DNA of 64,000 nucleotides from a virus (IMGVR_UViG_3300034283_001314); one strand, 5' to 3'. Counted from the first letter of the stretch, positions 1-64,000 are shown. The notes: generated from the sequence alone by a model not told the origin. Numbers and translations are program-made.

Positions 1-813
1 AATTGTTTTGAAAATCATAAATTCGATTATGTGTTTCATTTAGCAGCGTATGCAGCAGAAGGATTATCTCCATTTATTCGTCAATACAATTACGAAAACA
101 ATTTAGTTGCAACTGCAAGAATAGTAAATCAATGTATTAAACATAATGTTAAAAGATTGGTATTTACATCTACATTAGCAGTATATGGACATGGTGAAGG
201 AGGAATATTTGATGAGAAGCAACAACAGGCGCCAATTGACCCGTATGGAGTAGCTAAGTATGGATGTGAGATGGATATTCAAATTGCAGGTGAACAACAT
301 GGTTTAGATTGGTGTATTATCCGTCCACACAATGTATATGGTAGAAATCAAAATATTTGGGATAAGTATCGTAATGTATTGGGTATTTGGATGTATCAAC
401 ATTTAAACGGATTACCAATGACAATATTTGGTGATGGTGAACAAACACGTGCATTTAGTTGTATTGATGATATTGTTGAACCATTATGGAAATCTGCTAT
501 ATTACCTACCGCATCTAAGGAAATTATTAATTTGGGAGGTGTAGAGGAATGGACAGTTAATAACGCATGTGAAACATTGAGAAGCGTAATTGGTGGTGGT
601 GAAGTTGTATACAAAGAGGGTAGACATGAAGTTAAACACGCTATTCCAACCTGGCAAAAATCTATTGATATATTAGGATTTGAACATAAAACCAATTTTG
701 AAGATGGTTTGAAGGATATGTGGGAATGGGCACAAAAACAACCTAAAAGAAACCAATTCGTTTGGGATACTTACGAATTAGATAATGGCATTTATTCATT
801 TTGGAAAAAATAA
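1..813 (+). CDS. NAD-dependent epimerase/dehydratase (extended SDR), 5'-truncated
   Basis: Frame is open from position 1 (NCFENHKFDYVFHLAA...). FTSTLAVYG, catalytic PYGVAK (YxxxK), IFGDGEQTRAFSCIDD. Confidence 0.85.
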   Translation, partial: NCFENHKFDYVFHLAAYAAEGLSPFIRQYNYENNLVATARIVNQCIKHNVKRLVFTSTLAVYGHGEGGIFDEKQQQAPIDPYGVAKYGCEMDIQIAGEQHGLDWCIIRPHNVYGRNQNIWDKYRNVLGIWMYQHLNGLPMTIFGDGEQTRAFSCIDDIVEPLWKSAILPTASKEIINLGGVEEWTVNNACETLRSVIGGGEVVYKEGRHEVKHAIPTWQKSIDILGFEHKTNFEDGLKDMWEWAQKQPKRNQFVWDTYELDNGIYSFWKK

Positions 814-818
814 AAAAT

Positions 819-1385
819 ATGATTACATTTTCAGAGTTCTACGATTCAATAGAACCAAAAAGTGACAAAGGAACATTACATGATTATATCAATGGATATT
901 ATTCAACAGAATTTACTGATGTTAGATTGAATAAACTTAATATAGTAGAAATTGGCGTTAGAAGAGGAGATTCTCTAAATTTATTGAGTAAATGGTTTAT
1001 TAATTCAACTATAACAGGTATTGATAATGGTAGTGAAATGAATAACAATGATTTAGAATTTGTAAGTAAAATACCAAATACAACTCTAATATTAGATACC
1101 GCATATTCAGATATTACTATTGATAAATTTGAAGATAATTCAATAGATTACTTAATAGATGATGGACCACATACGATTCAAACTCAAATAATTTCAATAC
1201 AAAAATGGTTAGAAAAAGTAAAAAAAGGTGGTACACTTATAATAGAAGATATACAAGATTGGGATAACGAAAAACAATTCTTTGATGAAATATGTAATTC
1301 ATTGGGAATATCTTACGAATGTATTGACTTGAGAAAAAATAAAAATAGATATGATGATGTTTTAATAATAATTAAAAAGTTATAA
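819..1385 (+). CDS. Class I SAM-dependent methyltransferase, likely sugar O-methyltransferase
   Basis: IVEIGVRRGDS motif I, IDYLIDDGPH, KKGGTLIIEDI. ATG 819 preferred to the TTG at 801. Confidence 0.75.
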   Translation: MITFSEFYDSIEPKSDKGTLHDYINGYYSTEFTDVRLNKLNIVEIGVRRGDSLNLLSKWFINSTITGIDNGSEMNNNDLEFVSKIPNTTLILDTAYSDITIDKFEDNSIDYLIDDGPHTIQTQIISIQKWLEKVKKGGTLIIEDIQDWDNEKQFFDEICNSLGISYECIDLRKNKNRYDDVLIIIKKL

Positions 1386-1388
1386 TAA

Positions 1389-2126
1389 ATGATTAAAAAT
1401 TTAGTATATTATTGTTATTTTGAAAATTCGGAAATAAACGAATTTGCAAATTATAATATCACCTTAATAAATAAATATTTACCACTATTTAATGGACAGC
1501 GAATTATTAAAATTGCAGTAGATGATTTATCAAGGGATAATTCACATTTAATTAATTTATTTCCTAATTGTGAAATTGAATTAGTACAAAATAATACAGA
1601 AACTAGAGAATCTGAATATTTTATACAATCCTTAAAGGAAATTAAAAACAAAAATTCACTTACATTTTTTGCACATAATAAAGGAAGTAAAAATGGTGGT
1701 GCTGGAAATAATGTAGTAAAGGTTTGGTTATTATCAATGTATTTTTTTAATTTAGAAGAACGCTATTTATCTAATATTGAATATAATTTAACAAATGATA
1801 AAACATTTAGTGGTATAATGCAAATAACTGTGCCATGTCCTCCTTGGGTTACAACTAATTGGCATTATAGTGGAACATTTTTTTGGTTTAACACAGAAAA
1901 ATTATTTAGTATAGCTGGATGGGATAGTTTTGAAAAAGGAAGATTTTCAGTAGAAGGTTATCCTGGAAAAATGGTAGATGTATCTAATTCACATGTTACA
2001 TTATGTAGTGAAAATTATAATTGGAATTCATATCAACCGATGATATGGAATAAATATCTAAATGAAACAACATTAGAAGCAATTCAATATACCCAATATT
2101 GGGAATTATATAATCAAATATTTTAA
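1389..2126 (+). CDS. Hypothetical protein, possibly glycan-related
   Basis: FAHNKGS and WHYSGTFFWF motifs; lies between a methyltransferase and a GT2. Confidence 0.5.
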   Translation: MIKNLVYYCYFENSEINEFANYNITLINKYLPLFNGQRIIKIAVDDLSRDNSHLINLFPNCEIELVQNNTETRESEYFIQSLKEIKNKNSLTFFAHNKGSKNGGAGNNVVKVWLLSMYFFNLEERYLSNIEYNLTNDKTFSGIMQITVPCPPWVTTNWHYSGTFFWFNTEKLFSIAGWDSFEKGRFSVEGYPGKMVDVSNSHVTLCSENYNWNSYQPMIWNKYLNETTLEAIQYTQYWELYNQIF

Positions 2127-2127
2127 A

Positions 2128-2763
2128 ATGTATTCAGTTATTATACCTACAATGTGGAAATGCAATAGATTCCAACAAACACTTAGAGAATTAAGTGCAC
2201 ATGAATTAGTTGGGGAAATTATCCTAATAGATAATACACCAAATGATTTAAAAATAGAATTACCAAAATTAATTCATATATTAGAAGGAAAAAATACATA
2301 TGTTACTGCACCGTGGAATAAAGGAGCTAAACTGGCAAAATATGATAAACTTTTAATTTTAAATGATGATATTTGGATGGATTGGAACATATTAAACATA
2401 CTAGAACCACATATTACAGAACAAATCGGCTTAATTGGATTAGAGGAAACTGAATACAATATTGAACATTCAAACGATGCGTTTGGATTAGAACCAATTG
2501 AAAGAAGGAATGGTGGATGGGGATGCGCAATATTTGTTCATAAAGAAAACTATACCCCAATACCAGAAGAAATGAAAGTATGGGGACAAGATGATTGGTT
2601 ATTTGTAAAAGCTAGAAATAGAAGAAAACAAAATTATAAATTAGTAGGATATACTATTTATGGTGAATTATCAGTAACTAATAATATTTTGGATGCTGAT
2701 CCTGAAATTCATTTAATAAGAGAAAACGATTTAAGATTAAAACAACAATATAATTTATTTTAG
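2128..2763 (+). CDS. Glycosyltransferase family 2 (GT-A)
   Basis: SVIIPTMW, IILIDN, PWNKGAK, LILNDDI (DxD-like), WGQDDW. Confidence 0.8.
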   Translation: MYSVIIPTMWKCNRFQQTLRELSAHELVGEIILIDNTPNDLKIELPKLIHILEGKNTYVTAPWNKGAKLAKYDKLLILNDDIWMDWNILNILEPHITEQIGLIGLEETEYNIEHSNDAFGLEPIERRNGGWGCAIFVHKENYTPIPEEMKVWGQDDWLFVKARNRRKQNYKLVGYTIYGELSVTNNILDADPEIHLIRENDLRLKQQYNLF

Positions 2764-2765
2764 TT

Positions 2766-3416
2766 ATGTACTTACAAACACCTTACAAAATTAGTTACGA
2801 TACCACAAAGTATCCATTTAGAAACATAGTCTCGGATATGTTAGAACTTACAGAAGAATTTCCGTTAGAAGATTTACATATATTAGAACACTATGATTTA
2901 TTAGTTAGAGAAAAGGATCAATCTACGATTTGGCATAAAAGATATTACGACAAATATAAAACGGAATTTTTACCAACCTATTTAGAATTAATTAAAGAAC
3001 TTAAAGAAAGGTTTGGTTATGATGAAATTATTTATCAGAATATTCCAACATTTAGAGTTCAATTAGCAGAAGGTAATTTGGGAGTTGGTGAATGGCATAA
3101 AGATAGCACTTATAATCATGGAACATCAGAAGTAAATTTTTGGATACCATTTGTAAATACCAATGAACAAAATACTATATGGATGGAAAGTAAAGAGGAT
3201 AAAGGTGATTACAGACCATATAAAGTAAACTATGGTGAAATATTGGTATTTAGTGGTGCTAATTTATATCATGGTAATAAAAACAATGATAGTAACCAAA
3301 CTAGAGTATCAGTTGATTTTCGTTTAGTAGACCCGGTTAAATTTATACCAAACGAAGCAGGTTCAATTAATATGAAAGCAAAATTTGATGTTGGTGGATA
3401 TTTTGAAAAATTATAA
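2766..3416 (+). CDS. Fe(II)/2OG dioxygenase-like protein (PhyH/StrG-like)
   Basis: EWHKD (HxD), NFWIPF, LYHGN...TRVSVDFR. Confidence 0.65.
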   Translation: MYLQTPYKISYDTTKYPFRNIVSDMLELTEEFPLEDLHILEHYDLLVREKDQSTIWHKRYYDKYKTEFLPTYLELIKELKERFGYDEIIYQNIPTFRVQLAEGNLGVGEWHKDSTYNHGTSEVNFWIPFVNTNEQNTIWMESKEDKGDYRPYKVNYGEILVFSGANLYHGNKNNDSNQTRVSVDFRLVDPVKFIPNEAGSINMKAKFDVGGYFEKL

Positions 3417-3424
3417 TTATTAGT

Positions 3425-3748
3425 ATGGTAACCGTATCCGAAACAGCAGCTAAAAAACTAAACTCACTAATTGAAGAAAGTGGGTTCAAAACTCCCTTTG
3501 TTAGAGTTGCAGTTAAAGGTGGTGGATGTAGTGGATTATCATACGACCTTTCATTTGATACTGAACAACATCCTTCGGACACTCTCGCCGAAAATAATGG
3601 AATAAAAATTTTAATAGATAATAAATCGTTACTATATCTTTTTGGTACTGAATTGGATTTTTCAGATGGATTGAACGGTAAAGGGTTTCAGTTTATCAAT
3701 CCTAATGCATCCCGTACTTGTGGGTGTGGTGAATCATTTGCATTATAA
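3425..3748 (+). CDS. iscA: Fe-S cluster assembly A-type carrier (HesB/IscA family)
   Basis: GGGCSGLSY and RTCGCGESF with the three conserved Cys. Confidence 0.95.
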   Translation: MVTVSETAAKKLNSLIEESGFKTPFVRVAVKGGGCSGLSYDLSFDTEQHPSDTLAENNGIKILIDNKSLLYLFGTELDFSDGLNGKGFQFINPNASRTCGCGESFAL

Positions 3749-3761
3749 ATTCTTAGTATTA

Positions 3762-3793
3762 TTTGGAAATATACTTAATAAAGTGTATATTTG
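3762..3793 (+). promoter_or_regulatory. Bacteroidota-type housekeeping sigma promoter (-33 TTTG / -7 TAnnTTTG)
   Basis: TTTG at 3762-3765, 20 nt spacer, TATATTTG at 3786-3793; intergenic, upstream of def. Confidence 0.7.
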
Positions 3794-3811
3794 AATAATA
3801 AACATTTACAT

Positions 3812-4429
3812 ATGATAAAATTAGTAACAGACAGTTCGGTGTTAAGAAAACCAATATCACCAACAACATTTACAAAAGAAGAACAAGATTTGGCAACCGC
3901 TGCATTATTAACCGCAGTTACTCAACATCAAGGATTGGGTATGAGTGCAAATCAAATTGGTTTAAATAAAAGAATTTGTGTAATCAATGTTAAAGAACAA
4001 CCTTTAGTATTGGTTAATCCTCAAATATTAGATGAGGGACAAGAAAAGTTAATTTATTTTGAAGGTTGTTTATCTTTACCTAAAACAATGAAAAAACCTA
4101 TTAAGACAGTTCGTTCTTATAATGTTAAAGTTAAAGCAGATAATTTTCCTGATGTATTAGAATTTGGTACTGAGGAAAGAAATCATCAAGATATTAATTC
4201 ATTATTTAGTGATATTAATTTATTAGAATCAGTTTGTGTTCAACATGAAATTGACCATTTGAATGGATTGACAATTAGAGATAGACAATATACTGAAACT
4301 GTTAGATTAACTTCGTTTGGAAAATTAGGAAGAAATGAAAAACTTTTATTAAAAAAAGGTGAAGAAACTCTTTCAGTTAAGAAAAAGAATTTATCAACTT
4401 ACTTAGAGCAAGGATGGGAGGTAGCATAA
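3812..4429 (+). CDS. def: Peptide deformylase
   Basis: GLGMSANQIG, EGCLS and QHEIDHLNG motifs. ATG 3812 lies downstream of the promoter. Confidence 0.95.
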   Translation: MIKLVTDSSVLRKPISPTTFTKEEQDLATAALLTAVTQHQGLGMSANQIGLNKRICVINVKEQPLVLVNPQILDEGQEKLIYFEGCLSLPKTMKKPIKTVRSYNVKVKADNFPDVLEFGTEERNHQDINSLFSDINLLESVCVQHEIDHLNGLTIRDRQYTETVRLTSFGKLGRNEKLLLKKGEETLSVKKKNLSTYLEQGWEVA

Positions 4430-4431
4430 TT

Positions 4432-4686
4432 ATGGAATATGTAATAATAATATTAACACTATTCATTACTGCATTGGGATATGCATGTTGGAATCTTTTA
4501 AGAAAATTAGAAAAGTTAGAAGAAGTATTAGAACAAAACACAGATAGTTACATTCAAATTTATAATGTGATGAAAGAAATAGATTCTACTGGTGCATTTG
4601 AAAGTGATGATGAAGTGGGTTCTACCTTTAGTGATTTAAAAAATCTAATTGATAGAAATAAAAACGTATTAAACGGAAAATCATAA
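4432..4686 (+). CDS. Small membrane-anchored coiled-coil protein
   Basis: N-terminal hydrophobic helix YVIIILTLFITALGYACW, then heptad-like region. Confidence 0.55.
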   Translation: MEYVIIILTLFITALGYACWNLLRKLEKLEEVLEQNTDSYIQIYNVMKEIDSTGAFESDDEVGSTFSDLKNLIDRNKNVLNGKS

Positions 4687-5414
4687 TGGGAAGAAAGAAA
4701 AAAGATACCAGATACTTTACTGAAGAAACTGAAGCCGCTATTATAGCATTTAATAAAACAACTGATCAGAAGGAACGTAATGTATTGTATAGAGATTACA
4801 TACACTATTCGTTTTATAAATTAGCAGAGAATGTTTTAAATACATGGGGATTTACTTATTTTGATGATGATAAAGAAGATATTAAATTTGAAGTTATTTC
4901 TTTCTTATTAGAAAAAATACATAAGTTTGAAGAAGGTAAAGGTAAGGCATTTAGTTATTTTACGATAGCAGCTCGTAACTACCTTATTCTTAATAACAAC
5001 GCCAACTACAAACGTTTCAAAGCAACATCACAATTAAGTACAATGCCAGAACATTGGGATTTAGAAAATGATTTTAAACAAGAAGCACATAATGATGAAT
5101 TCAAAACATTTAATATTAGAATGTTAGAATATTGGGATTTAAATCTTAATAAGGAGTTTACTAAAAAAAGAGATATACAAATTGCAGATGCAGTATTAGA
5201 ATTATTTAGAAGAGCAGAATATATTGAGTCATTTAATAAAAAATCTTTATACTTATTGGTTCGAGAAATGACTGGTTATAAAACACATTATATAACTAAA
5301 GTTGTTTCTAAAATGAAAGAAACTCAAATGAAATTGTATTATCAATTTTTAGATGAGGGAGATATTACACAAGAATCAAAAGACCCATTTTGGAAGAGAA
5401 CAATAACGAGATGA
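4686..5414 (+). CDS. Phage sigma-70-like factor, probable late-transcription sigma (T4 gp55-like)
   Basis: Region-2-like EDIKFEVISFLLEKIHKFEEGKGKAFSYFTIAARNYLI resembles the gp55 FxxxK..NPFAYFT segment. Confidence 0.65.
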   Translation: MGRKKKDTRYFTEETEAAIIAFNKTTDQKERNVLYRDYIHYSFYKLAENVLNTWGFTYFDDDKEDIKFEVISFLLEKIHKFEEGKGKAFSYFTIAARNYLILNNNANYKRFKATSQLSTMPEHWDLENDFKQEAHNDEFKTFNIRMLEYWDLNLNKEFTKKRDIQIADAVLELFRRAEYIESFNKKSLYLLVREMTGYKTHYITKVVSKMKETQMKLYYQFLDEGDITQESKDPFWKRTITR

Positions 5415-7105
5415 GAATATTAGGAATATCAGCGTTTTATCACGACTCAGCAGCTGCATTAATTGTAGATGGCAAAGTTGTATCGGCACAAGAAGAAGAA
5501 CGATTTACAGGTATAAAACACGATCAGAGATTTCCTATCAGTTCCATTAAGTGGATTCTAAAACAAAATAAATTAAAGATTAACCAAATAGATAAAATTG
5601 TTTGGTATGAAGATCCTAAAAAGAAGTTTGAGAGATTTAAAGAACAATGGCATAAATATTTTCCAAAAACATTAGGATTAACTAAGAAATTAATATGTTG
5701 GAAATCTAATAATAATATTGAAGAAATCATTAGAGAACAATTAGGATATAAAGGTTCTATTGAATATGTAGAACATCATATTTCACATTTAGCATATTCA
5801 TTTTATACATCACCATTTAATGAAGCACATTTGTTTTCCGTAGATGGTGTTGGTGAAAATGAAACGGCTATATTAGGATTGGGTATTAAGGGTAGATATA
5901 TTCAACCATTAGAAAGAACACATTTTCCACATTCATTGGGATTACTTTACGCTACAATTACTGCATTCTTAGGATTCAAACCAAATAGTGGTGAATATAA
6001 AGTAATGGGATTGGCAGCATATGGTAGTGATAAGGATGTGTATAGAGAACAATTTGAAAAATTAGCAAAACTAAATGGTAATAATTTAGAATTAGATTTA
6101 AAATATTTTGCATTTCATTATTCTGAAAAGAAAATGTTTACTTTTAAAATGAGTGAACTATTTGGTATTACTCCTCGTATTCCAGAAAGTGAATTAGAAC
6201 AAATACATAAAGATATTGCATTTTCATTACAGGCACATTACGAAAGATTATTTTTCAAAATGTTAAACAACTTCCATACACACTATCCTATGGATAATTT
6301 ATGTTTAAGTGGTGGATGTGCTTATAATGGATTGGCCAATGGTAAGATAACATTAAACACTCCATATAAGAATGTTTATGTACCACCGGCTCCATCAGAT
6401 GCAGGTAGTGCTATTGGTGCTGCTTTATTGGTGTGGATGAAACAACCCCTAAACAAAAGAGTAGAAAATACAAACCCATATTTAGGACCATCATACACTC
6501 ATGCGGATTATTTAAATGTTATTAGACAGTATGTTCCTATGGATAAGGTGAAACATATGACTACACCAATTGTATTGACTAAAGAGGTTGCTAAGTTGAT
6601 TAATGGGGGTGCAATTATAGGTTGGTTTAAAGGTAGTAGTGAATTTGGACAAAGAGCATTAGGACATCGTTCTATACTAGCTAATCCAACAATTCCAGAT
6701 ATTAAACCTAAAGTAAATAGAGTTATCAAAAAGAGGGAAGGATTTAGACCGTTTGCACCAATGGTAATTGCAGATGAGGCTAATAACTACTTTGAAATGT
6801 TAGGACAAGAAGTTCCTTATATGAACCAGGTATTTAAAGTTAAAGATGGTTTTATTGCAGGTTTACCATCTATTACTCACGCCGATGGAACAGCAAGAGT
6901 ACAAACCGTTACAAGAGAATTTAATACAGACATATATTTTTTACTTAAGGAATTTAAAAAATTAAGTGGATATCCTATCTTACTTAATACCTCATTTAAT
7001 TTAAGAGGTCAAACAATGGTATTAGACCCCGAAACTGCTATTAAAACATTTTACGATTGTGAAATGGATTACTTAGTATTGGGCAGTTATATCATTAGTA
7101 AGTAA
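5411..7105 (+). CDS. O-carbamoyltransferase (NodU/CmcH/TobZ family)
   Basis: ILGISAFYHDSAAAL, QEEERF, EHHISH, DGVGE, SGEYKVMGLAAYG, LSGGCAYN, EFGQRALGHRSIL, REGFRPFAP, LLNTSFN. ATGA overlap with the previous stop. Confidence 0.95.
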   Translation: MRILGISAFYHDSAAALIVDGKVVSAQEEERFTGIKHDQRFPISSIKWILKQNKLKINQIDKIVWYEDPKKKFERFKEQWHKYFPKTLGLTKKLICWKSNNNIEEIIREQLGYKGSIEYVEHHISHLAYSFYTSPFNEAHLFSVDGVGENETAILGLGIKGRYIQPLERTHFPHSLGLLYATITAFLGFKPNSGEYKVMGLAAYGSDKDVYREQFEKLAKLNGNNLELDLKYFAFHYSEKKMFTFKMSELFGITPRIPESELEQIHKDIAFSLQAHYERLFFKMLNNFHTHYPMDNLCLSGGCAYNGLANGKITLNTPYKNVYVPPAPSDAGSAIGAALLVWMKQPLNKRVENTNPYLGPSYTHADYLNVIRQYVPMDKVKHMTTPIVLTKEVAKLINGGAIIGWFKGSSEFGQRALGHRSILANPTIPDIKPKVNRVIKKREGFRPFAPMVIADEANNYFEMLGQEVPYMNQVFKVKDGFIAGLPSITHADGTARVQTVTREFNTDIYFLLKEFKKLSGYPILLNTSFNLRGQTMVLDPETAIKTFYDCEMDYLVLGSYIISK

Positions 7106-7120
7106 GTTTTTAATTACACA

Positions 7121-7129
7121 ATATTTATA
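7121..7129 (+). promoter_or_regulatory. Putative late promoter ATATTTATA
   Basis: Intergenic, 10 nt before ATG 7140; one of 9 exact copies found just upstream of gene starts. Confidence 0.6.
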
Positions 7130-7139
7130 AAAAAGATTT

Positions 7140-7559
7140 ATGGCAAATGTAGACATGAATTTTCCTTTATTTAAGGGAAAAACATTTAGTGATTTGTTGG
7201 GAGATATTTACGAAAACCAACAAAGTAAAAAGAAAAACATTTCAGGTCTTATTGAAGAAATGAGAAAATTGGTAACTAAACCATCCGATGTAATCACAAT
7301 CGGCCCTATCATTACACAATTGATAGAAGCAAGTATTAGTAACGATGACCATTTGATTAAGATTGCAAATATAGCACAAAAATTAGTATTAGCAAATACA
7401 AAGAAAGCCGGTGATGAAGGTTGGTTAAGTGAAGATGATAAAAAGGCATTATTGGAGGAAATGGATGTAGTTGCAAAAGAAATCACACAAAGTACAGATG
7501 ATAAGATTGAAGATTTAGAATTTGAAATTGAATCATTAAAAGAAACATTGGGTAAATAA
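7140..7559 (+). CDS. Hypothetical helical protein (late)
   Basis: 139 aa, helical, acidic C-terminus; first gene after the late-type motif. Confidence 0.6.
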   Translation: MANVDMNFPLFKGKTFSDLLGDIYENQQSKKKNISGLIEEMRKLVTKPSDVITIGPIITQLIEASISNDDHLIKIANIAQKLVLANTKKAGDEGWLSEDDKKALLEEMDVVAKEITQSTDDKIEDLEFEIESLKETLGK

Positions 7560-7560
7560 A

Positions 7561-8874
7561 ATGGCACAAAATTTCTTTTCATCCAAACAAGCCACAACAC
7601 AGATAGCAACATCTGGTGCAGGGATTTCTTTTGATTTAGCATTAGTTAATAATGTTATTTTGGATATGGCTGATATTAAAGATTCATTAGATATACATCA
7701 CACTTTATATCCTGAATTAAATAAAGATACGGATTATGTTGAAAAGAATACATTAAAATATGGTTCAATTCGTTATAGATTACTAGGAATTGGTAGTGAA
7801 GTAAATGATGCAGATTTACCGATAGCATACCCATTATCACGTGAAGATTTTGCATTACCTGTTACTGATGAAATTGTAAAAATATATACAATTTTAGGTT
7901 TAGATTATTATGAAAGAATTAATATAGAAAACTCACCTAATTTTAATACCGACCTTAGAGTTTTTATAGCAGCAAGTAAAACAACACCGGAAAATTCTCA
8001 AAAGGGAAGTAAATTAGAGAATTATCAAGAATCACAATCATCCGGTATAACATCACAAACTGATAGTACAGCTGGTACGGTTGAGAGTATTAGAAGTGGA
8101 TTTAATGGTAAATATTTTAAAAGAAATATGAAAATACATCAATTATCACTAAACGAAGGTGATAAATTGATTCAAGGTAGATTTGGTAATAGTATTAGAT
8201 TTAGTGGATATATTCATTCAGATAAAACAAACGGAACTGCTTATCCAGCTATTTTAATTAGAAATGGTGAAAGTTCAGAAAACCAAAAGAAAAAAGTATA
8301 CGATATTGTAAGTGAGGATATTAATGGTGATGGAACTTCAATTCAAATTACATCAGGACCCTATAAAACATTATACACATCTACAATAAATGTTAAAAAA
8401 GAAGCAAATGATAACTATCCAAGTTCAGATAACTTAATTGGTGATCAGTTGGTGGCAAATAGTGGTAGGGTAATCTTATCTTCAAAAACAGCTGAAACTT
8501 TTTTGTTTAGTAAGAAAAGATTTAGTATATTTACGGATGATAATGTTACAATCGATAGTGAAACTGGATTTAAACTAATTTCACAAAGAGGTGATATATC
8601 ATTAAGAGCAAAAGGAAATAAAAATATTATATTAGAAGTAAATAGTGGTGCTAAAGTGTATCATGGTTCTCCAAATGCAAAAGAGCAAGCTATTTTAGGT
8701 AATAAATTAGTAGATTTAATAAGTCAATTAATAGATGTTATGACAAACGTTCAATATCAAACATATATAGGTCCTACTATTGCAAGTAGTATTTTACCTC
8801 AATATAGAACACAATTAACTACTATTAAAACACAATTAAAATCAACTCTTTCTAAAAATAATTACTTAATCTAA
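7561..8874 (+). CDS. Baseplate hub/central spike protein (gp5/gpV-like)
   Basis: NEGDKLIQGRFGNSIRF and C-terminal EQAILGNKLVDLISQLID; upstream of gp25/gp6-like genes. Confidence 0.55.
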   Translation: MAQNFFSSKQATTQIATSGAGISFDLALVNNVILDMADIKDSLDIHHTLYPELNKDTDYVEKNTLKYGSIRYRLLGIGSEVNDADLPIAYPLSREDFALPVTDEIVKIYTILGLDYYERINIENSPNFNTDLRVFIAASKTTPENSQKGSKLENYQESQSSGITSQTDSTAGTVESIRSGFNGKYFKRNMKIHQLSLNEGDKLIQGRFGNSIRFSGYIHSDKTNGTAYPAILIRNGESSENQKKKVYDIVSEDINGDGTSIQITSGPYKTLYTSTINVKKEANDNYPSSDNLIGDQLVANSGRVILSSKTAETFLFSKKRFSIFTDDNVTIDSETGFKLISQRGDISLRAKGNKNIILEVNSGAKVYHGSPNAKEQAILGNKLVDLISQLIDVMTNVQYQTYIGPTIASSILPQYRTQLTTIKTQLKSTLSKNNYLI

Positions 8875-9629
8875 TGTCTTGGAAACAATTTGAAAAAGAG
8901 GTTGCAGAGCAGATGGAAATTGGATTTAAAAGTCCTGATGATTTTGCTAGATTTTTTACAGATAAATACGATGAATGTGTAAAACGAGGTGTAGATTTTA
9001 TTACATTAAATCCGGTTAGTAAAGGCAATAAAGAGTTGATGTATTCTATGATACAAATTGCAAACTTAACATCAGCAGCTGCTTTAACTCCTTCACTATA
9101 TGATTTGTATTTTAATATGTTAGGTGATGCGGTTGTGGGATATTGGAGTGGGGCAACATCACAAAAAATATTCATTCCACTAATACCAGCAACCGGTACG
9201 TTTGTTAATATAGGTGTTAAAGACAATATTGTAACATTTCCTGGTACATGGCCTAAGGCAAAGGTAAGACCGATGAAAAATGTTAGAGTATTTTTAAAAA
9301 CATTTACATCATTTGCAAGAATGCATTTGATAACAATTAAAGGGTTATGTACAACCGTTTCATTATATCCACCTCTACCTGGTATTGTGGGTGATGGGGT
9401 TATACAATGGACTGGGTATAAAGTAGTAGAGCCTAAAAAGCGATATATTGCAGATGTATCGGATGTATATGAAATTCCTAATGAAACAAGTACTATTTTA
9501 CATACCTTTGAAAAAGGATTGGAAGTAGATACACAAAAAATAAATGATATTTGGGTATATGCAAAAGATATCAATAATAGAGGTGGGTTTGTTAAAAAAG
9601 AATTTATAACTAATAAAACCCCAAATTAG
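8874..9629 (+). CDS. Hypothetical virion/baseplate-region protein
   Basis: Coupled ORF (TAATG overlap) in the baseplate operon. Confidence 0.5.
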   Translation: MSWKQFEKEVAEQMEIGFKSPDDFARFFTDKYDECVKRGVDFITLNPVSKGNKELMYSMIQIANLTSAAALTPSLYDLYFNMLGDAVVGYWSGATSQKIFIPLIPATGTFVNIGVKDNIVTFPGTWPKAKVRPMKNVRVFLKTFTSFARMHLITIKGLCTTVSLYPPLPGIVGDGVIQWTGYKVVEPKKRYIADVSDVYEIPNETSTILHTFEKGLEVDTQKINDIWVYAKDINNRGGFVKKEFITNKTPN

Positions 9630-9639
9630 TAAAAAAACA

Positions 9640-9648
9640 ATAATTATA
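9640..9648 (+). promoter_or_regulatory. Putative late promoter variant ATAATTATA
   Basis: One mismatch to ATATTTATA; intergenic, 18 nt before ATG 9667. Confidence 0.4.
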
Positions 9649-9666
9649 TATAGTAAATTACAATTT

Positions 9667-10116
9667 ATGGATCAGAAAGATTTAATTAAGGCGTTAGTAA
9701 AAGTTCTAAGAGAAGATATTAAAAAAACTCTAAAGGAAGAAATACGAATAGCGGTTAAAGAGGTGTTAAATGAAACAATTAATGAAACACCAAAACAAAA
9801 GGTAAATGAAAATTACCAAATGAAATCAAGAGATGATGGTAGCTATGGTACAATCCAATACGGACAAAGACCTATGATATCTCCATCTGATTTAGGATAT
9901 GGTGATAATTTTAGAGAATACTCACAGCCTGAAACGGTGGTAGGTGGAACTCAATCGGAGTATGGTTCTTATTTACAAGGACAAGAACAAAGTGGTATTC
10001 CATTAGAACATAAATTAGCAATGGCAGCTCAAAGAAATCCAGATGCTACTGCACCTGTATTAAAGGCTTTAAATAGAGATTATTCACAATTAGTTAAAAA
10101 ATTCAATAAGGGGTAG
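9667..10116 (+). CDS. Hypothetical protein, possible head core/internal protein
   Basis: Helical N-terminus with clustered [ILV]xE motifs. Confidence 0.5.
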   Translation: MDQKDLIKALVKVLREDIKKTLKEEIRIAVKEVLNETINETPKQKVNENYQMKSRDDGSYGTIQYGQRPMISPSDLGYGDNFREYSQPETVVGGTQSEYGSYLQGQEQSGIPLEHKLAMAAQRNPDATAPVLKALNRDYSQLVKKFNKG

Positions 10117-10122
10117 ATATAA

Positions 10123-10548
10123 GTGGCAATAGAAGTACAAAAATCGTTTGTAATTGATTCTCAGGACAGAAGTGTTGGGATATCATTACCATTGGGTAGT
10201 TCAAACAATGGATACTTTGCCGTTAATTATACTACAAAAGACCAGGTTAAAACAAATTTAAGAAACTTAATTTTAACTGAACCTGGTGAAAGGATTGGTA
10301 ACCCATTATTTGGTACACCACTAAGAAGATTTATTTTTGAACCATATATGGAAGGTGAATTTGAAGAAGGTATTGAAACTGCTATAACAACAGCAATCAA
10401 TACATATATGCCTTTCATTGGTATTGATTCTATTATATTCGATAAGAGTAATGAAAATAAAGATAAACATTTGGTAAATTTAGAATTAAAATATTCAATA
10501 AACTTTTCAGCAATTCCAATTGTTGATACATTAACGGTTAACATATAA
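10123..10548 (+). CDS. Baseplate wedge subunit (gp25/GpW-like)
   Basis: QVKTNLRNLILTEPGERIGNPLFGTPLRRFIFE; GTG start. Confidence 0.85.
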   Translation: MAIEVQKSFVIDSQDRSVGISLPLGSSNNGYFAVNYTTKDQVKTNLRNLILTEPGERIGNPLFGTPLRRFIFEPYMEGEFEEGIETAITTAINTYMPFIGIDSIIFDKSNENKDKHLVNLELKYSINFSAIPIVDTLTVNI

Positions 10549-10549
10549 T

Positions 10550-12580
10550 ATGGCACTGAATCCTAAAGATAAGTCGTGGATATCTAATAAGAAAGATATA
10601 AAATATTTAAACAGAGATTTTAGTTCTTTGAGACAATCTCTAATTGAGTTTACTAAAACATATTTTGCTAATACAAATAGTGATTTTAGTGATGCATCTC
10701 CTGGTATGATGTTTATAGAACAGGCCGCATATGTGGGTGATGTTTTATCATATTATACCGATGCTCAATTAAAAGAATCATTTATAAATGTAGCATCTGA
10801 TGTTGGAAATGTGTTTAGGCACGCTCAGAATTTTGGATATGTTCCTAAAATAAGTAGACCAGCAACTACTACATTGACAGTATATCAAGTAGTTCCATCG
10901 GTAAACCCATCTAATCCTGAACCTGATAGTAGATATTATCTTAAGATTAAAGAAGGTATGGAAGTGGTTTCATCTACTAATAATAATATAACATTTAGAA
11001 CTACGGATATAGTTGATTTTGCAGATCCTAATGGTAGAACAATTTCGGTTTTAACAAGAACTGGTACTCAAATAAATCAATTTTTGATTACAAAGGAAGT
11101 TCCTGCAATTAGTGCTACGGTGGAAACCTTAAATTTAACAAATTTTAATAATCCATTTAGACCTAATCCAACGTTTACTATTACTGATAATAGATTTATT
11201 AAAATTTTATCAATCAAAGATGTAAACGATCAAACATACTATTACGAAGTTCCATATTTGGCACAAGAAATGATATATGTTAAAGAACAAAACGCATCAA
11301 TTAATAATTCTGTATTATCAGCTAATTCAAATACTACACCTTATATTTTAAAGCAAATCAAAACAAACAAAAGATTTACTACTAGAGTTGTTGGTGAAGA
11401 ATTAGTACAAGTTAGATTTGGGGCAGCAAGTGAGTTTACGGCAGATGAAATGATTATACCTAATACTAAAAATGTAGGGTTGGGATTAAATAATTCAATT
11501 AGTAGATTAGAACAATCCTTTGATCCTTCTAATTTCTTAAAAACATCTACATATGGAATTGCTCCACAAAATGCAGAGTTGGAAATAAAATATTTATCAG
11601 GTGGTGGTATTGAATCAAATGTTAAAACAAATGATTTAAGAAGTATTACTAAAGTAGAATTTTTTGAAGACCTATTAAGTTTTGATAATATTAATTCGGT
11701 ATCATACAACGCAGCAAAAGCATCAATTGCAGTAGATAATTTGATTCCTGCAACGGGTGGTAGAGGATTAGAAACATTAGAAGAAATTAGAGAAAACGCG
11801 ATTGCAAACTACGCATCTCAAAATAGAGCAGTTACTAAACAAGATTATGAAGTAAGAGCATTATCATTAGAACCATCATTCGGTAGTATTGCAAAAGTAT
11901 ATGTTGAACAAGATTCAGCAGCTGATATAAATCCTACTCAAAATGTATTAAGAGATCCTAAGAGTAGAGATGAGTTTTTAAATATGACAAAATCCTTGAT
12001 AGGAAAATCAGATGCTGAATTAGAAACGGCTGTTAATAATTTTTTAGAAAGTAAGCAAACTATAAATTCAGAAAATAATCCATTTGCAATTAATATGTAT
12101 GTTTTATCATATAATTCGGATGGTAAATTGGTGGTAGCAAATAACGCAACTAAACAAAATTTAAAAAGTTATTTAAATGATTTTAGATTGATTACCGATG
12201 CAGTAAATATCATCGATGGTTTTGTTATAAATGTAGGTGTAAATTTTGAAATAACAACATATACCAACTATAACAAACAAGAAGTAGTATTAAATTGTAT
12301 ACAATCTATTACTGATTATTTTAATATAAACAATAGAAAGATAGGACAACCAATTAACTTAAGTGAATTAGAATTAGAAATAGCAAATGTAGATGGGGTA
12401 TCATCCGTTCCTAAAATAGAATTATATAATATTTGTGGTGATGGTACGGATAATAGTTATTCATTGTATTCATATGATATAAAAGAAGCAACTAAAAATA
12501 AAATAGTATATCCATCATTAGACCCTTCTATTTTTGAACTTAAGTTTCCAAATAAAGATATTAAAGGGAGAGCATTATAA
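10550..12580 (+). CDS. Baseplate wedge subunit (T4 gp6 / baseplate J-like)
   Basis: YLNRDFSSLRQSL...DFSDASPGMMFIEQAAYVGDVLSYY; ATGGRGLETLEEIR...QNRAVTKQDY. Confidence 0.85.
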   Translation: MALNPKDKSWISNKKDIKYLNRDFSSLRQSLIEFTKTYFANTNSDFSDASPGMMFIEQAAYVGDVLSYYTDAQLKESFINVASDVGNVFRHAQNFGYVPKISRPATTTLTVYQVVPSVNPSNPEPDSRYYLKIKEGMEVVSSTNNNITFRTTDIVDFADPNGRTISVLTRTGTQINQFLITKEVPAISATVETLNLTNFNNPFRPNPTFTITDNRFIKILSIKDVNDQTYYYEVPYLAQEMIYVKEQNASINNSVLSANSNTTPYILKQIKTNKRFTTRVVGEELVQVRFGAASEFTADEMIIPNTKNVGLGLNNSISRLEQSFDPSNFLKTSTYGIAPQNAELEIKYLSGGGIESNVKTNDLRSITKVEFFEDLLSFDNINSVSYNAAKASIAVDNLIPATGGRGLETLEEIRENAIANYASQNRAVTKQDYEVRALSLEPSFGSIAKVYVEQDSAADINPTQNVLRDPKSRDEFLNMTKSLIGKSDAELETAVNNFLESKQTINSENNPFAINMYVLSYNSDGKLVVANNATKQNLKSYLNDFRLITDAVNIIDGFVINVGVNFEITTYTNYNKQEVVLNCIQSITDYFNINNRKIGQPINLSELELEIANVDGVSSVPKIELYNICGDGTDNSYSLYSYDIKEATKNKIVYPSLDPSIFELKFPNKDIKGRAL

Positions 12581-13671
12581 TGATACTATTTCATACAGCA
12601 TCTAGTGATGCAAGTATTTACTTACAACAACCTTACCAAAATACAGGTATAGATGAGGTTTTAGAAATATCTAAACAATACTATGGTGATACTCCGGATA
12701 TCAGTAGAGTATTAATTAAGTTTAATGCAGCATCAGTTGTATCTAATATTACTAATAATAACTTCACAGCATCATTGCAGTTGAAAATAACGGAGGCTAA
12801 TGAAATAGCAAGTACATTTACAATTGAATTATTTGAGGTGAGTGGTAGTTGGGAAAATGGTACTGGCACTCGTTTTGATAATTTAACTACAAATGGTGCA
12901 AGTTGGTATTATAGAAATGAAAATAACTCAAATTGGTATAAAGAAATGGATGGTATTACCGCATCGTATGGTGTAGGTGTTACTGGTAGTTGGGATGGTT
13001 TAGGTGGTTCATGGTTTACTCAATCAATTGCAACTCAAACTTTTTCTTATACATTAGATGATATTAATTTAGATGTAACAAATGCAGTTAGAAATTGGAG
13101 AAGTGGTTCTACACATAATGGATTTATTATTAAATTAACATCCGCAGCAGAAGATATAACGAATAACTCTGATTATGGTAGTATTAAGATGTTTTCAAAA
13201 GAAACAAATACAATATACCAACCTAAATTAGTATTGGCTTATGCAGATAGTGGAAGTGTTACTGGTAGTTTAGCAGAGGTTAGTGATGTTATAAATTTAG
13301 CTAATTATGAATTTTTATATAGAGTGTATCCATCAAATCTTAAAAAAGAATATACCAAAGGTCAGAAAGTAACTATTAAGGTTGATGCAAGAGAATTATA
13401 TCCGGTTAAACAATTTAATTCAGTATTTGCACATCAAGTAAAATACTACTTACCAACTACTACATATTATTCAATCATAGATACAATAACAAAAGAACCA
13501 ATTATAGATTATTCCGAAAATACAAAAGTAGTAAGGGATAATTATAACAATTTAATAAAACTTAATTTTTCAAATTGGGCAGTTGGTAGAACATATACTT
13601 TATTATTAAAAGTAGTAGGTACGGATAATGAAGAAATTTTTGAAATTGGTACTTTTGATATTTATGAATAA
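12580..13671 (+). CDS. Virion protein with DNRLRE-like beta-sandwich domain
   Basis: DASIY...GIDEVLEISK, SRVLIKF, LDVTNAVRNW, NGFIIK, FSKETNTIYQPKL. Confidence 0.55.
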   Translation: MILFHTASSDASIYLQQPYQNTGIDEVLEISKQYYGDTPDISRVLIKFNAASVVSNITNNNFTASLQLKITEANEIASTFTIELFEVSGSWENGTGTRFDNLTTNGASWYYRNENNSNWYKEMDGITASYGVGVTGSWDGLGGSWFTQSIATQTFSYTLDDINLDVTNAVRNWRSGSTHNGFIIKLTSAAEDITNNSDYGSIKMFSKETNTIYQPKLVLAYADSGSVTGSLAEVSDVINLANYEFLYRVYPSNLKKEYTKGQKVTIKVDARELYPVKQFNSVFAHQVKYYLPTTTYYSIIDTITKEPIIDYSENTKVVRDNYNNLIKLNFSNWAVGRTYTLLLKVVGTDNEEIFEIGTFDIYE

Positions 13672-13673
13672 TA

Positions 13674-14921
13674 ATGGCAATAGAAAAAAAATATATTAAT
13701 TTTAGTGAAGTTGATAATAATGCTAATGTAACTACAAAACTATATTCCGATGTTTTTAATAAAGCGGAATTAGAAAAATCTGTAAATACATTAGTTACCG
13801 AATTAATCACACCTTTACCGGATAGAAATTTAGATTTAATTCCAAAACCTATCTATGATGCTGAAGTAACTAGAAGTTTAGAATTAGAGAAAGAAATAAT
13901 AGATTTACAGAATGAAGTAGATGATTTAACATCACAAGTTCAATCATTAACCGCAGATAGTGCTTCTTTGTATATTTCTAATGATAACTTATTGATAACT
14001 AATGCAAAATTAGAAAACTCATTAACATCAGTACAACAATCTCAATTAGAACTAAGACAAAATCTTACAACATCATTAACTAAAGCAATTAACGAAGCAA
14101 CCGAAAGAACCGCATTAGAAGCAGAAAATAATGGTTTGACTGCACAAAAGAATGCATTAGCTAAACAAATAGACACTTTAAATGGATTATTAGCAGCAGC
14201 TAATGCAAGTTTACAAGTAGCACAACAACAATTAAGTGCAAAAACACAAGCAATGGCAGCTGGTGGAGTTTCTACTGGACAATTAGCAACAATTTTATGG
14301 GAAAAAGGAGATCCTTCTAAAAATGGTGCTGTTGAAGGATTAGTGTATGATTGGGATTTAAATGCCGGTGGACAAAAAGTGTGGAGACCAGCTGGTAATT
14401 CAAAAGCATGGAGTAGTAAATATGTAGATGTAATTGTTGGACCAAAAGATGTAGATGTAGAATTAAAACAAACATTTTTTTTGGTACCAAATAAGTTTTC
14501 ATTAAAAGCAAATAGTACTCAAAGATTTACATTTGATAAACCAAACATATATGCAGTACCCTCTCCAGCAAATAAAAAATTAAAAAATGCAGCATTAGCG
14601 GCTTCGGCAATAGCAGCTGCTACTACTGCATATGTTGTAGCGGGTGGATTTGCCGTAGCGGGTGCAGTTGCTGCTGTCACTGGTGTTGCAGTAGCTACTG
14701 GGTTTAGTGCAGCAGCATATACAACCGTAGCTGCATTAGGTGGTCCTGTTGGTGCAGCAATTGCAGCGGTTGCAATTATTGGTTCGTTAATATATGCTGG
14801 AACAAGACCAAAATATAAAGATTATACAGAAACAATAACATTTGTAATAAAAGATAAAGATGCTAACGGTAAAACTGAAGATAAAACATTTACAGGAAAA
14901 GTACATTCATACGATAAATAA
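13674..14921 (+). CDS. Virion protein with coiled coil and long Ala/Gly/Val hydrophobic segment
   Basis: Heptad region about aa 65-190; uncharged segment of about 69 aa near the C-terminus. Confidence 0.6.
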   Translation: MAIEKKYINFSEVDNNANVTTKLYSDVFNKAELEKSVNTLVTELITPLPDRNLDLIPKPIYDAEVTRSLELEKEIIDLQNEVDDLTSQVQSLTADSASLYISNDNLLITNAKLENSLTSVQQSQLELRQNLTTSLTKAINEATERTALEAENNGLTAQKNALAKQIDTLNGLLAAANASLQVAQQQLSAKTQAMAAGGVSTGQLATILWEKGDPSKNGAVEGLVYDWDLNAGGQKVWRPAGNSKAWSSKYVDVIVGPKDVDVELKQTFFLVPNKFSLKANSTQRFTFDKPNIYAVPSPANKKLKNAALAASAIAAATTAYVVAGGFAVAGAVAAVTGVAVATGFSAAAYTTVAALGGPVGAAIAAVAIIGSLIYAGTRPKYKDYTETITFVIKDKDANGKTEDKTFTGKVHSYDK

Positions 14922-14924
14922 ACT

Positions 14925-16148
14925 ATGGCAATAAACGATTTTAAAAATATTGAAAATATAAATCTTAATTTAGATTCAACAGCACAATTAGTTGAGTCTA
15001 AAGATTTGGCTATATTCAAAACATCAGCAAAAAACAATACCGATTTTGGAATGTCTAGTAATGATGTTATTGAATTTAGAATATATGATATTTCAAATAA
15101 CTTATTAGAACAAACAGGTGGTAATAGTGTTAGATATATTCATAAAAATGATATGAGTAAATATCTAAAAAGTGAAATAGATTCTAAAACACAAGAAAAA
15201 ATATACGATATTGATGTTGAAAAATTAGTAAGAGAAAGTGGACATGAAAATGGTGAATATAAAGTAGCATTTAATTTTTTAAAGAATCATTTAGGAACAG
15301 AAAATTCTAAACAAAGAGTTTGGATACATGAAGTATCACCGAGTAGAACTGAAATTAGGGTAATGCCATTATTAACAAATGATGCAACACAAAACCAAAA
15401 AATTACATATCGATACAATACTTTTTTAAACAAAGGAAAGGAACTTAAAAATATAATAGGTCTTATTAAGAATACAATTGATTCATTAGAATTATCAATA
15501 AGCACTATAATAGATAATTATTTTATTTCTAAACATGGACAAATTTGGTTAAATGTAGTTAAGAGAGATTTTCAATTTGGTAATGATAACAAATATACAA
15601 ATTTTAAACAAAAAATATTTAAGGATTTTAAAAATAGTGTAAATTATCAATTAGAAGGTAAAGATTTTGATATTACATCACCTACATATGGCAAAGCACC
15701 TATTCAAAAATTAGATATTGATGAATATTTTGACAAACCACAAATAGATACTATCCTATTAAATAGATTAAGTGAGGCAATTGAATTTAGTTCTAAATTT
15801 ATTTCACAAATTAAAATACCACAAAGTGTTACAAACGAATCAAATAAAAAAGAAGGTTCATTGGTATTACAATCATTATTGGAAACTAATTATAAAGCTA
15901 AGAGTAATCTTACACAAACAAATAAGATAACAATCAATAAACCAAAACCGTCAGTTGCAACTCCGGCACCAATAGTAACACCTCCAATTAGTGCACCTAA
16001 TCCGGTTGTTCCTTTACCAGAACCTACTCCATCACGTGGAGGAGGAAGTGGGGGTGGTAGATCGATTGGTAATCCTGAAGATGGTGGGTTTGGTGGACCG
16101 GGTATGAGAGATCCTGAAATGGGTAGAGAACAAATAGAATATAGATAA
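14925..16148 (+). CDS. Hypothetical virion protein with Pro/Gly-rich C-terminus
   Basis: WIHEVSPSRTEIR motif; tail PKPSVATPAPIVTPP...GGGSGGG. Confidence 0.55.
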   Translation: MAINDFKNIENINLNLDSTAQLVESKDLAIFKTSAKNNTDFGMSSNDVIEFRIYDISNNLLEQTGGNSVRYIHKNDMSKYLKSEIDSKTQEKIYDIDVEKLVRESGHENGEYKVAFNFLKNHLGTENSKQRVWIHEVSPSRTEIRVMPLLTNDATQNQKITYRYNTFLNKGKELKNIIGLIKNTIDSLELSISTIIDNYFISKHGQIWLNVVKRDFQFGNDNKYTNFKQKIFKDFKNSVNYQLEGKDFDITSPTYGKAPIQKLDIDEYFDKPQIDTILLNRLSEAIEFSSKFISQIKIPQSVTNESNKKEGSLVLQSLLETNYKAKSNLTQTNKITINKPKPSVATPAPIVTPPISAPNPVVPLPEPTPSRGGGSGGGRSIGNPEDGGFGGPGMRDPEMGREQIEYR

Positions 16149-16159
16149 TATAAACAAAT

Positions 16160-16168
16160 ATAATTATA
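16160..16168 (+). promoter_or_regulatory. Putative late promoter variant ATAATTATA
   Basis: Intergenic, 6 nt before ATG 16175. Confidence 0.35.
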
Positions 16169-16174
16169 TAATAG

Positions 16175-19100
16175 ATGATAGCAGTAGAAGAAATATTAAG
16201 CGATAGTGGTTTAGGTGGCATTGGAACTAGCGCCGGTGGTGGAACTGGCGGTGGAACTGGTACTCCTCCACCTTCATCTGGTGAAAATTTAAAAGTTATA
16301 TTTAGAAACAAATCTAAATTTAAAGATAAATTAACATTTCCATTTGCAGGCCAAACTTATTATGAAAATTCAGTAGTTTCATTAAATTCTAATAATTTAA
16401 ATGATAGTGTAACAATATTGCCAAATATCGAAACTAATTTTAAATTAAAAAATTATATTGTTTTAACAAAGTCAACCACCATTAAAGAAGTAGAAGTATA
16501 TGATGATGTTGTTAATGATAGAGGTTCTGGAACTCCAAAAAATTATATTGAAAAAGTAAGAGTTAGTAGTATTAGAGTTGATGTATATGATTTAAACAAT
16601 GCTCTAATAGGTACACAAGAATATGAATTACCAACTACAATTGAATTAGATTTTGATTTAGAACAAAAGCAAAATGATCCGATTGAACCAAAGGCTAAAA
16701 ATCAAAACATAACATTAATTACAAATTATCTAAATACAAAATTAGATAATGAGTTAAGTGTAAAATTATTATCAGCAGATATACCAAGTGGTGTAATCCT
16801 AAAAAGTGGACAGGGGGTTGATATTTTGGCTGTTCCTGAAACTGATTACGGATTTACCATTGAGGTTCAGGGATTATCTACCTTTAAACTAAAAAATATT
16901 CGTTGGCAGTATGCAAATAAGTTTAACGAAAATAGTTTATTTAATGTAGAGGAATTTAAGATTATTTCAACTGATACTAAGGTAAATATTTCTAAGGATA
17001 TATTTAACGATAATATTATATTATTAATAGAAGTTGAACCAAATGATGTAAATTATCCTAAATTAACTTTAACGGATAAAACTATAAATGTTGGTGTAGA
17101 AGAAACTATTTTAGGATCTAAAACTAGTACTAAATCAATTAGTATACCTGCAGGAATTACAAATACTGATTTTGTAAAGGTTATAACTCCATATACATCA
17201 TTTAATTTACCAATTAATGCAACCACATTAGTTAATAAAGATATAGTATTAGACCTAAAAAAAGATTTTCAAAATAATGTAGGTTCATTTAAAGTAGTTT
17301 TAGTTCCATATAGTGAATTTTTCGGTGATGGACAAGTACAATCTATACAGGTAAACATTTCTCAATTAACGGATATTCCAATAATTGATACAATAGAATA
17401 TCCTACTAGTGTTTTAATTCCAACATATACATTTGGTGATGTTAATTTTACGATATCATTTGAATCAGTAGTTGCAACATCCGTATTAGTATATCATTCA
17501 AAAGAGGATGATAATACACAACTTGGTAAGTTAAAAGGTAAAGATTCAATTTCTTTAAATTATAATACGATTAAGAAATTTAAAGTAGGTGATTCAATTG
17601 ATTTACTTTTAGTACCATATAACAAAACAATAAAGGGAGAACCGGAAAGAATTTCAATTAAATTTGATGATTCTAATTTCTACGTTTCTACTCAAAATTT
17701 AAAAGATGAGTTGTTATTAGCAATATCATCTCAACTTAAAATTGAATTAAATAATAATACTTATTTAAATCATATTGCAACGTTTGATATAGATGACAAG
17801 CAAATTGTAGTATCTAATTGGGATGTTGATAATACTACATTTACTAAGTTTAAAACGGATGAGTTAGGTAACCAAATACCTGATGGTAATATAAATAAAA
17901 GTGTAGTAGTTAAGTTATATGAACCTTTACCGGCAAATATAAACAAAAACGATACACTATGGGTTTCAGAAATTAGTGCATTACCTATTTTACAATCGGT
18001 AATTCTAACAGGTACTCCTACTGATATTTGTGTTCCACTTCGTTCTCCTAATTTTAATGCAGATGTTGATTTTGTAAAGATGCAATCAACTGGAATGGGG
18101 AGTTATGATGATTTAATATTAAGTGGTTCAGCAACATCACAACAATTAGTTGAAAAATATTTAGCAGATAATTTTATTGATATTAAAGGAGTTAATATTG
18201 ATTATTCTGATTTTTCTAATTTCGTAAAATATAGTAGTGCAATTGAAAGATTAGCAAATTTTAGATATAAAAAAGAATTAGTTGAGTTTTATGATAATAG
18301 AATAAATTTATTAACTAGTTTAACTGCTAGTGCAACAAAGGAAATTGAGTTAGATACAACAAAGATTAAAAAATCTAATCTAATAACAGGTTTTGATGGT
18401 TTTGAAAATTATTTAACACAAAGTGTATTTACATCATCATTTGTAACTCAATTTGATGAAAGAGGTAATATTTCAGTTCCTAATACATCTTCTATAAATT
18501 TATATGAAACCTACTACGATTTAGCAGATTCATATGATAAAAACAGTAACAATCTATTAAAAAACAACATACCATTACATATTGTAGAAGATAGTGAGAA
18601 TTTAGATTTCTTATTATTTTTAGATATGATTGGTAATTATTTTGATATTATTTGGGCATATATTAAAGGAATTACGGAACAAAAAAATATATCAGAAGCA
18701 GCGTCAACAGGTATAAGTGATGACCTTTTATATGATTATTTAAAATCATTTGGATGGAATCCTAAAAACTTAAATTCAAATAAACAACTTTGGGATTATA
18801 CATTTGGATTAAATGGTGATGGTGGATTAAATGAAGATCCTATTGAACAATACTTAGGTGGTAATACTGAAAGAATTACACCTGAACAAGCTACTAAGCA
18901 GATTTGGAGACGTATAGCAAATAACTTACCTTATTTATTAAAACATAAAGGAAGTGCTAGAGGTATTACTGCATTATTGACTTGTTATGGTATTCCTGCA
19001 TCTAACTTATCTATTATGGAATTTGGTGGACCGAACATAGACACGGTTGAAGATGCACCTAAATTTGTATATAATAGTTTAACACATAATTTAGTATTTG

Positions 19101-21034
19101 ATAATGTATCGGCTTCGTTAGATATACCATTCTTAGGAACACCTAAACCACAGGCTATTGAATTAAGATTAAAGCCTGAAAACTTTGAGAACTATACATT
19201 AGTAAGTGGTAGTGGATTTAGACTGGGTATTAGTGCAGATACATCTACTGCAACATTAGATAAATACGGATTTTTTACAATCAATGGAACTCAGGTAGGA
19301 ACATCTTATCCGTTTTATGATGGCAATTATCATAGTGTATTATTTCAACAAAGTGGTTCTAATACTGCTAAATTATATGCAGCAACTAACTATAAAGATG
19401 ATATAATACATAGTGGAGAGTGGACAGGTACAATTGTTAGTTCCAATTGGGAATCTGCAACTAAGTTTGAAATAACTAACTTTATCGGTAATATTGAAGA
19501 AGTTAGAGTTTGGAAAACTGCATTAAGTGAAAGTGTGTTTAATACACATGTTATTATGCCAGAAGCAGTAAATGGTAATGATGTTTACGCATCTACTACC
19601 GATTTATTATTAAGATTAGATTTTGAAAGGCCACAAAATGTAAACATTAATACTACAATTAATAACGTAGCACCATCAATAGAATATGTAAATGCGGTTA
19701 GTGCAAGTGGGTTTGTGGTTGATTCAACATATCCATATAATTACGAAACATACGAAAGAGAATTATCTTTAACAATTCCAAATAGTGGTGCAAGTAGGTA
19801 TTATACAAATAAAGTAAGATTTGAGTCGCAAGAATTAGTAGCAAATTTATCACCAACTAAAAGAGCAACTAAAAAGGCATTTGAAACATCGGCAACGGAT
19901 TCAAATAGAGTTGGTTTATTTTTCTCTCCTAATAAAGATTTAGATTTAGATATAGCAAAATCATTGGGTGGACAAAGTTTTGATGATTTCTTAGGTGATC
20001 CAATGTATGAATATGGATATACAAATTATCCTCAATTAGATTCATTAAGAAATTACTATTTTGAAAGAGTAGGTGAAAGAAATATTTATGAGTTTATTCG
20101 TTTAGTTAAATTCTATGATAAATCTTTATTTGTTAATCTTAGAGAAATGTTGCCGGCAAGAGCCGTAGTAACTACTGGTTTACTAATCGCTCCTCATATA
20201 CTAGAAAGAAGTAAACATAAAATAAACAAACCAATTGCAGAATCGGAAACATTAGAAGGAGTTATTACTGAATCACAAATTACTGAGTTGGATGCTACAT
20301 TTGATTCATATGATTCTACATTAATTGTAAATGAAACTGAGCAAATTATTGGAGATGTTTTAAGTATTGAAGTTGAATTAAATCAAGCAGATGAATATAA
20401 TTTAGAAGGTGATGTTAATTCATTTGAATCTACAATTGGGTTTAACGCAGATGAAATTTCAGCTGGTGAGTATTTAACATACGATGGTATTATAGATGCT
20501 AACTTAAAAGAACCAACAATAACATCCGAATTAGATTTACTTCGTTCAGGACAAGTAGTTGGTATAGATAATTTTGAAAACTATGGATATGGGACTTATT
20601 TTTCTAATGGATATGGTAAATACATATATGAAGAAAATGGTAGTTTTAAATCAAAGGGTATAAGAGCATTTATAGTTACAAAAAAACGTAGTATTATTTC
20701 AACTGATTTTGATGAAAGGGGATATGAGTTTACATATGTAACATCATCTTACGATAAAGAATTAATTGTTCAAGATTTGCATCAAAGTGCAAGTGTAATC
20801 GGTGGAGATATTATTTCAGCCGTTACAGCAAGTGGTTATTTACGAACACATTATTCAGTTACAGGTGATAAACATTTAGGTTTACAAAATTCTTTTTACA
20901 AAGGTTCAAAACAAAATAGTTCTACTACGGTTGATGGAAAATCACCGGTTGAAACATTTGTAAGTAATCCTACTACATTAAGAATCTCACCACAAGGTAG
21001 AAGTAATAGTGAACCAATATTAGAAGTTGAATAA
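16175..21034 (+). CDS. Large baseplate/tail protein (1619 aa) with LamG-like domain
   Basis: YLLKHKGSARGITALLTCYG (baseplate wedge-like); FIGNIEEVRVWKTAL (LamG-like); structural context. Confidence 0.6.
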   Translation: MIAVEEILSDSGLGGIGTSAGGGTGGGTGTPPPSSGENLKVIFRNKSKFKDKLTFPFAGQTYYENSVVSLNSNNLNDSVTILPNIETNFKLKNYIVLTKSTTIKEVEVYDDVVNDRGSGTPKNYIEKVRVSSIRVDVYDLNNALIGTQEYELPTTIELDFDLEQKQNDPIEPKAKNQNITLITNYLNTKLDNELSVKLLSADIPSGVILKSGQGVDILAVPETDYGFTIEVQGLSTFKLKNIRWQYANKFNENSLFNVEEFKIISTDTKVNISKDIFNDNIILLIEVEPNDVNYPKLTLTDKTINVGVEETILGSKTSTKSISIPAGITNTDFVKVITPYTSFNLPINATTLVNKDIVLDLKKDFQNNVGSFKVVLVPYSEFFGDGQVQSIQVNISQLTDIPIIDTIEYPTSVLIPTYTFGDVNFTISFESVVATSVLVYHSKEDDNTQLGKLKGKDSISLNYNTIKKFKVGDSIDLLLVPYNKTIKGEPERISIKFDDSNFYVSTQNLKDELLLAISSQLKIELNNNTYLNHIATFDIDDKQIVVSNWDVDNTTFTKFKTDELGNQIPDGNINKSVVVKLYEPLPANINKNDTLWVSEISALPILQSVILTGTPTDICVPLRSPNFNADVDFVKMQSTGMGSYDDLILSGSATSQQLVEKYLADNFIDIKGVNIDYSDFSNFVKYSSAIERLANFRYKKELVEFYDNRINLLTSLTASATKEIELDTTKIKKSNLITGFDGFENYLTQSVFTSSFVTQFDERGNISVPNTSSINLYETYYDLADSYDKNSNNLLKNNIPLHIVEDSENLDFLLFLDMIGNYFDIIWAYIKGITEQKNISEAASTGISDDLLYDYLKSFGWNPKNLNSNKQLWDYTFGLNGDGGLNEDPIEQYLGGNTERITPEQATKQIWRRIANNLPYLLKHKGSARGITALLTCYGIPASNLSIMEFGGPNIDTVEDAPKFVYNSLTHNLVFDNVSASLDIPFLGTPKPQAIELRLKPENFENYTLVSGSGFRLGISADTSTATLDKYGFFTINGTQVGTSYPFYDGNYHSVLFQQSGSNTAKLYAATNYKDDIIHSGEWTGTIVSSNWESATKFEITNFIGNIEEVRVWKTALSESVFNTHVIMPEAVNGNDVYASTTDLLLRLDFERPQNVNINTTINNVAPSIEYVNAVSASGFVVDSTYPYNYETYERELSLTIPNSGASRYYTNKVRFESQELVANLSPTKRATKKAFETSATDSNRVGLFFSPNKDLDLDIAKSLGGQSFDDFLGDPMYEYGYTNYPQLDSLRNYYFERVGERNIYEFIRLVKFYDKSLFVNLREMLPARAVVTTGLLIAPHILERSKHKINKPIAESETLEGVITESQITELDATFDSYDSTLIVNETEQIIGDVLSIEVELNQADEYNLEGDVNSFESTIGFNADEISAGEYLTYDGIIDANLKEPTITSELDLLRSGQVVGIDNFENYGYGTYFSNGYGKYIYEENGSFKSKGIRAFIVTKKRSIISTDFDERGYEFTYVTSSYDKELIVQDLHQSASVIGGDIISAVTASGYLRTHYSVTGDKHLGLQNSFYKGSKQNSSTTVDGKSPVETFVSNPTTLRISPQGRSNSEPILEVE

Positions 21035-21061
21035 AAATAATGTAAAGAAAAAATATTTTAT

Positions 21062-21070
21062 ATATTTATA
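21062..21070 (+). promoter_or_regulatory. Putative late promoter ATATTTATA
   Basis: Intergenic, 19 nt before ATG 21090. Confidence 0.6.
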
Positions 21071-21089
21071 AAAGAATAATAAACAAACT

Positions 21090-21713
21090 ATGGCATACTT
21101 AGATAACACAACAATTACAGTAGATGCAATTCTTACCAAAAAAGGTAGAGAAAAATTAGCAGCAGGTCAACCATTAAATATTACACAATTTGCATTGGGT
21201 GATGATGAGATTGATTACAACTTATATGATACAGCCCATCCAAAGGGTTCTGCATTTTATGATAAGGCAATTATTGCAACTCCTATTTTAGAAGCTTCTC
21301 CTGATGAAACTCAGGCGTTGAAATACAAATTAGTAACATTACCAAAAGGTACAACAAAATTACCGGTAGTTTCTATCAATGTATCAGCTATTTCAGCTAA
21401 AACAACTGGTGGAACTTTCCCTATTAACCCTTCTACATCTCCAGCAGGAAATAGAAATGGTGGATATACCGCAGTATTAGGTAATAAAAATGCAGGTACT
21501 ATCGTTGGTGAAGGTTTAGCAAATATAACTACAACATCAACTACATTTACAAATAGTGTTACAGCAACTGCAGAAGTAGTAAAAGGAGTAACATTCTCAT
21601 TTATTCCTAATAGTTCATTAACTTCAACATTAACAACAACATTGACTATATTTGGTAATGAAACTGGTGGTAGTATTACTATACCTGTAACAGTTACATA
21701 TGTAGCATCATAA
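21090..21713 (+). CDS. Tail/baseplate protein resembling the N-half of the tail-collar fibre-attachment domain
   Basis: ILTKKGREKLAAGQPLNITQFALGD resembles the P2 gpH-type N-terminus. Confidence 0.5.
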   Translation: MAYLDNTTITVDAILTKKGREKLAAGQPLNITQFALGDDEIDYNLYDTAHPKGSAFYDKAIIATPILEASPDETQALKYKLVTLPKGTTKLPVVSINVSAISAKTTGGTFPINPSTSPAGNRNGGYTAVLGNKNAGTIVGEGLANITTTSTTFTNSVTATAEVVKGVTFSFIPNSSLTSTLTTTLTIFGNETGGSITIPVTVTYVAS

Positions 21714-21730
21714 AATAATAATAAACGAAT

Positions 21731-22954
21731 ATGGCAACATTAGGTTCAAACACAGGAACACAGCTTACTAACGACTTAGCAAATTATCTTAATTTACAAA
21801 GACAAAATGCTAATGGAGTTTTAGATACAACACAAATAGCATCTATTATTAACAACTACCTTACAACGGGTGAAAAGTTAGTAATGGAAACTGGTGTTAC
21901 TACAAATTCTGTGTATAAAACATTTAACACAACTGATATTGTACCGGCTAAAAACGAAATCGTAACAACTGGTTTATGGAGTAATGGTAGTGGTAGTATT
22001 GGTGGAACAGGTGTAGAGTTAGTAACTGGCTCAGATGCATCAGCAGCTGGTCAGAGTGGTTCTGCAACTGATGAGTATTACTACAATGTATACATCACAG
22101 GTTCTACCATTTCTGAATTTGCAGTAGCTTACGGTCATATTAGTGGTGCAGGTGCACAAACTTTAGATTTAGATGATAATGGAACATTGCCTACAAAAGC
22201 AACATACTTCCAATATAGATCACTATTAACAGATACAGATGAACCAAAATTCCGTTTTTATAGTGGTGATACACCTGATGGATATTCATCTGATGACTTT
22301 TATGCAATCAATGTTAGTAGAGCAAATTATAGAGAAAGAATTGATCCAGGTAACTGGGAGTTAGTATTGAGTGGTTCATTGGGTTCTATTAGATTAATAG
22401 ATAATAGTGGTGAAAAATTCAATTTAACTAATGCTGGTACTAATGAATATAATATCGTAAGTGGTACATTGAATTTAGGTACAAATGATCCAGCTATTAT
22501 TTCAACATACACATCATCTAATGGACAAGGTTTTGGTAAATTCTATCCTGATTATGGTATCTTTATACTAAACCCTTCAGCATTAAGTGCTAGTATTGGT
22601 AGTGAATTATCAGGTTCTACTACTACAACTTCTTATGAGTTTAAACATCAAAACATATTTAACGCAATTAAGGCAGGTAAAGATTTCCAAGCTCGTAGAA
22701 TTGAAAATGTATCAACAGCACACTACTTTGTAAGAGTTAACAATAGAGAGTTTAACTTCTCAAATAATCCTACTTATGTAGATGCAACTGGTTCAATCAC
22801 AGAACCTACATTCCAAGCAGACCCTATGACATTTATTACTACGGTTGGTTTGTACAATGATGCAAATGAGATGGTAGCAGTAGCTAAAACGTCTAGACCT
22901 ATTGCTAAATCATTTAGTAAAGAATTATTATTAAAAGTTAAATTAGATTTCTAA
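21731..22954 (+). CDS. Tail/baseplate protein, paralog 1
   Basis: C-terminal ITTVGLYNDANEMVAVAKTSRPIAK; rich in SGS/TGS. Confidence 0.55.
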   Translation: MATLGSNTGTQLTNDLANYLNLQRQNANGVLDTTQIASIINNYLTTGEKLVMETGVTTNSVYKTFNTTDIVPAKNEIVTTGLWSNGSGSIGGTGVELVTGSDASAAGQSGSATDEYYYNVYITGSTISEFAVAYGHISGAGAQTLDLDDNGTLPTKATYFQYRSLLTDTDEPKFRFYSGDTPDGYSSDDFYAINVSRANYRERIDPGNWELVLSGSLGSIRLIDNSGEKFNLTNAGTNEYNIVSGTLNLGTNDPAIISTYTSSNGQGFGKFYPDYGIFILNPSALSASIGSELSGSTTTTSYEFKHQNIFNAIKAGKDFQARRIENVSTAHYFVRVNNREFNFSNNPTYVDATGSITEPTFQADPMTFITTVGLYNDANEMVAVAKTSRPIAKSFSKELLLKVKLDF

Positions 22955-22972
22955 TTGTAACAAATAGATATA

Positions 22973-23009
22973 AAACAAACCCAATCCTAAAAAGGTTGGG
23001 TTTTTGTTT
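22973..23009 (+). terminator. Rho-independent terminator
   Basis: AAACAAACCCAA(T)CCT-AAAA-AGGTTGGGTTTTTGTTT hairpin with T-tract, directly after stop 22954. Confidence 0.75.
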
Positions 23010-23015
23010 AATAAG

Positions 23016-23024
23016 ATATTTATA
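23016..23024 (+). promoter_or_regulatory. Putative late promoter ATATTTATA
   Basis: Immediately after the terminator, 7 nt before ATG 23032. Confidence 0.65.
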
Positions 23025-23031
23025 TTAAGAT

Positions 23032-24159
23032 ATGTTAAAACAAATCCCAAAATCAGATATTAATTTAAGACCTTTTAAGGTATATAAAACATTCCCACTT
23101 AGTCCGGATGCATTGGTATCTAGTGTAGCTATTAATCATAATAGTAGTAGTTCAAATCTTACTGATATTGAATTATCTGAGAATGGATTATATCATCAAT
23201 TAAAAACGATGTATTATAATGGAGATAACGCATTAAATCCATTTTTATCTTATGGTGATTTTAAACCAATATACACTACAAATGATAACTCAAAACAAAG
23301 ATTATTAAATGATAGGACATTAGTAGTAAAAATACCACAGGTAAAATATGGGGAAGGTATAAAGAAAAAATCATTAGAATTATTTTTAGAAAGTACGAAT
23401 GAAACAATTGCAGATGATGGATTTGGTAATTTAAAATCAAATGGAAATTCTTATGAATTATTAGAATTTAATGTAGAAGAGGAAAAAATTATATTTTTAG
23501 ATGTAAACGGAACTTCTTTTACATTAAATTTATGGGCTATTGAATCCGAATATAGTATTGATATGAATACTGGGGTTTTTTATTTTGAGAATGAAGGAAA
23601 TTTACCGTTTACCAATTTGATAGTTGATGTTGAAAATAGAATACTTACATTTAATGGATTAATTACATCATTAGATAATTTAATTATACCAAATGTAGGA
23701 AATGTTTTTTATTCACACGGTATAATAACATTAACTAAAGAAACAGAAATAGGTGGGTTAAGAGAAAATGCATTTAGTGGGAGTAATTTTGATGGTTTTT
23801 ATAAATCTACAATTACTATTTATGAAAATGAATTTTTATTAGTAGTAGGGGAAGATGAATTTAATGCTTCTACAAACCCGTCATCTTATACAGAAACCAA
23901 TATAGAAACGGGTTCAATAAATACTACATTTGAAGGTGTGAGAAAGTGGAGAAATAGTGATAAATACCAAAAATCGGAGTTTGGTGTATACGAATATAGT
24001 TCATCGATAGATCCAACTGGTTCTTATTTAGCACCGTATATTACCACTATTGGTTTATATGATAATAATATGGATATGGTGGCAGTTGCTAAACTTGCAA
24101 CACCTGTAAAATCAATGCCAGACCTTCCTGTAAATTTTTTAGTACGAATTGATACTTAA
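23032..24159 (+). CDS. Tail/baseplate protein, paralog 2
   Basis: C-terminal YITTIGLYDNNMDMVAVAKLATPVK matches the C-terminus of 21731-22954. Confidence 0.55.
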   Translation: MLKQIPKSDINLRPFKVYKTFPLSPDALVSSVAINHNSSSSNLTDIELSENGLYHQLKTMYYNGDNALNPFLSYGDFKPIYTTNDNSKQRLLNDRTLVVKIPQVKYGEGIKKKSLELFLESTNETIADDGFGNLKSNGNSYELLEFNVEEEKIIFLDVNGTSFTLNLWAIESEYSIDMNTGVFYFENEGNLPFTNLIVDVENRILTFNGLITSLDNLIIPNVGNVFYSHGIITLTKETEIGGLRENAFSGSNFDGFYKSTITIYENEFLLVVGEDEFNASTNPSSYTETNIETGSINTTFEGVRKWRNSDKYQKSEFGVYEYSSSIDPTGSYLAPYITTIGLYDNNMDMVAVAKLATPVKSMPDLPVNFLVRIDT

Positions 24160-24162
24160 CAT

Positions 24163-24171
24163 ATATTTATA
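24163..24171 (+). promoter_or_regulatory. Putative late promoter ATATTTATA
   Basis: Intergenic, 20 nt before ATG 24192. Confidence 0.6.
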
Positions 24172-24191
24172 TTAAATAAAAGGATTTTAAT

Positions 24192-24617
24192 ATGGCAATC
24201 AACGGCGTAACAAACAAAGCTAGTATCTTAGATACATACAATAGTAATAAAGATTTTGGAGGTGCAAATAGTGCACAATCACCTGGATTTAATAGTGCAA
24301 CTAAAGCAGGTGATACATACAATGGTAAAACACAATCTCCCATAACTACGGATTTTGTAAAAGGATCATGGCCGGAACAAGGTAATATAAAAGCTGGGGT
24401 AAATGCAGCAAAAGGATTTACTGCTAATGTAAAGAAAAATGCTCTTAAAAATAGTGAATTTACAATGGTAAAAGATGAAACAACTGTGGCAGATTTTGAT
24501 CCATTGAATATGAATAATGATTATTTTGTTACTGGTCCTTCTGGAAAAACAAAAGTTACTGGATATAATCCAACTAAAAGATTTAATAAAGGGGCTCTTA
24601 CAAATCCAGCTGGATAA
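24192..24617 (+). CDS. Hypothetical low-complexity protein (late, possibly virion)
   Basis: Asn/Gly/Thr/Lys-rich 141 aa ORF with its own late-type motif. Confidence 0.55.
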   Translation: MAINGVTNKASILDTYNSNKDFGGANSAQSPGFNSATKAGDTYNGKTQSPITTDFVKGSWPEQGNIKAGVNAAKGFTANVKKNALKNSEFTMVKDETTVADFDPLNMNNDYFVTGPSGKTKVTGYNPTKRFNKGALTNPAG

Positions 24618-25024
24618 TGGCAAGAAAAAAAGTTACAAAAACAGGTTGGGTAGCAAAGAAGAATGGTTATAAAAGTGGATTAGAAGATACGGTTTCCCAA
24701 CAAATCGAATCAATGGGTATTAAGGTAGAATACGAAACTGAAAAGGTTAATTATATTATACCTTCATCACCTCACACATATAGTCCTGATTTTAAATTAC
24801 CTAATAATATTAGAGTAGAAACAAAAGGTAGATTTGTATTAGCTGATAGAAAGAAACATTTATTAGTTAAAGAACAGAATCCTACATTAGATATTCGTTT
24901 CGTATTTACCAATTCAAAGAACAAAATCAATAAGAAATCCAAAACTACTTACGCCGATTGGTGTGATAAACATGGATTTAAGTATGCCGATAAGGTGATA
25001 CCAGACGAATGGTTCTCCGAATAA
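24617..25024 (+). CDS. Holliday-junction resolvase, T7 endonuclease I (gp3) family
   Basis: GYKSGLED, YSPDFKLPNNIRVETKG (PD-(D/E)xK), ADRKKHLLVKEQNP.LDIRFVF, TYADWCDKHGF. Confidence 0.92.
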   Translation: MARKKVTKTGWVAKKNGYKSGLEDTVSQQIESMGIKVEYETEKVNYIIPSSPHTYSPDFKLPNNIRVETKGRFVLADRKKHLLVKEQNPTLDIRFVFTNSKNKINKKSKTTYADWCDKHGFKYADKVIPDEWFSE

Positions 25025-25056
25025 TTTGGTAATTTCAACTATTTTCCGTATATTTG
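25025..25056 (+). promoter_or_regulatory. Bacteroidota-type housekeeping sigma promoter
   Basis: TTTG at 25025-25028, 20 nt spacer, TATATTTG at 25049-25056; upstream of primase. Confidence 0.7.
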
Positions 25057-25060
25057 ATAT

Positions 25061-26068
25061 ATGGAGATAATACAACTATTTGATAAGTACATCGGACCTA
25101 GCAAAGCTCTAAAGAAAAATGAGCATGCATATCATTGTCCTTTCTGTCATCATCACAAACCAAAGCTACAAATAAACGATAAGACTTATAAGTTCCATTG
25201 TTGGACTTGTAATGCCGGTGGTAATCTTATGTATTTAGGAAAGAGAATTGGAATTAGTGAGGTAGACCTAACGGATTTATATAGTAAATGTGGTATTAGT
25301 GATGAAGTTAGAAAAAAATTAACAGAGGATTGGAGTGGTTCTATTAAAGAATTATTAGATCAGATTAATAAAGAAATAGATGAAGATGAAGTAGAAAATA
25401 CATCTCAATTATTTTTACCTGAAGAATTTAAATCTGCATTAGAATTAAGAATTGATAAGAAAAATCCAATTGAAGGACATGCTATAAAATATCTTAAAGA
25501 TAGAGGTATAACAAAAAAACATATTATTAGATATAATATTGGATTTTGTCAAAAAGGGTTATATGCTGGTAGAGTTATTATTCCTTCATATGATAGTAAA
25601 AATCAATTGAATTATTTCATAGCAAGAAGTATTTTTCCTGATGAGAAACAAAAATATAAAAATCCACCTGTATCTAAGGATGTTATAGTTTTTGGTAATC
25701 AAATTGATTGGAAACAACCTATTATTTTATGTGAGGGTGTATTTGATGCAATTGCTCTGAAAAGAAATGCTATTCCATTATTAGGTAAATTCGTTCAAAA
25801 AACACTAATGGGAACATTAAAAAACACTAATCCAGAGGTGTATATTTGTTTAGATAACGATGCACAGGAGGACTCTTTAGTATTATATGATAAAATTAAA
25901 TCATATGTAAAGTCGGTGAAAACCATTAAGTTAGAAAATGGTAAGGATGCGGGTGAAAATAACTTCCAAAATATTTTGAAATATCAGAAAAATTCCGTAA
26001 CTTTAAGTTGGGAAACAGTATTAAGAGAAAGACTATTGACAATTAATAGTAGTTCAATATTAAAATAG
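25061..26068 (+). CDS. DNA primase (Zn finger + TOPRIM)
   Basis: CPFCHHHK...FHCWTC zinc ribbon; KYKNP; LCEGVFDAI; CLDNDA. Confidence 0.92.
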   Translation: MEIIQLFDKYIGPSKALKKNEHAYHCPFCHHHKPKLQINDKTYKFHCWTCNAGGNLMYLGKRIGISEVDLTDLYSKCGISDEVRKKLTEDWSGSIKELLDQINKEIDEDEVENTSQLFLPEEFKSALELRIDKKNPIEGHAIKYLKDRGITKKHIIRYNIGFCQKGLYAGRVIIPSYDSKNQLNYFIARSIFPDEKQKYKNPPVSKDVIVFGNQIDWKQPIILCEGVFDAIALKRNAIPLLGKFVQKTLMGTLKNTNPEVYICLDNDAQEDSLVLYDKIKSYVKSVKTIKLENGKDAGENNFQNILKYQKNSVTLSWETVLRERLLTINSSSILK

Positions 26069-26089
26069 AATTTATCAAATAAAATATAA

Positions 26090-29000
26090 ATGAATAAATT
26101 AAAAAGAATTTATCATATTGCAGACATTCACATTAGAAATCTAAAAAGACATACTGAATATAGAGAAGTATTTAATAGATTATTTAATGATATAAAAGTA
26201 AGGGGAACTGAAGATTCCCTTATTTATTTAGCGGGAGATTTGGCTCACGCAAAATTAGAAATGTCACCGGAGCTTCTTAATGAAATTAATTATTTTCTTA
26301 AGAAGTGTTGTGAATTATGTCCTACTATATTAATAGCTGGAAACCATGATTGTAATTTAAACAATCAAGGTAGATTGGATGTTTTATCACCAATTGTAGA
26401 AGCATTAAATTTACCTAATTTAACTTATTTAAGAGATACACAAAGTTATACCTATGGGGGTGTAAGATTTGATTTATTTTCTATTTTTGATGATAAAGAA
26501 AATTGGAAGTTTGAACCTATTACATCAGATACCAAAAATATTGCATTATTTCATGGACCTATTTTAGATGCAACTACTGATGTAGGATTTCACATTTCAT
26601 CTCGTCATTTTACAACAGAGATGTTTGATGGTTATGATTTAGCCTTATTAGGTGATATTCATAAAAGACAGGAAATGATTTCTCCGAAAGGATGTAGAGT
26701 AGTTTATCCTGGTTCTTTGATACAACAGAATCATGGTGAGGCATTGGTTAAACATGGTTATGCTATTTGGGATATGGATAATCTTTCAGTTGAATATGTG
26801 GATGTTCCAAATGATTATGGTTATTATACTTTACATGTTGAAAATGGTGAAGTACCTGATGTAACCGATATGCCACTAAAACCTAGATTAAGAGTATTGG
26901 TATCTAAGACAGATGCATCGGACATGAAAAGGGTTACAACCGAAATTAAAAAGAAATATAAAGTAGATGAATTTACTATTACTCGTACCGATACATTAAG
27001 TAGATTAAGAACAGGTAATAGAGATGGTAAACTAAATGTAGGTAATGTAAACGATGCTCAATACCAAGCCGGTCTTATTAAAGATTACTTAGGTAGAAAT
27101 TATATGTTGGATGATGAAACATTGGGTAAGATTGAGGATTTGAATAATAAACTAAACAAACGATTAAACGATGATGATTTAGTTAAGAACATAGCTTGGA
27201 AACCAATTAAGTTTGAATTTGATAATATGTTCTCTTATGGTGAGAATAATATTGTTAACTTTGAAAATATGAAAGGGTTAATGGGTGTGTTCGCTCCAAA
27301 CGCTAGTGGTAAATCATCTCTATTTGATGCATTATCTTTTTGTATATTTGATAAAAGTAGTAGAGCATTTAAAGCAGCTAATATTCTAAACAATCGTAAA
27401 ACATCATTTAGTTGTAAGTTAGAATTTGATATTAATGATGAGAGATTTTTCATTGAAAGAACGGCAAAAACTACAAAGAAAGGTGATGCGGTTAAATGTG
27501 ATGTAAACTTTTGGAAAATAGAAGGTGGTGATATCGTAAACTTAAATGGTGATGAACGTAGAGGAACGGATAAAGTAATTGAATCTTATTTAGGAAAGTA
27601 TGAAGATTTTGTATTAACTGCATTATCTTTACAAGGAAACAATTCTTTATTCATTGATAAATCACAATCAGAAAGAAAGGATTTATTAGCTCAGTTTATG
27701 GGTATTAATGTATTTGATAAGTTATATGATTTAGCGAGTGAAGATATTAAAGAAGTTCAGGTCTTATTAAGAAATTTTAAGAGAACTGATTTTACATCTG
27801 AATTAGCAACGGCGGAAAATAAATTAGAAACCTTAAAGGATGAATATGAAGAATTTGAAATTGAAAAAGAAGGATACGAAGATAGACAAGATGATTTGAA
27901 TGAAGAAATAACTAACCTATCGGCTCAATTAGTTCCTATTGATGGTAACTTAGATATTACCCAATTAGAAAGTAAACAATCAACTTTACAATCTCAAATC
28001 ACAGGCTCAGATGCAACTATACAAACCAAATCCGTAAGTATTGGTAAGATTGTAGATGTAATGGCCGAATTGACAATTGCAATTGATAGTAAAAAACAAT
28101 TCAATGGTCTTGATATAGAAGTTGTATATTCGAACTATCAACAACAACAAAAAGATTTAATTGATGCTACAAAAGTTTATGATATTGCAAAATTACATCT
28201 AAGTTCCGCAGAAGAAACAATCCAACATTTGGATAATCATGAATATGACCCTAATTGTAAGTTTTGTTGTGATAATACTTTTGTAAAAGATGCAATGAGA
28301 GTAAAAGAATTGTTACCTCAGTTAAAAGAAGCACTTAAACAGGCAACAATTAATGCAACTGGTATTCAACAAACTTTAGATTCTTGGGAAGGTATTGAAG
28401 AACAATATTCACAATTTGAGGATTACAAAGCTAAATTAGAAAAAGGTAAAGCACTTCATAAAACCACATATTTAGAATTGAGTGGATTGATTACTCAAAA
28501 AGAATTGTATGAAGCACAATTAACGGCGGTAGAACTGGATATAGAAAAATACCACGCTAACGAAACTACTATTCAAAATAATGATTCTTTAGAGGAACAA
28601 ATTGATATTAAGAAATTAGAGTTGGTGGGTGTTAATAAAGACCTAAGAGAGATAGCTGCTAAATTATTAGATATGAATGGACAAATAGTTCAAACACAAT
28701 CTTATATTACATCAGTTACCGATAAGATGCGTGAAGCAAAAGATTTAGAAGAAAAGTTCCAAATCTACGAATACTACTTAGATGCAGTTAAGAGAGATGG
28801 TGTATCGTATGAATTAATTGCAAAGGCTCTACCGGTGATAGAAGGTGAGGTTAACAACATCTTACAACAAATTGTAGAGTTTGGTATCGTTTTTGATATG
28901 AGTGGTAAGAATGTGAACGCTAGGATTGTTTATGAGGATCAGAGCTGGCCTTTGGAGATGTGTAGTGGTATGGAGAAGTTTGTAAGTGGATTGGCTATTA

Positions 29001-29236
29001 GAGTAGCACTTATTAATGTATGTAACTTACCTCGTCCAAACTTCTTAGTAATTGATGAAGGATTTGGTACATTAGATAGTGATAACTTACAATCTATCTT
29101 TATGATGTTTGATTATTTGAAAACACAATTTGATTTCATTAATATTATTTCTCACTTGGATGCAATGAGAGATGTGGTAGATACATTAGTTGAAATTAAA
29201 AAGGTTGATGGCTTCTCACAAATACAATATAAATAA
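26090..29236 (+). CDS. Fused Mre11/SbcD nuclease - Rad50/SbcC ATPase (T4 gp47-gp46-like)
   Basis: HIADIH, AGD, GNHD, FHG, LGDIHK phosphoesterase motifs; Walker A APNASGKSS; CKFC hook; CSGMEK signature; Walker B VIDEGFGTLD; IISH. Confidence 0.93.
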   Translation: MNKLKRIYHIADIHIRNLKRHTEYREVFNRLFNDIKVRGTEDSLIYLAGDLAHAKLEMSPELLNEINYFLKKCCELCPTILIAGNHDCNLNNQGRLDVLSPIVEALNLPNLTYLRDTQSYTYGGVRFDLFSIFDDKENWKFEPITSDTKNIALFHGPILDATTDVGFHISSRHFTTEMFDGYDLALLGDIHKRQEMISPKGCRVVYPGSLIQQNHGEALVKHGYAIWDMDNLSVEYVDVPNDYGYYTLHVENGEVPDVTDMPLKPRLRVLVSKTDASDMKRVTTEIKKKYKVDEFTITRTDTLSRLRTGNRDGKLNVGNVNDAQYQAGLIKDYLGRNYMLDDETLGKIEDLNNKLNKRLNDDDLVKNIAWKPIKFEFDNMFSYGENNIVNFENMKGLMGVFAPNASGKSSLFDALSFCIFDKSSRAFKAANILNNRKTSFSCKLEFDINDERFFIERTAKTTKKGDAVKCDVNFWKIEGGDIVNLNGDERRGTDKVIESYLGKYEDFVLTALSLQGNNSLFIDKSQSERKDLLAQFMGINVFDKLYDLASEDIKEVQVLLRNFKRTDFTSELATAENKLETLKDEYEEFEIEKEGYEDRQDDLNEEITNLSAQLVPIDGNLDITQLESKQSTLQSQITGSDATIQTKSVSIGKIVDVMAELTIAIDSKKQFNGLDIEVVYSNYQQQQKDLIDATKVYDIAKLHLSSAEETIQHLDNHEYDPNCKFCCDNTFVKDAMRVKELLPQLKEALKQATINATGIQQTLDSWEGIEEQYSQFEDYKAKLEKGKALHKTTYLELSGLITQKELYEAQLTAVELDIEKYHANETTIQNNDSLEEQIDIKKLELVGVNKDLREIAAKLLDMNGQIVQTQSYITSVTDKMREAKDLEEKFQIYEYYLDAVKRDGVSYELIAKALPVIEGEVNNILQQIVEFGIVFDMSGKNVNARIVYEDQSWPLEMCSGMEKFVSGLAIRVALINVCNLPRPNFLVIDEGFGTLDSDNLQSIFMMFDYLKTQFDFINIISHLDAMRDVVDTLVEIKKVDGFSQIQYK

Positions 29237-29247
29237 TATTTATTAGT

Positions 29248-29889
29248 ATGAATGCAGAAATAAATAATCAATTATTAACTGATGGATATTATACAACTAA
29301 ATTAAATACTGAAGTAGCTGAAAAAGTAAAAGAAATTTTTAGCAAAATAAAAGATATAGAATTTAGAGATGCTATCCATACTAATTGTGGTGAATTAGGA
29401 TATACAAATAATACCGATTTTGAAAAATTAGAAGAACTTAAAAAAGAATACGCACCATTAAAAAAATGGCAATTTTGGTATGTAGAAAATAATTTAAATA
29501 AATACCTTTCAACATATGAAATTGAATATATTAAAGAAAATGTTTTTAGGGATTTGATTAAACAATGTTATGATGATAGTTTATACAACTCAGAAATGTT
29601 CAATTTATCATACACAATGTATAATAAAGAATGCTATATTAATCCACATAGTGATGGATTAAGTACTTACAAAGTATGTAATATATTACTATATTTAAAT
29701 GAAGATTATGAGGATGGATTTGGTGGAGAATTAATTGTAAATGATAATGTGATAATAAAGCCAGAATTTGGTACAATTGCAGTATTGGATTTTACAAAAG
29801 TAAATCCTAAACATGAAGTAACCGAAGTAGTTCATGATACATTTAAGAGATTTGCAATATTAGCCTCATTTATTTTTAATAATAAATAA
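29248..29889 (+). CDS. 2OG-Fe(II) oxygenase, prolyl-4-hydroxylase-like
   Basis: INPHSDG (HxD), ILLYLNEDY..GFGGEL, KHEVTEV, KRFAI. Variant ATATTTATT at 29236-29244 upstream. Confidence 0.85.
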   Translation: MNAEINNQLLTDGYYTTKLNTEVAEKVKEIFSKIKDIEFRDAIHTNCGELGYTNNTDFEKLEELKKEYAPLKKWQFWYVENNLNKYLSTYEIEYIKENVFRDLIKQCYDDSLYNSEMFNLSYTMYNKECYINPHSDGLSTYKVCNILLYLNEDYEDGFGGELIVNDNVIIKPEFGTIAVLDFTKVNPKHEVTEVVHDTFKRFAILASFIFNNK

Positions 29890-29894
29890 AAAGA

Positions 29895-29903
29895 ATATTT
29901 ATA
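29895..29903 (+). promoter_or_regulatory. Putative late promoter ATATTTATA
   Basis: Intergenic, 16 nt before ATG 29920. Confidence 0.6.
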
Positions 29904-29919
29904 AAAAACAATATTCTAA

Positions 29920-32900
29920 ATGTCAGTTGATATAAAAGTTGCACAGGATGATAAATTACAATTAGTACAAACATACTTTACAGATAATTCACCATCATCC
30001 GATTTTTTTAACATTACAGAATTACCAGATACCTTATCAGGTGGTAAAAACGCATTCCTAATAGCAGGAAGTGACAAACTATTTCCTCAATCTGAAGTTA
30101 AAGTACAAGTAAGAGATGCAGCAGGAAATGTTTGTTATGTAGAATATGCGGATGGTAAACCTGAATATTATGAAGGTATTTCAAAAGTAGTAGCGGTTTA
30201 TGTATATCCAAATGAAACCGCATTTGGACCTGCAACTATTACAATTTTAGGACAAGCAATTGATGTACCTGATGAATGGAAATTTAGGTTTAATGTTAAA
30301 TGGCAAACAACAATTAATATTAATCCATCCTTACCAAATACAACAAGAGTAAGATTTTATAAAAGACCAAAAGTAGATATTGTAGAAACATTACAACCTA
30401 TTTATAGAATAGAGAATGGTTCAAAGGTAGCATCTAGTATTACCGCTTCATTTGCAAATATTAAAATATCACAATTAGAAACATTTGCGGGTGATGTAAA
30501 AAGAGTAAAAGTATTTCGAACATCAGAAGGTGATATATCCGATTTTGATTTAATACAAGATATATTAATTGAATCAAAAGAATTATTAACTACATTTGAT
30601 ATTAGTAGTAGTGTAAAAGGAAACGCGGGTATTTTTACAAATGAAACCATAAAACTTTGGAATACAGGTTCACTAACAGCATCACTTACAAATGATAGAT
30701 TAGATAATGGTTTAAGATTAAAAGGTAGTGGTATTTTCAGATATAATTCACCACTAAACTTTGTAACTAAGAGTACATATGAATTTAATTTAGATGCATT
30801 TTATTCATCATCTACTAATAGTAATTTGGGTGTGTATATTAGTGGTTCAAATAATGGTATTCAATTGGTAGGAACATTAGAAGGAACAATACCTGTTAAA
30901 AATTTAGAAGATAGTTATTTTACATTTGATGTAGATAAGAATGAACCAACGGCAAGTTTATACCTATCACAATCTCAAAATGAATGGCACATTGCAAATG
31001 TAAGTTTAAAATTATCTGAAGATAGTGCATTTTCACCAAACCAAATAAATTTTATAAGTACAATGCCAACGGTGATTGGTAATGAAACTTATAATTTTAA
31101 ATTTGAGTTTTATGATGTAAATAATAATTTCGTTCCCGTAGCAGTAACTCAAAGTGCATTATTTACGGGTGGTAATAATAATGTAGGAGGAACATTAATT
31201 TTAATTAGTGGTTCTATTTCAGCATCTGAAGCAGGATTATTAGCATTATCACAAAGTGTTAGTGGAACAATTGGTGTAGTAACTGGGAGTGTTAATACGG
31301 TTAGTGCTAGCGTATCATCTGTAAGTGCTTCTTTAAGTTCATCTATTAGTTCAAGTAAAGGAGCAGCAATATCATCATCGTTTGGTAATATACAAACATT
31401 AGCAAACGGTAATTTTAGTGGTTCATTTATAAGTGATACTACTATATTTGCACCGGTAATTGGTGGTAATAATGGTTATATCAGTTCGTTATTTAAAGTA
31501 GGTACAGCACCTTCAATTTATTTAGATGCAAGACAAAATCCAAGAAAAATATTCATAGGTGGTGTAACTGATTCTGGTTCATATAATAATTCCAATACAT
31601 CAGTTTATATGGATAGTAGTGGTAAATTTTCATTAAAAGATAAATTATTATGGGACGGTGATAATTTAACTATAAACGGAACTATTAATGTATTAGGTGG
31701 TTCGGCCGCAACTGATGCAAATGCTTTATTATATGCAAGTAGAGCAGTAACGTCGGGTTCAGTTTCAGCAGCCGCAGCACAAACTGCCGCAGAACTATTT
31801 GCAACAAGTGCAGCTGGACGAGCCGTTACATCTGGTTCAGCTGCAGCATCAGCTGCACAAACGGCTGCTATTGCACAGGCCAAATCAGATGCAAGTGCTT
31901 CTATAAATTTATTAGCAAATGGTGACTGGACTGCAGGAAATGGTACATTTATTACATCACGTTCGATTTCGTCTCCTGTTTTAGCTGGTAATGCGGGGTA
32001 TATAAGTGAAATTCTTAAAGTAGGACAAAATGGAATCACTTTGGATGGTGGTAGCAAAAAAATATTTGTTGGAACGGGTACATATAATAATGCAAACACA
32101 CCATTCTATTTTGCATCAGGTTCTTCAAATGTATTTTCATTAGGAGACAAACTAAGATTTGATGGAGCAAATCTAACTATTTCAGGTACTGTTAACGCAT
32201 CTGCCGGCTCGTTTACCGGTACGATAAGTGGTGCAACAATAACCGGTGGTACTATTAATATTGGGCCAAATAAATTTCAAGTAGATAGTAGTGGTAATGT
32301 TAGTATATCCGGTAATACTACCATAGGTGGAACTTTAAATTACTCTGGTCAAAATAATATCATAGGATATCACTATATAAATGGTGGTACATGTACATCA
32401 CCATCATTTTTTTTAGAACCTGGTGCGGATTTTAGATTTATTGACCAAAAAAATAGTAGTTTACTTGGTGCTATAAGAGGATATACTATTGTAACAAATT
32501 GTGGAGTACCTGGATTAGAAACAACAAGTAGGACAATCGTAAGTATAGCAGAAAATGGGTTTTCGTGGGGTAAAATAAATGGAGATACATGGGCAACATT
32601 AGATGGAACGGAATTGCGTGTTCTTGGTGATGTAGTTGCAAATACGTCCGATAAAAGATTAAAAACAAACATAATTAACATAGATTCACCTTTGGAAAAA
32701 TTATCTAAAATAAATGGTGTATACTTTAATTGGAACGAAACAGCTAAAGAACTAAATCAAAAAAATACAAATAAAAGAGAAGTTGGATTTATTGCACAAG
32801 AAGTTCAAGAGGTTATGCCTGAAATCGTTTCACTTGCACCATTTGATACAATAAATCATACCAACCAAAGTAAATCGGGTGAAAATTATCTAACAATTCA

Positions 32901-32982
32901 ATATGAAAAAATAGTTCCATTATTAGTGGAATCTATTAAAGAATTAAAAAAAGAAATCGAAGAATTAAAAAAGAATAAATAA
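29920..32982 (+). CDS. Tail fibre with C-terminal intramolecular chaperone (Peptidase_S74)
   Basis: TSDKRLKTNI...LSKINGVYFNW...VGFIAQEVQEVMPEIV...IQYEKIVPLLVESIKEL. Confidence 0.88.
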   Translation: MSVDIKVAQDDKLQLVQTYFTDNSPSSDFFNITELPDTLSGGKNAFLIAGSDKLFPQSEVKVQVRDAAGNVCYVEYADGKPEYYEGISKVVAVYVYPNETAFGPATITILGQAIDVPDEWKFRFNVKWQTTININPSLPNTTRVRFYKRPKVDIVETLQPIYRIENGSKVASSITASFANIKISQLETFAGDVKRVKVFRTSEGDISDFDLIQDILIESKELLTTFDISSSVKGNAGIFTNETIKLWNTGSLTASLTNDRLDNGLRLKGSGIFRYNSPLNFVTKSTYEFNLDAFYSSSTNSNLGVYISGSNNGIQLVGTLEGTIPVKNLEDSYFTFDVDKNEPTASLYLSQSQNEWHIANVSLKLSEDSAFSPNQINFISTMPTVIGNETYNFKFEFYDVNNNFVPVAVTQSALFTGGNNNVGGTLILISGSISASEAGLLALSQSVSGTIGVVTGSVNTVSASVSSVSASLSSSISSSKGAAISSSFGNIQTLANGNFSGSFISDTTIFAPVIGGNNGYISSLFKVGTAPSIYLDARQNPRKIFIGGVTDSGSYNNSNTSVYMDSSGKFSLKDKLLWDGDNLTINGTINVLGGSAATDANALLYASRAVTSGSVSAAAAQTAAELFATSAAGRAVTSGSAAASAAQTAAIAQAKSDASASINLLANGDWTAGNGTFITSRSISSPVLAGNAGYISEILKVGQNGITLDGGSKKIFVGTGTYNNANTPFYFASGSSNVFSLGDKLRFDGANLTISGTVNASAGSFTGTISGATITGGTINIGPNKFQVDSSGNVSISGNTTIGGTLNYSGQNNIIGYHYINGGTCTSPSFFLEPGADFRFIDQKNSSLLGAIRGYTIVTNCGVPGLETTSRTIVSIAENGFSWGKINGDTWATLDGTELRVLGDVVANTSDKRLKTNIINIDSPLEKLSKINGVYFNWNETAKELNQKNTNKREVGFIAQEVQEVMPEIVSLAPFDTINHTNQSKSGENYLTIQYEKIVPLLVESIKELKKEIEELKKNK
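31399..32200 (+). repeat. Internal duplications in the tail fibre (two modules of about 95 aa and a 26-aa tandem repeat)
   Basis: Modules LANG...GYIS..KVG...YNN.NT...FSL.DKL..DG.NLTI.GT start at 31399 and 31912; RAVTSGS...AAQTAA at 31741 and 31819. Confidence 0.8.
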
Positions 32983-32983
32983 T

Positions 32984-33466
32984 ATGTATACAAATTTAAT
33001 AGAAAACTTTCTAACAATAGAGGAGTGTAATTTTATAATAAATCAATATAAATTTAATTCACAACCAGTATTTAACTCAATAAATGTTATAGAAAGAAGG
33101 TGTACGTTTGTAGAATCAATACAATTTGATATTGAAAATAAAATAATTAATAAATTAAATGAATTAGATATATTTGATAAACAATATACTAATATACAAT
33201 ATTTTGTATTTAATTCTTATGATATTGACAATGAATTAGAATTACATCCAGATAGTAGTGAAGTTGCAAGAGGTGGAACTATTACTATTATTATTCAATT
33301 AAATGAAGAGTATGATGGTGGTGATTTTTACTATTTACTAAATGATGTAGAAATTATGTTACCCAAAAAACAGGGAAGTATATTTATTTTTGATTCAAAT
33401 ATTTTACATGGAGTTAAAAAATTAACCGATGGAAAAAGATATTCATTAAATTGTTGGCCTAAATAA
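32984..33466 (+). CDS. 2OG-Fe(II) oxygenase, prolyl-4-hydroxylase-like
   Basis: ELHPD, IIQLNEEYDGGDF, LHGVKKLTDGKRYSL. Confidence 0.88.
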   Translation: MYTNLIENFLTIEECNFIINQYKFNSQPVFNSINVIERRCTFVESIQFDIENKIINKLNELDIFDKQYTNIQYFVFNSYDIDNELELHPDSSEVARGGTITIIIQLNEEYDGGDFYYLLNDVEIMLPKKQGSIFIFDSNILHGVKKLTDGKRYSLNCWPK

Positions 33467-33474
33467 AATAATAT

Positions 33475-34167
33475 ATGGCGTTACAAAGTACCGGACCTAT
33501 ATCGATGTCACAAATTAAAGCTGAATTGGGTTCTACATCTAATATATTAAGAGTATATTCCGAAGCTGCTGGAAAAACTGCACCACATGGTATGAAAGAA
33601 TTTTTAGGATATAGTAAACCCGGCCCTCCTCCTCCTCCACCACCACCTCCACCACCACCACCTCCACCGGCTCCGACATATTATTCATTTGCATCCATTC
33701 GTAGTACGGTAAGTGCACAGGATGCATGTGATTCATTAGGCCCTATTACCTTTGTTTATAGTACCTGTCAAACTTTGTCCACAAATTGTGTATTATATAC
33801 ATATTTTGATGCCGAGCCTGAAAGATTAAGAACCGTTCTAACTGGTTGGTATGCAATAGGGGACAATTGGTATTATGTATCAGGAAATGCCGGAATTATT
33901 AGTAGTACAGGAACATGTGATGGTGGTACAGCTGGATGTGAATGTTATACGGTTTATAATGAGGGTGGACGAGACGATGGTACCATAACATTCACATATA
34001 ATAGATGTTCGGATGGTAATTTGTCCTCATTGAATGTTGGACCAGGGTCTTCTAGAACAGTATGTGTGCAAAATGGTACAGATATAGACTCTGACTCTGG
34101 ATTAATGACAGTAGTACCTTGTCCAGGCCCATGTACTACAAATGGTGATTGTACGGAGTGTGCATAA
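33475..34167 (+). CDS. Putative fibre-tip adhesin: attachment domain + 15-Pro linker + Cys-rich domain
   Basis: MALQSTGPISMSQIKAELG N-terminus typical of fibre-tip adhesin attachment domains; P15; 12 Cys in the C-terminal part. Confidence 0.6.
   Translation: MALQSTGPISMSQIKAELGSTSNILRVYSEAAGKTAPHGMKEFLGYSKPGPPPPPPPPPPPPPPPAPTYYSFASIRSTVSAQDACDSLGPITFVYSTCQTLSTNCVLYTYFDAEPERLRTVLTGWYAIGDNWYYVSGNAGIISSTGTCDGGTAGCECYTVYNEGGRDDGTITFTYNRCSDGNLSSLNVGPGSSRTVCVQNGTDIDSDSGLMTVVPCPGPCTTNGDCTECA
33625..33669 (+). repeat. Polyproline tract, 15 CCN codons
   Basis: cct cct cct cct cca cca cca cct cca cca cca cca cct cca ccg; synonymous variation implies protein-level selection. Confidence 0.95.
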
Positions 34168-34177
34168 TAAATAAATT

Positions 34178-34753
34178 ATGATTATAAAAGAAAATTTAAT
34201 TTTTAAGTACGATAATATTATATCAAGTTTAGAGTGTGATACTATTTTTAATTACTATAAAAATAATCATAGTAATGGTATAAATGATATTCATATTTTA
34301 CCTTGGTTTGAAGAAAACACTTTGTATTGGAATCTTTTAAAAAATACCGAAATTAAAAATGAAATAGGTAAATGTAGAGAAATTATAACAAATTTAATAA
34401 AAAAATCGTATGGTGTAAATGTATTCCCAAATGTTACCACATTAGTAATGTGGAAGGAAGGTAAATCAATGGCAATTCATAAAGATAATGGATATGACAA
34501 TGACAAACATATTTTACATATGAGAACCTTCACTGCAGTGATGTATATTAATGATGATTTTGAAGGAGGTGAAACTATAATAATGAAAGAAAACTCAAAT
34601 GAAATAGAATATGAATGTACACCACAAAAAGGTTCAGTTTTAATATTTAAAAGTGATGAGAGTTGTTTACATGGGGTAAAAATGATTGAAAAAGGTGAAA
34701 GATTAACATTATCAATGTGGTTTACAATGGATAAACAATATTTAGAAAATTAA
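34178..34753 (+). CDS. 2OG-Fe(II) oxygenase, prolyl-4-hydroxylase-like
   Basis: AIHKDNG, AVMYINDDFEGGE, LHGVKMIEKGERLTLSMW. Confidence 0.88.
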   Translation: MIIKENLIFKYDNIISSLECDTIFNYYKNNHSNGINDIHILPWFEENTLYWNLLKNTEIKNEIGKCREIITNLIKKSYGVNVFPNVTTLVMWKEGKSMAIHKDNGYDNDKHILHMRTFTAVMYINDDFEGGETIIMKENSNEIEYECTPQKGSVLIFKSDESCLHGVKMIEKGERLTLSMWFTMDKQYLEN

Positions 34754-34760
34754 ATGAGTT

Positions 34761-35774
34761 ATGTTTGATGTATTAGTTACAACGGGAGCAGGTAATGTAC
34801 CTATGGGTGGTAGTGATATTTGGGTAAACAATTTTTTAGAAAATGTATATCTTCATTTAGATTATCCAATCGTATTATTAATTGATGGTAGAAAACCAAT
34901 AGGATTTAATCCTGATTCTATCCCTTGTCAATTTGCATTTTCAAAAGAACATCCATTATTAGTAGAACCTCTTTTACGAAACGCAAGAAAGATACATTTT
35001 TTACACAATAATTATTTTCGTAGAGATGAATTATGGGAATACAAGGAAAAATTTCATACAATATTTTGCCACGCTTACATTAAAGAAATTATAAACACAA
35101 ATATAGATTTAGGTTTAGATAGAGTTTGGTTACCTACTACAATGGATTTACAATGGGAACAGGATGTATTAACTCAATGTAAAAAAATTGTATGGATAGG
35201 ATGTAATGATGGAATGGTACAAAAAGATTTCGGAGATAAAGTAATTCAGATACCAAATTATTACGAATGGAGTGAAGGTAGAAAATACCAATGGAATACA
35301 GATAAAATAGGATTTGCAGCACGTAGTGAAACAAGAAAGTGTTTTCATTTTTTAGATTCAAAGAAAGGATATGCTTGCACGGATAAAATAGGATTTGAAA
35401 ATTTAAAAGAAGGATTAAATTTAGATTTAAAAAAAATAAGATTTTACCCATATTCTTTGGAAAACCACAGAAATTTCTTTAACTTAGACTTTACACCTTT
35501 TCATGGATGTTATGTAAATGAACCATTTGGGTATTCTATATTTAACGCAATTGATTATGGAAAACTACCAATAATACACAAATATTGGATGCCAAGAATA
35601 AAATACAAATATAGAGCATCAACAAAAGAAGAATTTAATAAAATGTATGAAACAATGTGTAATGACTTTGAAAGTGAAAGAGAATATTGGTTTTATGAAT
35701 TAAAAAAAGGATTAGAACCATATACTAATAAAGCAAGTTGGATTCATAGAGTTGTTCAATTATTAAATAAATGA
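34761..35774 (+). CDS. Glycosyltransferase, GT-B fold (GT4-like)
   Basis: VPMGGSDIWV, IGFAAR..TRKC, VNEPFGYSIFNAIDYGKLPII. Confidence 0.7.
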   Translation: MFDVLVTTGAGNVPMGGSDIWVNNFLENVYLHLDYPIVLLIDGRKPIGFNPDSIPCQFAFSKEHPLLVEPLLRNARKIHFLHNNYFRRDELWEYKEKFHTIFCHAYIKEIINTNIDLGLDRVWLPTTMDLQWEQDVLTQCKKIVWIGCNDGMVQKDFGDKVIQIPNYYEWSEGRKYQWNTDKIGFAARSETRKCFHFLDSKKGYACTDKIGFENLKEGLNLDLKKIRFYPYSLENHRNFFNLDFTPFHGCYVNEPFGYSIFNAIDYGKLPIIHKYWMPRIKYKYRASTKEEFNKMYETMCNDFESEREYWFYELKKGLEPYTNKASWIHRVVQLLNK

Positions 35775-36514
35775 AACAAAAAATATTAATAGCAGGTTGT
35801 TCATTTTCTACCGATAAACCGGGTGTAAAATCTTGGAGTAGTTATTTTGATGAAACTAAATTTGATATTACTAATATAGCAAAAGATGGTTCTGGTAATT
35901 TAGTTATTAGAAGAAGTGTCGAAGAAATATTAGAAAAAGAAAAATTTGATTATTGTATAATTCAATGGAGTACAATAGATAGGTGGGATTATCCATCTAC
36001 ATTTGGTGGAGAAATGGGTAATTCTATTCGATATTATTATAATGGTTCAAACCCTAAAGATGGTAGAAGACATTTTTACAACAATTATTATTCAAGATAT
36101 GGTGCATTTGTAGATACATTAGAAAACATATTATTTTTACAATATACATTAAAAAGATATAATATACCATATACAATGTGTTCATTGGCAAATTTAGAAG
36201 AATTGGATTTAGATTTAAAAATATTTAATAAAATAGTTAGTAGTAACGGAAATTATAATGATATTAAAATTAATAATGTTTTAGATACATTAGAAAATAC
36301 AGCAGAATATCCTAACAATTTAAATTTTTTATTAAAATCAATAGATTATTCTAAATTTAAGTTTTCAACACCAATTAATAAATACTTTGGCGGTGGTATG
36401 ATAGAATGGATAAATACAAATAATCTTAAACTTAGTAAAGATTATAATTTTCATTTTTCATCTGAACAAAACCAACTATTTTTTAATGATTATATACAAA
36501 CAATATTTAAATGA
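35771..36514 (+). CDS. SGNH/GDSL-like protein
   Basis: ILIAGCSFS, AKDGSGNLVI, IIQWSTIDR, DYNFHFS. Confidence 0.65.
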   Translation: MKQKILIAGCSFSTDKPGVKSWSSYFDETKFDITNIAKDGSGNLVIRRSVEEILEKEKFDYCIIQWSTIDRWDYPSTFGGEMGNSIRYYYNGSNPKDGRRHFYNNYYSRYGAFVDTLENILFLQYTLKRYNIPYTMCSLANLEELDLDLKIFNKIVSSNGNYNDIKINNVLDTLENTAEYPNNLNFLLKSIDYSKFKFSTPINKYFGGGMIEWINTNNLKLSKDYNFHFSSEQNQLFFNDYIQTIFK

Positions 36515-37314
36515 GTAAAGAAATACACATAATAGCAGCCGGAGATTCTTTTTCATATAATACTCAATCTAATATAAAAGATTTTGGAAGATTACAAGAC
36601 CTATTATATAGTAATAATTCTAATTGGTATAATTTTTTAGAATATCATTTATTAAAAAACAGATATAATCCAACATTTTATTATTTAGCTACACCATCAT
36701 TTGGGAATCAATTAATTATAGATTCAGTATTAGAACAATTAAATATTTTATTAGAATCTAATATAGATAAAAATAATATACAAATATTTGTACAATTTAC
36801 ATATTTTGCAAGAAATCTAGCATCATTACCAACTAACTATATAAAAACGGATGAACAAAGGAATGATTATTTCCCTATAATTGAAAACATAGAAAATTAT
36901 GATGAAGTAATAGTTAAAAATTTAAATAAAATATATAACTTAGCAAAACATTTGGAATCATTAGATATTAAATTCAAATTCTTTTTTCAAGAAAACCTAT
37001 TTACAAATGATGAATATGAAGTATTTGAAATTAAAAAATTAATTAATAAACTTAAACCATATTTTTTATATAATAATGAAAATACATTATCAGGAATGGC
37101 AGAAAATTATATAATTAAAAATAGTAAAAATATTCTTTCTGCTTATTTATCAACTTATGATTTTCATTTTACATCAATTGTACATTATCATTGGTATATT
37201 GATAAATTATTACCATTGTTTGAATTTAACAAAATTGAAATAATTGATAAAATGTTTTTAAAAGATTATAGACTTAGATTAGAAAGTAAATTTTTAAATA
37301 ATGATAACAAATAA
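36511..37314 (+). CDS. SGNH/GDSL-like protein
   Basis: IAAGDSFS, PSFGNQLI, FVQFTYFAR, YDFHFT. Confidence 0.6.
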   Translation: MSKEIHIIAAGDSFSYNTQSNIKDFGRLQDLLYSNNSNWYNFLEYHLLKNRYNPTFYYLATPSFGNQLIIDSVLEQLNILLESNIDKNNIQIFVQFTYFARNLASLPTNYIKTDEQRNDYFPIIENIENYDEVIVKNLNKIYNLAKHLESLDIKFKFFFQENLFTNDEYEVFEIKKLINKLKPYFLYNNENTLSGMAENYIIKNSKNILSAYLSTYDFHFTSIVHYHWYIDKLLPLFEFNKIEIIDKMFLKDYRLRLESKFLNNDNK

Positions 37315-38056
37315 AAATTACATAAAAGAATTTATAACTAACAACCAAGAATTTAATGAAGTTGGTGAAGAAGTTTTAAAAAATGTTCCATATCGTTGGT
37401 CACATGGTGCAACGGATGACCACTTAGGTGATGGCCTTATTATATATTCTCTAATTCAATATATGAGAGCAAAAGTATGTGTATGTTTAGGAAGTGGTGG
37501 TGGTTTCATTCCACGTATTATGACACAGGCCAGAATTGATTTACATTCACAAAATATATTTGAAGGTGATGCTAATTATAATTGGGGTGATATAGGAACA
37601 ACGTATATAGTAGATGCAATGAATGGTATTGGGGGTAATGTAAGTTGGTTTAACGAAGAAAGTTTTTATAGGAGATTATTTCAACCTAGAATTATTAGTG
37701 ATACAACATCAAATGCATTTCATAATCATTTTGTATTAAATGATATTAAGATTGATTATTTGCATATCGATGCTGGGCATTCATATGAAAATGTAAAAGA
37801 AGATTTTGAATTATATTCTCAGTTAATGAGTGAGAATGGTATTATATCAATTCATGACACAGATCCTAATTATGCAGATAAATACATAGTGACAAATGAG
37901 GTTAAAGATAGGGGTGATTTTGATGATTGGCAAGGACCTATACAATTAGCAAAAGAAATAGATACGGATAAATGGCAAGTTTTTGATTTATTTAATTTTG
38001 GTATAATTAAGAACAAACCAGCATCAACTGGATTAACATTAGTAAGAAAAAAATAG
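37301..38056 (+). CDS. Class I SAM methyltransferase (Methyltransf_24-like)
   Basis: VCLGSGGGF, IDYLHIDAGHSYE, NGIISIHDT. Confidence 0.8.
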   Translation: MITNKNYIKEFITNNQEFNEVGEEVLKNVPYRWSHGATDDHLGDGLIIYSLIQYMRAKVCVCLGSGGGFIPRIMTQARIDLHSQNIFEGDANYNWGDIGTTYIVDAMNGIGGNVSWFNEESFYRRLFQPRIISDTTSNAFHNHFVLNDIKIDYLHIDAGHSYENVKEDFELYSQLMSENGIISIHDTDPNYADKYIVTNEVKDRGDFDDWQGPIQLAKEIDTDKWQVFDLFNFGIIKNKPASTGLTLVRKK

Positions 38057-38058
38057 TT

Positions 38059-38907
38059 ATGAAAAAAATTAAAAGATTAGTTACAGTAACAGGAAGTAGA
38101 ACAAATACACTTTGGCATATGCTAAATCATTATAAAGATATAGTAGATGAAATGTGTATTGTTGTATATGAATGGGATGGGTTAAGTACATATAGTGCTG
38201 TACAAAAAATAGCTTTACAATTTCCAAATGCAAAAATAATTCGTAGAGAAACTAAAGAAAAGTTTAATTGGGAATATGTTACAAAACTTTATAATGATGC
38301 AAAACGATTATATCCTAACGATTGGTGGATAGTATCAGATGATGATGAATTTCATATATACTCAAAAGAGTTAGACACATTAATTGAAGAATGTGAAGAA
38401 AACGGATGGGATTTAATTAGAGGTGGATTTATTGATAGATTGGGTGATGATGGTACATTTCCTATTATAAAAGCAGATGAAGATATATTCAAACAATTTC
38501 CATTAGCAGGATTTTTTAGATACCCTATGAGTGATGCATGTCCAAACAAAGTATGTGTTATGAAAGGATATGTAGAATTAACAAACGGACAACACTACGC
38601 AATATTAAATGGTGAAGATACTTGGAGATGGAAAGGTTGGTCACATCCTTTAATAGCACCATATGAAACACATAATGTACAAGTTCATCATTTTAAATGG
38701 GATAGTACTTGTGTAGATAGAATTAAAGCAGTAGCGGATATTAAAGAAAAATATGCATACTCAGAAGAATATTTAAAAATGTATAATGCACTTAGAAAAA
38801 CCAATTTTGAAGTTGATATTATAAACAAAGAATATATGATTGAAAATATTGGAGTATGGGATTATAAACAATGGGATAAATTATTTAAAAAAATAATATC
38901 AATATAA
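38059..38907 (+). CDS. Glycosyltransferase family 2-like
   Basis: WWIVSDDDEFH, NKVCVMK, LTNGQH, VHHFKW. Confidence 0.7.
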   Translation: MKKIKRLVTVTGSRTNTLWHMLNHYKDIVDEMCIVVYEWDGLSTYSAVQKIALQFPNAKIIRRETKEKFNWEYVTKLYNDAKRLYPNDWWIVSDDDEFHIYSKELDTLIEECEENGWDLIRGGFIDRLGDDGTFPIIKADEDIFKQFPLAGFFRYPMSDACPNKVCVMKGYVELTNGQHYAILNGEDTWRWKGWSHPLIAPYETHNVQVHHFKWDSTCVDRIKAVADIKEKYAYSEEYLKMYNALRKTNFEVDIINKEYMIENIGVWDYKQWDKLFKKIISI

Positions 38908-38939
38908 TTTGGTATTGCAAAATAAAAAGTATATCTTTA
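38908..38939 (+). promoter_or_regulatory. Bacteroidota-type promoter (variant -7 box)
   Basis: TTTG(G) at 38908-38911, 20 nt spacer, TATCTTTA at 38932-38939. Confidence 0.55.
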
Positions 38940-38955
38940 TAAAAATACATATGTT

Positions 38956-39135
38956 ATGACAGACGAACAATTATTATTAGAAACTAGAAAAATTAAAGCA
39001 TTAGAAAAAATTGCTAACTCTTTAGATGCACTTACAATTTGGTTTGAAGAAATCGATAAAAAAGAATGGAGTGATAGAGCACAATACTATTTAGCAGAAT
39101 GGTATAAAACTACTCCACAAGCTAAGGGTGAATAA
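38956..39135 (+). CDS. Small hypothetical protein (59 aa), absent from the ORF track
   Basis: MTDEQLLLETRKIKALEKIANSLDALTIWFEEIDKKEWSDRAQYYLAEWYKTTPQAKGE; fills the gap between the promoter and the next ATG. Confidence 0.75.
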   Translation: MTDEQLLLETRKIKALEKIANSLDALTIWFEEIDKKEWSDRAQYYLAEWYKTTPQAKGE

Positions 39136-39137
39136 TT

Positions 39138-40559
39138 ATGCATAAATTAGGTATTATAGTACCATATAGAGATAGACCTGAACAACTTTTAGTTTTTAAA
39201 AAATCTTTAACTCAATTCTTACAAGATAAGAATATACAATATGAATTAATTGTAGTTGAGCAAGATGATGCAAAAACATTTAATAGAGGTAAGTTATTGA
39301 ATATTGGGTTTATGTATGCAAAAAGAACACAATGTGATTATGTTGTATTTCATGATGTCGATATGATACCACTAGAGGCAGATTATTCTTACTCACCACA
39401 TCCAATACATTTAGCATCTACCTTTGTATCTACATCAAAAGAATTTAATAGAATTTTATTTGATGAATATTTTGGTGGAGTAACAATGTTTCCTAGTTCT
39501 ATATTTGAAGCAATTAATGGTTACTCTAACGAATATTGGGGATGGGGATATGAAGATGATGATTTATTACATAGATGTAAGGAGTTCAATGTATCTTTGA
39601 ATAAAAAAGAAATACCACAACCAGGAAGTAATACAGCAGCATTAAAATTTAATGGACACAATTCATATGTAGAATGTAAGAATGTAATAGAACCAACAGA
39701 TTGTTATACTATATTTGCATCATTTTTTCCTAATCAATTACATTGTAATCCAGACACATATGATGATACATTTTCAGTATTAAGTGTGCCTGGTTTAGAT
39801 TTAAATATTAATTTTAATTCATATTCACGATACAATTTTGAAATATATGATGAATCGGAAAATATCAATTACATTAACTCCGATATCAAACCAAACTATA
39901 AAACTAATATTGTAGCTACAATTAATCCAGATACTAGAGAAATTAAAATGTATCAGGATGGTGAATTAGTTGCTAAAAAAATAATGGATGATAATGTATT
40001 TAATTATCGTAGACAAACAAAATTATATTTAGGTGCAGGAGATCCAAAGAGAGATGAAACCAATAAATACTTTCAGGGATTAATCAATTCAGTTGCAATA
40101 TATAATAAAATTTTAGATGATGATGAAATTAAAGAAATAGCAAATAATAAATTCTTTGGTTTAACACAAAACTTTGGAAACTATAAATCTGCGGATAATT
40201 TAAAACTATGTTACGATGCTAAGTTTATAAAATCATATCATTTAATTGATTTAAGTGGAAATAGAAACGATGGAAAGATAATGAATTGTGAAGTTGTAGG
40301 ATATCAAATAGAAGATACTAAACCTATTTATATACCACACAGACGAGAATCAACTTTTAAATTAATTCCACACGAAGAAAATGGTTTCGTAAATGGTTCT
40401 TGGAAAAATATAACAACTAGATATAATCAATTACGATACATAAATGAAGTAGCAACCGGTCACAAAAATACAAAGCATGATGGGTTATCTAATTTAACAT
40501 TTAAAGAATTGAATAGAGCTAAAATTGAAAATCAAACACATATAGTAGTATCAATATGA
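39138..40559 (+). CDS. GT7 (beta-1,4-galactosyltransferase-like) glycosyltransferase with inserted LamG domain
   Basis: IVPYRDR, FNRGKLLNIG, FHDVD, YFGGV, NGYSNEYWGWGYEDDD; LamG insert; then FKLIPH...DGLSNLTF. Confidence 0.88.
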   Translation: MHKLGIIVPYRDRPEQLLVFKKSLTQFLQDKNIQYELIVVEQDDAKTFNRGKLLNIGFMYAKRTQCDYVVFHDVDMIPLEADYSYSPHPIHLASTFVSTSKEFNRILFDEYFGGVTMFPSSIFEAINGYSNEYWGWGYEDDDLLHRCKEFNVSLNKKEIPQPGSNTAALKFNGHNSYVECKNVIEPTDCYTIFASFFPNQLHCNPDTYDDTFSVLSVPGLDLNINFNSYSRYNFEIYDESENINYINSDIKPNYKTNIVATINPDTREIKMYQDGELVAKKIMDDNVFNYRRQTKLYLGAGDPKRDETNKYFQGLINSVAIYNKILDDDEIKEIANNKFFGLTQNFGNYKSADNLKLCYDAKFIKSYHLIDLSGNRNDGKIMNCEVVGYQIEDTKPIYIPHRRESTFKLIPHEENGFVNGSWKNITTRYNQLRYINEVATGHKNTKHDGLSNLTFKELNRAKIENQTHIVVSI

Positions 40560-42004
40560 GTCATAAATTAGGAGTGTGTGTTCCATATAGAAATAGAGAA
40601 AAACACTTAAAAGAATTTTCACCACATTTACATAAGTTTCTTACCGAAAGAGGTATTGAACATAAAATATATTTTGCCCATCAAGTTGATGATAAATTAT
40701 TCAACAGAGGTAAGATGAAAAATATTGCGGCAAAGCATGCATTTGATGATGGGTGTGATTATATTGTATGGCATGATATAGATATGGTACCAGAAGATGA
40801 TTCTTGTGATTATAGTTACAATCCTGAGAACCCAAAACATTTAGCAGTAAGAATATCTCAAACAGATTATAACCTCAAATATGAGGAGTATTTCGGTGGT
40901 GCAGTACTATTCACAAAAGAACAAGTAGAGGCTACAAATGGTTACTCAAATGATTATTGGGATTGGGGAATGGAAGATGATGATTTATTTTGGAGATGTG
41001 TATTGACGGGTAATGCAGAACAACATTATTTACCAGAAATTAAAAATCAAAAATATGGTTACTTTGATGGAATAAAATCATATGCTAGAATAGATACATC
41101 CCGTTCAATTAGAAATCTTTGTTCACGTTCACATACGGTTTCAGTATTAGTAAGAGCACATCAACAAGAGGAAAAAGTTCCTATTTATTTAATCGGTGAT
41201 GAAAATAGAAGATTTTGTGAATATCCTATCTTAAGAAGACCAGGACATGATTGGGGTATATCATACAATAATAGTAGAGCATTTACTTCTATGTTATGGA
41301 ATCACGAAGCTCAATTTTTGTATTTATGGGCAAAGAGATATGAACAACAATGGACATGGGTAACCCTATCAGTTGATGACACAAAAAAAGAAATTTCTCT
41401 ATATATTAATGGAAAGAAAAGTGATGCAAGATTTGGAACAGGTGCAACATCTCCACTAGAGTACGAAGGCTTTTTAAAACGATATGGTGAAGAAGCGTAT
41501 TATATTGGAACAACCACATCCGTAGGAACAAACGCGGTTAATAGATGGTTTAGAGGTGATATTGCAAAAGTTATGATGTGGAATAGATGTTTAAACGAAG
41601 ATGAGATATTACAATTTCCAAATGATATGTTATTAAGTTATGATTTTGGTGCAACAGAAAAAAATAAATTAATAGATTTAAGTAATAATGGAAATCATGG
41701 TAAATTATTTAGAGTAGATATAAAGGAAGATGATAGTTTGAAAATTCATAATACTATCTTACCTTTCCGTAGAGATGGTAAGTTTAAATGTTTACCACAC
41801 AAAACAGAAGGATTAATTACAGTTGGTGGAGTTGATAAATGGGCAAAGGGTGAAACAACTGCTCGTAATGAAAAACGATACGTGTTGGAAATGCAGCAGG
41901 GTAAACACAATTGGAAAAATGATGGTATGAATAATTTGGAATATGAACTTATATCAATAGAAGATATAGGTAACAATTCCGTAATGATAAATTGTAAAGC
42001 ATAA
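40556..42004 (+). CDS. GT7 glycosyltransferase with inserted LamG domain, tandem paralog
   Basis: VPYRNR, FNRGKMKN, WHDID, YFGGA, NGYSNDYWDWGMEDDD; LamG insert; then FKCLPH...DGMNNLEY. Confidence 0.88.
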   Translation: MSHKLGVCVPYRNREKHLKEFSPHLHKFLTERGIEHKIYFAHQVDDKLFNRGKMKNIAAKHAFDDGCDYIVWHDIDMVPEDDSCDYSYNPENPKHLAVRISQTDYNLKYEEYFGGAVLFTKEQVEATNGYSNDYWDWGMEDDDLFWRCVLTGNAEQHYLPEIKNQKYGYFDGIKSYARIDTSRSIRNLCSRSHTVSVLVRAHQQEEKVPIYLIGDENRRFCEYPILRRPGHDWGISYNNSRAFTSMLWNHEAQFLYLWAKRYEQQWTWVTLSVDDTKKEISLYINGKKSDARFGTGATSPLEYEGFLKRYGEEAYYIGTTTSVGTNAVNRWFRGDIAKVMMWNRCLNEDEILQFPNDMLLSYDFGATEKNKLIDLSNNGNHGKLFRVDIKEDDSLKIHNTILPFRRDGKFKCLPHKTEGLITVGGVDKWAKGETTARNEKRYVLEMQQGKHNWKNDGMNNLEYELISIEDIGNNSVMINCKA

Positions 42005-43395
42005 TGGCAAGTTATGAAAAATTTGAAAAAGTAAGAGCACAACTAAATGAGGTTGGTGTTGGGTTTTGTTTAGCTAAATGGATGCAGGTAACAATGCATT
42101 TACATATAGGTCACAATCATTCATGTCACCACCCTATGACTCACGCCATTTCAACAGATGAAATTAAGAGAGATCCATCGGCACTTCACAACACTCGTTT
42201 TAAGAAATCAAAACGAAGAGAAATGTTGAATGGTGAAAAACCTAAAGAATGTGATTATTGTTGGGGTGTAGAAGATAGTTCAAATCAATTTAGTGATAGA
42301 ACATTTAAATCATCTGAACCATGGGCATATCCACATTTAGAAAAGATTAGAGAAAGTAATTGGAGAGATAATATTAATCCTTCATATGTAGAAGTTTCAT
42401 TCAGTAATGCATGTAATTTTGCCTGTTCATATTGTGCACCACCATTCTCAACAAAATGGATGGAAGAAATTGAACAACATGGTGGATATCCAACATCCGA
42501 TAATTTTAACGGATTACAACATTTTGTAGGTAGTGGTAGAATACCAATACCACAAAATCAACATAATCCATATGTTGAAGCATTTTGGAAATGGTGGCCG
42601 GAGCTATATAAAGATTTATATACATTCAGAATTACCGGTGGTGAACCTATGATGCATAAAGATACAATGAAAGTATTAGATTACATTATTGATTCACCCA
42701 ACCCAAACAAAAATTTATGTTTAAGTATTAATTCAAATTTAGGTGTACCGGAAAGTTTATACCAAAAATTCAGAGAAAAATTTAAAATTATTTCTGAAAG
42801 AGGGTTGGTAAAAGAATTAATCATTTACACAAGTTGTGATGGTTATGGTGCACAGGCAGAATACGGAAGACATGGTTTGGTGTATAATCAATTAATGGAT
42901 AGAATAGATGATTTATGTGAATACATACCTAGATTGACAGTAGATATTATGAGTACATATAATGTATTATCAGTACCTTCTTACAAAAAATTAATTACGG
43001 ATGTGTATTCATTAAAAGCAAAACATACAAACGCACTAAGATATTATAGACAACCATTATTATTAGATAGTTCATATTTAAGATATCCAAATCATCAATC
43101 TATTAAAATTTTAGATAAAGAATGGTCGCAAGAAATATGGGAACAGGCACAATTAGTTGAATTTTATGAAATGTTAAGAGAGGATGTAAACTGTTACGGA
43201 TTTAGTGATGTTGAAATTGTTAAGATTAGAAGAATATATGATTATTTTTCATCTATTGATGATGAAGATAGAATGGCACACAGAAAAGATTTTTATAAAT
43301 TTTTTACTGAACATGATAAACGTAGAGGAACTGATTTTTGTAAAACCTTTCCTGAATTGGAAGAATTTTTTCACAAATGTAAAGAAATGAAATAA
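42004..43395 (+). CDS. Radical SAM protein with N-terminal Cys-rich (SPASM/Twitch-like) domain
   Basis: CNFACSYC, ITGGEP; N-terminal FCLAKW...SCHHP...ECDYCW. Confidence 0.9.
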   Translation: MASYEKFEKVRAQLNEVGVGFCLAKWMQVTMHLHIGHNHSCHHPMTHAISTDEIKRDPSALHNTRFKKSKRREMLNGEKPKECDYCWGVEDSSNQFSDRTFKSSEPWAYPHLEKIRESNWRDNINPSYVEVSFSNACNFACSYCAPPFSTKWMEEIEQHGGYPTSDNFNGLQHFVGSGRIPIPQNQHNPYVEAFWKWWPELYKDLYTFRITGGEPMMHKDTMKVLDYIIDSPNPNKNLCLSINSNLGVPESLYQKFREKFKIISERGLVKELIIYTSCDGYGAQAEYGRHGLVYNQLMDRIDDLCEYIPRLTVDIMSTYNVLSVPSYKKLITDVYSLKAKHTNALRYYRQPLLLDSSYLRYPNHQSIKILDKEWSQEIWEQAQLVEFYEMLREDVNCYGFSDVEIVKIRRIYDYFSSIDDEDRMAHRKDFYKFFTEHDKRRGTDFCKTFPELEEFFHKCKEMK

Positions 43396-44087
43396 TGGAA
43401 CTATTTGAATTTAAAGATACTTTTTGTGTTAGTTTATTTAAAGAAACTAAATATAACACATCATTAAAACCAAATCTATTAGCAGATTTATTTCAACATT
43501 CATTCAAAATACAATGTAAATTTGTAGCAGAAAATAATGGAAAACCACAATGGATTTTTTCCAAACAAGGAATAGTTAATAGTGGTTGTTATATAGATGG
43601 TAATAATATAATATTTACATTAGCATCAACTACAAATGGCATGGACTTTTTTAATAGTCAAGCCCAATTATTATTTGATTTTGAATACGATACATTATGT
43701 AAAGTTGAATACGAAATTAATGTAAATACAAAAGAATTCATAGTATCAGTAAATGATAAAATTAGAAAAATGAATTTTGAGGGTGATATAAGTGATTATT
43801 CAAATGTACCATTGTGGATAGGAACATCAAATCCATTTTTAGAAAGCAAAAATTATTTTAATGGAAAAATATCGGAATTTATAGTTTCAAATAATGATGG
43901 TATAATTACCGATTTAGATTTCACAAATGTAAATAGATTTAAAGTGTGGGATAAAAGTGGCAATGGTAATTTTGCATATATTGAAGAATTTATGAATAAA
44001 ACAATTCAAATTAAATTAAATAAATTATTAGCAGGAAATTCATTAGAAGCAAAAGATATTAAAAATGTAAATAAAACTATTATATAA
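43395..44087 (+). CDS. Stand-alone LamG-like (ConA-fold) protein
   Basis: PLWIG...YFNGKISEF...WDKSGNGN. Confidence 0.6.
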   Translation: MELFEFKDTFCVSLFKETKYNTSLKPNLLADLFQHSFKIQCKFVAENNGKPQWIFSKQGIVNSGCYIDGNNIIFTLASTTNGMDFFNSQAQLLFDFEYDTLCKVEYEINVNTKEFIVSVNDKIRKMNFEGDISDYSNVPLWIGTSNPFLESKNYFNGKISEFIVSNNDGIITDLDFTNVNRFKVWDKSGNGNFAYIEEFMNKTIQIKLNKLLAGNSLEAKDIKNVNKTII

Positions 44088-45055
44088 TGAAAATATTAAT
44101 AACAGGTGGAGCAGGATATTTAGGTTCAGTAATAACTGAAAAAATGTTAAAAGCAGGACATAGTGTTACTTCTATTGATAACTTATCATTTAAACAATTA
44201 TCACCACTACAATTTACATCAAATCCAAATTATAATTTTATTTATGGGGATGTAAGAAATGTGGATTTTTTAAAACATCAAGTTGGGTTACATGATGTTA
44301 TCATTCCATTAGCAGCAATCGTAGGTTTTCCAGCATGTAAAGCGGACCCTAAATTAGCGTGGGAAGTAAATTATACACAAATAGAAACTATATTAGATTC
44401 AATTGGTGATGAACATATTATATTATACCCAAATACAAATAGTGGATATGGTATTGGTGAAGGACAAACAGAATGCACCGAAGAATCACCTTTAAATCCA
44501 ATATCAGTTTATGGTGAAAGTAAATGTGCAGCCGAAAAATTATTGTTAGAATGTAGTTCAGCAATATGTTTTAGATTAGCAACTGTTTTTGGAACATCAA
44601 CTAGAATGAGAACCGATTTATTAGTAAATGAATTTGTTTACAAAGCAATGACAGATAAATACATTACGGTATTTGAAAAACATTTTAAGAGAAACTTTAT
44701 TCATATTCAAGATGTAGCAAATGTATTTTTATGGGCATTGAATAACTATGAAACGATGAAACATAATGTATATAATGTAGGATTAAGTAATGCAAATTTA
44801 AGTAAACAAGAATTATTAGAAAAAATACAACAATATATTCCAGATTTTGCAATTAGTTATTCTGATTTTTATGAAGATCCGGATAAGAGAGATTATATTG
44901 TATCAAATGCAAAAATAGAAAAAACGGGTTGGAATCCAGAGTATAGTTTAAATGATGGTATTAAAGAATTGATGAAAACTTATCAGGTATTAATTCCTAG
45001 ACTTTCATTTGAATTTAGAAACGGATTTCCATTAGGTTACTCACAAACATTCTAA
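44087..45055 (+). CDS. NAD-dependent NDP-sugar epimerase/dehydratase
   Basis: LITGGAGYLG, PLAAIVG.PAC, VYGESK, FRLATVFG. Confidence 0.9.
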   Translation: MKILITGGAGYLGSVITEKMLKAGHSVTSIDNLSFKQLSPLQFTSNPNYNFIYGDVRNVDFLKHQVGLHDVIIPLAAIVGFPACKADPKLAWEVNYTQIETILDSIGDEHIILYPNTNSGYGIGEGQTECTEESPLNPISVYGESKCAAEKLLLECSSAICFRLATVFGTSTRMRTDLLVNEFVYKAMTDKYITVFEKHFKRNFIHIQDVANVFLWALNNYETMKHNVYNVGLSNANLSKQELLEKIQQYIPDFAISYSDFYEDPDKRDYIVSNAKIEKTGWNPEYSLNDGIKELMKTYQVLIPRLSFEFRNGFPLGYSQTF

Positions 45056-45056
45056 T

Positions 45057-46583
45057 ATGGCAGAATTTGTATATGCAAAAAAAGGTGATGAAACATTTCA
45101 AGAATATAGAGACAGAGCAATAAACTCACTATCTAATTCTTTTTGTGGAGCAAAGTGGTATAATGCAACTATATGGTTAAATATGGGACAAACTACTTCA
45201 TGTCATCATCCACCTGCACATAAAATACCATTAGAAGAATTAGAAAAATCATATAAAGCATTACACAATACGAACTACAAAAAAATGGTTCGTAAAGAAA
45301 TGATGCAAGGTATTAGACCTAATGAGTGTGAGTATTGCTGGAAGATTGAAGATTTAGGACCAGATAAAGTAAGTGATAGAGTTTACAAATCGGTAATCTA
45401 TACTGATGAAGAATTAATAGAAGCAAAGAATGAATTGGGATATACCAAAGATGTTGATTTAAAAACATTAGAAATCAGTTTTGATGCTAATTGTAATTTT
45501 GCATGTTCATATTGCAATGCTTCATTCAGTACAACTTGGCAAACGGATATTAAAACAAATGGTGCATACCAAAATTTAGTAACCGATGGTGCTGGAGCAT
45601 TTCACCACGCCGGCGATGATGCAATGATGTATGGTAAAGATAATAAAGATAATCCATACGTTGAAGCATTTTGGAAATGGTGGGAAGGTGAGTTACAACA
45701 TTCATTAAGAGAATTAAGAGTTACGGGTGGTGAACCTACAATGAGTAAAGATTTTTGGAAGTTAATGGATTGGTGGGAAAAAAATCCTAATTGTGATGTA
45801 CACTTTGCAGTTAATTCAAACTTAGGGCAAAAGAAAGAGTTGGTAGATAGATTAATCAAAGCAACTCATAACTTTAAATCGATTGATATTTACACATCAA
45901 ATGAAAGTTTTGGTAAGCATGCCGAATATATTAGAGATGGTTTAAAATGGGAAGTATGGAGAGAGAATGCAGAAAGAATGATTAGAGATGGTAACTTAAG
46001 AACATTCAATGTAATGATGACAATTAATGCATTATGTATTTTTAGTATTACCGATTTCTTAGATGAGATGAATAAATTAAGAGAAAAGTATATTCATAAA
46101 ACATCAGTATTAATGACACTTAATATTTTACGTTTTCCATCATTTCAATCAGTTAGTACACTATCTGAAGAAGTACGTCTAGAAAGAGCAGAACACCTTC
46201 AAAATTGGGTTGAAAACTTTGTTAAGAGTAAACCTTCATATTACAATGATACTGACCTATGGGGGTTAGTAAATCAAATATATAGATTGTGTGAATATCT
46301 TAGAGAAGTAACACAAGGACATAGATTTGCATCTGATTTGAGAAGTAGACAAAGAGATTTTAAATCTTTTTATTTACAATATGATGAAAGACGTGGTAAG
46401 AATTTTATGGAAACATTTCCTGAAATTGCAGATTGGTACGATGGACTTAGACAAAATAGATTAACTGAAACAACTGAAATTAAAAAGGTTAGGGGTGATG
46501 AAAATAATCCGTATATTAAAAATTATGTAGTTACCGATGAATTAGAAAACGATATAATAAAACATTTGAACGATGAGCAATAA
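45057..46583 (+). CDS. Radical SAM protein, paralog of 42004-43395
   Basis: CNFACSYC, VTGGEP; FCGAKW...SCHHP...ECEYCW. Confidence 0.9.
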   Translation: MAEFVYAKKGDETFQEYRDRAINSLSNSFCGAKWYNATIWLNMGQTTSCHHPPAHKIPLEELEKSYKALHNTNYKKMVRKEMMQGIRPNECEYCWKIEDLGPDKVSDRVYKSVIYTDEELIEAKNELGYTKDVDLKTLEISFDANCNFACSYCNASFSTTWQTDIKTNGAYQNLVTDGAGAFHHAGDDAMMYGKDNKDNPYVEAFWKWWEGELQHSLRELRVTGGEPTMSKDFWKLMDWWEKNPNCDVHFAVNSNLGQKKELVDRLIKATHNFKSIDIYTSNESFGKHAEYIRDGLKWEVWRENAERMIRDGNLRTFNVMMTINALCIFSITDFLDEMNKLREKYIHKTSVLMTLNILRFPSFQSVSTLSEEVRLERAEHLQNWVENFVKSKPSYYNDTDLWGLVNQIYRLCEYLREVTQGHRFASDLRSRQRDFKSFYLQYDERRGKNFMETFPEIADWYDGLRQNRLTETTEIKKVRGDENNPYIKNYVVTDELENDIIKHLNDEQ

Positions 46584-47109
46584 ATGGGATGAGTTTCAAA
46601 TTACTCCATCAAAGAAATTTGGTTATGAAGTACCAACATATACTCCATCAATTTATAGAGAATATAGAGGTGAAATATTTACAACGTTTCATTCGGGTGA
46701 ACATCCTGTTATGCAAAAAATAGGTGAAGGAAACGAAGTGCATGGTAGATTCTCAAAATCATATAAAGGTGTATTAAGAGGATTGCATTACGATAATAAG
46801 ACTTGGAAATTAGTTCAAGCGGCGGTTGGAGATATTTACCTAATTGTTTTGGATATGCGAAAAAATAGTCCTACCTTTGGGGAGTGGGAATCTTTTATGA
46901 TAACTGAGAAAGATAGAAATCAAGTATTAGTTCCGCCAGGTTTTGCAAATGGACACTATGCATTAACTGATTGTATGTTTCATTATAACCTATTTTACAA
47001 AGATGGTTATGTTGATGCAGATGAGCAAGGTGTTGTTAAATGGAACGACCCAGAATATCAAATGGATTGGCCAACGAATAATCCAATATTACAAAAAAGA
47101 GATAGATGA
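46573..47109 (+). CDS. rmlC: dTDP-4-dehydrorhamnose 3,5-epimerase family
   Basis: YREYRG.F, GVLRGLHY, WKLVQ, DMRKNSPTFGEW, VPPGFANG, WNDP...WP. Confidence 0.88.
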   Translation: MSNKWDEFQITPSKKFGYEVPTYTPSIYREYRGEIFTTFHSGEHPVMQKIGEGNEVHGRFSKSYKGVLRGLHYDNKTWKLVQAAVGDIYLIVLDMRKNSPTFGEWESFMITEKDRNQVLVPPGFANGHYALTDCMFHYNLFYKDGYVDADEQGVVKWNDPEYQMDWPTNNPILQKRDR

Positions 47110-47705
47110 AAATATTAATATTATATGTACCACGTAGTGGAACTAATTCAATATCGGAGTATTTTTTAAGACAAAATCCCAATTATCAATATTTTAATCA
47201 ACCATTTACTCGTTACAAAGAAACTGGAATTAAAAAAACAAAATACGAAGAATGTATCAAATATGAAAATGTTTTGGTAAAAAGTGACATATATAATTTT
47301 AGTTTGTTAAAAATTAGTAAAGAAAAAATTATAAATGACTTTGATAAAGTGTTATTAATATCTAGAAAAAACAAAAGAGAACAGTCCATTAGTTCTATTA
47401 CTGCACAACATAATAAAAATTTTTTAGATAAAACCAAAAGAAAATATCACTTAGCTGGCATAACTAAAGAGATGATAAAAGAACAGGAAGAAGAGTTTGT
47501 ATCTTTGGAAAATGTATTATTTGAATTAAAAGACCCATTATTTCGTTCTTTTTATTATGAAGATTTATTTTATGAAGATTTTTCTGAATTATTTGATTAT
47601 TTAAATATTACTCATATCGATGAAGATTTTAAAAATATTTTAGATAAAAGTAATAAATATAATATAGGATATCATCCTAGTAAAACCAACAAAACAATAC
47701 TTTAA
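47106..47705 (+). CDS. Sulfotransferase-like protein (Stf0-like)
   Basis: PAPS-loop-like VPRSGTN, LISRKNKREQSISS..A, FYYEDL. Confidence 0.6.
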   Translation: MKILILYVPRSGTNSISEYFLRQNPNYQYFNQPFTRYKETGIKKTKYEECIKYENVLVKSDIYNFSLLKISKEKIINDFDKVLLISRKNKREQSISSITAQHNKNFLDKTKRKYHLAGITKEMIKEQEEEFVSLENVLFELKDPLFRSFYYEDLFYEDFSELFDYLNITHIDEDFKNILDKSNKYNIGYHPSKTNKTIL

Positions 47706-47727
47706 ATTAAACATTCAAAAAAGACAA

Positions 47728-57029: not shown

Positions 57030-57149
57030 ATGAAAAAGTTAATTGATAAAGTAAAGCAATTATACAAGAATTACAAATTAAAAAAAGAGTTCAAAAAGAA
57101 AATAAAAGAACTTAGAAAGAGAGATCCATTCATTTATAAGAATGTTTAA
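57030..57149 (+). CDS. Small basic protein (39 aa), absent from the ORF track
   Basis: MKKLIDKVKQLYKNYKLKKEFKKKIKELRKRDPFIYKNV; fills the intergenic gap. Confidence 0.65.
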   Translation: MKKLIDKVKQLYKNYKLKKEFKKKIKELRKRDPFIYKNV

Positions 57150-57152
57150 TCT

Positions 57153-57161
57153 ATATTTATA
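57153..57161 (+). promoter_or_regulatory. Putative late promoter ATATTTATA
   Basis: Intergenic, 3 nt before ATG 57165. Confidence 0.55.
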
Positions 57162-57164
57162 CTC

Positions 57165-60100
57165 ATGAAATTTATCGATTCAATTGTAAACGCCCTAATA
57201 AAAGAGGGATTTCCTGGTGGTGTTGGAGTAGGACTTACTTTACCCAATGGATATATTAATGGTGCACCTGATAATTCCGATGAGGATGATAAGAATGAAG
57301 ATGTCATACCAGGCGGAAAAGCAGAAGGTAAATCATTAGTAGATTTAGCAAACAAATATAATGTAGAACTTTCTAAAATAAAAGAAGAACTTACAAAAGG
57401 TGTTAAGGTTGAAATGGAACACACAACTGATGTTCGTAAAGCAGCTGAGATTGCAAAAGACCATTTATGGGAAGACTTACATTATTATACTAAGTTAGCA
57501 AAGATTGAGAAAACAAATGAAATTTCAGAAGCTAGTCAATCAGGTACTGGTTATTCAAATCAAACATTAGATTTATTAGTAGCAAATCCAGAAACAGGAG
57601 AACAAATAAAGGTTCGTTCAGCACTAAATTATCCACAAAATCATCCTGCATACAAAGCCGCTCTTAAATTGGTAAATGCAAATGAACCTGAAAAGAAAGC
57701 TGGTGATACAAGACATAAACATATTAAAAGGTTAAAGACAAGACCTAAGTGGAATCCTGGTGGGAAACCTACAACCGGAACACCAATTAAACAACCTGAT
57801 CATATTGAAACACAACCAACTGCAACATCACAAGTGGCAACAGCAAGTAATTCAAATTGGATGGCCGGTAAAGATGGTTGGGAAATATTAGATGATGAAA
57901 GAGCAAAAGTAAAAAATATTAGAGATTATAGTAGAGAGGAATATTCGGCAGAAACGGGAGAATATTTTGATAATGAAGTAACAAAAAAGATTGCTCCAAA
58001 CGCTTTCAAAGATGAAGTAGATATGATTTACAAAATGAAAGCAGCAGATCCAATATATCTTTCAGCTGAAGAAATGCAAAATATGAACAATACGGATGTA
58101 GGTGATATTTTAGGAGCAAGTGAAGATGGTGGAATGCAGGCAATGTATAATTTAGGTAAAGAAAGAGCAACTGAATATGGTAAAGATTGGGATAGATTAG
58201 AGAATGGAATAAAATCAAATTCAGAAGTTCCTGCACCAATTGCATTAAGAGATAGAAATGGTGATTTACATTTAGTGGCAGGAAATACTAGATTGATGAG
58301 TTTTACAGCTTTTGGTAAAAAACTACCTATTAAAGTAGTAGATTATGATGGAGAGTTTGAATATAATCAATCGGAAGGTATTAATGAAGGATTGATAATG
58401 GAAGGTGGAGCAGCAGGACACTTAGCACATCCGTTTGAAGATGAAGATTTGACTTTTGATGATATGAAAGAAATGATTAACAGAGGTCTTATTGGTGGTT
58501 TAGATAAAGAAGCACCTGTTAGTGAAAAATTAGATGGACAAAATATAGCATTTAGTGTTAGAAATGGTAAGGTGGTGTTCGGTAGAAACAAAGGACATGT
58601 TAGAAATAGTGGTGAAAATGCATTAGATGTAAAAGGAATATACAATCAGTTTAAAGGTAGAGGTGGCATTGAAAAGGCATTTGTTGGAGCAGCTGAAGAT
58701 TTACAATCGGCAGTTAAGAAACTAACACCACAGCAAGTTAAACAAATGTTTGGTAATGGTTCTAAGTTTATGAGTTTAGAAATCATTTTACCTGATACTA
58801 CAAATGTAATTCCATATGGTAGAAGTGTATTGGTAATGCATGGAACAATTCAGTATGATAAAGAGGGTAATGAAGTTAGTCGTTCAACTGATGATGCTAA
58901 TACATTTGCAACAGCAGTTCAAAAAGTTGGTGCAGATAGACAAAAAACATTCGGTATAGAAGGACCTAAAACTATTGCATTTAGTGATGCAGAATCAAAG
59001 GAATATACTAAAAAAGCTAAAGAATACAATTCACAATTAGATAAAGCAGCAAGCGAGTTTGGATTAAAAGATAAATCTAAATTAGCAGATTATCGTACTG
59101 AATGGTGGAAAAGAGAAATTGAAACTCAACAAAAAAATAACAAACTACAATTATCTAATAAAGAAAAAGCTGGTTTAGTTAAAAGATGGGCAGATGGTGA
59201 TAAATCATTTGGTGTAAAATCTTTTAGTGATGATAGAGCAAAAGAATGGTTTAGAAATTATGAAACAAATAATTTAGCTAAATCACAAAAACAAATGATT
59301 AAACCAATTGAAATGGTTTTCTTAAATGTAGGTGCACAATCATTAAGGAGAGTAACAAATTTCTTAGCATCAAACAATCCAAAAGCAGCAGATGCATTAA
59401 GAAAAGAAACAATACAATCTATAAAAGGAATTAAAGATAGTAAAGATACAGATAAACTTACTAAACTACAAGTAGAATTGGAAAGATTAGAAAGTATTGG
59501 TATGGATAAAATAGTTCCATCAGAAGGTGTAGTATTCCAATATAACGGAAAACCATACAAATTTACAGGAGCATTTGCACCTATAAATCAAATACAAGGA
59601 ACATTTAAATTTGATAAACCAAAGAAAGAAGATACAAAAAAAGAAGAAACTTCTAAAAAAGAAGTAGCAATCTTTACAGGTAGATTCCAACCATTCCACG
59701 CCGGTCATTATAGTATTTATGAAGCATTGGTTAAAAAGTTTGGTAAAGAAAATGTGTATATCTCATCATCAAATGTAATGGATGCGGTTAAATCTCCGTT
59801 CCCATTCAAAGAGAAAAAAGATATAATGACTAAGATGTTTGGTATTCCATCTAATAAGGTAGTACAAGTTAAAAATCCATACCAACCGGTAGAAATATTA
59901 AGTAAGTTACCGAAAGATACAACTTATGTAACAGCAGTATCTCAAAAGGATGCAGAAAGATTGGAACAAGGTGGTAAGTATTTTAAGAACTATGATAAGG
60001 TTTCTGATACTAAAAGAAAAGGATATGAAGATGAGGGATACTATATAGTTGCACCTGAAATGCAATTAAAAGTAAATGGTAAAAATATTAGTGGAACACA

Positions 60101-60449
60101 ATTGAGAGCCACATTCGGTGATCCAAAGATGAGTATAGCAGATAAGAGAAAAATATTCAATCAAGTTTATCCTAAATTTGATAAAGATATATTTGCTAGA
60201 ATAGTAGTTAGAACTAAGAATGCAGAAAAGATGAAAGGTGCTAGTAGTGTAAAAGCAGAACCAAAAACAGAAAAACCAAAACAAGTAACTAATTTAAAAA
60301 ATAATAAAAAAGTTAATAAGATACTAAATACTAAGATTAAAAACCCTGATACTGGTAGAATGATATTAGTAAAAACCGCATTAGGATATGATAAATCTGT
60401 TAAAGTTAGAAAGAATGCAATGCAGCTGGTAAAAAATGCTATGGGATAA
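57165..60449 (+). CDS. Multidomain protein: ParB/Srx-like + KxDG ligase-like + HIGH (NMNAT/cytidylyltransferase-like) nucleotidyltransferase
   Basis: GVKVEMEHT...AKDHL; PIALRDRNGDLHLVAGNTRL; SEKLDG...EGVVF..YKFTG; TGRFQPFHAGH...ISGTQLR. Confidence 0.75.
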   Translation: MKFIDSIVNALIKEGFPGGVGVGLTLPNGYINGAPDNSDEDDKNEDVIPGGKAEGKSLVDLANKYNVELSKIKEELTKGVKVEMEHTTDVRKAAEIAKDHLWEDLHYYTKLAKIEKTNEISEASQSGTGYSNQTLDLLVANPETGEQIKVRSALNYPQNHPAYKAALKLVNANEPEKKAGDTRHKHIKRLKTRPKWNPGGKPTTGTPIKQPDHIETQPTATSQVATASNSNWMAGKDGWEILDDERAKVKNIRDYSREEYSAETGEYFDNEVTKKIAPNAFKDEVDMIYKMKAADPIYLSAEEMQNMNNTDVGDILGASEDGGMQAMYNLGKERATEYGKDWDRLENGIKSNSEVPAPIALRDRNGDLHLVAGNTRLMSFTAFGKKLPIKVVDYDGEFEYNQSEGINEGLIMEGGAAGHLAHPFEDEDLTFDDMKEMINRGLIGGLDKEAPVSEKLDGQNIAFSVRNGKVVFGRNKGHVRNSGENALDVKGIYNQFKGRGGIEKAFVGAAEDLQSAVKKLTPQQVKQMFGNGSKFMSLEIILPDTTNVIPYGRSVLVMHGTIQYDKEGNEVSRSTDDANTFATAVQKVGADRQKTFGIEGPKTIAFSDAESKEYTKKAKEYNSQLDKAASEFGLKDKSKLADYRTEWWKREIETQQKNNKLQLSNKEKAGLVKRWADGDKSFGVKSFSDDRAKEWFRNYETNNLAKSQKQMIKPIEMVFLNVGAQSLRRVTNFLASNNPKAADALRKETIQSIKGIKDSKDTDKLTKLQVELERLESIGMDKIVPSEGVVFQYNGKPYKFTGAFAPINQIQGTFKFDKPKKEDTKKEETSKKEVAIFTGRFQPFHAGHYSIYEALVKKFGKENVYISSSNVMDAVKSPFPFKEKKDIMTKMFGIPSNKVVQVKNPYQPVEILSKLPKDTTYVTAVSQKDAERLEQGGKYFKNYDKVSDTKRKGYEDEGYYIVAPEMQLKVNGKNISGTQLRATFGDPKMSIADKRKIFNQVYPKFDKDIFARIVVRTKNAEKMKGASSVKAEPKTEKPKQVTNLKNNKKVNKILNTKIKNPDTGRMILVKTALGYDKSVKVRKNAMQLVKNAMG

Positions 60450-60474
60450 TTAGGTATTTTAAATTAAAAAATAT

Positions 60475-60483
60475 ATATTTATA
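60475..60483 (+). promoter_or_regulatory. Putative late promoter ATATTTATA
   Basis: Intergenic, 16 nt before ATG 60500. Confidence 0.6.
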
Positions 60484-60499
60484 TATAAAGTTATATTGT

Positions 60500-61165
60500 A
60501 TGTTAATTAAGAGTAAAGGAAATAAGGATAAGAAACAATGGATGCATCCAAGTAGGAAAAAGATTTTGGATGTAATGCATGGTAGAGATAATGGGAACGC
60601 AACGGTAGGATGGACAGCTGGACCTAAGGAAAAAAGAGAAGTTGGTGATACTTGGATTGATGCAGATGGAAAGGAGTGGGAACAACATGACGGATTTATT
60701 TCGAGAGTAACACAAATGGATAGTGTTAGAAATTATATCCAATCATTAGATCAATGTAAAAATGAAAAATGTGAGACTGGTAAACTTTCTGGAAACAATT
60801 TAATATATGCTAGAAAAACAGGATATTGTATAAATTGTTTAGCAACTAAAGAACATCAATTTAGAGTTAAAGGAATATGGAATGATTACGAAACTTGGAA
60901 AATGACAGCAAATCAATTATCATATGTAAAAGATATGTTAGCTAGATTTATACAAGCGAGAAGAGATGTTGAAACACAACCACAATTTATACAGGCAGAT
61001 GGTAGTATTGAAAAGTGGAGTTTTGATGGTGATATTGAACAAGTAAAGAAAAATATTGAAGCAGATATTGAAGAAGCGGTATCTGAAATAGAAAGATTAG
61101 AAACAGAAACAGAAACAAATTTTAAAAAAATAAAAGAGGTATATAATGAAATTTTTGAACTTTAA
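60500..61165 (+). CDS. Hypothetical protein with possible Zn-binding Cys pairs
   Basis: KREVGDTWIDADGKEW; CKNEKC and CINC. Confidence 0.6.
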   Translation: MLIKSKGNKDKKQWMHPSRKKILDVMHGRDNGNATVGWTAGPKEKREVGDTWIDADGKEWEQHDGFISRVTQMDSVRNYIQSLDQCKNEKCETGKLSGNNLIYARKTGYCINCLATKEHQFRVKGIWNDYETWKMTANQLSYVKDMLARFIQARRDVETQPQFIQADGSIEKWSFDGDIEQVKKNIEADIEEAVSEIERLETETETNFKKIKEVYNEIFEL

Positions 61166-61793
61166 GAACATAGCAATTGTTGCATTAATCTTATTCGTAT
61201 TATTACAATGGTTTAACCCAGGTGGTGTAATGCCAGGTGGAAAAACTATTCGTATTGAAGGAAAAAAATATGAAGTAATCAAACATGATATAGATACATT
61301 TGAAGTAGTTAAAACTAAAGTAGTAACTAAGAAAGGTGAAGATATCTATCACGAAACAATCGTAGAGAAAGAAATAATCATTCCTGCAGTAGTAGATACG
61401 GCAGCACTATTAAAAGATTACTACTCAAAAGTATTATATAAAGATGTATTAGTATTACCTGATTCATTAGGAACAATTGCAGTAACTGATACAATTTCCC
61501 AAAACAAAATATGGGGTAGAACATTTGATGCAAAAGTAAAACAAAGAGAAATTAAAGAAACACTTATTGTTAAAGAATTACCAAAAACACAAGTATATTA
61601 TGGTTTAACTGGTGGATTCAACAAAGAAGATGTAATTTCAAATGTTGGTGCAGGATTAATTATAAAAACTAAAAAAGACAAAATCTATAATTTAGGTGTT
61701 GGTGTTGCTAATAGAGTAACCGATGGAACTAATGGAACATTATCACCATATATTGGAGCTGGTGTTTATTGGAAGATTAAGTTGAAAAAATAA
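61146..61793 (+). CDS. Membrane-anchored protein with C-terminal amphipathic beta strands
   Basis: Signal-anchor IAIVALILFVLLQWF; C-terminal YIGAGVYWKI. Confidence 0.55.
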   Translation: MKFLNFKNIAIVALILFVLLQWFNPGGVMPGGKTIRIEGKKYEVIKHDIDTFEVVKTKVVTKKGEDIYHETIVEKEIIIPAVVDTAALLKDYYSKVLYKDVLVLPDSLGTIAVTDTISQNKIWGRTFDAKVKQREIKETLIVKELPKTQVYYGLTGGFNKEDVISNVGAGLIIKTKKDKIYNLGVGVANRVTDGTNGTLSPYIGAGVYWKIKLKK

Positions 61794-63382
61794 TGAATAC
61801 TCCCCAAAAATCCCTAAAGGATGTAATTAAGGAACAATATCAAAAGTGTGCTGGTGATCCGGTATACTTTATGAAAAAATATTGTAAAATTCAGCATCCA
61901 ATTAGAGGAAAAATTCCCTTTGAATTATATCCGTTTCAGGAAGATACCCTAACAGATTTTAAAGATAATAGATACAATATTGTTTTAAAATCTCGTCAGT
62001 TGGGTATATCAACATTAGTAGCAGGTTATGCACTATGGAAAATGATATTTAATGAGGATTTTAACGTTCTTATTATTGCGAACAAACAAGATGTAGCAAA
62101 GAACTTAGTATTGAAAGTTAGAACAATGAATCAGTTACTACCGGTATGGTTAAGAGTATCTGAATCAGAAGATAACAAACTCTCCCTTAGATTAAAAAAT
62201 GGTTCACAAGTAAAAGCGGTATCTTCCAAACCTGACTCTGGTCGTTCGGAAGCCTTATCACTATTAGTATTTGATGAAGCAGCCTTTATCGATTACATTG
62301 ATGAGATATGGACTGGTACTCAGTTAACACTTGCGACGGGTGGTGACTGTATTGCACTTTCTACTCCGAATGGTGTGGGTAATTGGTTTCATAGAATGTG
62401 GGTAGGTGCAGAAAACGGTGACAATTTGTTTAATCCTATCAAACTTCACTGGACGGTACATCCTGATAGAGAACAAGATTGGAGAGATGAACAAACACAA
62501 CAATTAGGTGAAAAACAGGCAGCACAAGAGTGTGATTGTGATTTCATTTCTTCGGGTGATAATGTAATTGATGGTGAATTATTACAATGGTATATTGCTA
62601 ATTACATAAAAGATCCTGAGGAAAAGAGAGGATTTGATAATAATCTATGGGTTTGGAATAAGCCGGATTATACAAAAACATATGTAGTTACAGCGGATGT
62701 TGCTAGAGGTGATGGTGCCGATTATTCTGCGTTTCATGTAATCGATATTGAATCAATGGAACAAGTTGCAGAATATAAAGGAAAGATAGACCCTAAAGAT
62801 TTTGCCAATTTATTAATAAGTGTAGCAACGGATTATAATGATGCACTATTAATTGTAGATAATGCAAATATTGGATGGGCAACAATACAACAAATATTAG
62901 ATAGAGATTATAAAAATTTATTTTGGCAACCTAAAGATATTCAGTATGTAGATGTAGATACTCAATTTACAAACAAATATTATAGAGAACAAAAACAAAT
63001 GATTCCTGGTTTTACAATTACAACCAGAACTCGTCCTATGATTGTTTCTAAGATAGATGCTTATATGAAGGATAAATCCGTTGTAATAAGGTCTAAGAGA
63101 ACGATAGATGAGTTGTTTACCTTTGTATGGGCAAATGGTAGAGCAGAGGCAGCAAGGGGTTATAATGATGATTTAACTATGGCGTTAGGTATTGGATTGT
63201 GGGTTAGAGATACTGCACTTAGATTACAGGGTGAACGAGTGGGTATGAGTAGAAGTGCATTAAATGGATTTCAAAAAAGTGAGTATAATCCAGTTTATAC
63301 AAACGATGATTTAAGAGTAGATCCGTATCAAATGCAAGTTAATAAAGATGATTTTGAAGACTTGAGATGGTTAATTCGATAA
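61793..63382 (+). CDS. terL: Terminase large subunit (T4 gp17-like)
   Basis: FELYPFQ, VLKSRQLGIST, LLVFDEAAF, LSTPNG, VTADVARG, NDDLTMALG. Confidence 0.95.
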   Translation: MNTPQKSLKDVIKEQYQKCAGDPVYFMKKYCKIQHPIRGKIPFELYPFQEDTLTDFKDNRYNIVLKSRQLGISTLVAGYALWKMIFNEDFNVLIIANKQDVAKNLVLKVRTMNQLLPVWLRVSESEDNKLSLRLKNGSQVKAVSSKPDSGRSEALSLLVFDEAAFIDYIDEIWTGTQLTLATGGDCIALSTPNGVGNWFHRMWVGAENGDNLFNPIKLHWTVHPDREQDWRDEQTQQLGEKQAAQECDCDFISSGDNVIDGELLQWYIANYIKDPEEKRGFDNNLWVWNKPDYTKTYVVTADVARGDGADYSAFHVIDIESMEQVAEYKGKIDPKDFANLLISVATDYNDALLIVDNANIGWATIQQILDRDYKNLFWQPKDIQYVDVDTQFTNKYYREQKQMIPGFTITTRTRPMIVSKIDAYMKDKSVVIRSKRTIDELFTFVWANGRAEAARGYNDDLTMALGIGLWVRDTALRLQGERVGMSRSALNGFQKSEYNPVYTNDDLRVDPYQMQVNKDDFEDLRWLIR

Positions 63383-63386
63383 GTTG

Positions 63387-63395
63387 ATATTTATA
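63387..63395 (+). promoter_or_regulatory. Putative late promoter ATATTTATA
   Basis: Intergenic, 26 nt before ATG 63422. Confidence 0.6.
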
Positions 63396-63421
63396 TATTG
63401 TATAATAATAGGAAAAAAAGT

Positions 63422-63967
63422 ATGAAGAAAAGTTTTTTATATGAATTTTTTGGTTTACCTTCAAGTAGGAAATCAATAACTATGGAAAATGGTCAAGAAA
63501 TTGAATTAGGTAAAATATATAGTGGAACTGGGTTCGGTAATATTTCGGAAGAACATTGTGAAGAGTGTGGTGATTATGAAGATGCAGGTGATTATGATGA
63601 ATATGATGTAGAAAACGAATATGATTATGATGATTTTATTTCTTTTATGAAAACAAAACAAAGAGAAAGAGAAGCATATAACGAATCGGTAATCGAAGAA
63701 GCAGAATATCAAGGTAGAAAAGTTCCATTGGGCAAACCAATGAGAGGTGATGTTAAGAAATTTAAAGTTTATGTAAAAAATCCAGCAGGTAATGTTGTTA
63801 AAGTAAACTTTGGACACGGTGGAACATCGGCAGCGGCTAAGGGTGAGAAAACAATGAAAATAAGAAAATCTAACCCAAAAGCGAGAAAATCGTTTAGAGC
63901 TAGACACAATTGTGATAATCCAGGACCGAGAACAAAAGCAAGATATTGGTCTTGTAGAAAATGGTAA
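63422..63967 (+). CDS. Protein with acidic N-half and basic C-terminal domain (putative DNA-binding head protein)
   Basis: EEAEYQGRKV...KVNFG...RKSFRARHNC...KARYWSCRKW. ATG 63422 preferred because TTG 63398 is too close to the motif. Confidence 0.65.
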   Translation: MKKSFLYEFFGLPSSRKSITMENGQEIELGKIYSGTGFGNISEEHCEECGDYEDAGDYDEYDVENEYDYDDFISFMKTKQREREAYNESVIEEAEYQGRKVPLGKPMRGDVKKFKVYVKNPAGNVVKVNFGHGGTSAAAKGEKTMKIRKSNPKARKSFRARHNCDNPGPRTKARYWSCRKW

Positions 63968-63975
63968 AATAAATT

Positions 63976-64000
63976 ATGGCAGATACTACAATATACGGAA
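63976..64000 (+). CDS. Start of next gene, possibly portal protein (3'-truncated)
   Basis: MADTTIYG..., only 8 codons visible; called from its position after the terminase. Confidence 0.3.

What the first reader, a model, noticed from the sequence alone, without database searches (positions are those of the whole stretch)
12580..32200. [S/T]-[G/A]-S tripeptide enriched in tail proteins: candidate glycosylation sequon
Manual counts are 8 in 363 aa (12580), 8 in 407 aa (21731), 16 in the first ~760 aa of the fibre (29920) and 8 in the C-terminal part of 16175. Controls give 1 in Mre11-Rad50 (1048 aa), 0 in terminase (529 aa) and 0 in carbamoyltransferase. A rough composition estimate for 21731 gives only 1-2. 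Ser-Gly is the proteoglycan attachment signal, and GT7 includes the enzyme that extends that linker; two GT7s are encoded here.
Basis: partly seen in the sequence, partly recalled or inferred. Interest (0 to 1): 0.75.

Follow-up and report, generated by a model that had tools for sequence, protein, structure and literature searches.

The report
Ser/Thr-Gly/Ala-Ser tag on phage tail proteins
Five outer tail proteins of this large uncultured aquatic phage carry the ordered tripeptide Ser/Thr-Gly/Ala-Ser about four times more often than chance; the excess is real and travels with phage sugar-transferase genes, so it may be a sugar-attachment site, but no chemistry shows this, and the proposed link to the two GT7 enzymes is weak.

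Summary
Five tail proteins hold 43 [ST][GA]S against 9.3 expected from whole-protein shuffles and 12.5 from 15-residue local shuffles (p<=0.001). The window's non-tail proteins hold 7 against 10.4. SGS is the most over-represented of all tripeptides (18 vs 2.8). The signal is at protein level and directional: Ser is preferred at position 3, Asn is avoided, and both flanks are hydrophobic.

About 230 homologues keep the excess (6.1 vs 0.7; 8.4 vs 1.4), as do Flavobacterium phage immuto and Microcystis phage Mel-JY01. T4, P-SSM2, phiKSUM, FLC1-1B and RM378 lack it.

The GT7/proteoglycan link is weak. There are no acidic flanks. immuto, Mel-JY01 and contig G027 have the motif but no GT7.

What travels with the motif is a conserved soluble GT4-GT4-GT2 gene set. 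It is present in immuto, Mel-JY01, GT7-bearing jumbo relatives and G027. It is absent from the window itself and from five motif-poor phages.

Best reading (about 0.45): an acceptor tag for phage-made O-glycans, with the window's cassette as a lineage-specific elaborator. A structural motif remains a live rival.

This scan has already noted the same motif in at least 45 other genomes.

The parts
12580..13671 (+). Peripheral baseplate protein just after the Baseplate_J-like gene. The N-terminal domain resembles a CBM96-type carbohydrate-binding module. It carries 8 motif sites (residues 6, 63, 88, 127, 135, 175, 224, 228).
   Evidence: 8 observed vs 0.72 expected, p 0.0005. 110 homologues average 6.1 vs 0.72, and sites 228, 135, 175 and 6 are kept in 70-92% of them. 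AF2 model pLDDT 79: four sites lie inside loops, two begin at the end of a strand, one directly follows a helix and one opens a strand. Foldseek hit 8wab, TM 0.74 on the target. Weak Pfam CBM96 match.
16175..21034 (+). Large tail/baseplate protein of 1619 aa with a weak LamG-like stretch. It has 8 motif sites, all in residues 650-1553 (nt about 18122-20834).
   Evidence: 8 vs 2.53, p 0.003. The C-terminal part alone gives 8 vs 1.89. Homologues in immuto (8 vs 2.3) and Mel-JY01 (13 vs 2.2).
21731..22954 (+). Tail protein of 407 aa with 8 motif sites (residues 87, 99, 109, 123, 214, 286, 294, 353).
   Evidence: 8 vs 1.33, p 0.0005. 119 homologues average 8.35 vs 1.43, with the motif seen in 29 alignment columns. 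AF2 model pLDDT 73: 7 of 8 sites are in or at the edge of loops, 1 is in a helix. No PDB sequence relative.
23032..24159 (+). Paralogue of 21731 that shares its C-terminal domain, with 3 motif sites.
   Evidence: 3 vs 0.52, p 0.012. Alignment A2.
29920..32982 (+). Tail fibre with a C-terminal Peptidase_S74 intramolecular chaperone. It has 16 motif sites in residues 175-735 and none in the last 285 aa.
   Evidence: 16 vs 4.23, p 0.0005. Pfam S74 E 1.5e-17. PHROG tail-fibre families. 17 homologous fibres next to GT7 cassettes total 313 vs 105.
38059..38907 (+). Probable third glycosyltransferase (GT2-like, GT-A), directly upstream of the two GT7 genes.
   Evidence: Pfam Glyco_tranf_2_4 E 0.0024, below cut-off. 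Protein-atlas neighbours are named GT2 / Glyco_transf_92. A homologue was called in the loci of the GT7-LamG relatives (29 homologous ORFs in 29 loci).
39138..42004 (+). Two tandem GT7 (beta-1,4-GalT-like) enzymes, each fused to a LamG/ConA-like lectin domain (39138-40559 and 40556-42004).
   Evidence: Pfam Glyco_transf_7N (81 and 73 bits), Glyco_transf_7C (63 and 69 bits) and Laminin_G_3 (45 and 43 bits), all above cut-off. 29 related loci in IMG/VR.
37301..38056 (+). Methyltransferase (Methyltransf_24) of the conserved cassette.
   Evidence: Pfam E 3.7e-10. 25 homologous ORFs in the 29 GT7 loci.
42004..46583 (+). Two radical-SAM paralogues (42004-43395 and 45057-46583) that travel with the GT7 pair. 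An unassigned ORF (43395-44087) and an SDR epimerase/dehydratase (44087-45055) lie between them.
   Evidence: Pfam. 26 and 37 homologous ORFs in the 29 GT7 loci.
46573..55703 (+). Nucleotide-sugar tailoring genes: an RmlC-like 3,5-epimerase, two more SDR enzymes, a TPP-dependent E1 alpha-like and a transketolase-like beta, and several unassigned ORFs. These are the likely makers of the donor sugar.
   Evidence: Pfam. They are less conserved among GT7 loci, with 1-6 homologous ORFs each.

Best explanation
The tripeptide is the core of a longer ordered tag, hydrophobic-[S/T]-[G/A]-S-hydrophobic. It lies mostly in surface-type loops or where a beta-strand or helix gives way to a loop, on outer tail proteins. 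These are peripheral baseplate proteins and the fibre here, and also the sheath in relatives. Most likely it is the acceptor or recognition site for a phage-encoded, cytoplasmic O-glycosylation of virion proteins before assembly.

The probable initiating enzymes are not the GT7s. They are a conserved soluble GT4-GT4-GT2 gene set that relatives carry elsewhere in their genomes and that lies outside this window. The window's cassette would then build and extend a lineage-specific glycan on the primed serines. That cassette holds a methyltransferase, a GT2-like enzyme, two GT7-lectin fusions, two radical-SAM enzymes and nucleotide-sugar tailoring genes.

Shown: the enrichment, its order and context, its conservation with site turnover, its confinement to tail proteins, and its co-occurrence with the GT set.
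Inferred: that a sugar is attached, which residue takes it, which enzyme starts, and what the glycan is.
For: 1. The motif is real, ordered and at protein level: 43 vs 9.3-12.5, and SGS is the top tripeptide. Position 3 strongly prefers Ser ([ST][GA]S 43 vs [ST][GA]T 17, with S:T near 1:1 in these proteins). [ST][GA]N is depleted (2 vs 7.9), which simple turn propensity does not predict. Positions -1 and +3 are hydrophobic in 26 of 43 sites each, against a 34% background.

2. It arises in unrelated folds of one virion: a CBM-like sandwich, the 21731 fold and the fibre. In immuto and G027 it also occurs in the sheath. It is not enriched in enzymes (7 vs 10.4 in the window; 29 vs 40.5 in immuto).

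3. Families keep the number of sites while sites turn over. Homologues of 12580 average 6.1 vs 0.72. About 3.2 of these are at four near-fixed sites, leaving about 2.9 at variable columns, still roughly four times expectation. For 21731 the motif appears in 29 columns.

4. It is not generic to tails. None of 29 T4 virion and assembly proteins is enriched. Fibres of P-SSM2, phiKSUM and FLC1-1B are not enriched, HTVC008M shows only about 1.7-fold, and the RM378 homologue shows 1 vs 0.73.

5. It co-occurs with GTs. The adjacent GT4 pair of immuto (genes 89 and 90) matches the Mel-JY01 pair at 39-54% and 43% identity. It also matches a pair in GT7-bearing contigs G001, G002, G005, G006 and G009, including both near-complete ones. 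GT4a is found in 4 of 5 >=90%-complete genomes of the 21731 clade.

6. G027 (188 kb, 97% complete) has no detectable match to this window's terminase, baseplate genes or GT7. It still carries GT4a, GT4b and GT2 in the same order, and its fibres, sheath and a tail protein are enriched (23 vs 4.5; 181 vs 59; 67 vs 24; 40 vs 6; 8 vs 1.9), while its remaining ORFs give 33 vs 38.7.

7. The set is absent from T4, HTVC008M, phiKSUM, P-SSM2 and FLC1-1B.

8. The same GT set serves phages of two host phyla (Flavobacterium and Microcystis). That argues for a phage-own target rather than a host polysaccharide. immuto already modifies its DNA with deazaguanine (DpdA, QueCDEF).

9. On the AF2 models 14 of 16 sites have at least one residue in a loop and none lies mid-strand. 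[quoted passage not shown]
Against: No chemistry: nothing here shows a sugar on any of these proteins.

The conserved GT4-GT4-GT2 set is not in this window, and the window's own genome could not be searched. Its presence in this phage is inferred from relatives.

The association rests on few independent lineages: one broad clade plus G027. Fibre modules and GT genes could travel together.

G014 (176 kb, estimated 92% complete) is motif-rich, yet the pair was not found in it. That contig is linear, and in complete relatives the pair lies about 125-145 kb from the tail module, which would fall beyond the contig's end.

RM378 has a GT4a-like gene (31% identity) but no enrichment in the 33 kb examined.

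Several sites are near-invariant over 44-95% identity, and loop or turn positions are what a purely structural motif would also show. In immuto's fibre the motif is the unit of periodic repeats (VSGSFSGSF..., TASYAxTASYWSGSF).

An earlier follow-up in this scan (e1-5913433) reported the motif in relatives lacking that phage's candidate enzyme.
Confidence: 0.45

Rival explanations
1. A structural or assembly motif. [S/T]-[G/A]-S is a clade-specific way of ending beta-strands and making tight turns, or the repeat unit of serine-lined fibre shafts. It is inherited by descent and spread by fibre-module exchange. Its company with GT genes then reflects shared ancestry or co-transfer, not a substrate relationship.
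For: Most sites sit in loops or at strand and helix ends. Several are near-fixed across families: TGS228 in 92% and SGS175 in 80% of 12580 homologues; SGS109 in 92% and SGS214 in 91% of 21731 homologues. In immuto's 1053-aa fibre, 53 motifs form periodic repeats. All motif-rich phages but G027 belong to one broad clade, and G027's fibre shares 33% identity with the window's fibre.
Against: The motif arises in unrelated folds of the same virion. It is missing from the equivalent proteins of T4 and from the RM378 homologue that shares the 21731 C-terminal domain. The classic turn formers Asn and Asp are not used ([ST][GA]N 2 vs 7.9). Gly and Ala interchange at position 2. Variable sites are still about four times too frequent. 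No reason is known why one clade should need this particular turn.
Confidence: 0.3
2. One reading: a proteoglycan-like linker. A sugar such as xylose is placed on the Ser of Ser-Gly, and the two GT7 enzymes extend it as B4GALT7 does in animals.
For: Two bona fide GT7 domains, each with a lectin domain, lie about 6 kb downstream of the motif-rich fibre. They are kept next to motif-rich fibres in related loci. Three SDR sugar-nucleotide enzymes are present.
Against: There are no acidic flanks (9.5% vs 11.5%). The conserved core is G-S with Ser after Gly. No xylosyltransferase family was matched among the window's ORFs scanned against Pfam. immuto, Mel-JY01 and G027 have the motif but no GT7; PF02709 matches there fall below cut-off on GT2-type genes, and tblastn finds nothing in G027. 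The motif therefore predates the GT7 cassette and is wider than it.
Confidence: 0.07
3. A tag for a different post-translational change or partner, for example modification by the radical-SAM or 2OG-Fe(II) enzymes encoded nearby, phosphorylation, or docking of a decoration or chaperone protein.
For: Two radical-SAM enzymes travel with the GT7 pair. Two P4H-like oxygenases lie just downstream of the fibre gene, flanking the poly-Pro gene. Notes on the same genome describe a large protein-tailoring repertoire.
Against: These enzymes are not shared with immuto or Mel-JY01, which have the motif. The only enzyme genes found to travel with the motif across lineages are glycosyltransferases.
Confidence: 0.1
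4. No function: composition, low complexity, a DNA-level signal or chance.
For: Tail proteins are richer in S, T, G and A than enzymes.
Against: Whole-protein and local shuffles, the all-tripeptide scan, codon diversity, frame-specificity and conservation over about 230 homologues all argue against it. The S/T/G/A-rich neighbours 21090, 33475 and 7561 have no motif at all.
Confidence: 0.03

Closest known systems
Virion glycosylation of mycobacteriophages by phage-encoded glycosyltransferases (Freeman et al. 2023, Cell Host Microbe; known here only through PMC12619734)
   Same: A phage encodes its own soluble glycosyltransferases, and the proposed targets are its own virion proteins, modified in the host cytoplasm.
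   Different: In mycobacteriophages the glycans sit on C-termini of the capsid and tail-tube subunits. Here the candidate sites are short internal tags in loops of baseplate, fibre and, in relatives, sheath proteins. The GT families and host phyla differ, and nothing has been shown chemically.
Bacterial autotransporter heptosyltransferases Aah/TibC acting on AIDA-I/TibA (PMC3835316)
   Same: Cytoplasmic O-glycosylation of beta-rich adhesins at many Ser/Thr. [quoted passage not shown] The predicted placement here is similar: most sites lie in loops or at their edges.
   Different: Aah has no sequence consensus, whereas here there is a clear tripeptide. No BAHT-type enzyme was sought or found. 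The candidate enzymes are GT4, GT2 and GT7.
Serine-rich-repeat adhesin glycosylation by the GtfA/GtfB pair of Gram-positive cocci (from general knowledge, not tested)
   Same: Two adjacent GT-B (GT4-type) proteins of about 440-500 aa act with S-[A/V/E]-S-type serine repeats on a fibrillar adhesin, in the cytoplasm, and further GTs extend the first sugar.
   Different: No sequence relationship to GtfA/B was seen. The best PDB match of the phage GT4a is chlorovirus NY-2A B736L (3oy2, E 4e-6). Most sites here are isolated tags in globular domains, not long repeats.
Core glycosyltransferase genes of large aquatic Bacteroidota phages ('moraphages', PMC12619734) and the GT operon of Flavobacterium phage immuto (genes 89-101)
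   Same: Four putative GT orthologous groups belong to the moraphage core genome. The same conserved GT4, GT4, GT2 and GT-A genes link immuto and Mel-JY01, and the first three also occur in the jumbo relatives.
   Different: The paper assigns no target and mentions no motif. This window holds a different, lineage-specific cassette (GT2-like plus two GT7-LamG). I did not show that this phage is a moraphage.
Animal proteoglycan linker (Ser-Gly xylosylation, extended by the GT7 enzyme B4GALT7)
   Same: Ser next to Gly, and GT7-family enzymes encoded nearby.
   Different: No acidic context, no xylosyltransferase match, the conserved Ser follows rather than precedes Gly, and the motif occurs in phages without GT7.

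Membership tests
CAZy/Pfam GT7 (beta-1,4-galactosyltransferase-like), for ORFs 39138 and 40556 | Matches to Glyco_transf_7N and Glyco_transf_7C above Pfam gathering scores | tested here: met
   7N scores 80.8 and 72.9 bits (cut-off 27). 7C scores 62.6 and 68.8 bits (cut-off 23). Each protein also has Laminin_G_3.
Proteoglycan-type Ser-Gly xylosylation sequon | Acidic residues flanking Ser-Gly | tested here: not met
   D/E is 9.5% in the +-5 flanks against an 11.5% background. The flanks are hydrophobic instead.
Proteoglycan-type Ser-Gly xylosylation sequon | An initiating protein xylosyltransferase encoded alongside the GT7 enzyme | tested here: not met
   No such family among the Pfam matches of the window ORFs that were scanned. 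Several ORFs remain unassigned, and the 800-12580 region was scanned mainly against PHROGs, so absence is not proven.
Proteoglycan-type Ser-Gly xylosylation sequon | The motif should travel with GT7 | tested here: not met
   immuto, Mel-JY01 and G027 are motif-rich without GT7.
Phage virion glycosylation (mycobacteriophage type) | Phage-encoded soluble glycosyltransferases | tested here: met
   Two GT7 and one GT2-like in the window. GT4-GT4-GT2 set in relatives.
Phage virion glycosylation (mycobacteriophage type) | Glycans at the C-termini of capsid and tail-tube subunits | tested here: not met
   The sites are internal, on baseplate and fibre proteins. Capsid and tube genes are not in the window, and immuto's capsid is not significantly enriched (3 vs 1.3).
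Phage virion glycosylation (mycobacteriophage type) | Glycan detected on virion proteins | not testable with these tools
   Needs mass spectrometry or glycoprotein staining of virions.
BAHT-type (Aah/TibC) structural-motif O-glycosylation | Acceptor at the start of a loop in a strand-loop-strand | tested here: inconclusive
   On two AF2 models, 14 of 16 sites have a residue in a loop. Five begin at or just after the end of a strand and none is mid-strand. These are predictions only, and Gly favours loops in any case.
BAHT-type (Aah/TibC) structural-motif O-glycosylation | A BAHT-family heptosyltransferase | not tested
   No dedicated search was run. No such family appeared among the Pfam matches.
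Bacteroidota general O-glycosylation | Sequon D-[S/T]-[A/I/L/V/M/T] enriched on targets | tested here: not met
   16 observed vs 15.2 expected in the five tail proteins.
Conserved GT4-GT4-GT2 set of immuto-like and large aquatic phages | Adjacent GT4a (about 460-480 aa), GT4b (about 420-436 aa) and a nearby GT2, present in the phage that carries the motif | tested here: inconclusive
   Present in immuto, Mel-JY01, G001, G002, G005, G006, G009 and G027. GT4a is also found in G010, G011, G015, G016 and G018. It is absent from this 64-kb window, and the rest of this genome could not be searched.

The most novel reading that the evidence does not exclude
A widespread sequon-directed O-glycosylation system of phage virions. 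A conserved soluble GT4 pair, with a GT2, primes serines in a hydrophobic-[S/T]-[G/A]-S-hydrophobic strand-to-loop tag on every outward-facing tail protein. Swappable lineage-specific cassettes then build a strain-specific glycan coat, much as O-antigen loci do for bacteria. Here that cassette is two GT7-lectin fusions, a GT2-like enzyme, a methyltransferase, two radical-SAM enzymes and branched-sugar synthesis genes. This would be the first sequence-defined glycosylation tag known for any phage, and it could be tested in two cultured phages.
Probability: 0.4. Interest if true: 0.85.

Novelty: new variant of a known kind. Interest (0 to 1): 0.6.

Why it matters
Phage particles have been shown to be glycosylated only in mycobacteriophages, and no sequence rule for the sites is known. 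If this tag is a true acceptor, glycosites could be read directly from the genomes of thousands of abundant aquatic phages; the two protein families alone gave 1,610 and 4,227 database hits. A glycan coat on fibres and baseplates would bear on host recognition, particle stability, and escape from grazers or defence lectins. It would also assign a target to the glycosyltransferase genes reported as core genes of large Bacteroidota phages. Two cultured phages that share the motif and the enzymes, immuto on Flavobacterium and Mel-JY01 on Microcystis, make the question directly testable. If the tag proves structural instead, it is still a clade marker that explains nothing yet about why T4-type proteins do without it.

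Tried and rejected
- Composition and local low complexity as the cause: rejected by whole-protein, 30-aa and 15-aa shuffles.
- Post-hoc motif choice: rejected, because SGS tops an unbiased tripeptide scan.
- A DNA-level signal such as AGTGGT: rejected. It is frame-0 only, and the same codon-pair bias occurs in non-tail genes.
- A generic property of tail fibres: rejected by T4, P-SSM2, phiKSUM and FLC1-1B. HTVC008M shows a weak 1.7-fold excess.
- The host Bacteroidota sequon: not enriched.
- A GT shared between the window's cassette and the immuto or Mel-JY01 GT clusters: none found beyond generic SDR enzymes.
- 'Loss of the GT pair means loss of the motif' within the 21731 clade: inconclusive. 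The only candidate, G014, is a linear contig that probably ends before the expected position of the pair.
- Motif avoidance in the enzymes of the cassette (the two GT7 families together 2 vs 13.6): not used as evidence. T4 and immuto show a general 0.6-0.7 under-representation, and the homologues are not independent.
- PDB sequence searches for 21731 and 16175 found nothing. PHROGs has no family for the baseplate-region proteins.
- Literature searches found no report of this motif or of glycosylated fibres in such phages.
- Locating the window's own genome failed.
- Solvent exposure could not be computed, because the models come back as secondary structure only.

Full report
**What the window is**

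All large ORFs lie on the + strand and GC is about 29%. The terminase is 55% identical to those of Flavobacterium phage vB_FspM_immuto and Microcystis phage Mel-JY01, and more distantly related to Rhodothermus phage RM378 and T4-like cyanophages. Earlier notes of this scan place the window in a much larger, jumbo-type phage genome.

The gene order runs as follows:
- carbamoyltransferase (5390);
- a baseplate block: a Baseplate_J-like gene at 10550, then 12580, 13674, 14925, 16175, 21090, 21731 and 23032;
- an SbcCD-like pair;
- a fibre with an S74 chaperone (29920);
- two P4H-like 2OG oxygenases;
- a sugar cassette: methyltransferase, GT2-like 38059, two GT7-LamG fusions, two radical-SAM enzymes, three SDR enzymes, an RmlC-like epimerase and TPP E1-like alpha and beta;
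- terminase.

immuto and Mel-JY01 keep the same baseplate gene order.

**The observation**

Against 2000 whole-protein shuffles, 12580 (8 vs 0.72), 21731 (8 vs 1.33) and the fibre (16 vs 4.23) reach the floor p of 0.0005. 16175 gives 8 vs 2.53 (p 0.003), and the paralogue 23032 gives 3 vs 0.52 (p 0.012).

Pooled, the five proteins hold 43 sites against 9.3 expected. Shuffling only within 30- or 15-residue blocks, which keeps local S/G/A-rich patches, raises the expectation only to 11.8 and 12.5. The window's 50 non-tail proteins hold 7 against 10.4. The four remaining tail-block proteins (10550, 13674, 14925, 21090) hold 1 against 2.9. S/T/G/A-rich neighbours such as 21090, 33475 and 7561 have none.

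**What the motif really is**

- An unbiased scan of all tripeptides puts SGS first (18 vs 2.83, z=9).
- The motif is directional and selective. Ser is favoured over Thr at position 3 (43 vs 17, with S and T nearly equal in these proteins).
- [ST][GA]N is depleted (2 vs 7.9), and [ST][ST]S, [ST]NS and [ST]DS are not enriched.
- Positions -1 and +3 are hydrophobic in 26 of 43 sites each, against a 34% background. The five-residue form hydrophobic-[ST][GA]S-hydrophobic occurs 15 times against about 1.1 expected.
- Acidic residues are not enriched around it.
- At the DNA level the 43 sites use 29 different 9-mers, and the third Ser uses both codon boxes. The AGT-GGT preference is a general codon-pair habit of the genome, and the hexamer occurs only in frame. 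Selection therefore acts on the protein.

**Conservation**

The database holds 1,610 and 4,227 relatives of 12580 and 21731.
- Among 110 near-full-length homologues of 12580 (44-95% identity) the mean is 6.1 sites against 0.72 expected.
- Among 119 homologues of 21731 it is 8.35 against 1.43.
- Some sites are nearly fixed: 12580 has TGS228 in 92%, TGS135 in 81%, SGS175 in 80% and TAS6 in 70%; 21731 has SGS109 in 92% and SGS214 in 91%.
- Others come and go, and the motif is seen in 29 alignment columns of the 21731 family. After the four fixed sites of 12580 are removed, about 2.9 sites per protein remain at variable columns, still about four times expectation.
- Within conserved sites the G and the following S are the most invariant residues.
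- The immuto and Mel-JY01 homologues, at only 29-37% identity, keep the excess.

**Where it sits**

AF2 models of 12580 (pLDDT 79) and 21731 (pLDDT 73) place 14 of 16 sites with at least one residue in a loop. Five begin at the last residue of a strand or the first of the following loop, and two directly follow a helix. One opens a strand, one lies in a helix and none is mid-strand.

The N-terminal domain of 12580 resembles a chondroitin-sulfate-binding CBM96 module. Only secondary structure was available, so true solvent exposure was not computed.

**Controls in other phages**

- None of 29 T4 virion and assembly proteins is enriched. gp34 gives 2 vs 2.7, gp37 6 vs 3.4, gp7 0 vs 1.0 and the sheath 1 vs 1.4. 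The five-residue form is absent from all of them.
- Fibres carrying the same S74 chaperone in Prochlorococcus phage P-SSM2, Fusobacterium phage phiKSUM and Ralstonia phage FLC1-1B are not enriched, apart from one P-SSM2 neighbour at 2-fold. Pelagibacter phage HTVC008M shows a weak 1.7-fold excess.
- The RM378 homologue of 21731 has 1 vs 0.73.
- In immuto, scanned genome-wide, the excess is confined to the tail module, a structural-block protein (13 vs 1.8), the sheath (8 vs 2.5) and a few small ORFs. All other ORFs give 29 vs 40.5.

The motif is thus neither a general tail-fibre property nor a property of the 21731 C-terminal fold.

**Which enzymes travel with it**

These are genuine GT7-LamG fusions. 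They form a conserved cassette with a methyltransferase, a GT2-like protein (38059) and two radical-SAM enzymes in 29 IMG/VR loci, usually just downstream of a fibre. The fibres in those loci total 313 sites against 105 expected.

However, immuto and Mel-JY01 have no GT7; only sub-threshold matches on GT2-type genes appear. Nothing in the window's cassette is shared with their GT clusters.

I tested that lead here.
- The adjacent GT4 genes 89 and 90 of immuto match Mel-JY01's genes at 39-54% and 43% identity, and two further GTs are also shared.
- The same pair, 44-47% identical to immuto's and followed by a GT2, lies about 40 kb or more from the GT7 cassette in G001, G002, G005, G006 and G009. 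These include both near-complete genomes among the nine GT7-bearing contigs searched. The four contigs without it are about half-complete.
- GT4a is found in four of five >=90%-complete genomes of the 21731 clade.
- The exception, G014, is motif-rich. It is a linear 176-kb contig, and in complete relatives the pair lies 125-145 kb beyond the tail module, past where this contig ends. It therefore decides nothing.

**An independent lineage**

Contig G027 (188 kb, 97% complete, GC 34%) has no tblastn match (E<0.1) to this window's terminase, Baseplate_J-like gene, 12580, 16175, 21731, SbcCD genes, 38059 or GT7. It does carry GT4a (59%), GT4b (48%) and GT2 (47%) in the same order.

Its tail fibres (23 vs 4.5; 6 vs 0.7; 181 vs 59; 67 vs 24), its sheath (8 vs 1.9) and a tail protein (40 vs 6.0) are enriched, while the other 150 ORFs give 33 vs 38.7. 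T4, HTVC008M, phiKSUM, P-SSM2 and FLC1-1B lack the pair. RM378 has only a 31%-identical GT4a-like gene.

The best PDB match of GT4a is the chlorovirus NY-2A glycosyltransferase B736L. A 2025 paper lists four putative GT groups among the core genes of large aquatic Bacteroidota phages, with no known target (PMC12619734).

**Interpretation**

The pattern fits a recognition tag better than a fold requirement:
- an ordered tag with hydrophobic flanks, lying in loops and at strand ends;
- arising in unrelated folds of one virion;
- keeping its number while positions shift;
- confined to outward tail parts;
- co-occurring with the same soluble GTs in phages of two host phyla and in one unrelated phage lineage.

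The closest mechanistic precedents are cytoplasmic adhesin glycosylation systems. [quoted passage not shown] From general knowledge, GtfA/GtfB are a pair of GT-B proteins acting on S-[A/V/E]-S repeats.

I therefore favour, at about 0.45, phage-encoded O-glycosylation primed by the GT4-GT4-GT2 set. The window's GT2-like and GT7-LamG cassette and its unusual sugar pathway would act as lineage-specific extenders.

The proteoglycan/GT7 version is disfavoured (about 0.07). A structural or assembly motif whose link with GTs comes from shared descent or co-transfer remains a serious rival (about 0.3), because many sites are fixed, loops are where turn motifs live, and the independent lineages are few.

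**Limits**

- No sugar is shown.
- The GT4 pair is not in this window, and the rest of this genome could not be reached. Scan notes mention other GT-B genes elsewhere in the same genome, but I could not check them.
- The association test has few independent points.
- The same motif has already been reported by this scan in at least 45 other genomes. This window adds a new cassette type (GT7-LamG) and a further replicate. It is not the first sighting.

Noticed in passing
window 33475-34167, with 32984-33466 and 34178-34753: A 230-aa protein with a run of 15 consecutive prolines and a Cys-rich C-terminal half sits between two P4H-like 2OG-Fe(II) oxygenases (Pfam 2OG-FeII_Oxy_3). Hydroxyproline would be an alternative glycan acceptor. 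This S/T/G-rich protein has no [ST][GA]S at all.
   Followed up: no
window 38059-38907: An unannotated 282-aa protein is probably a third, GT2-like glycosyltransferase. A homologue was called in the loci that hold relatives of the GT7-LamG pair (29 homologous ORFs in 29 loci).
   Followed up: partly
window 21090-21713 and homologues in L055-L134: A 207-aa tail protein that is 17% Thr and rich in G and A lies between motif-rich genes. It has 0 sites here and in nearly all relatives (about 2 sites in 10 loci against about 5.7 expected). This is a built-in negative control, perhaps a buried component.
   Followed up: partly
L001:26299-29460 (immuto record 97614-100775): A 1053-aa 'tail spike' holds 53 motif sites in periodic repeats (VSGSFSGSFQGDGSELTGL; TASYAxTASYWSGSF). 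It also has a block of about ten YSHAEG-type repeats.
   Followed up: no
G014 (IMGVR_UViG_3300027782_003601) 106276-109065: The terminase large subunit matches in two pieces separated by about 1.2 kb (residues 3-254 and 247-529). This suggests an intron, an intein or an inserted homing-endonuclease gene.
   Followed up: no
L011:15773-16924 (Rhodothermus phage RM378): A UDP-galactopyranose mutase gene lies about 2 kb downstream of the tail-protein homologue. Sugar genes therefore sit beside tail genes even in this distant, motif-poor relative.
   Followed up: no
L016-L044, homologues of window 39138, 40556, 42004: The GT7-LamG and radical-SAM enzymes are strongly depleted in the motif (0 vs 7.1, 2 vs 6.5, 1 vs 6.7). 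That is more than the general 0.6-0.7 under-representation seen in T4 and immuto enzymes. It could be avoidance of self-modification, but the sequences are not independent.
   Followed up: partly
L009 (immuto record 18607-36971): immuto carries a full 7-deazaguanine DNA-modification set (QueC, QueD, QueE, QueF, FolE, DpdA). This makes DNA a less likely target for its GT operon.
   Followed up: no
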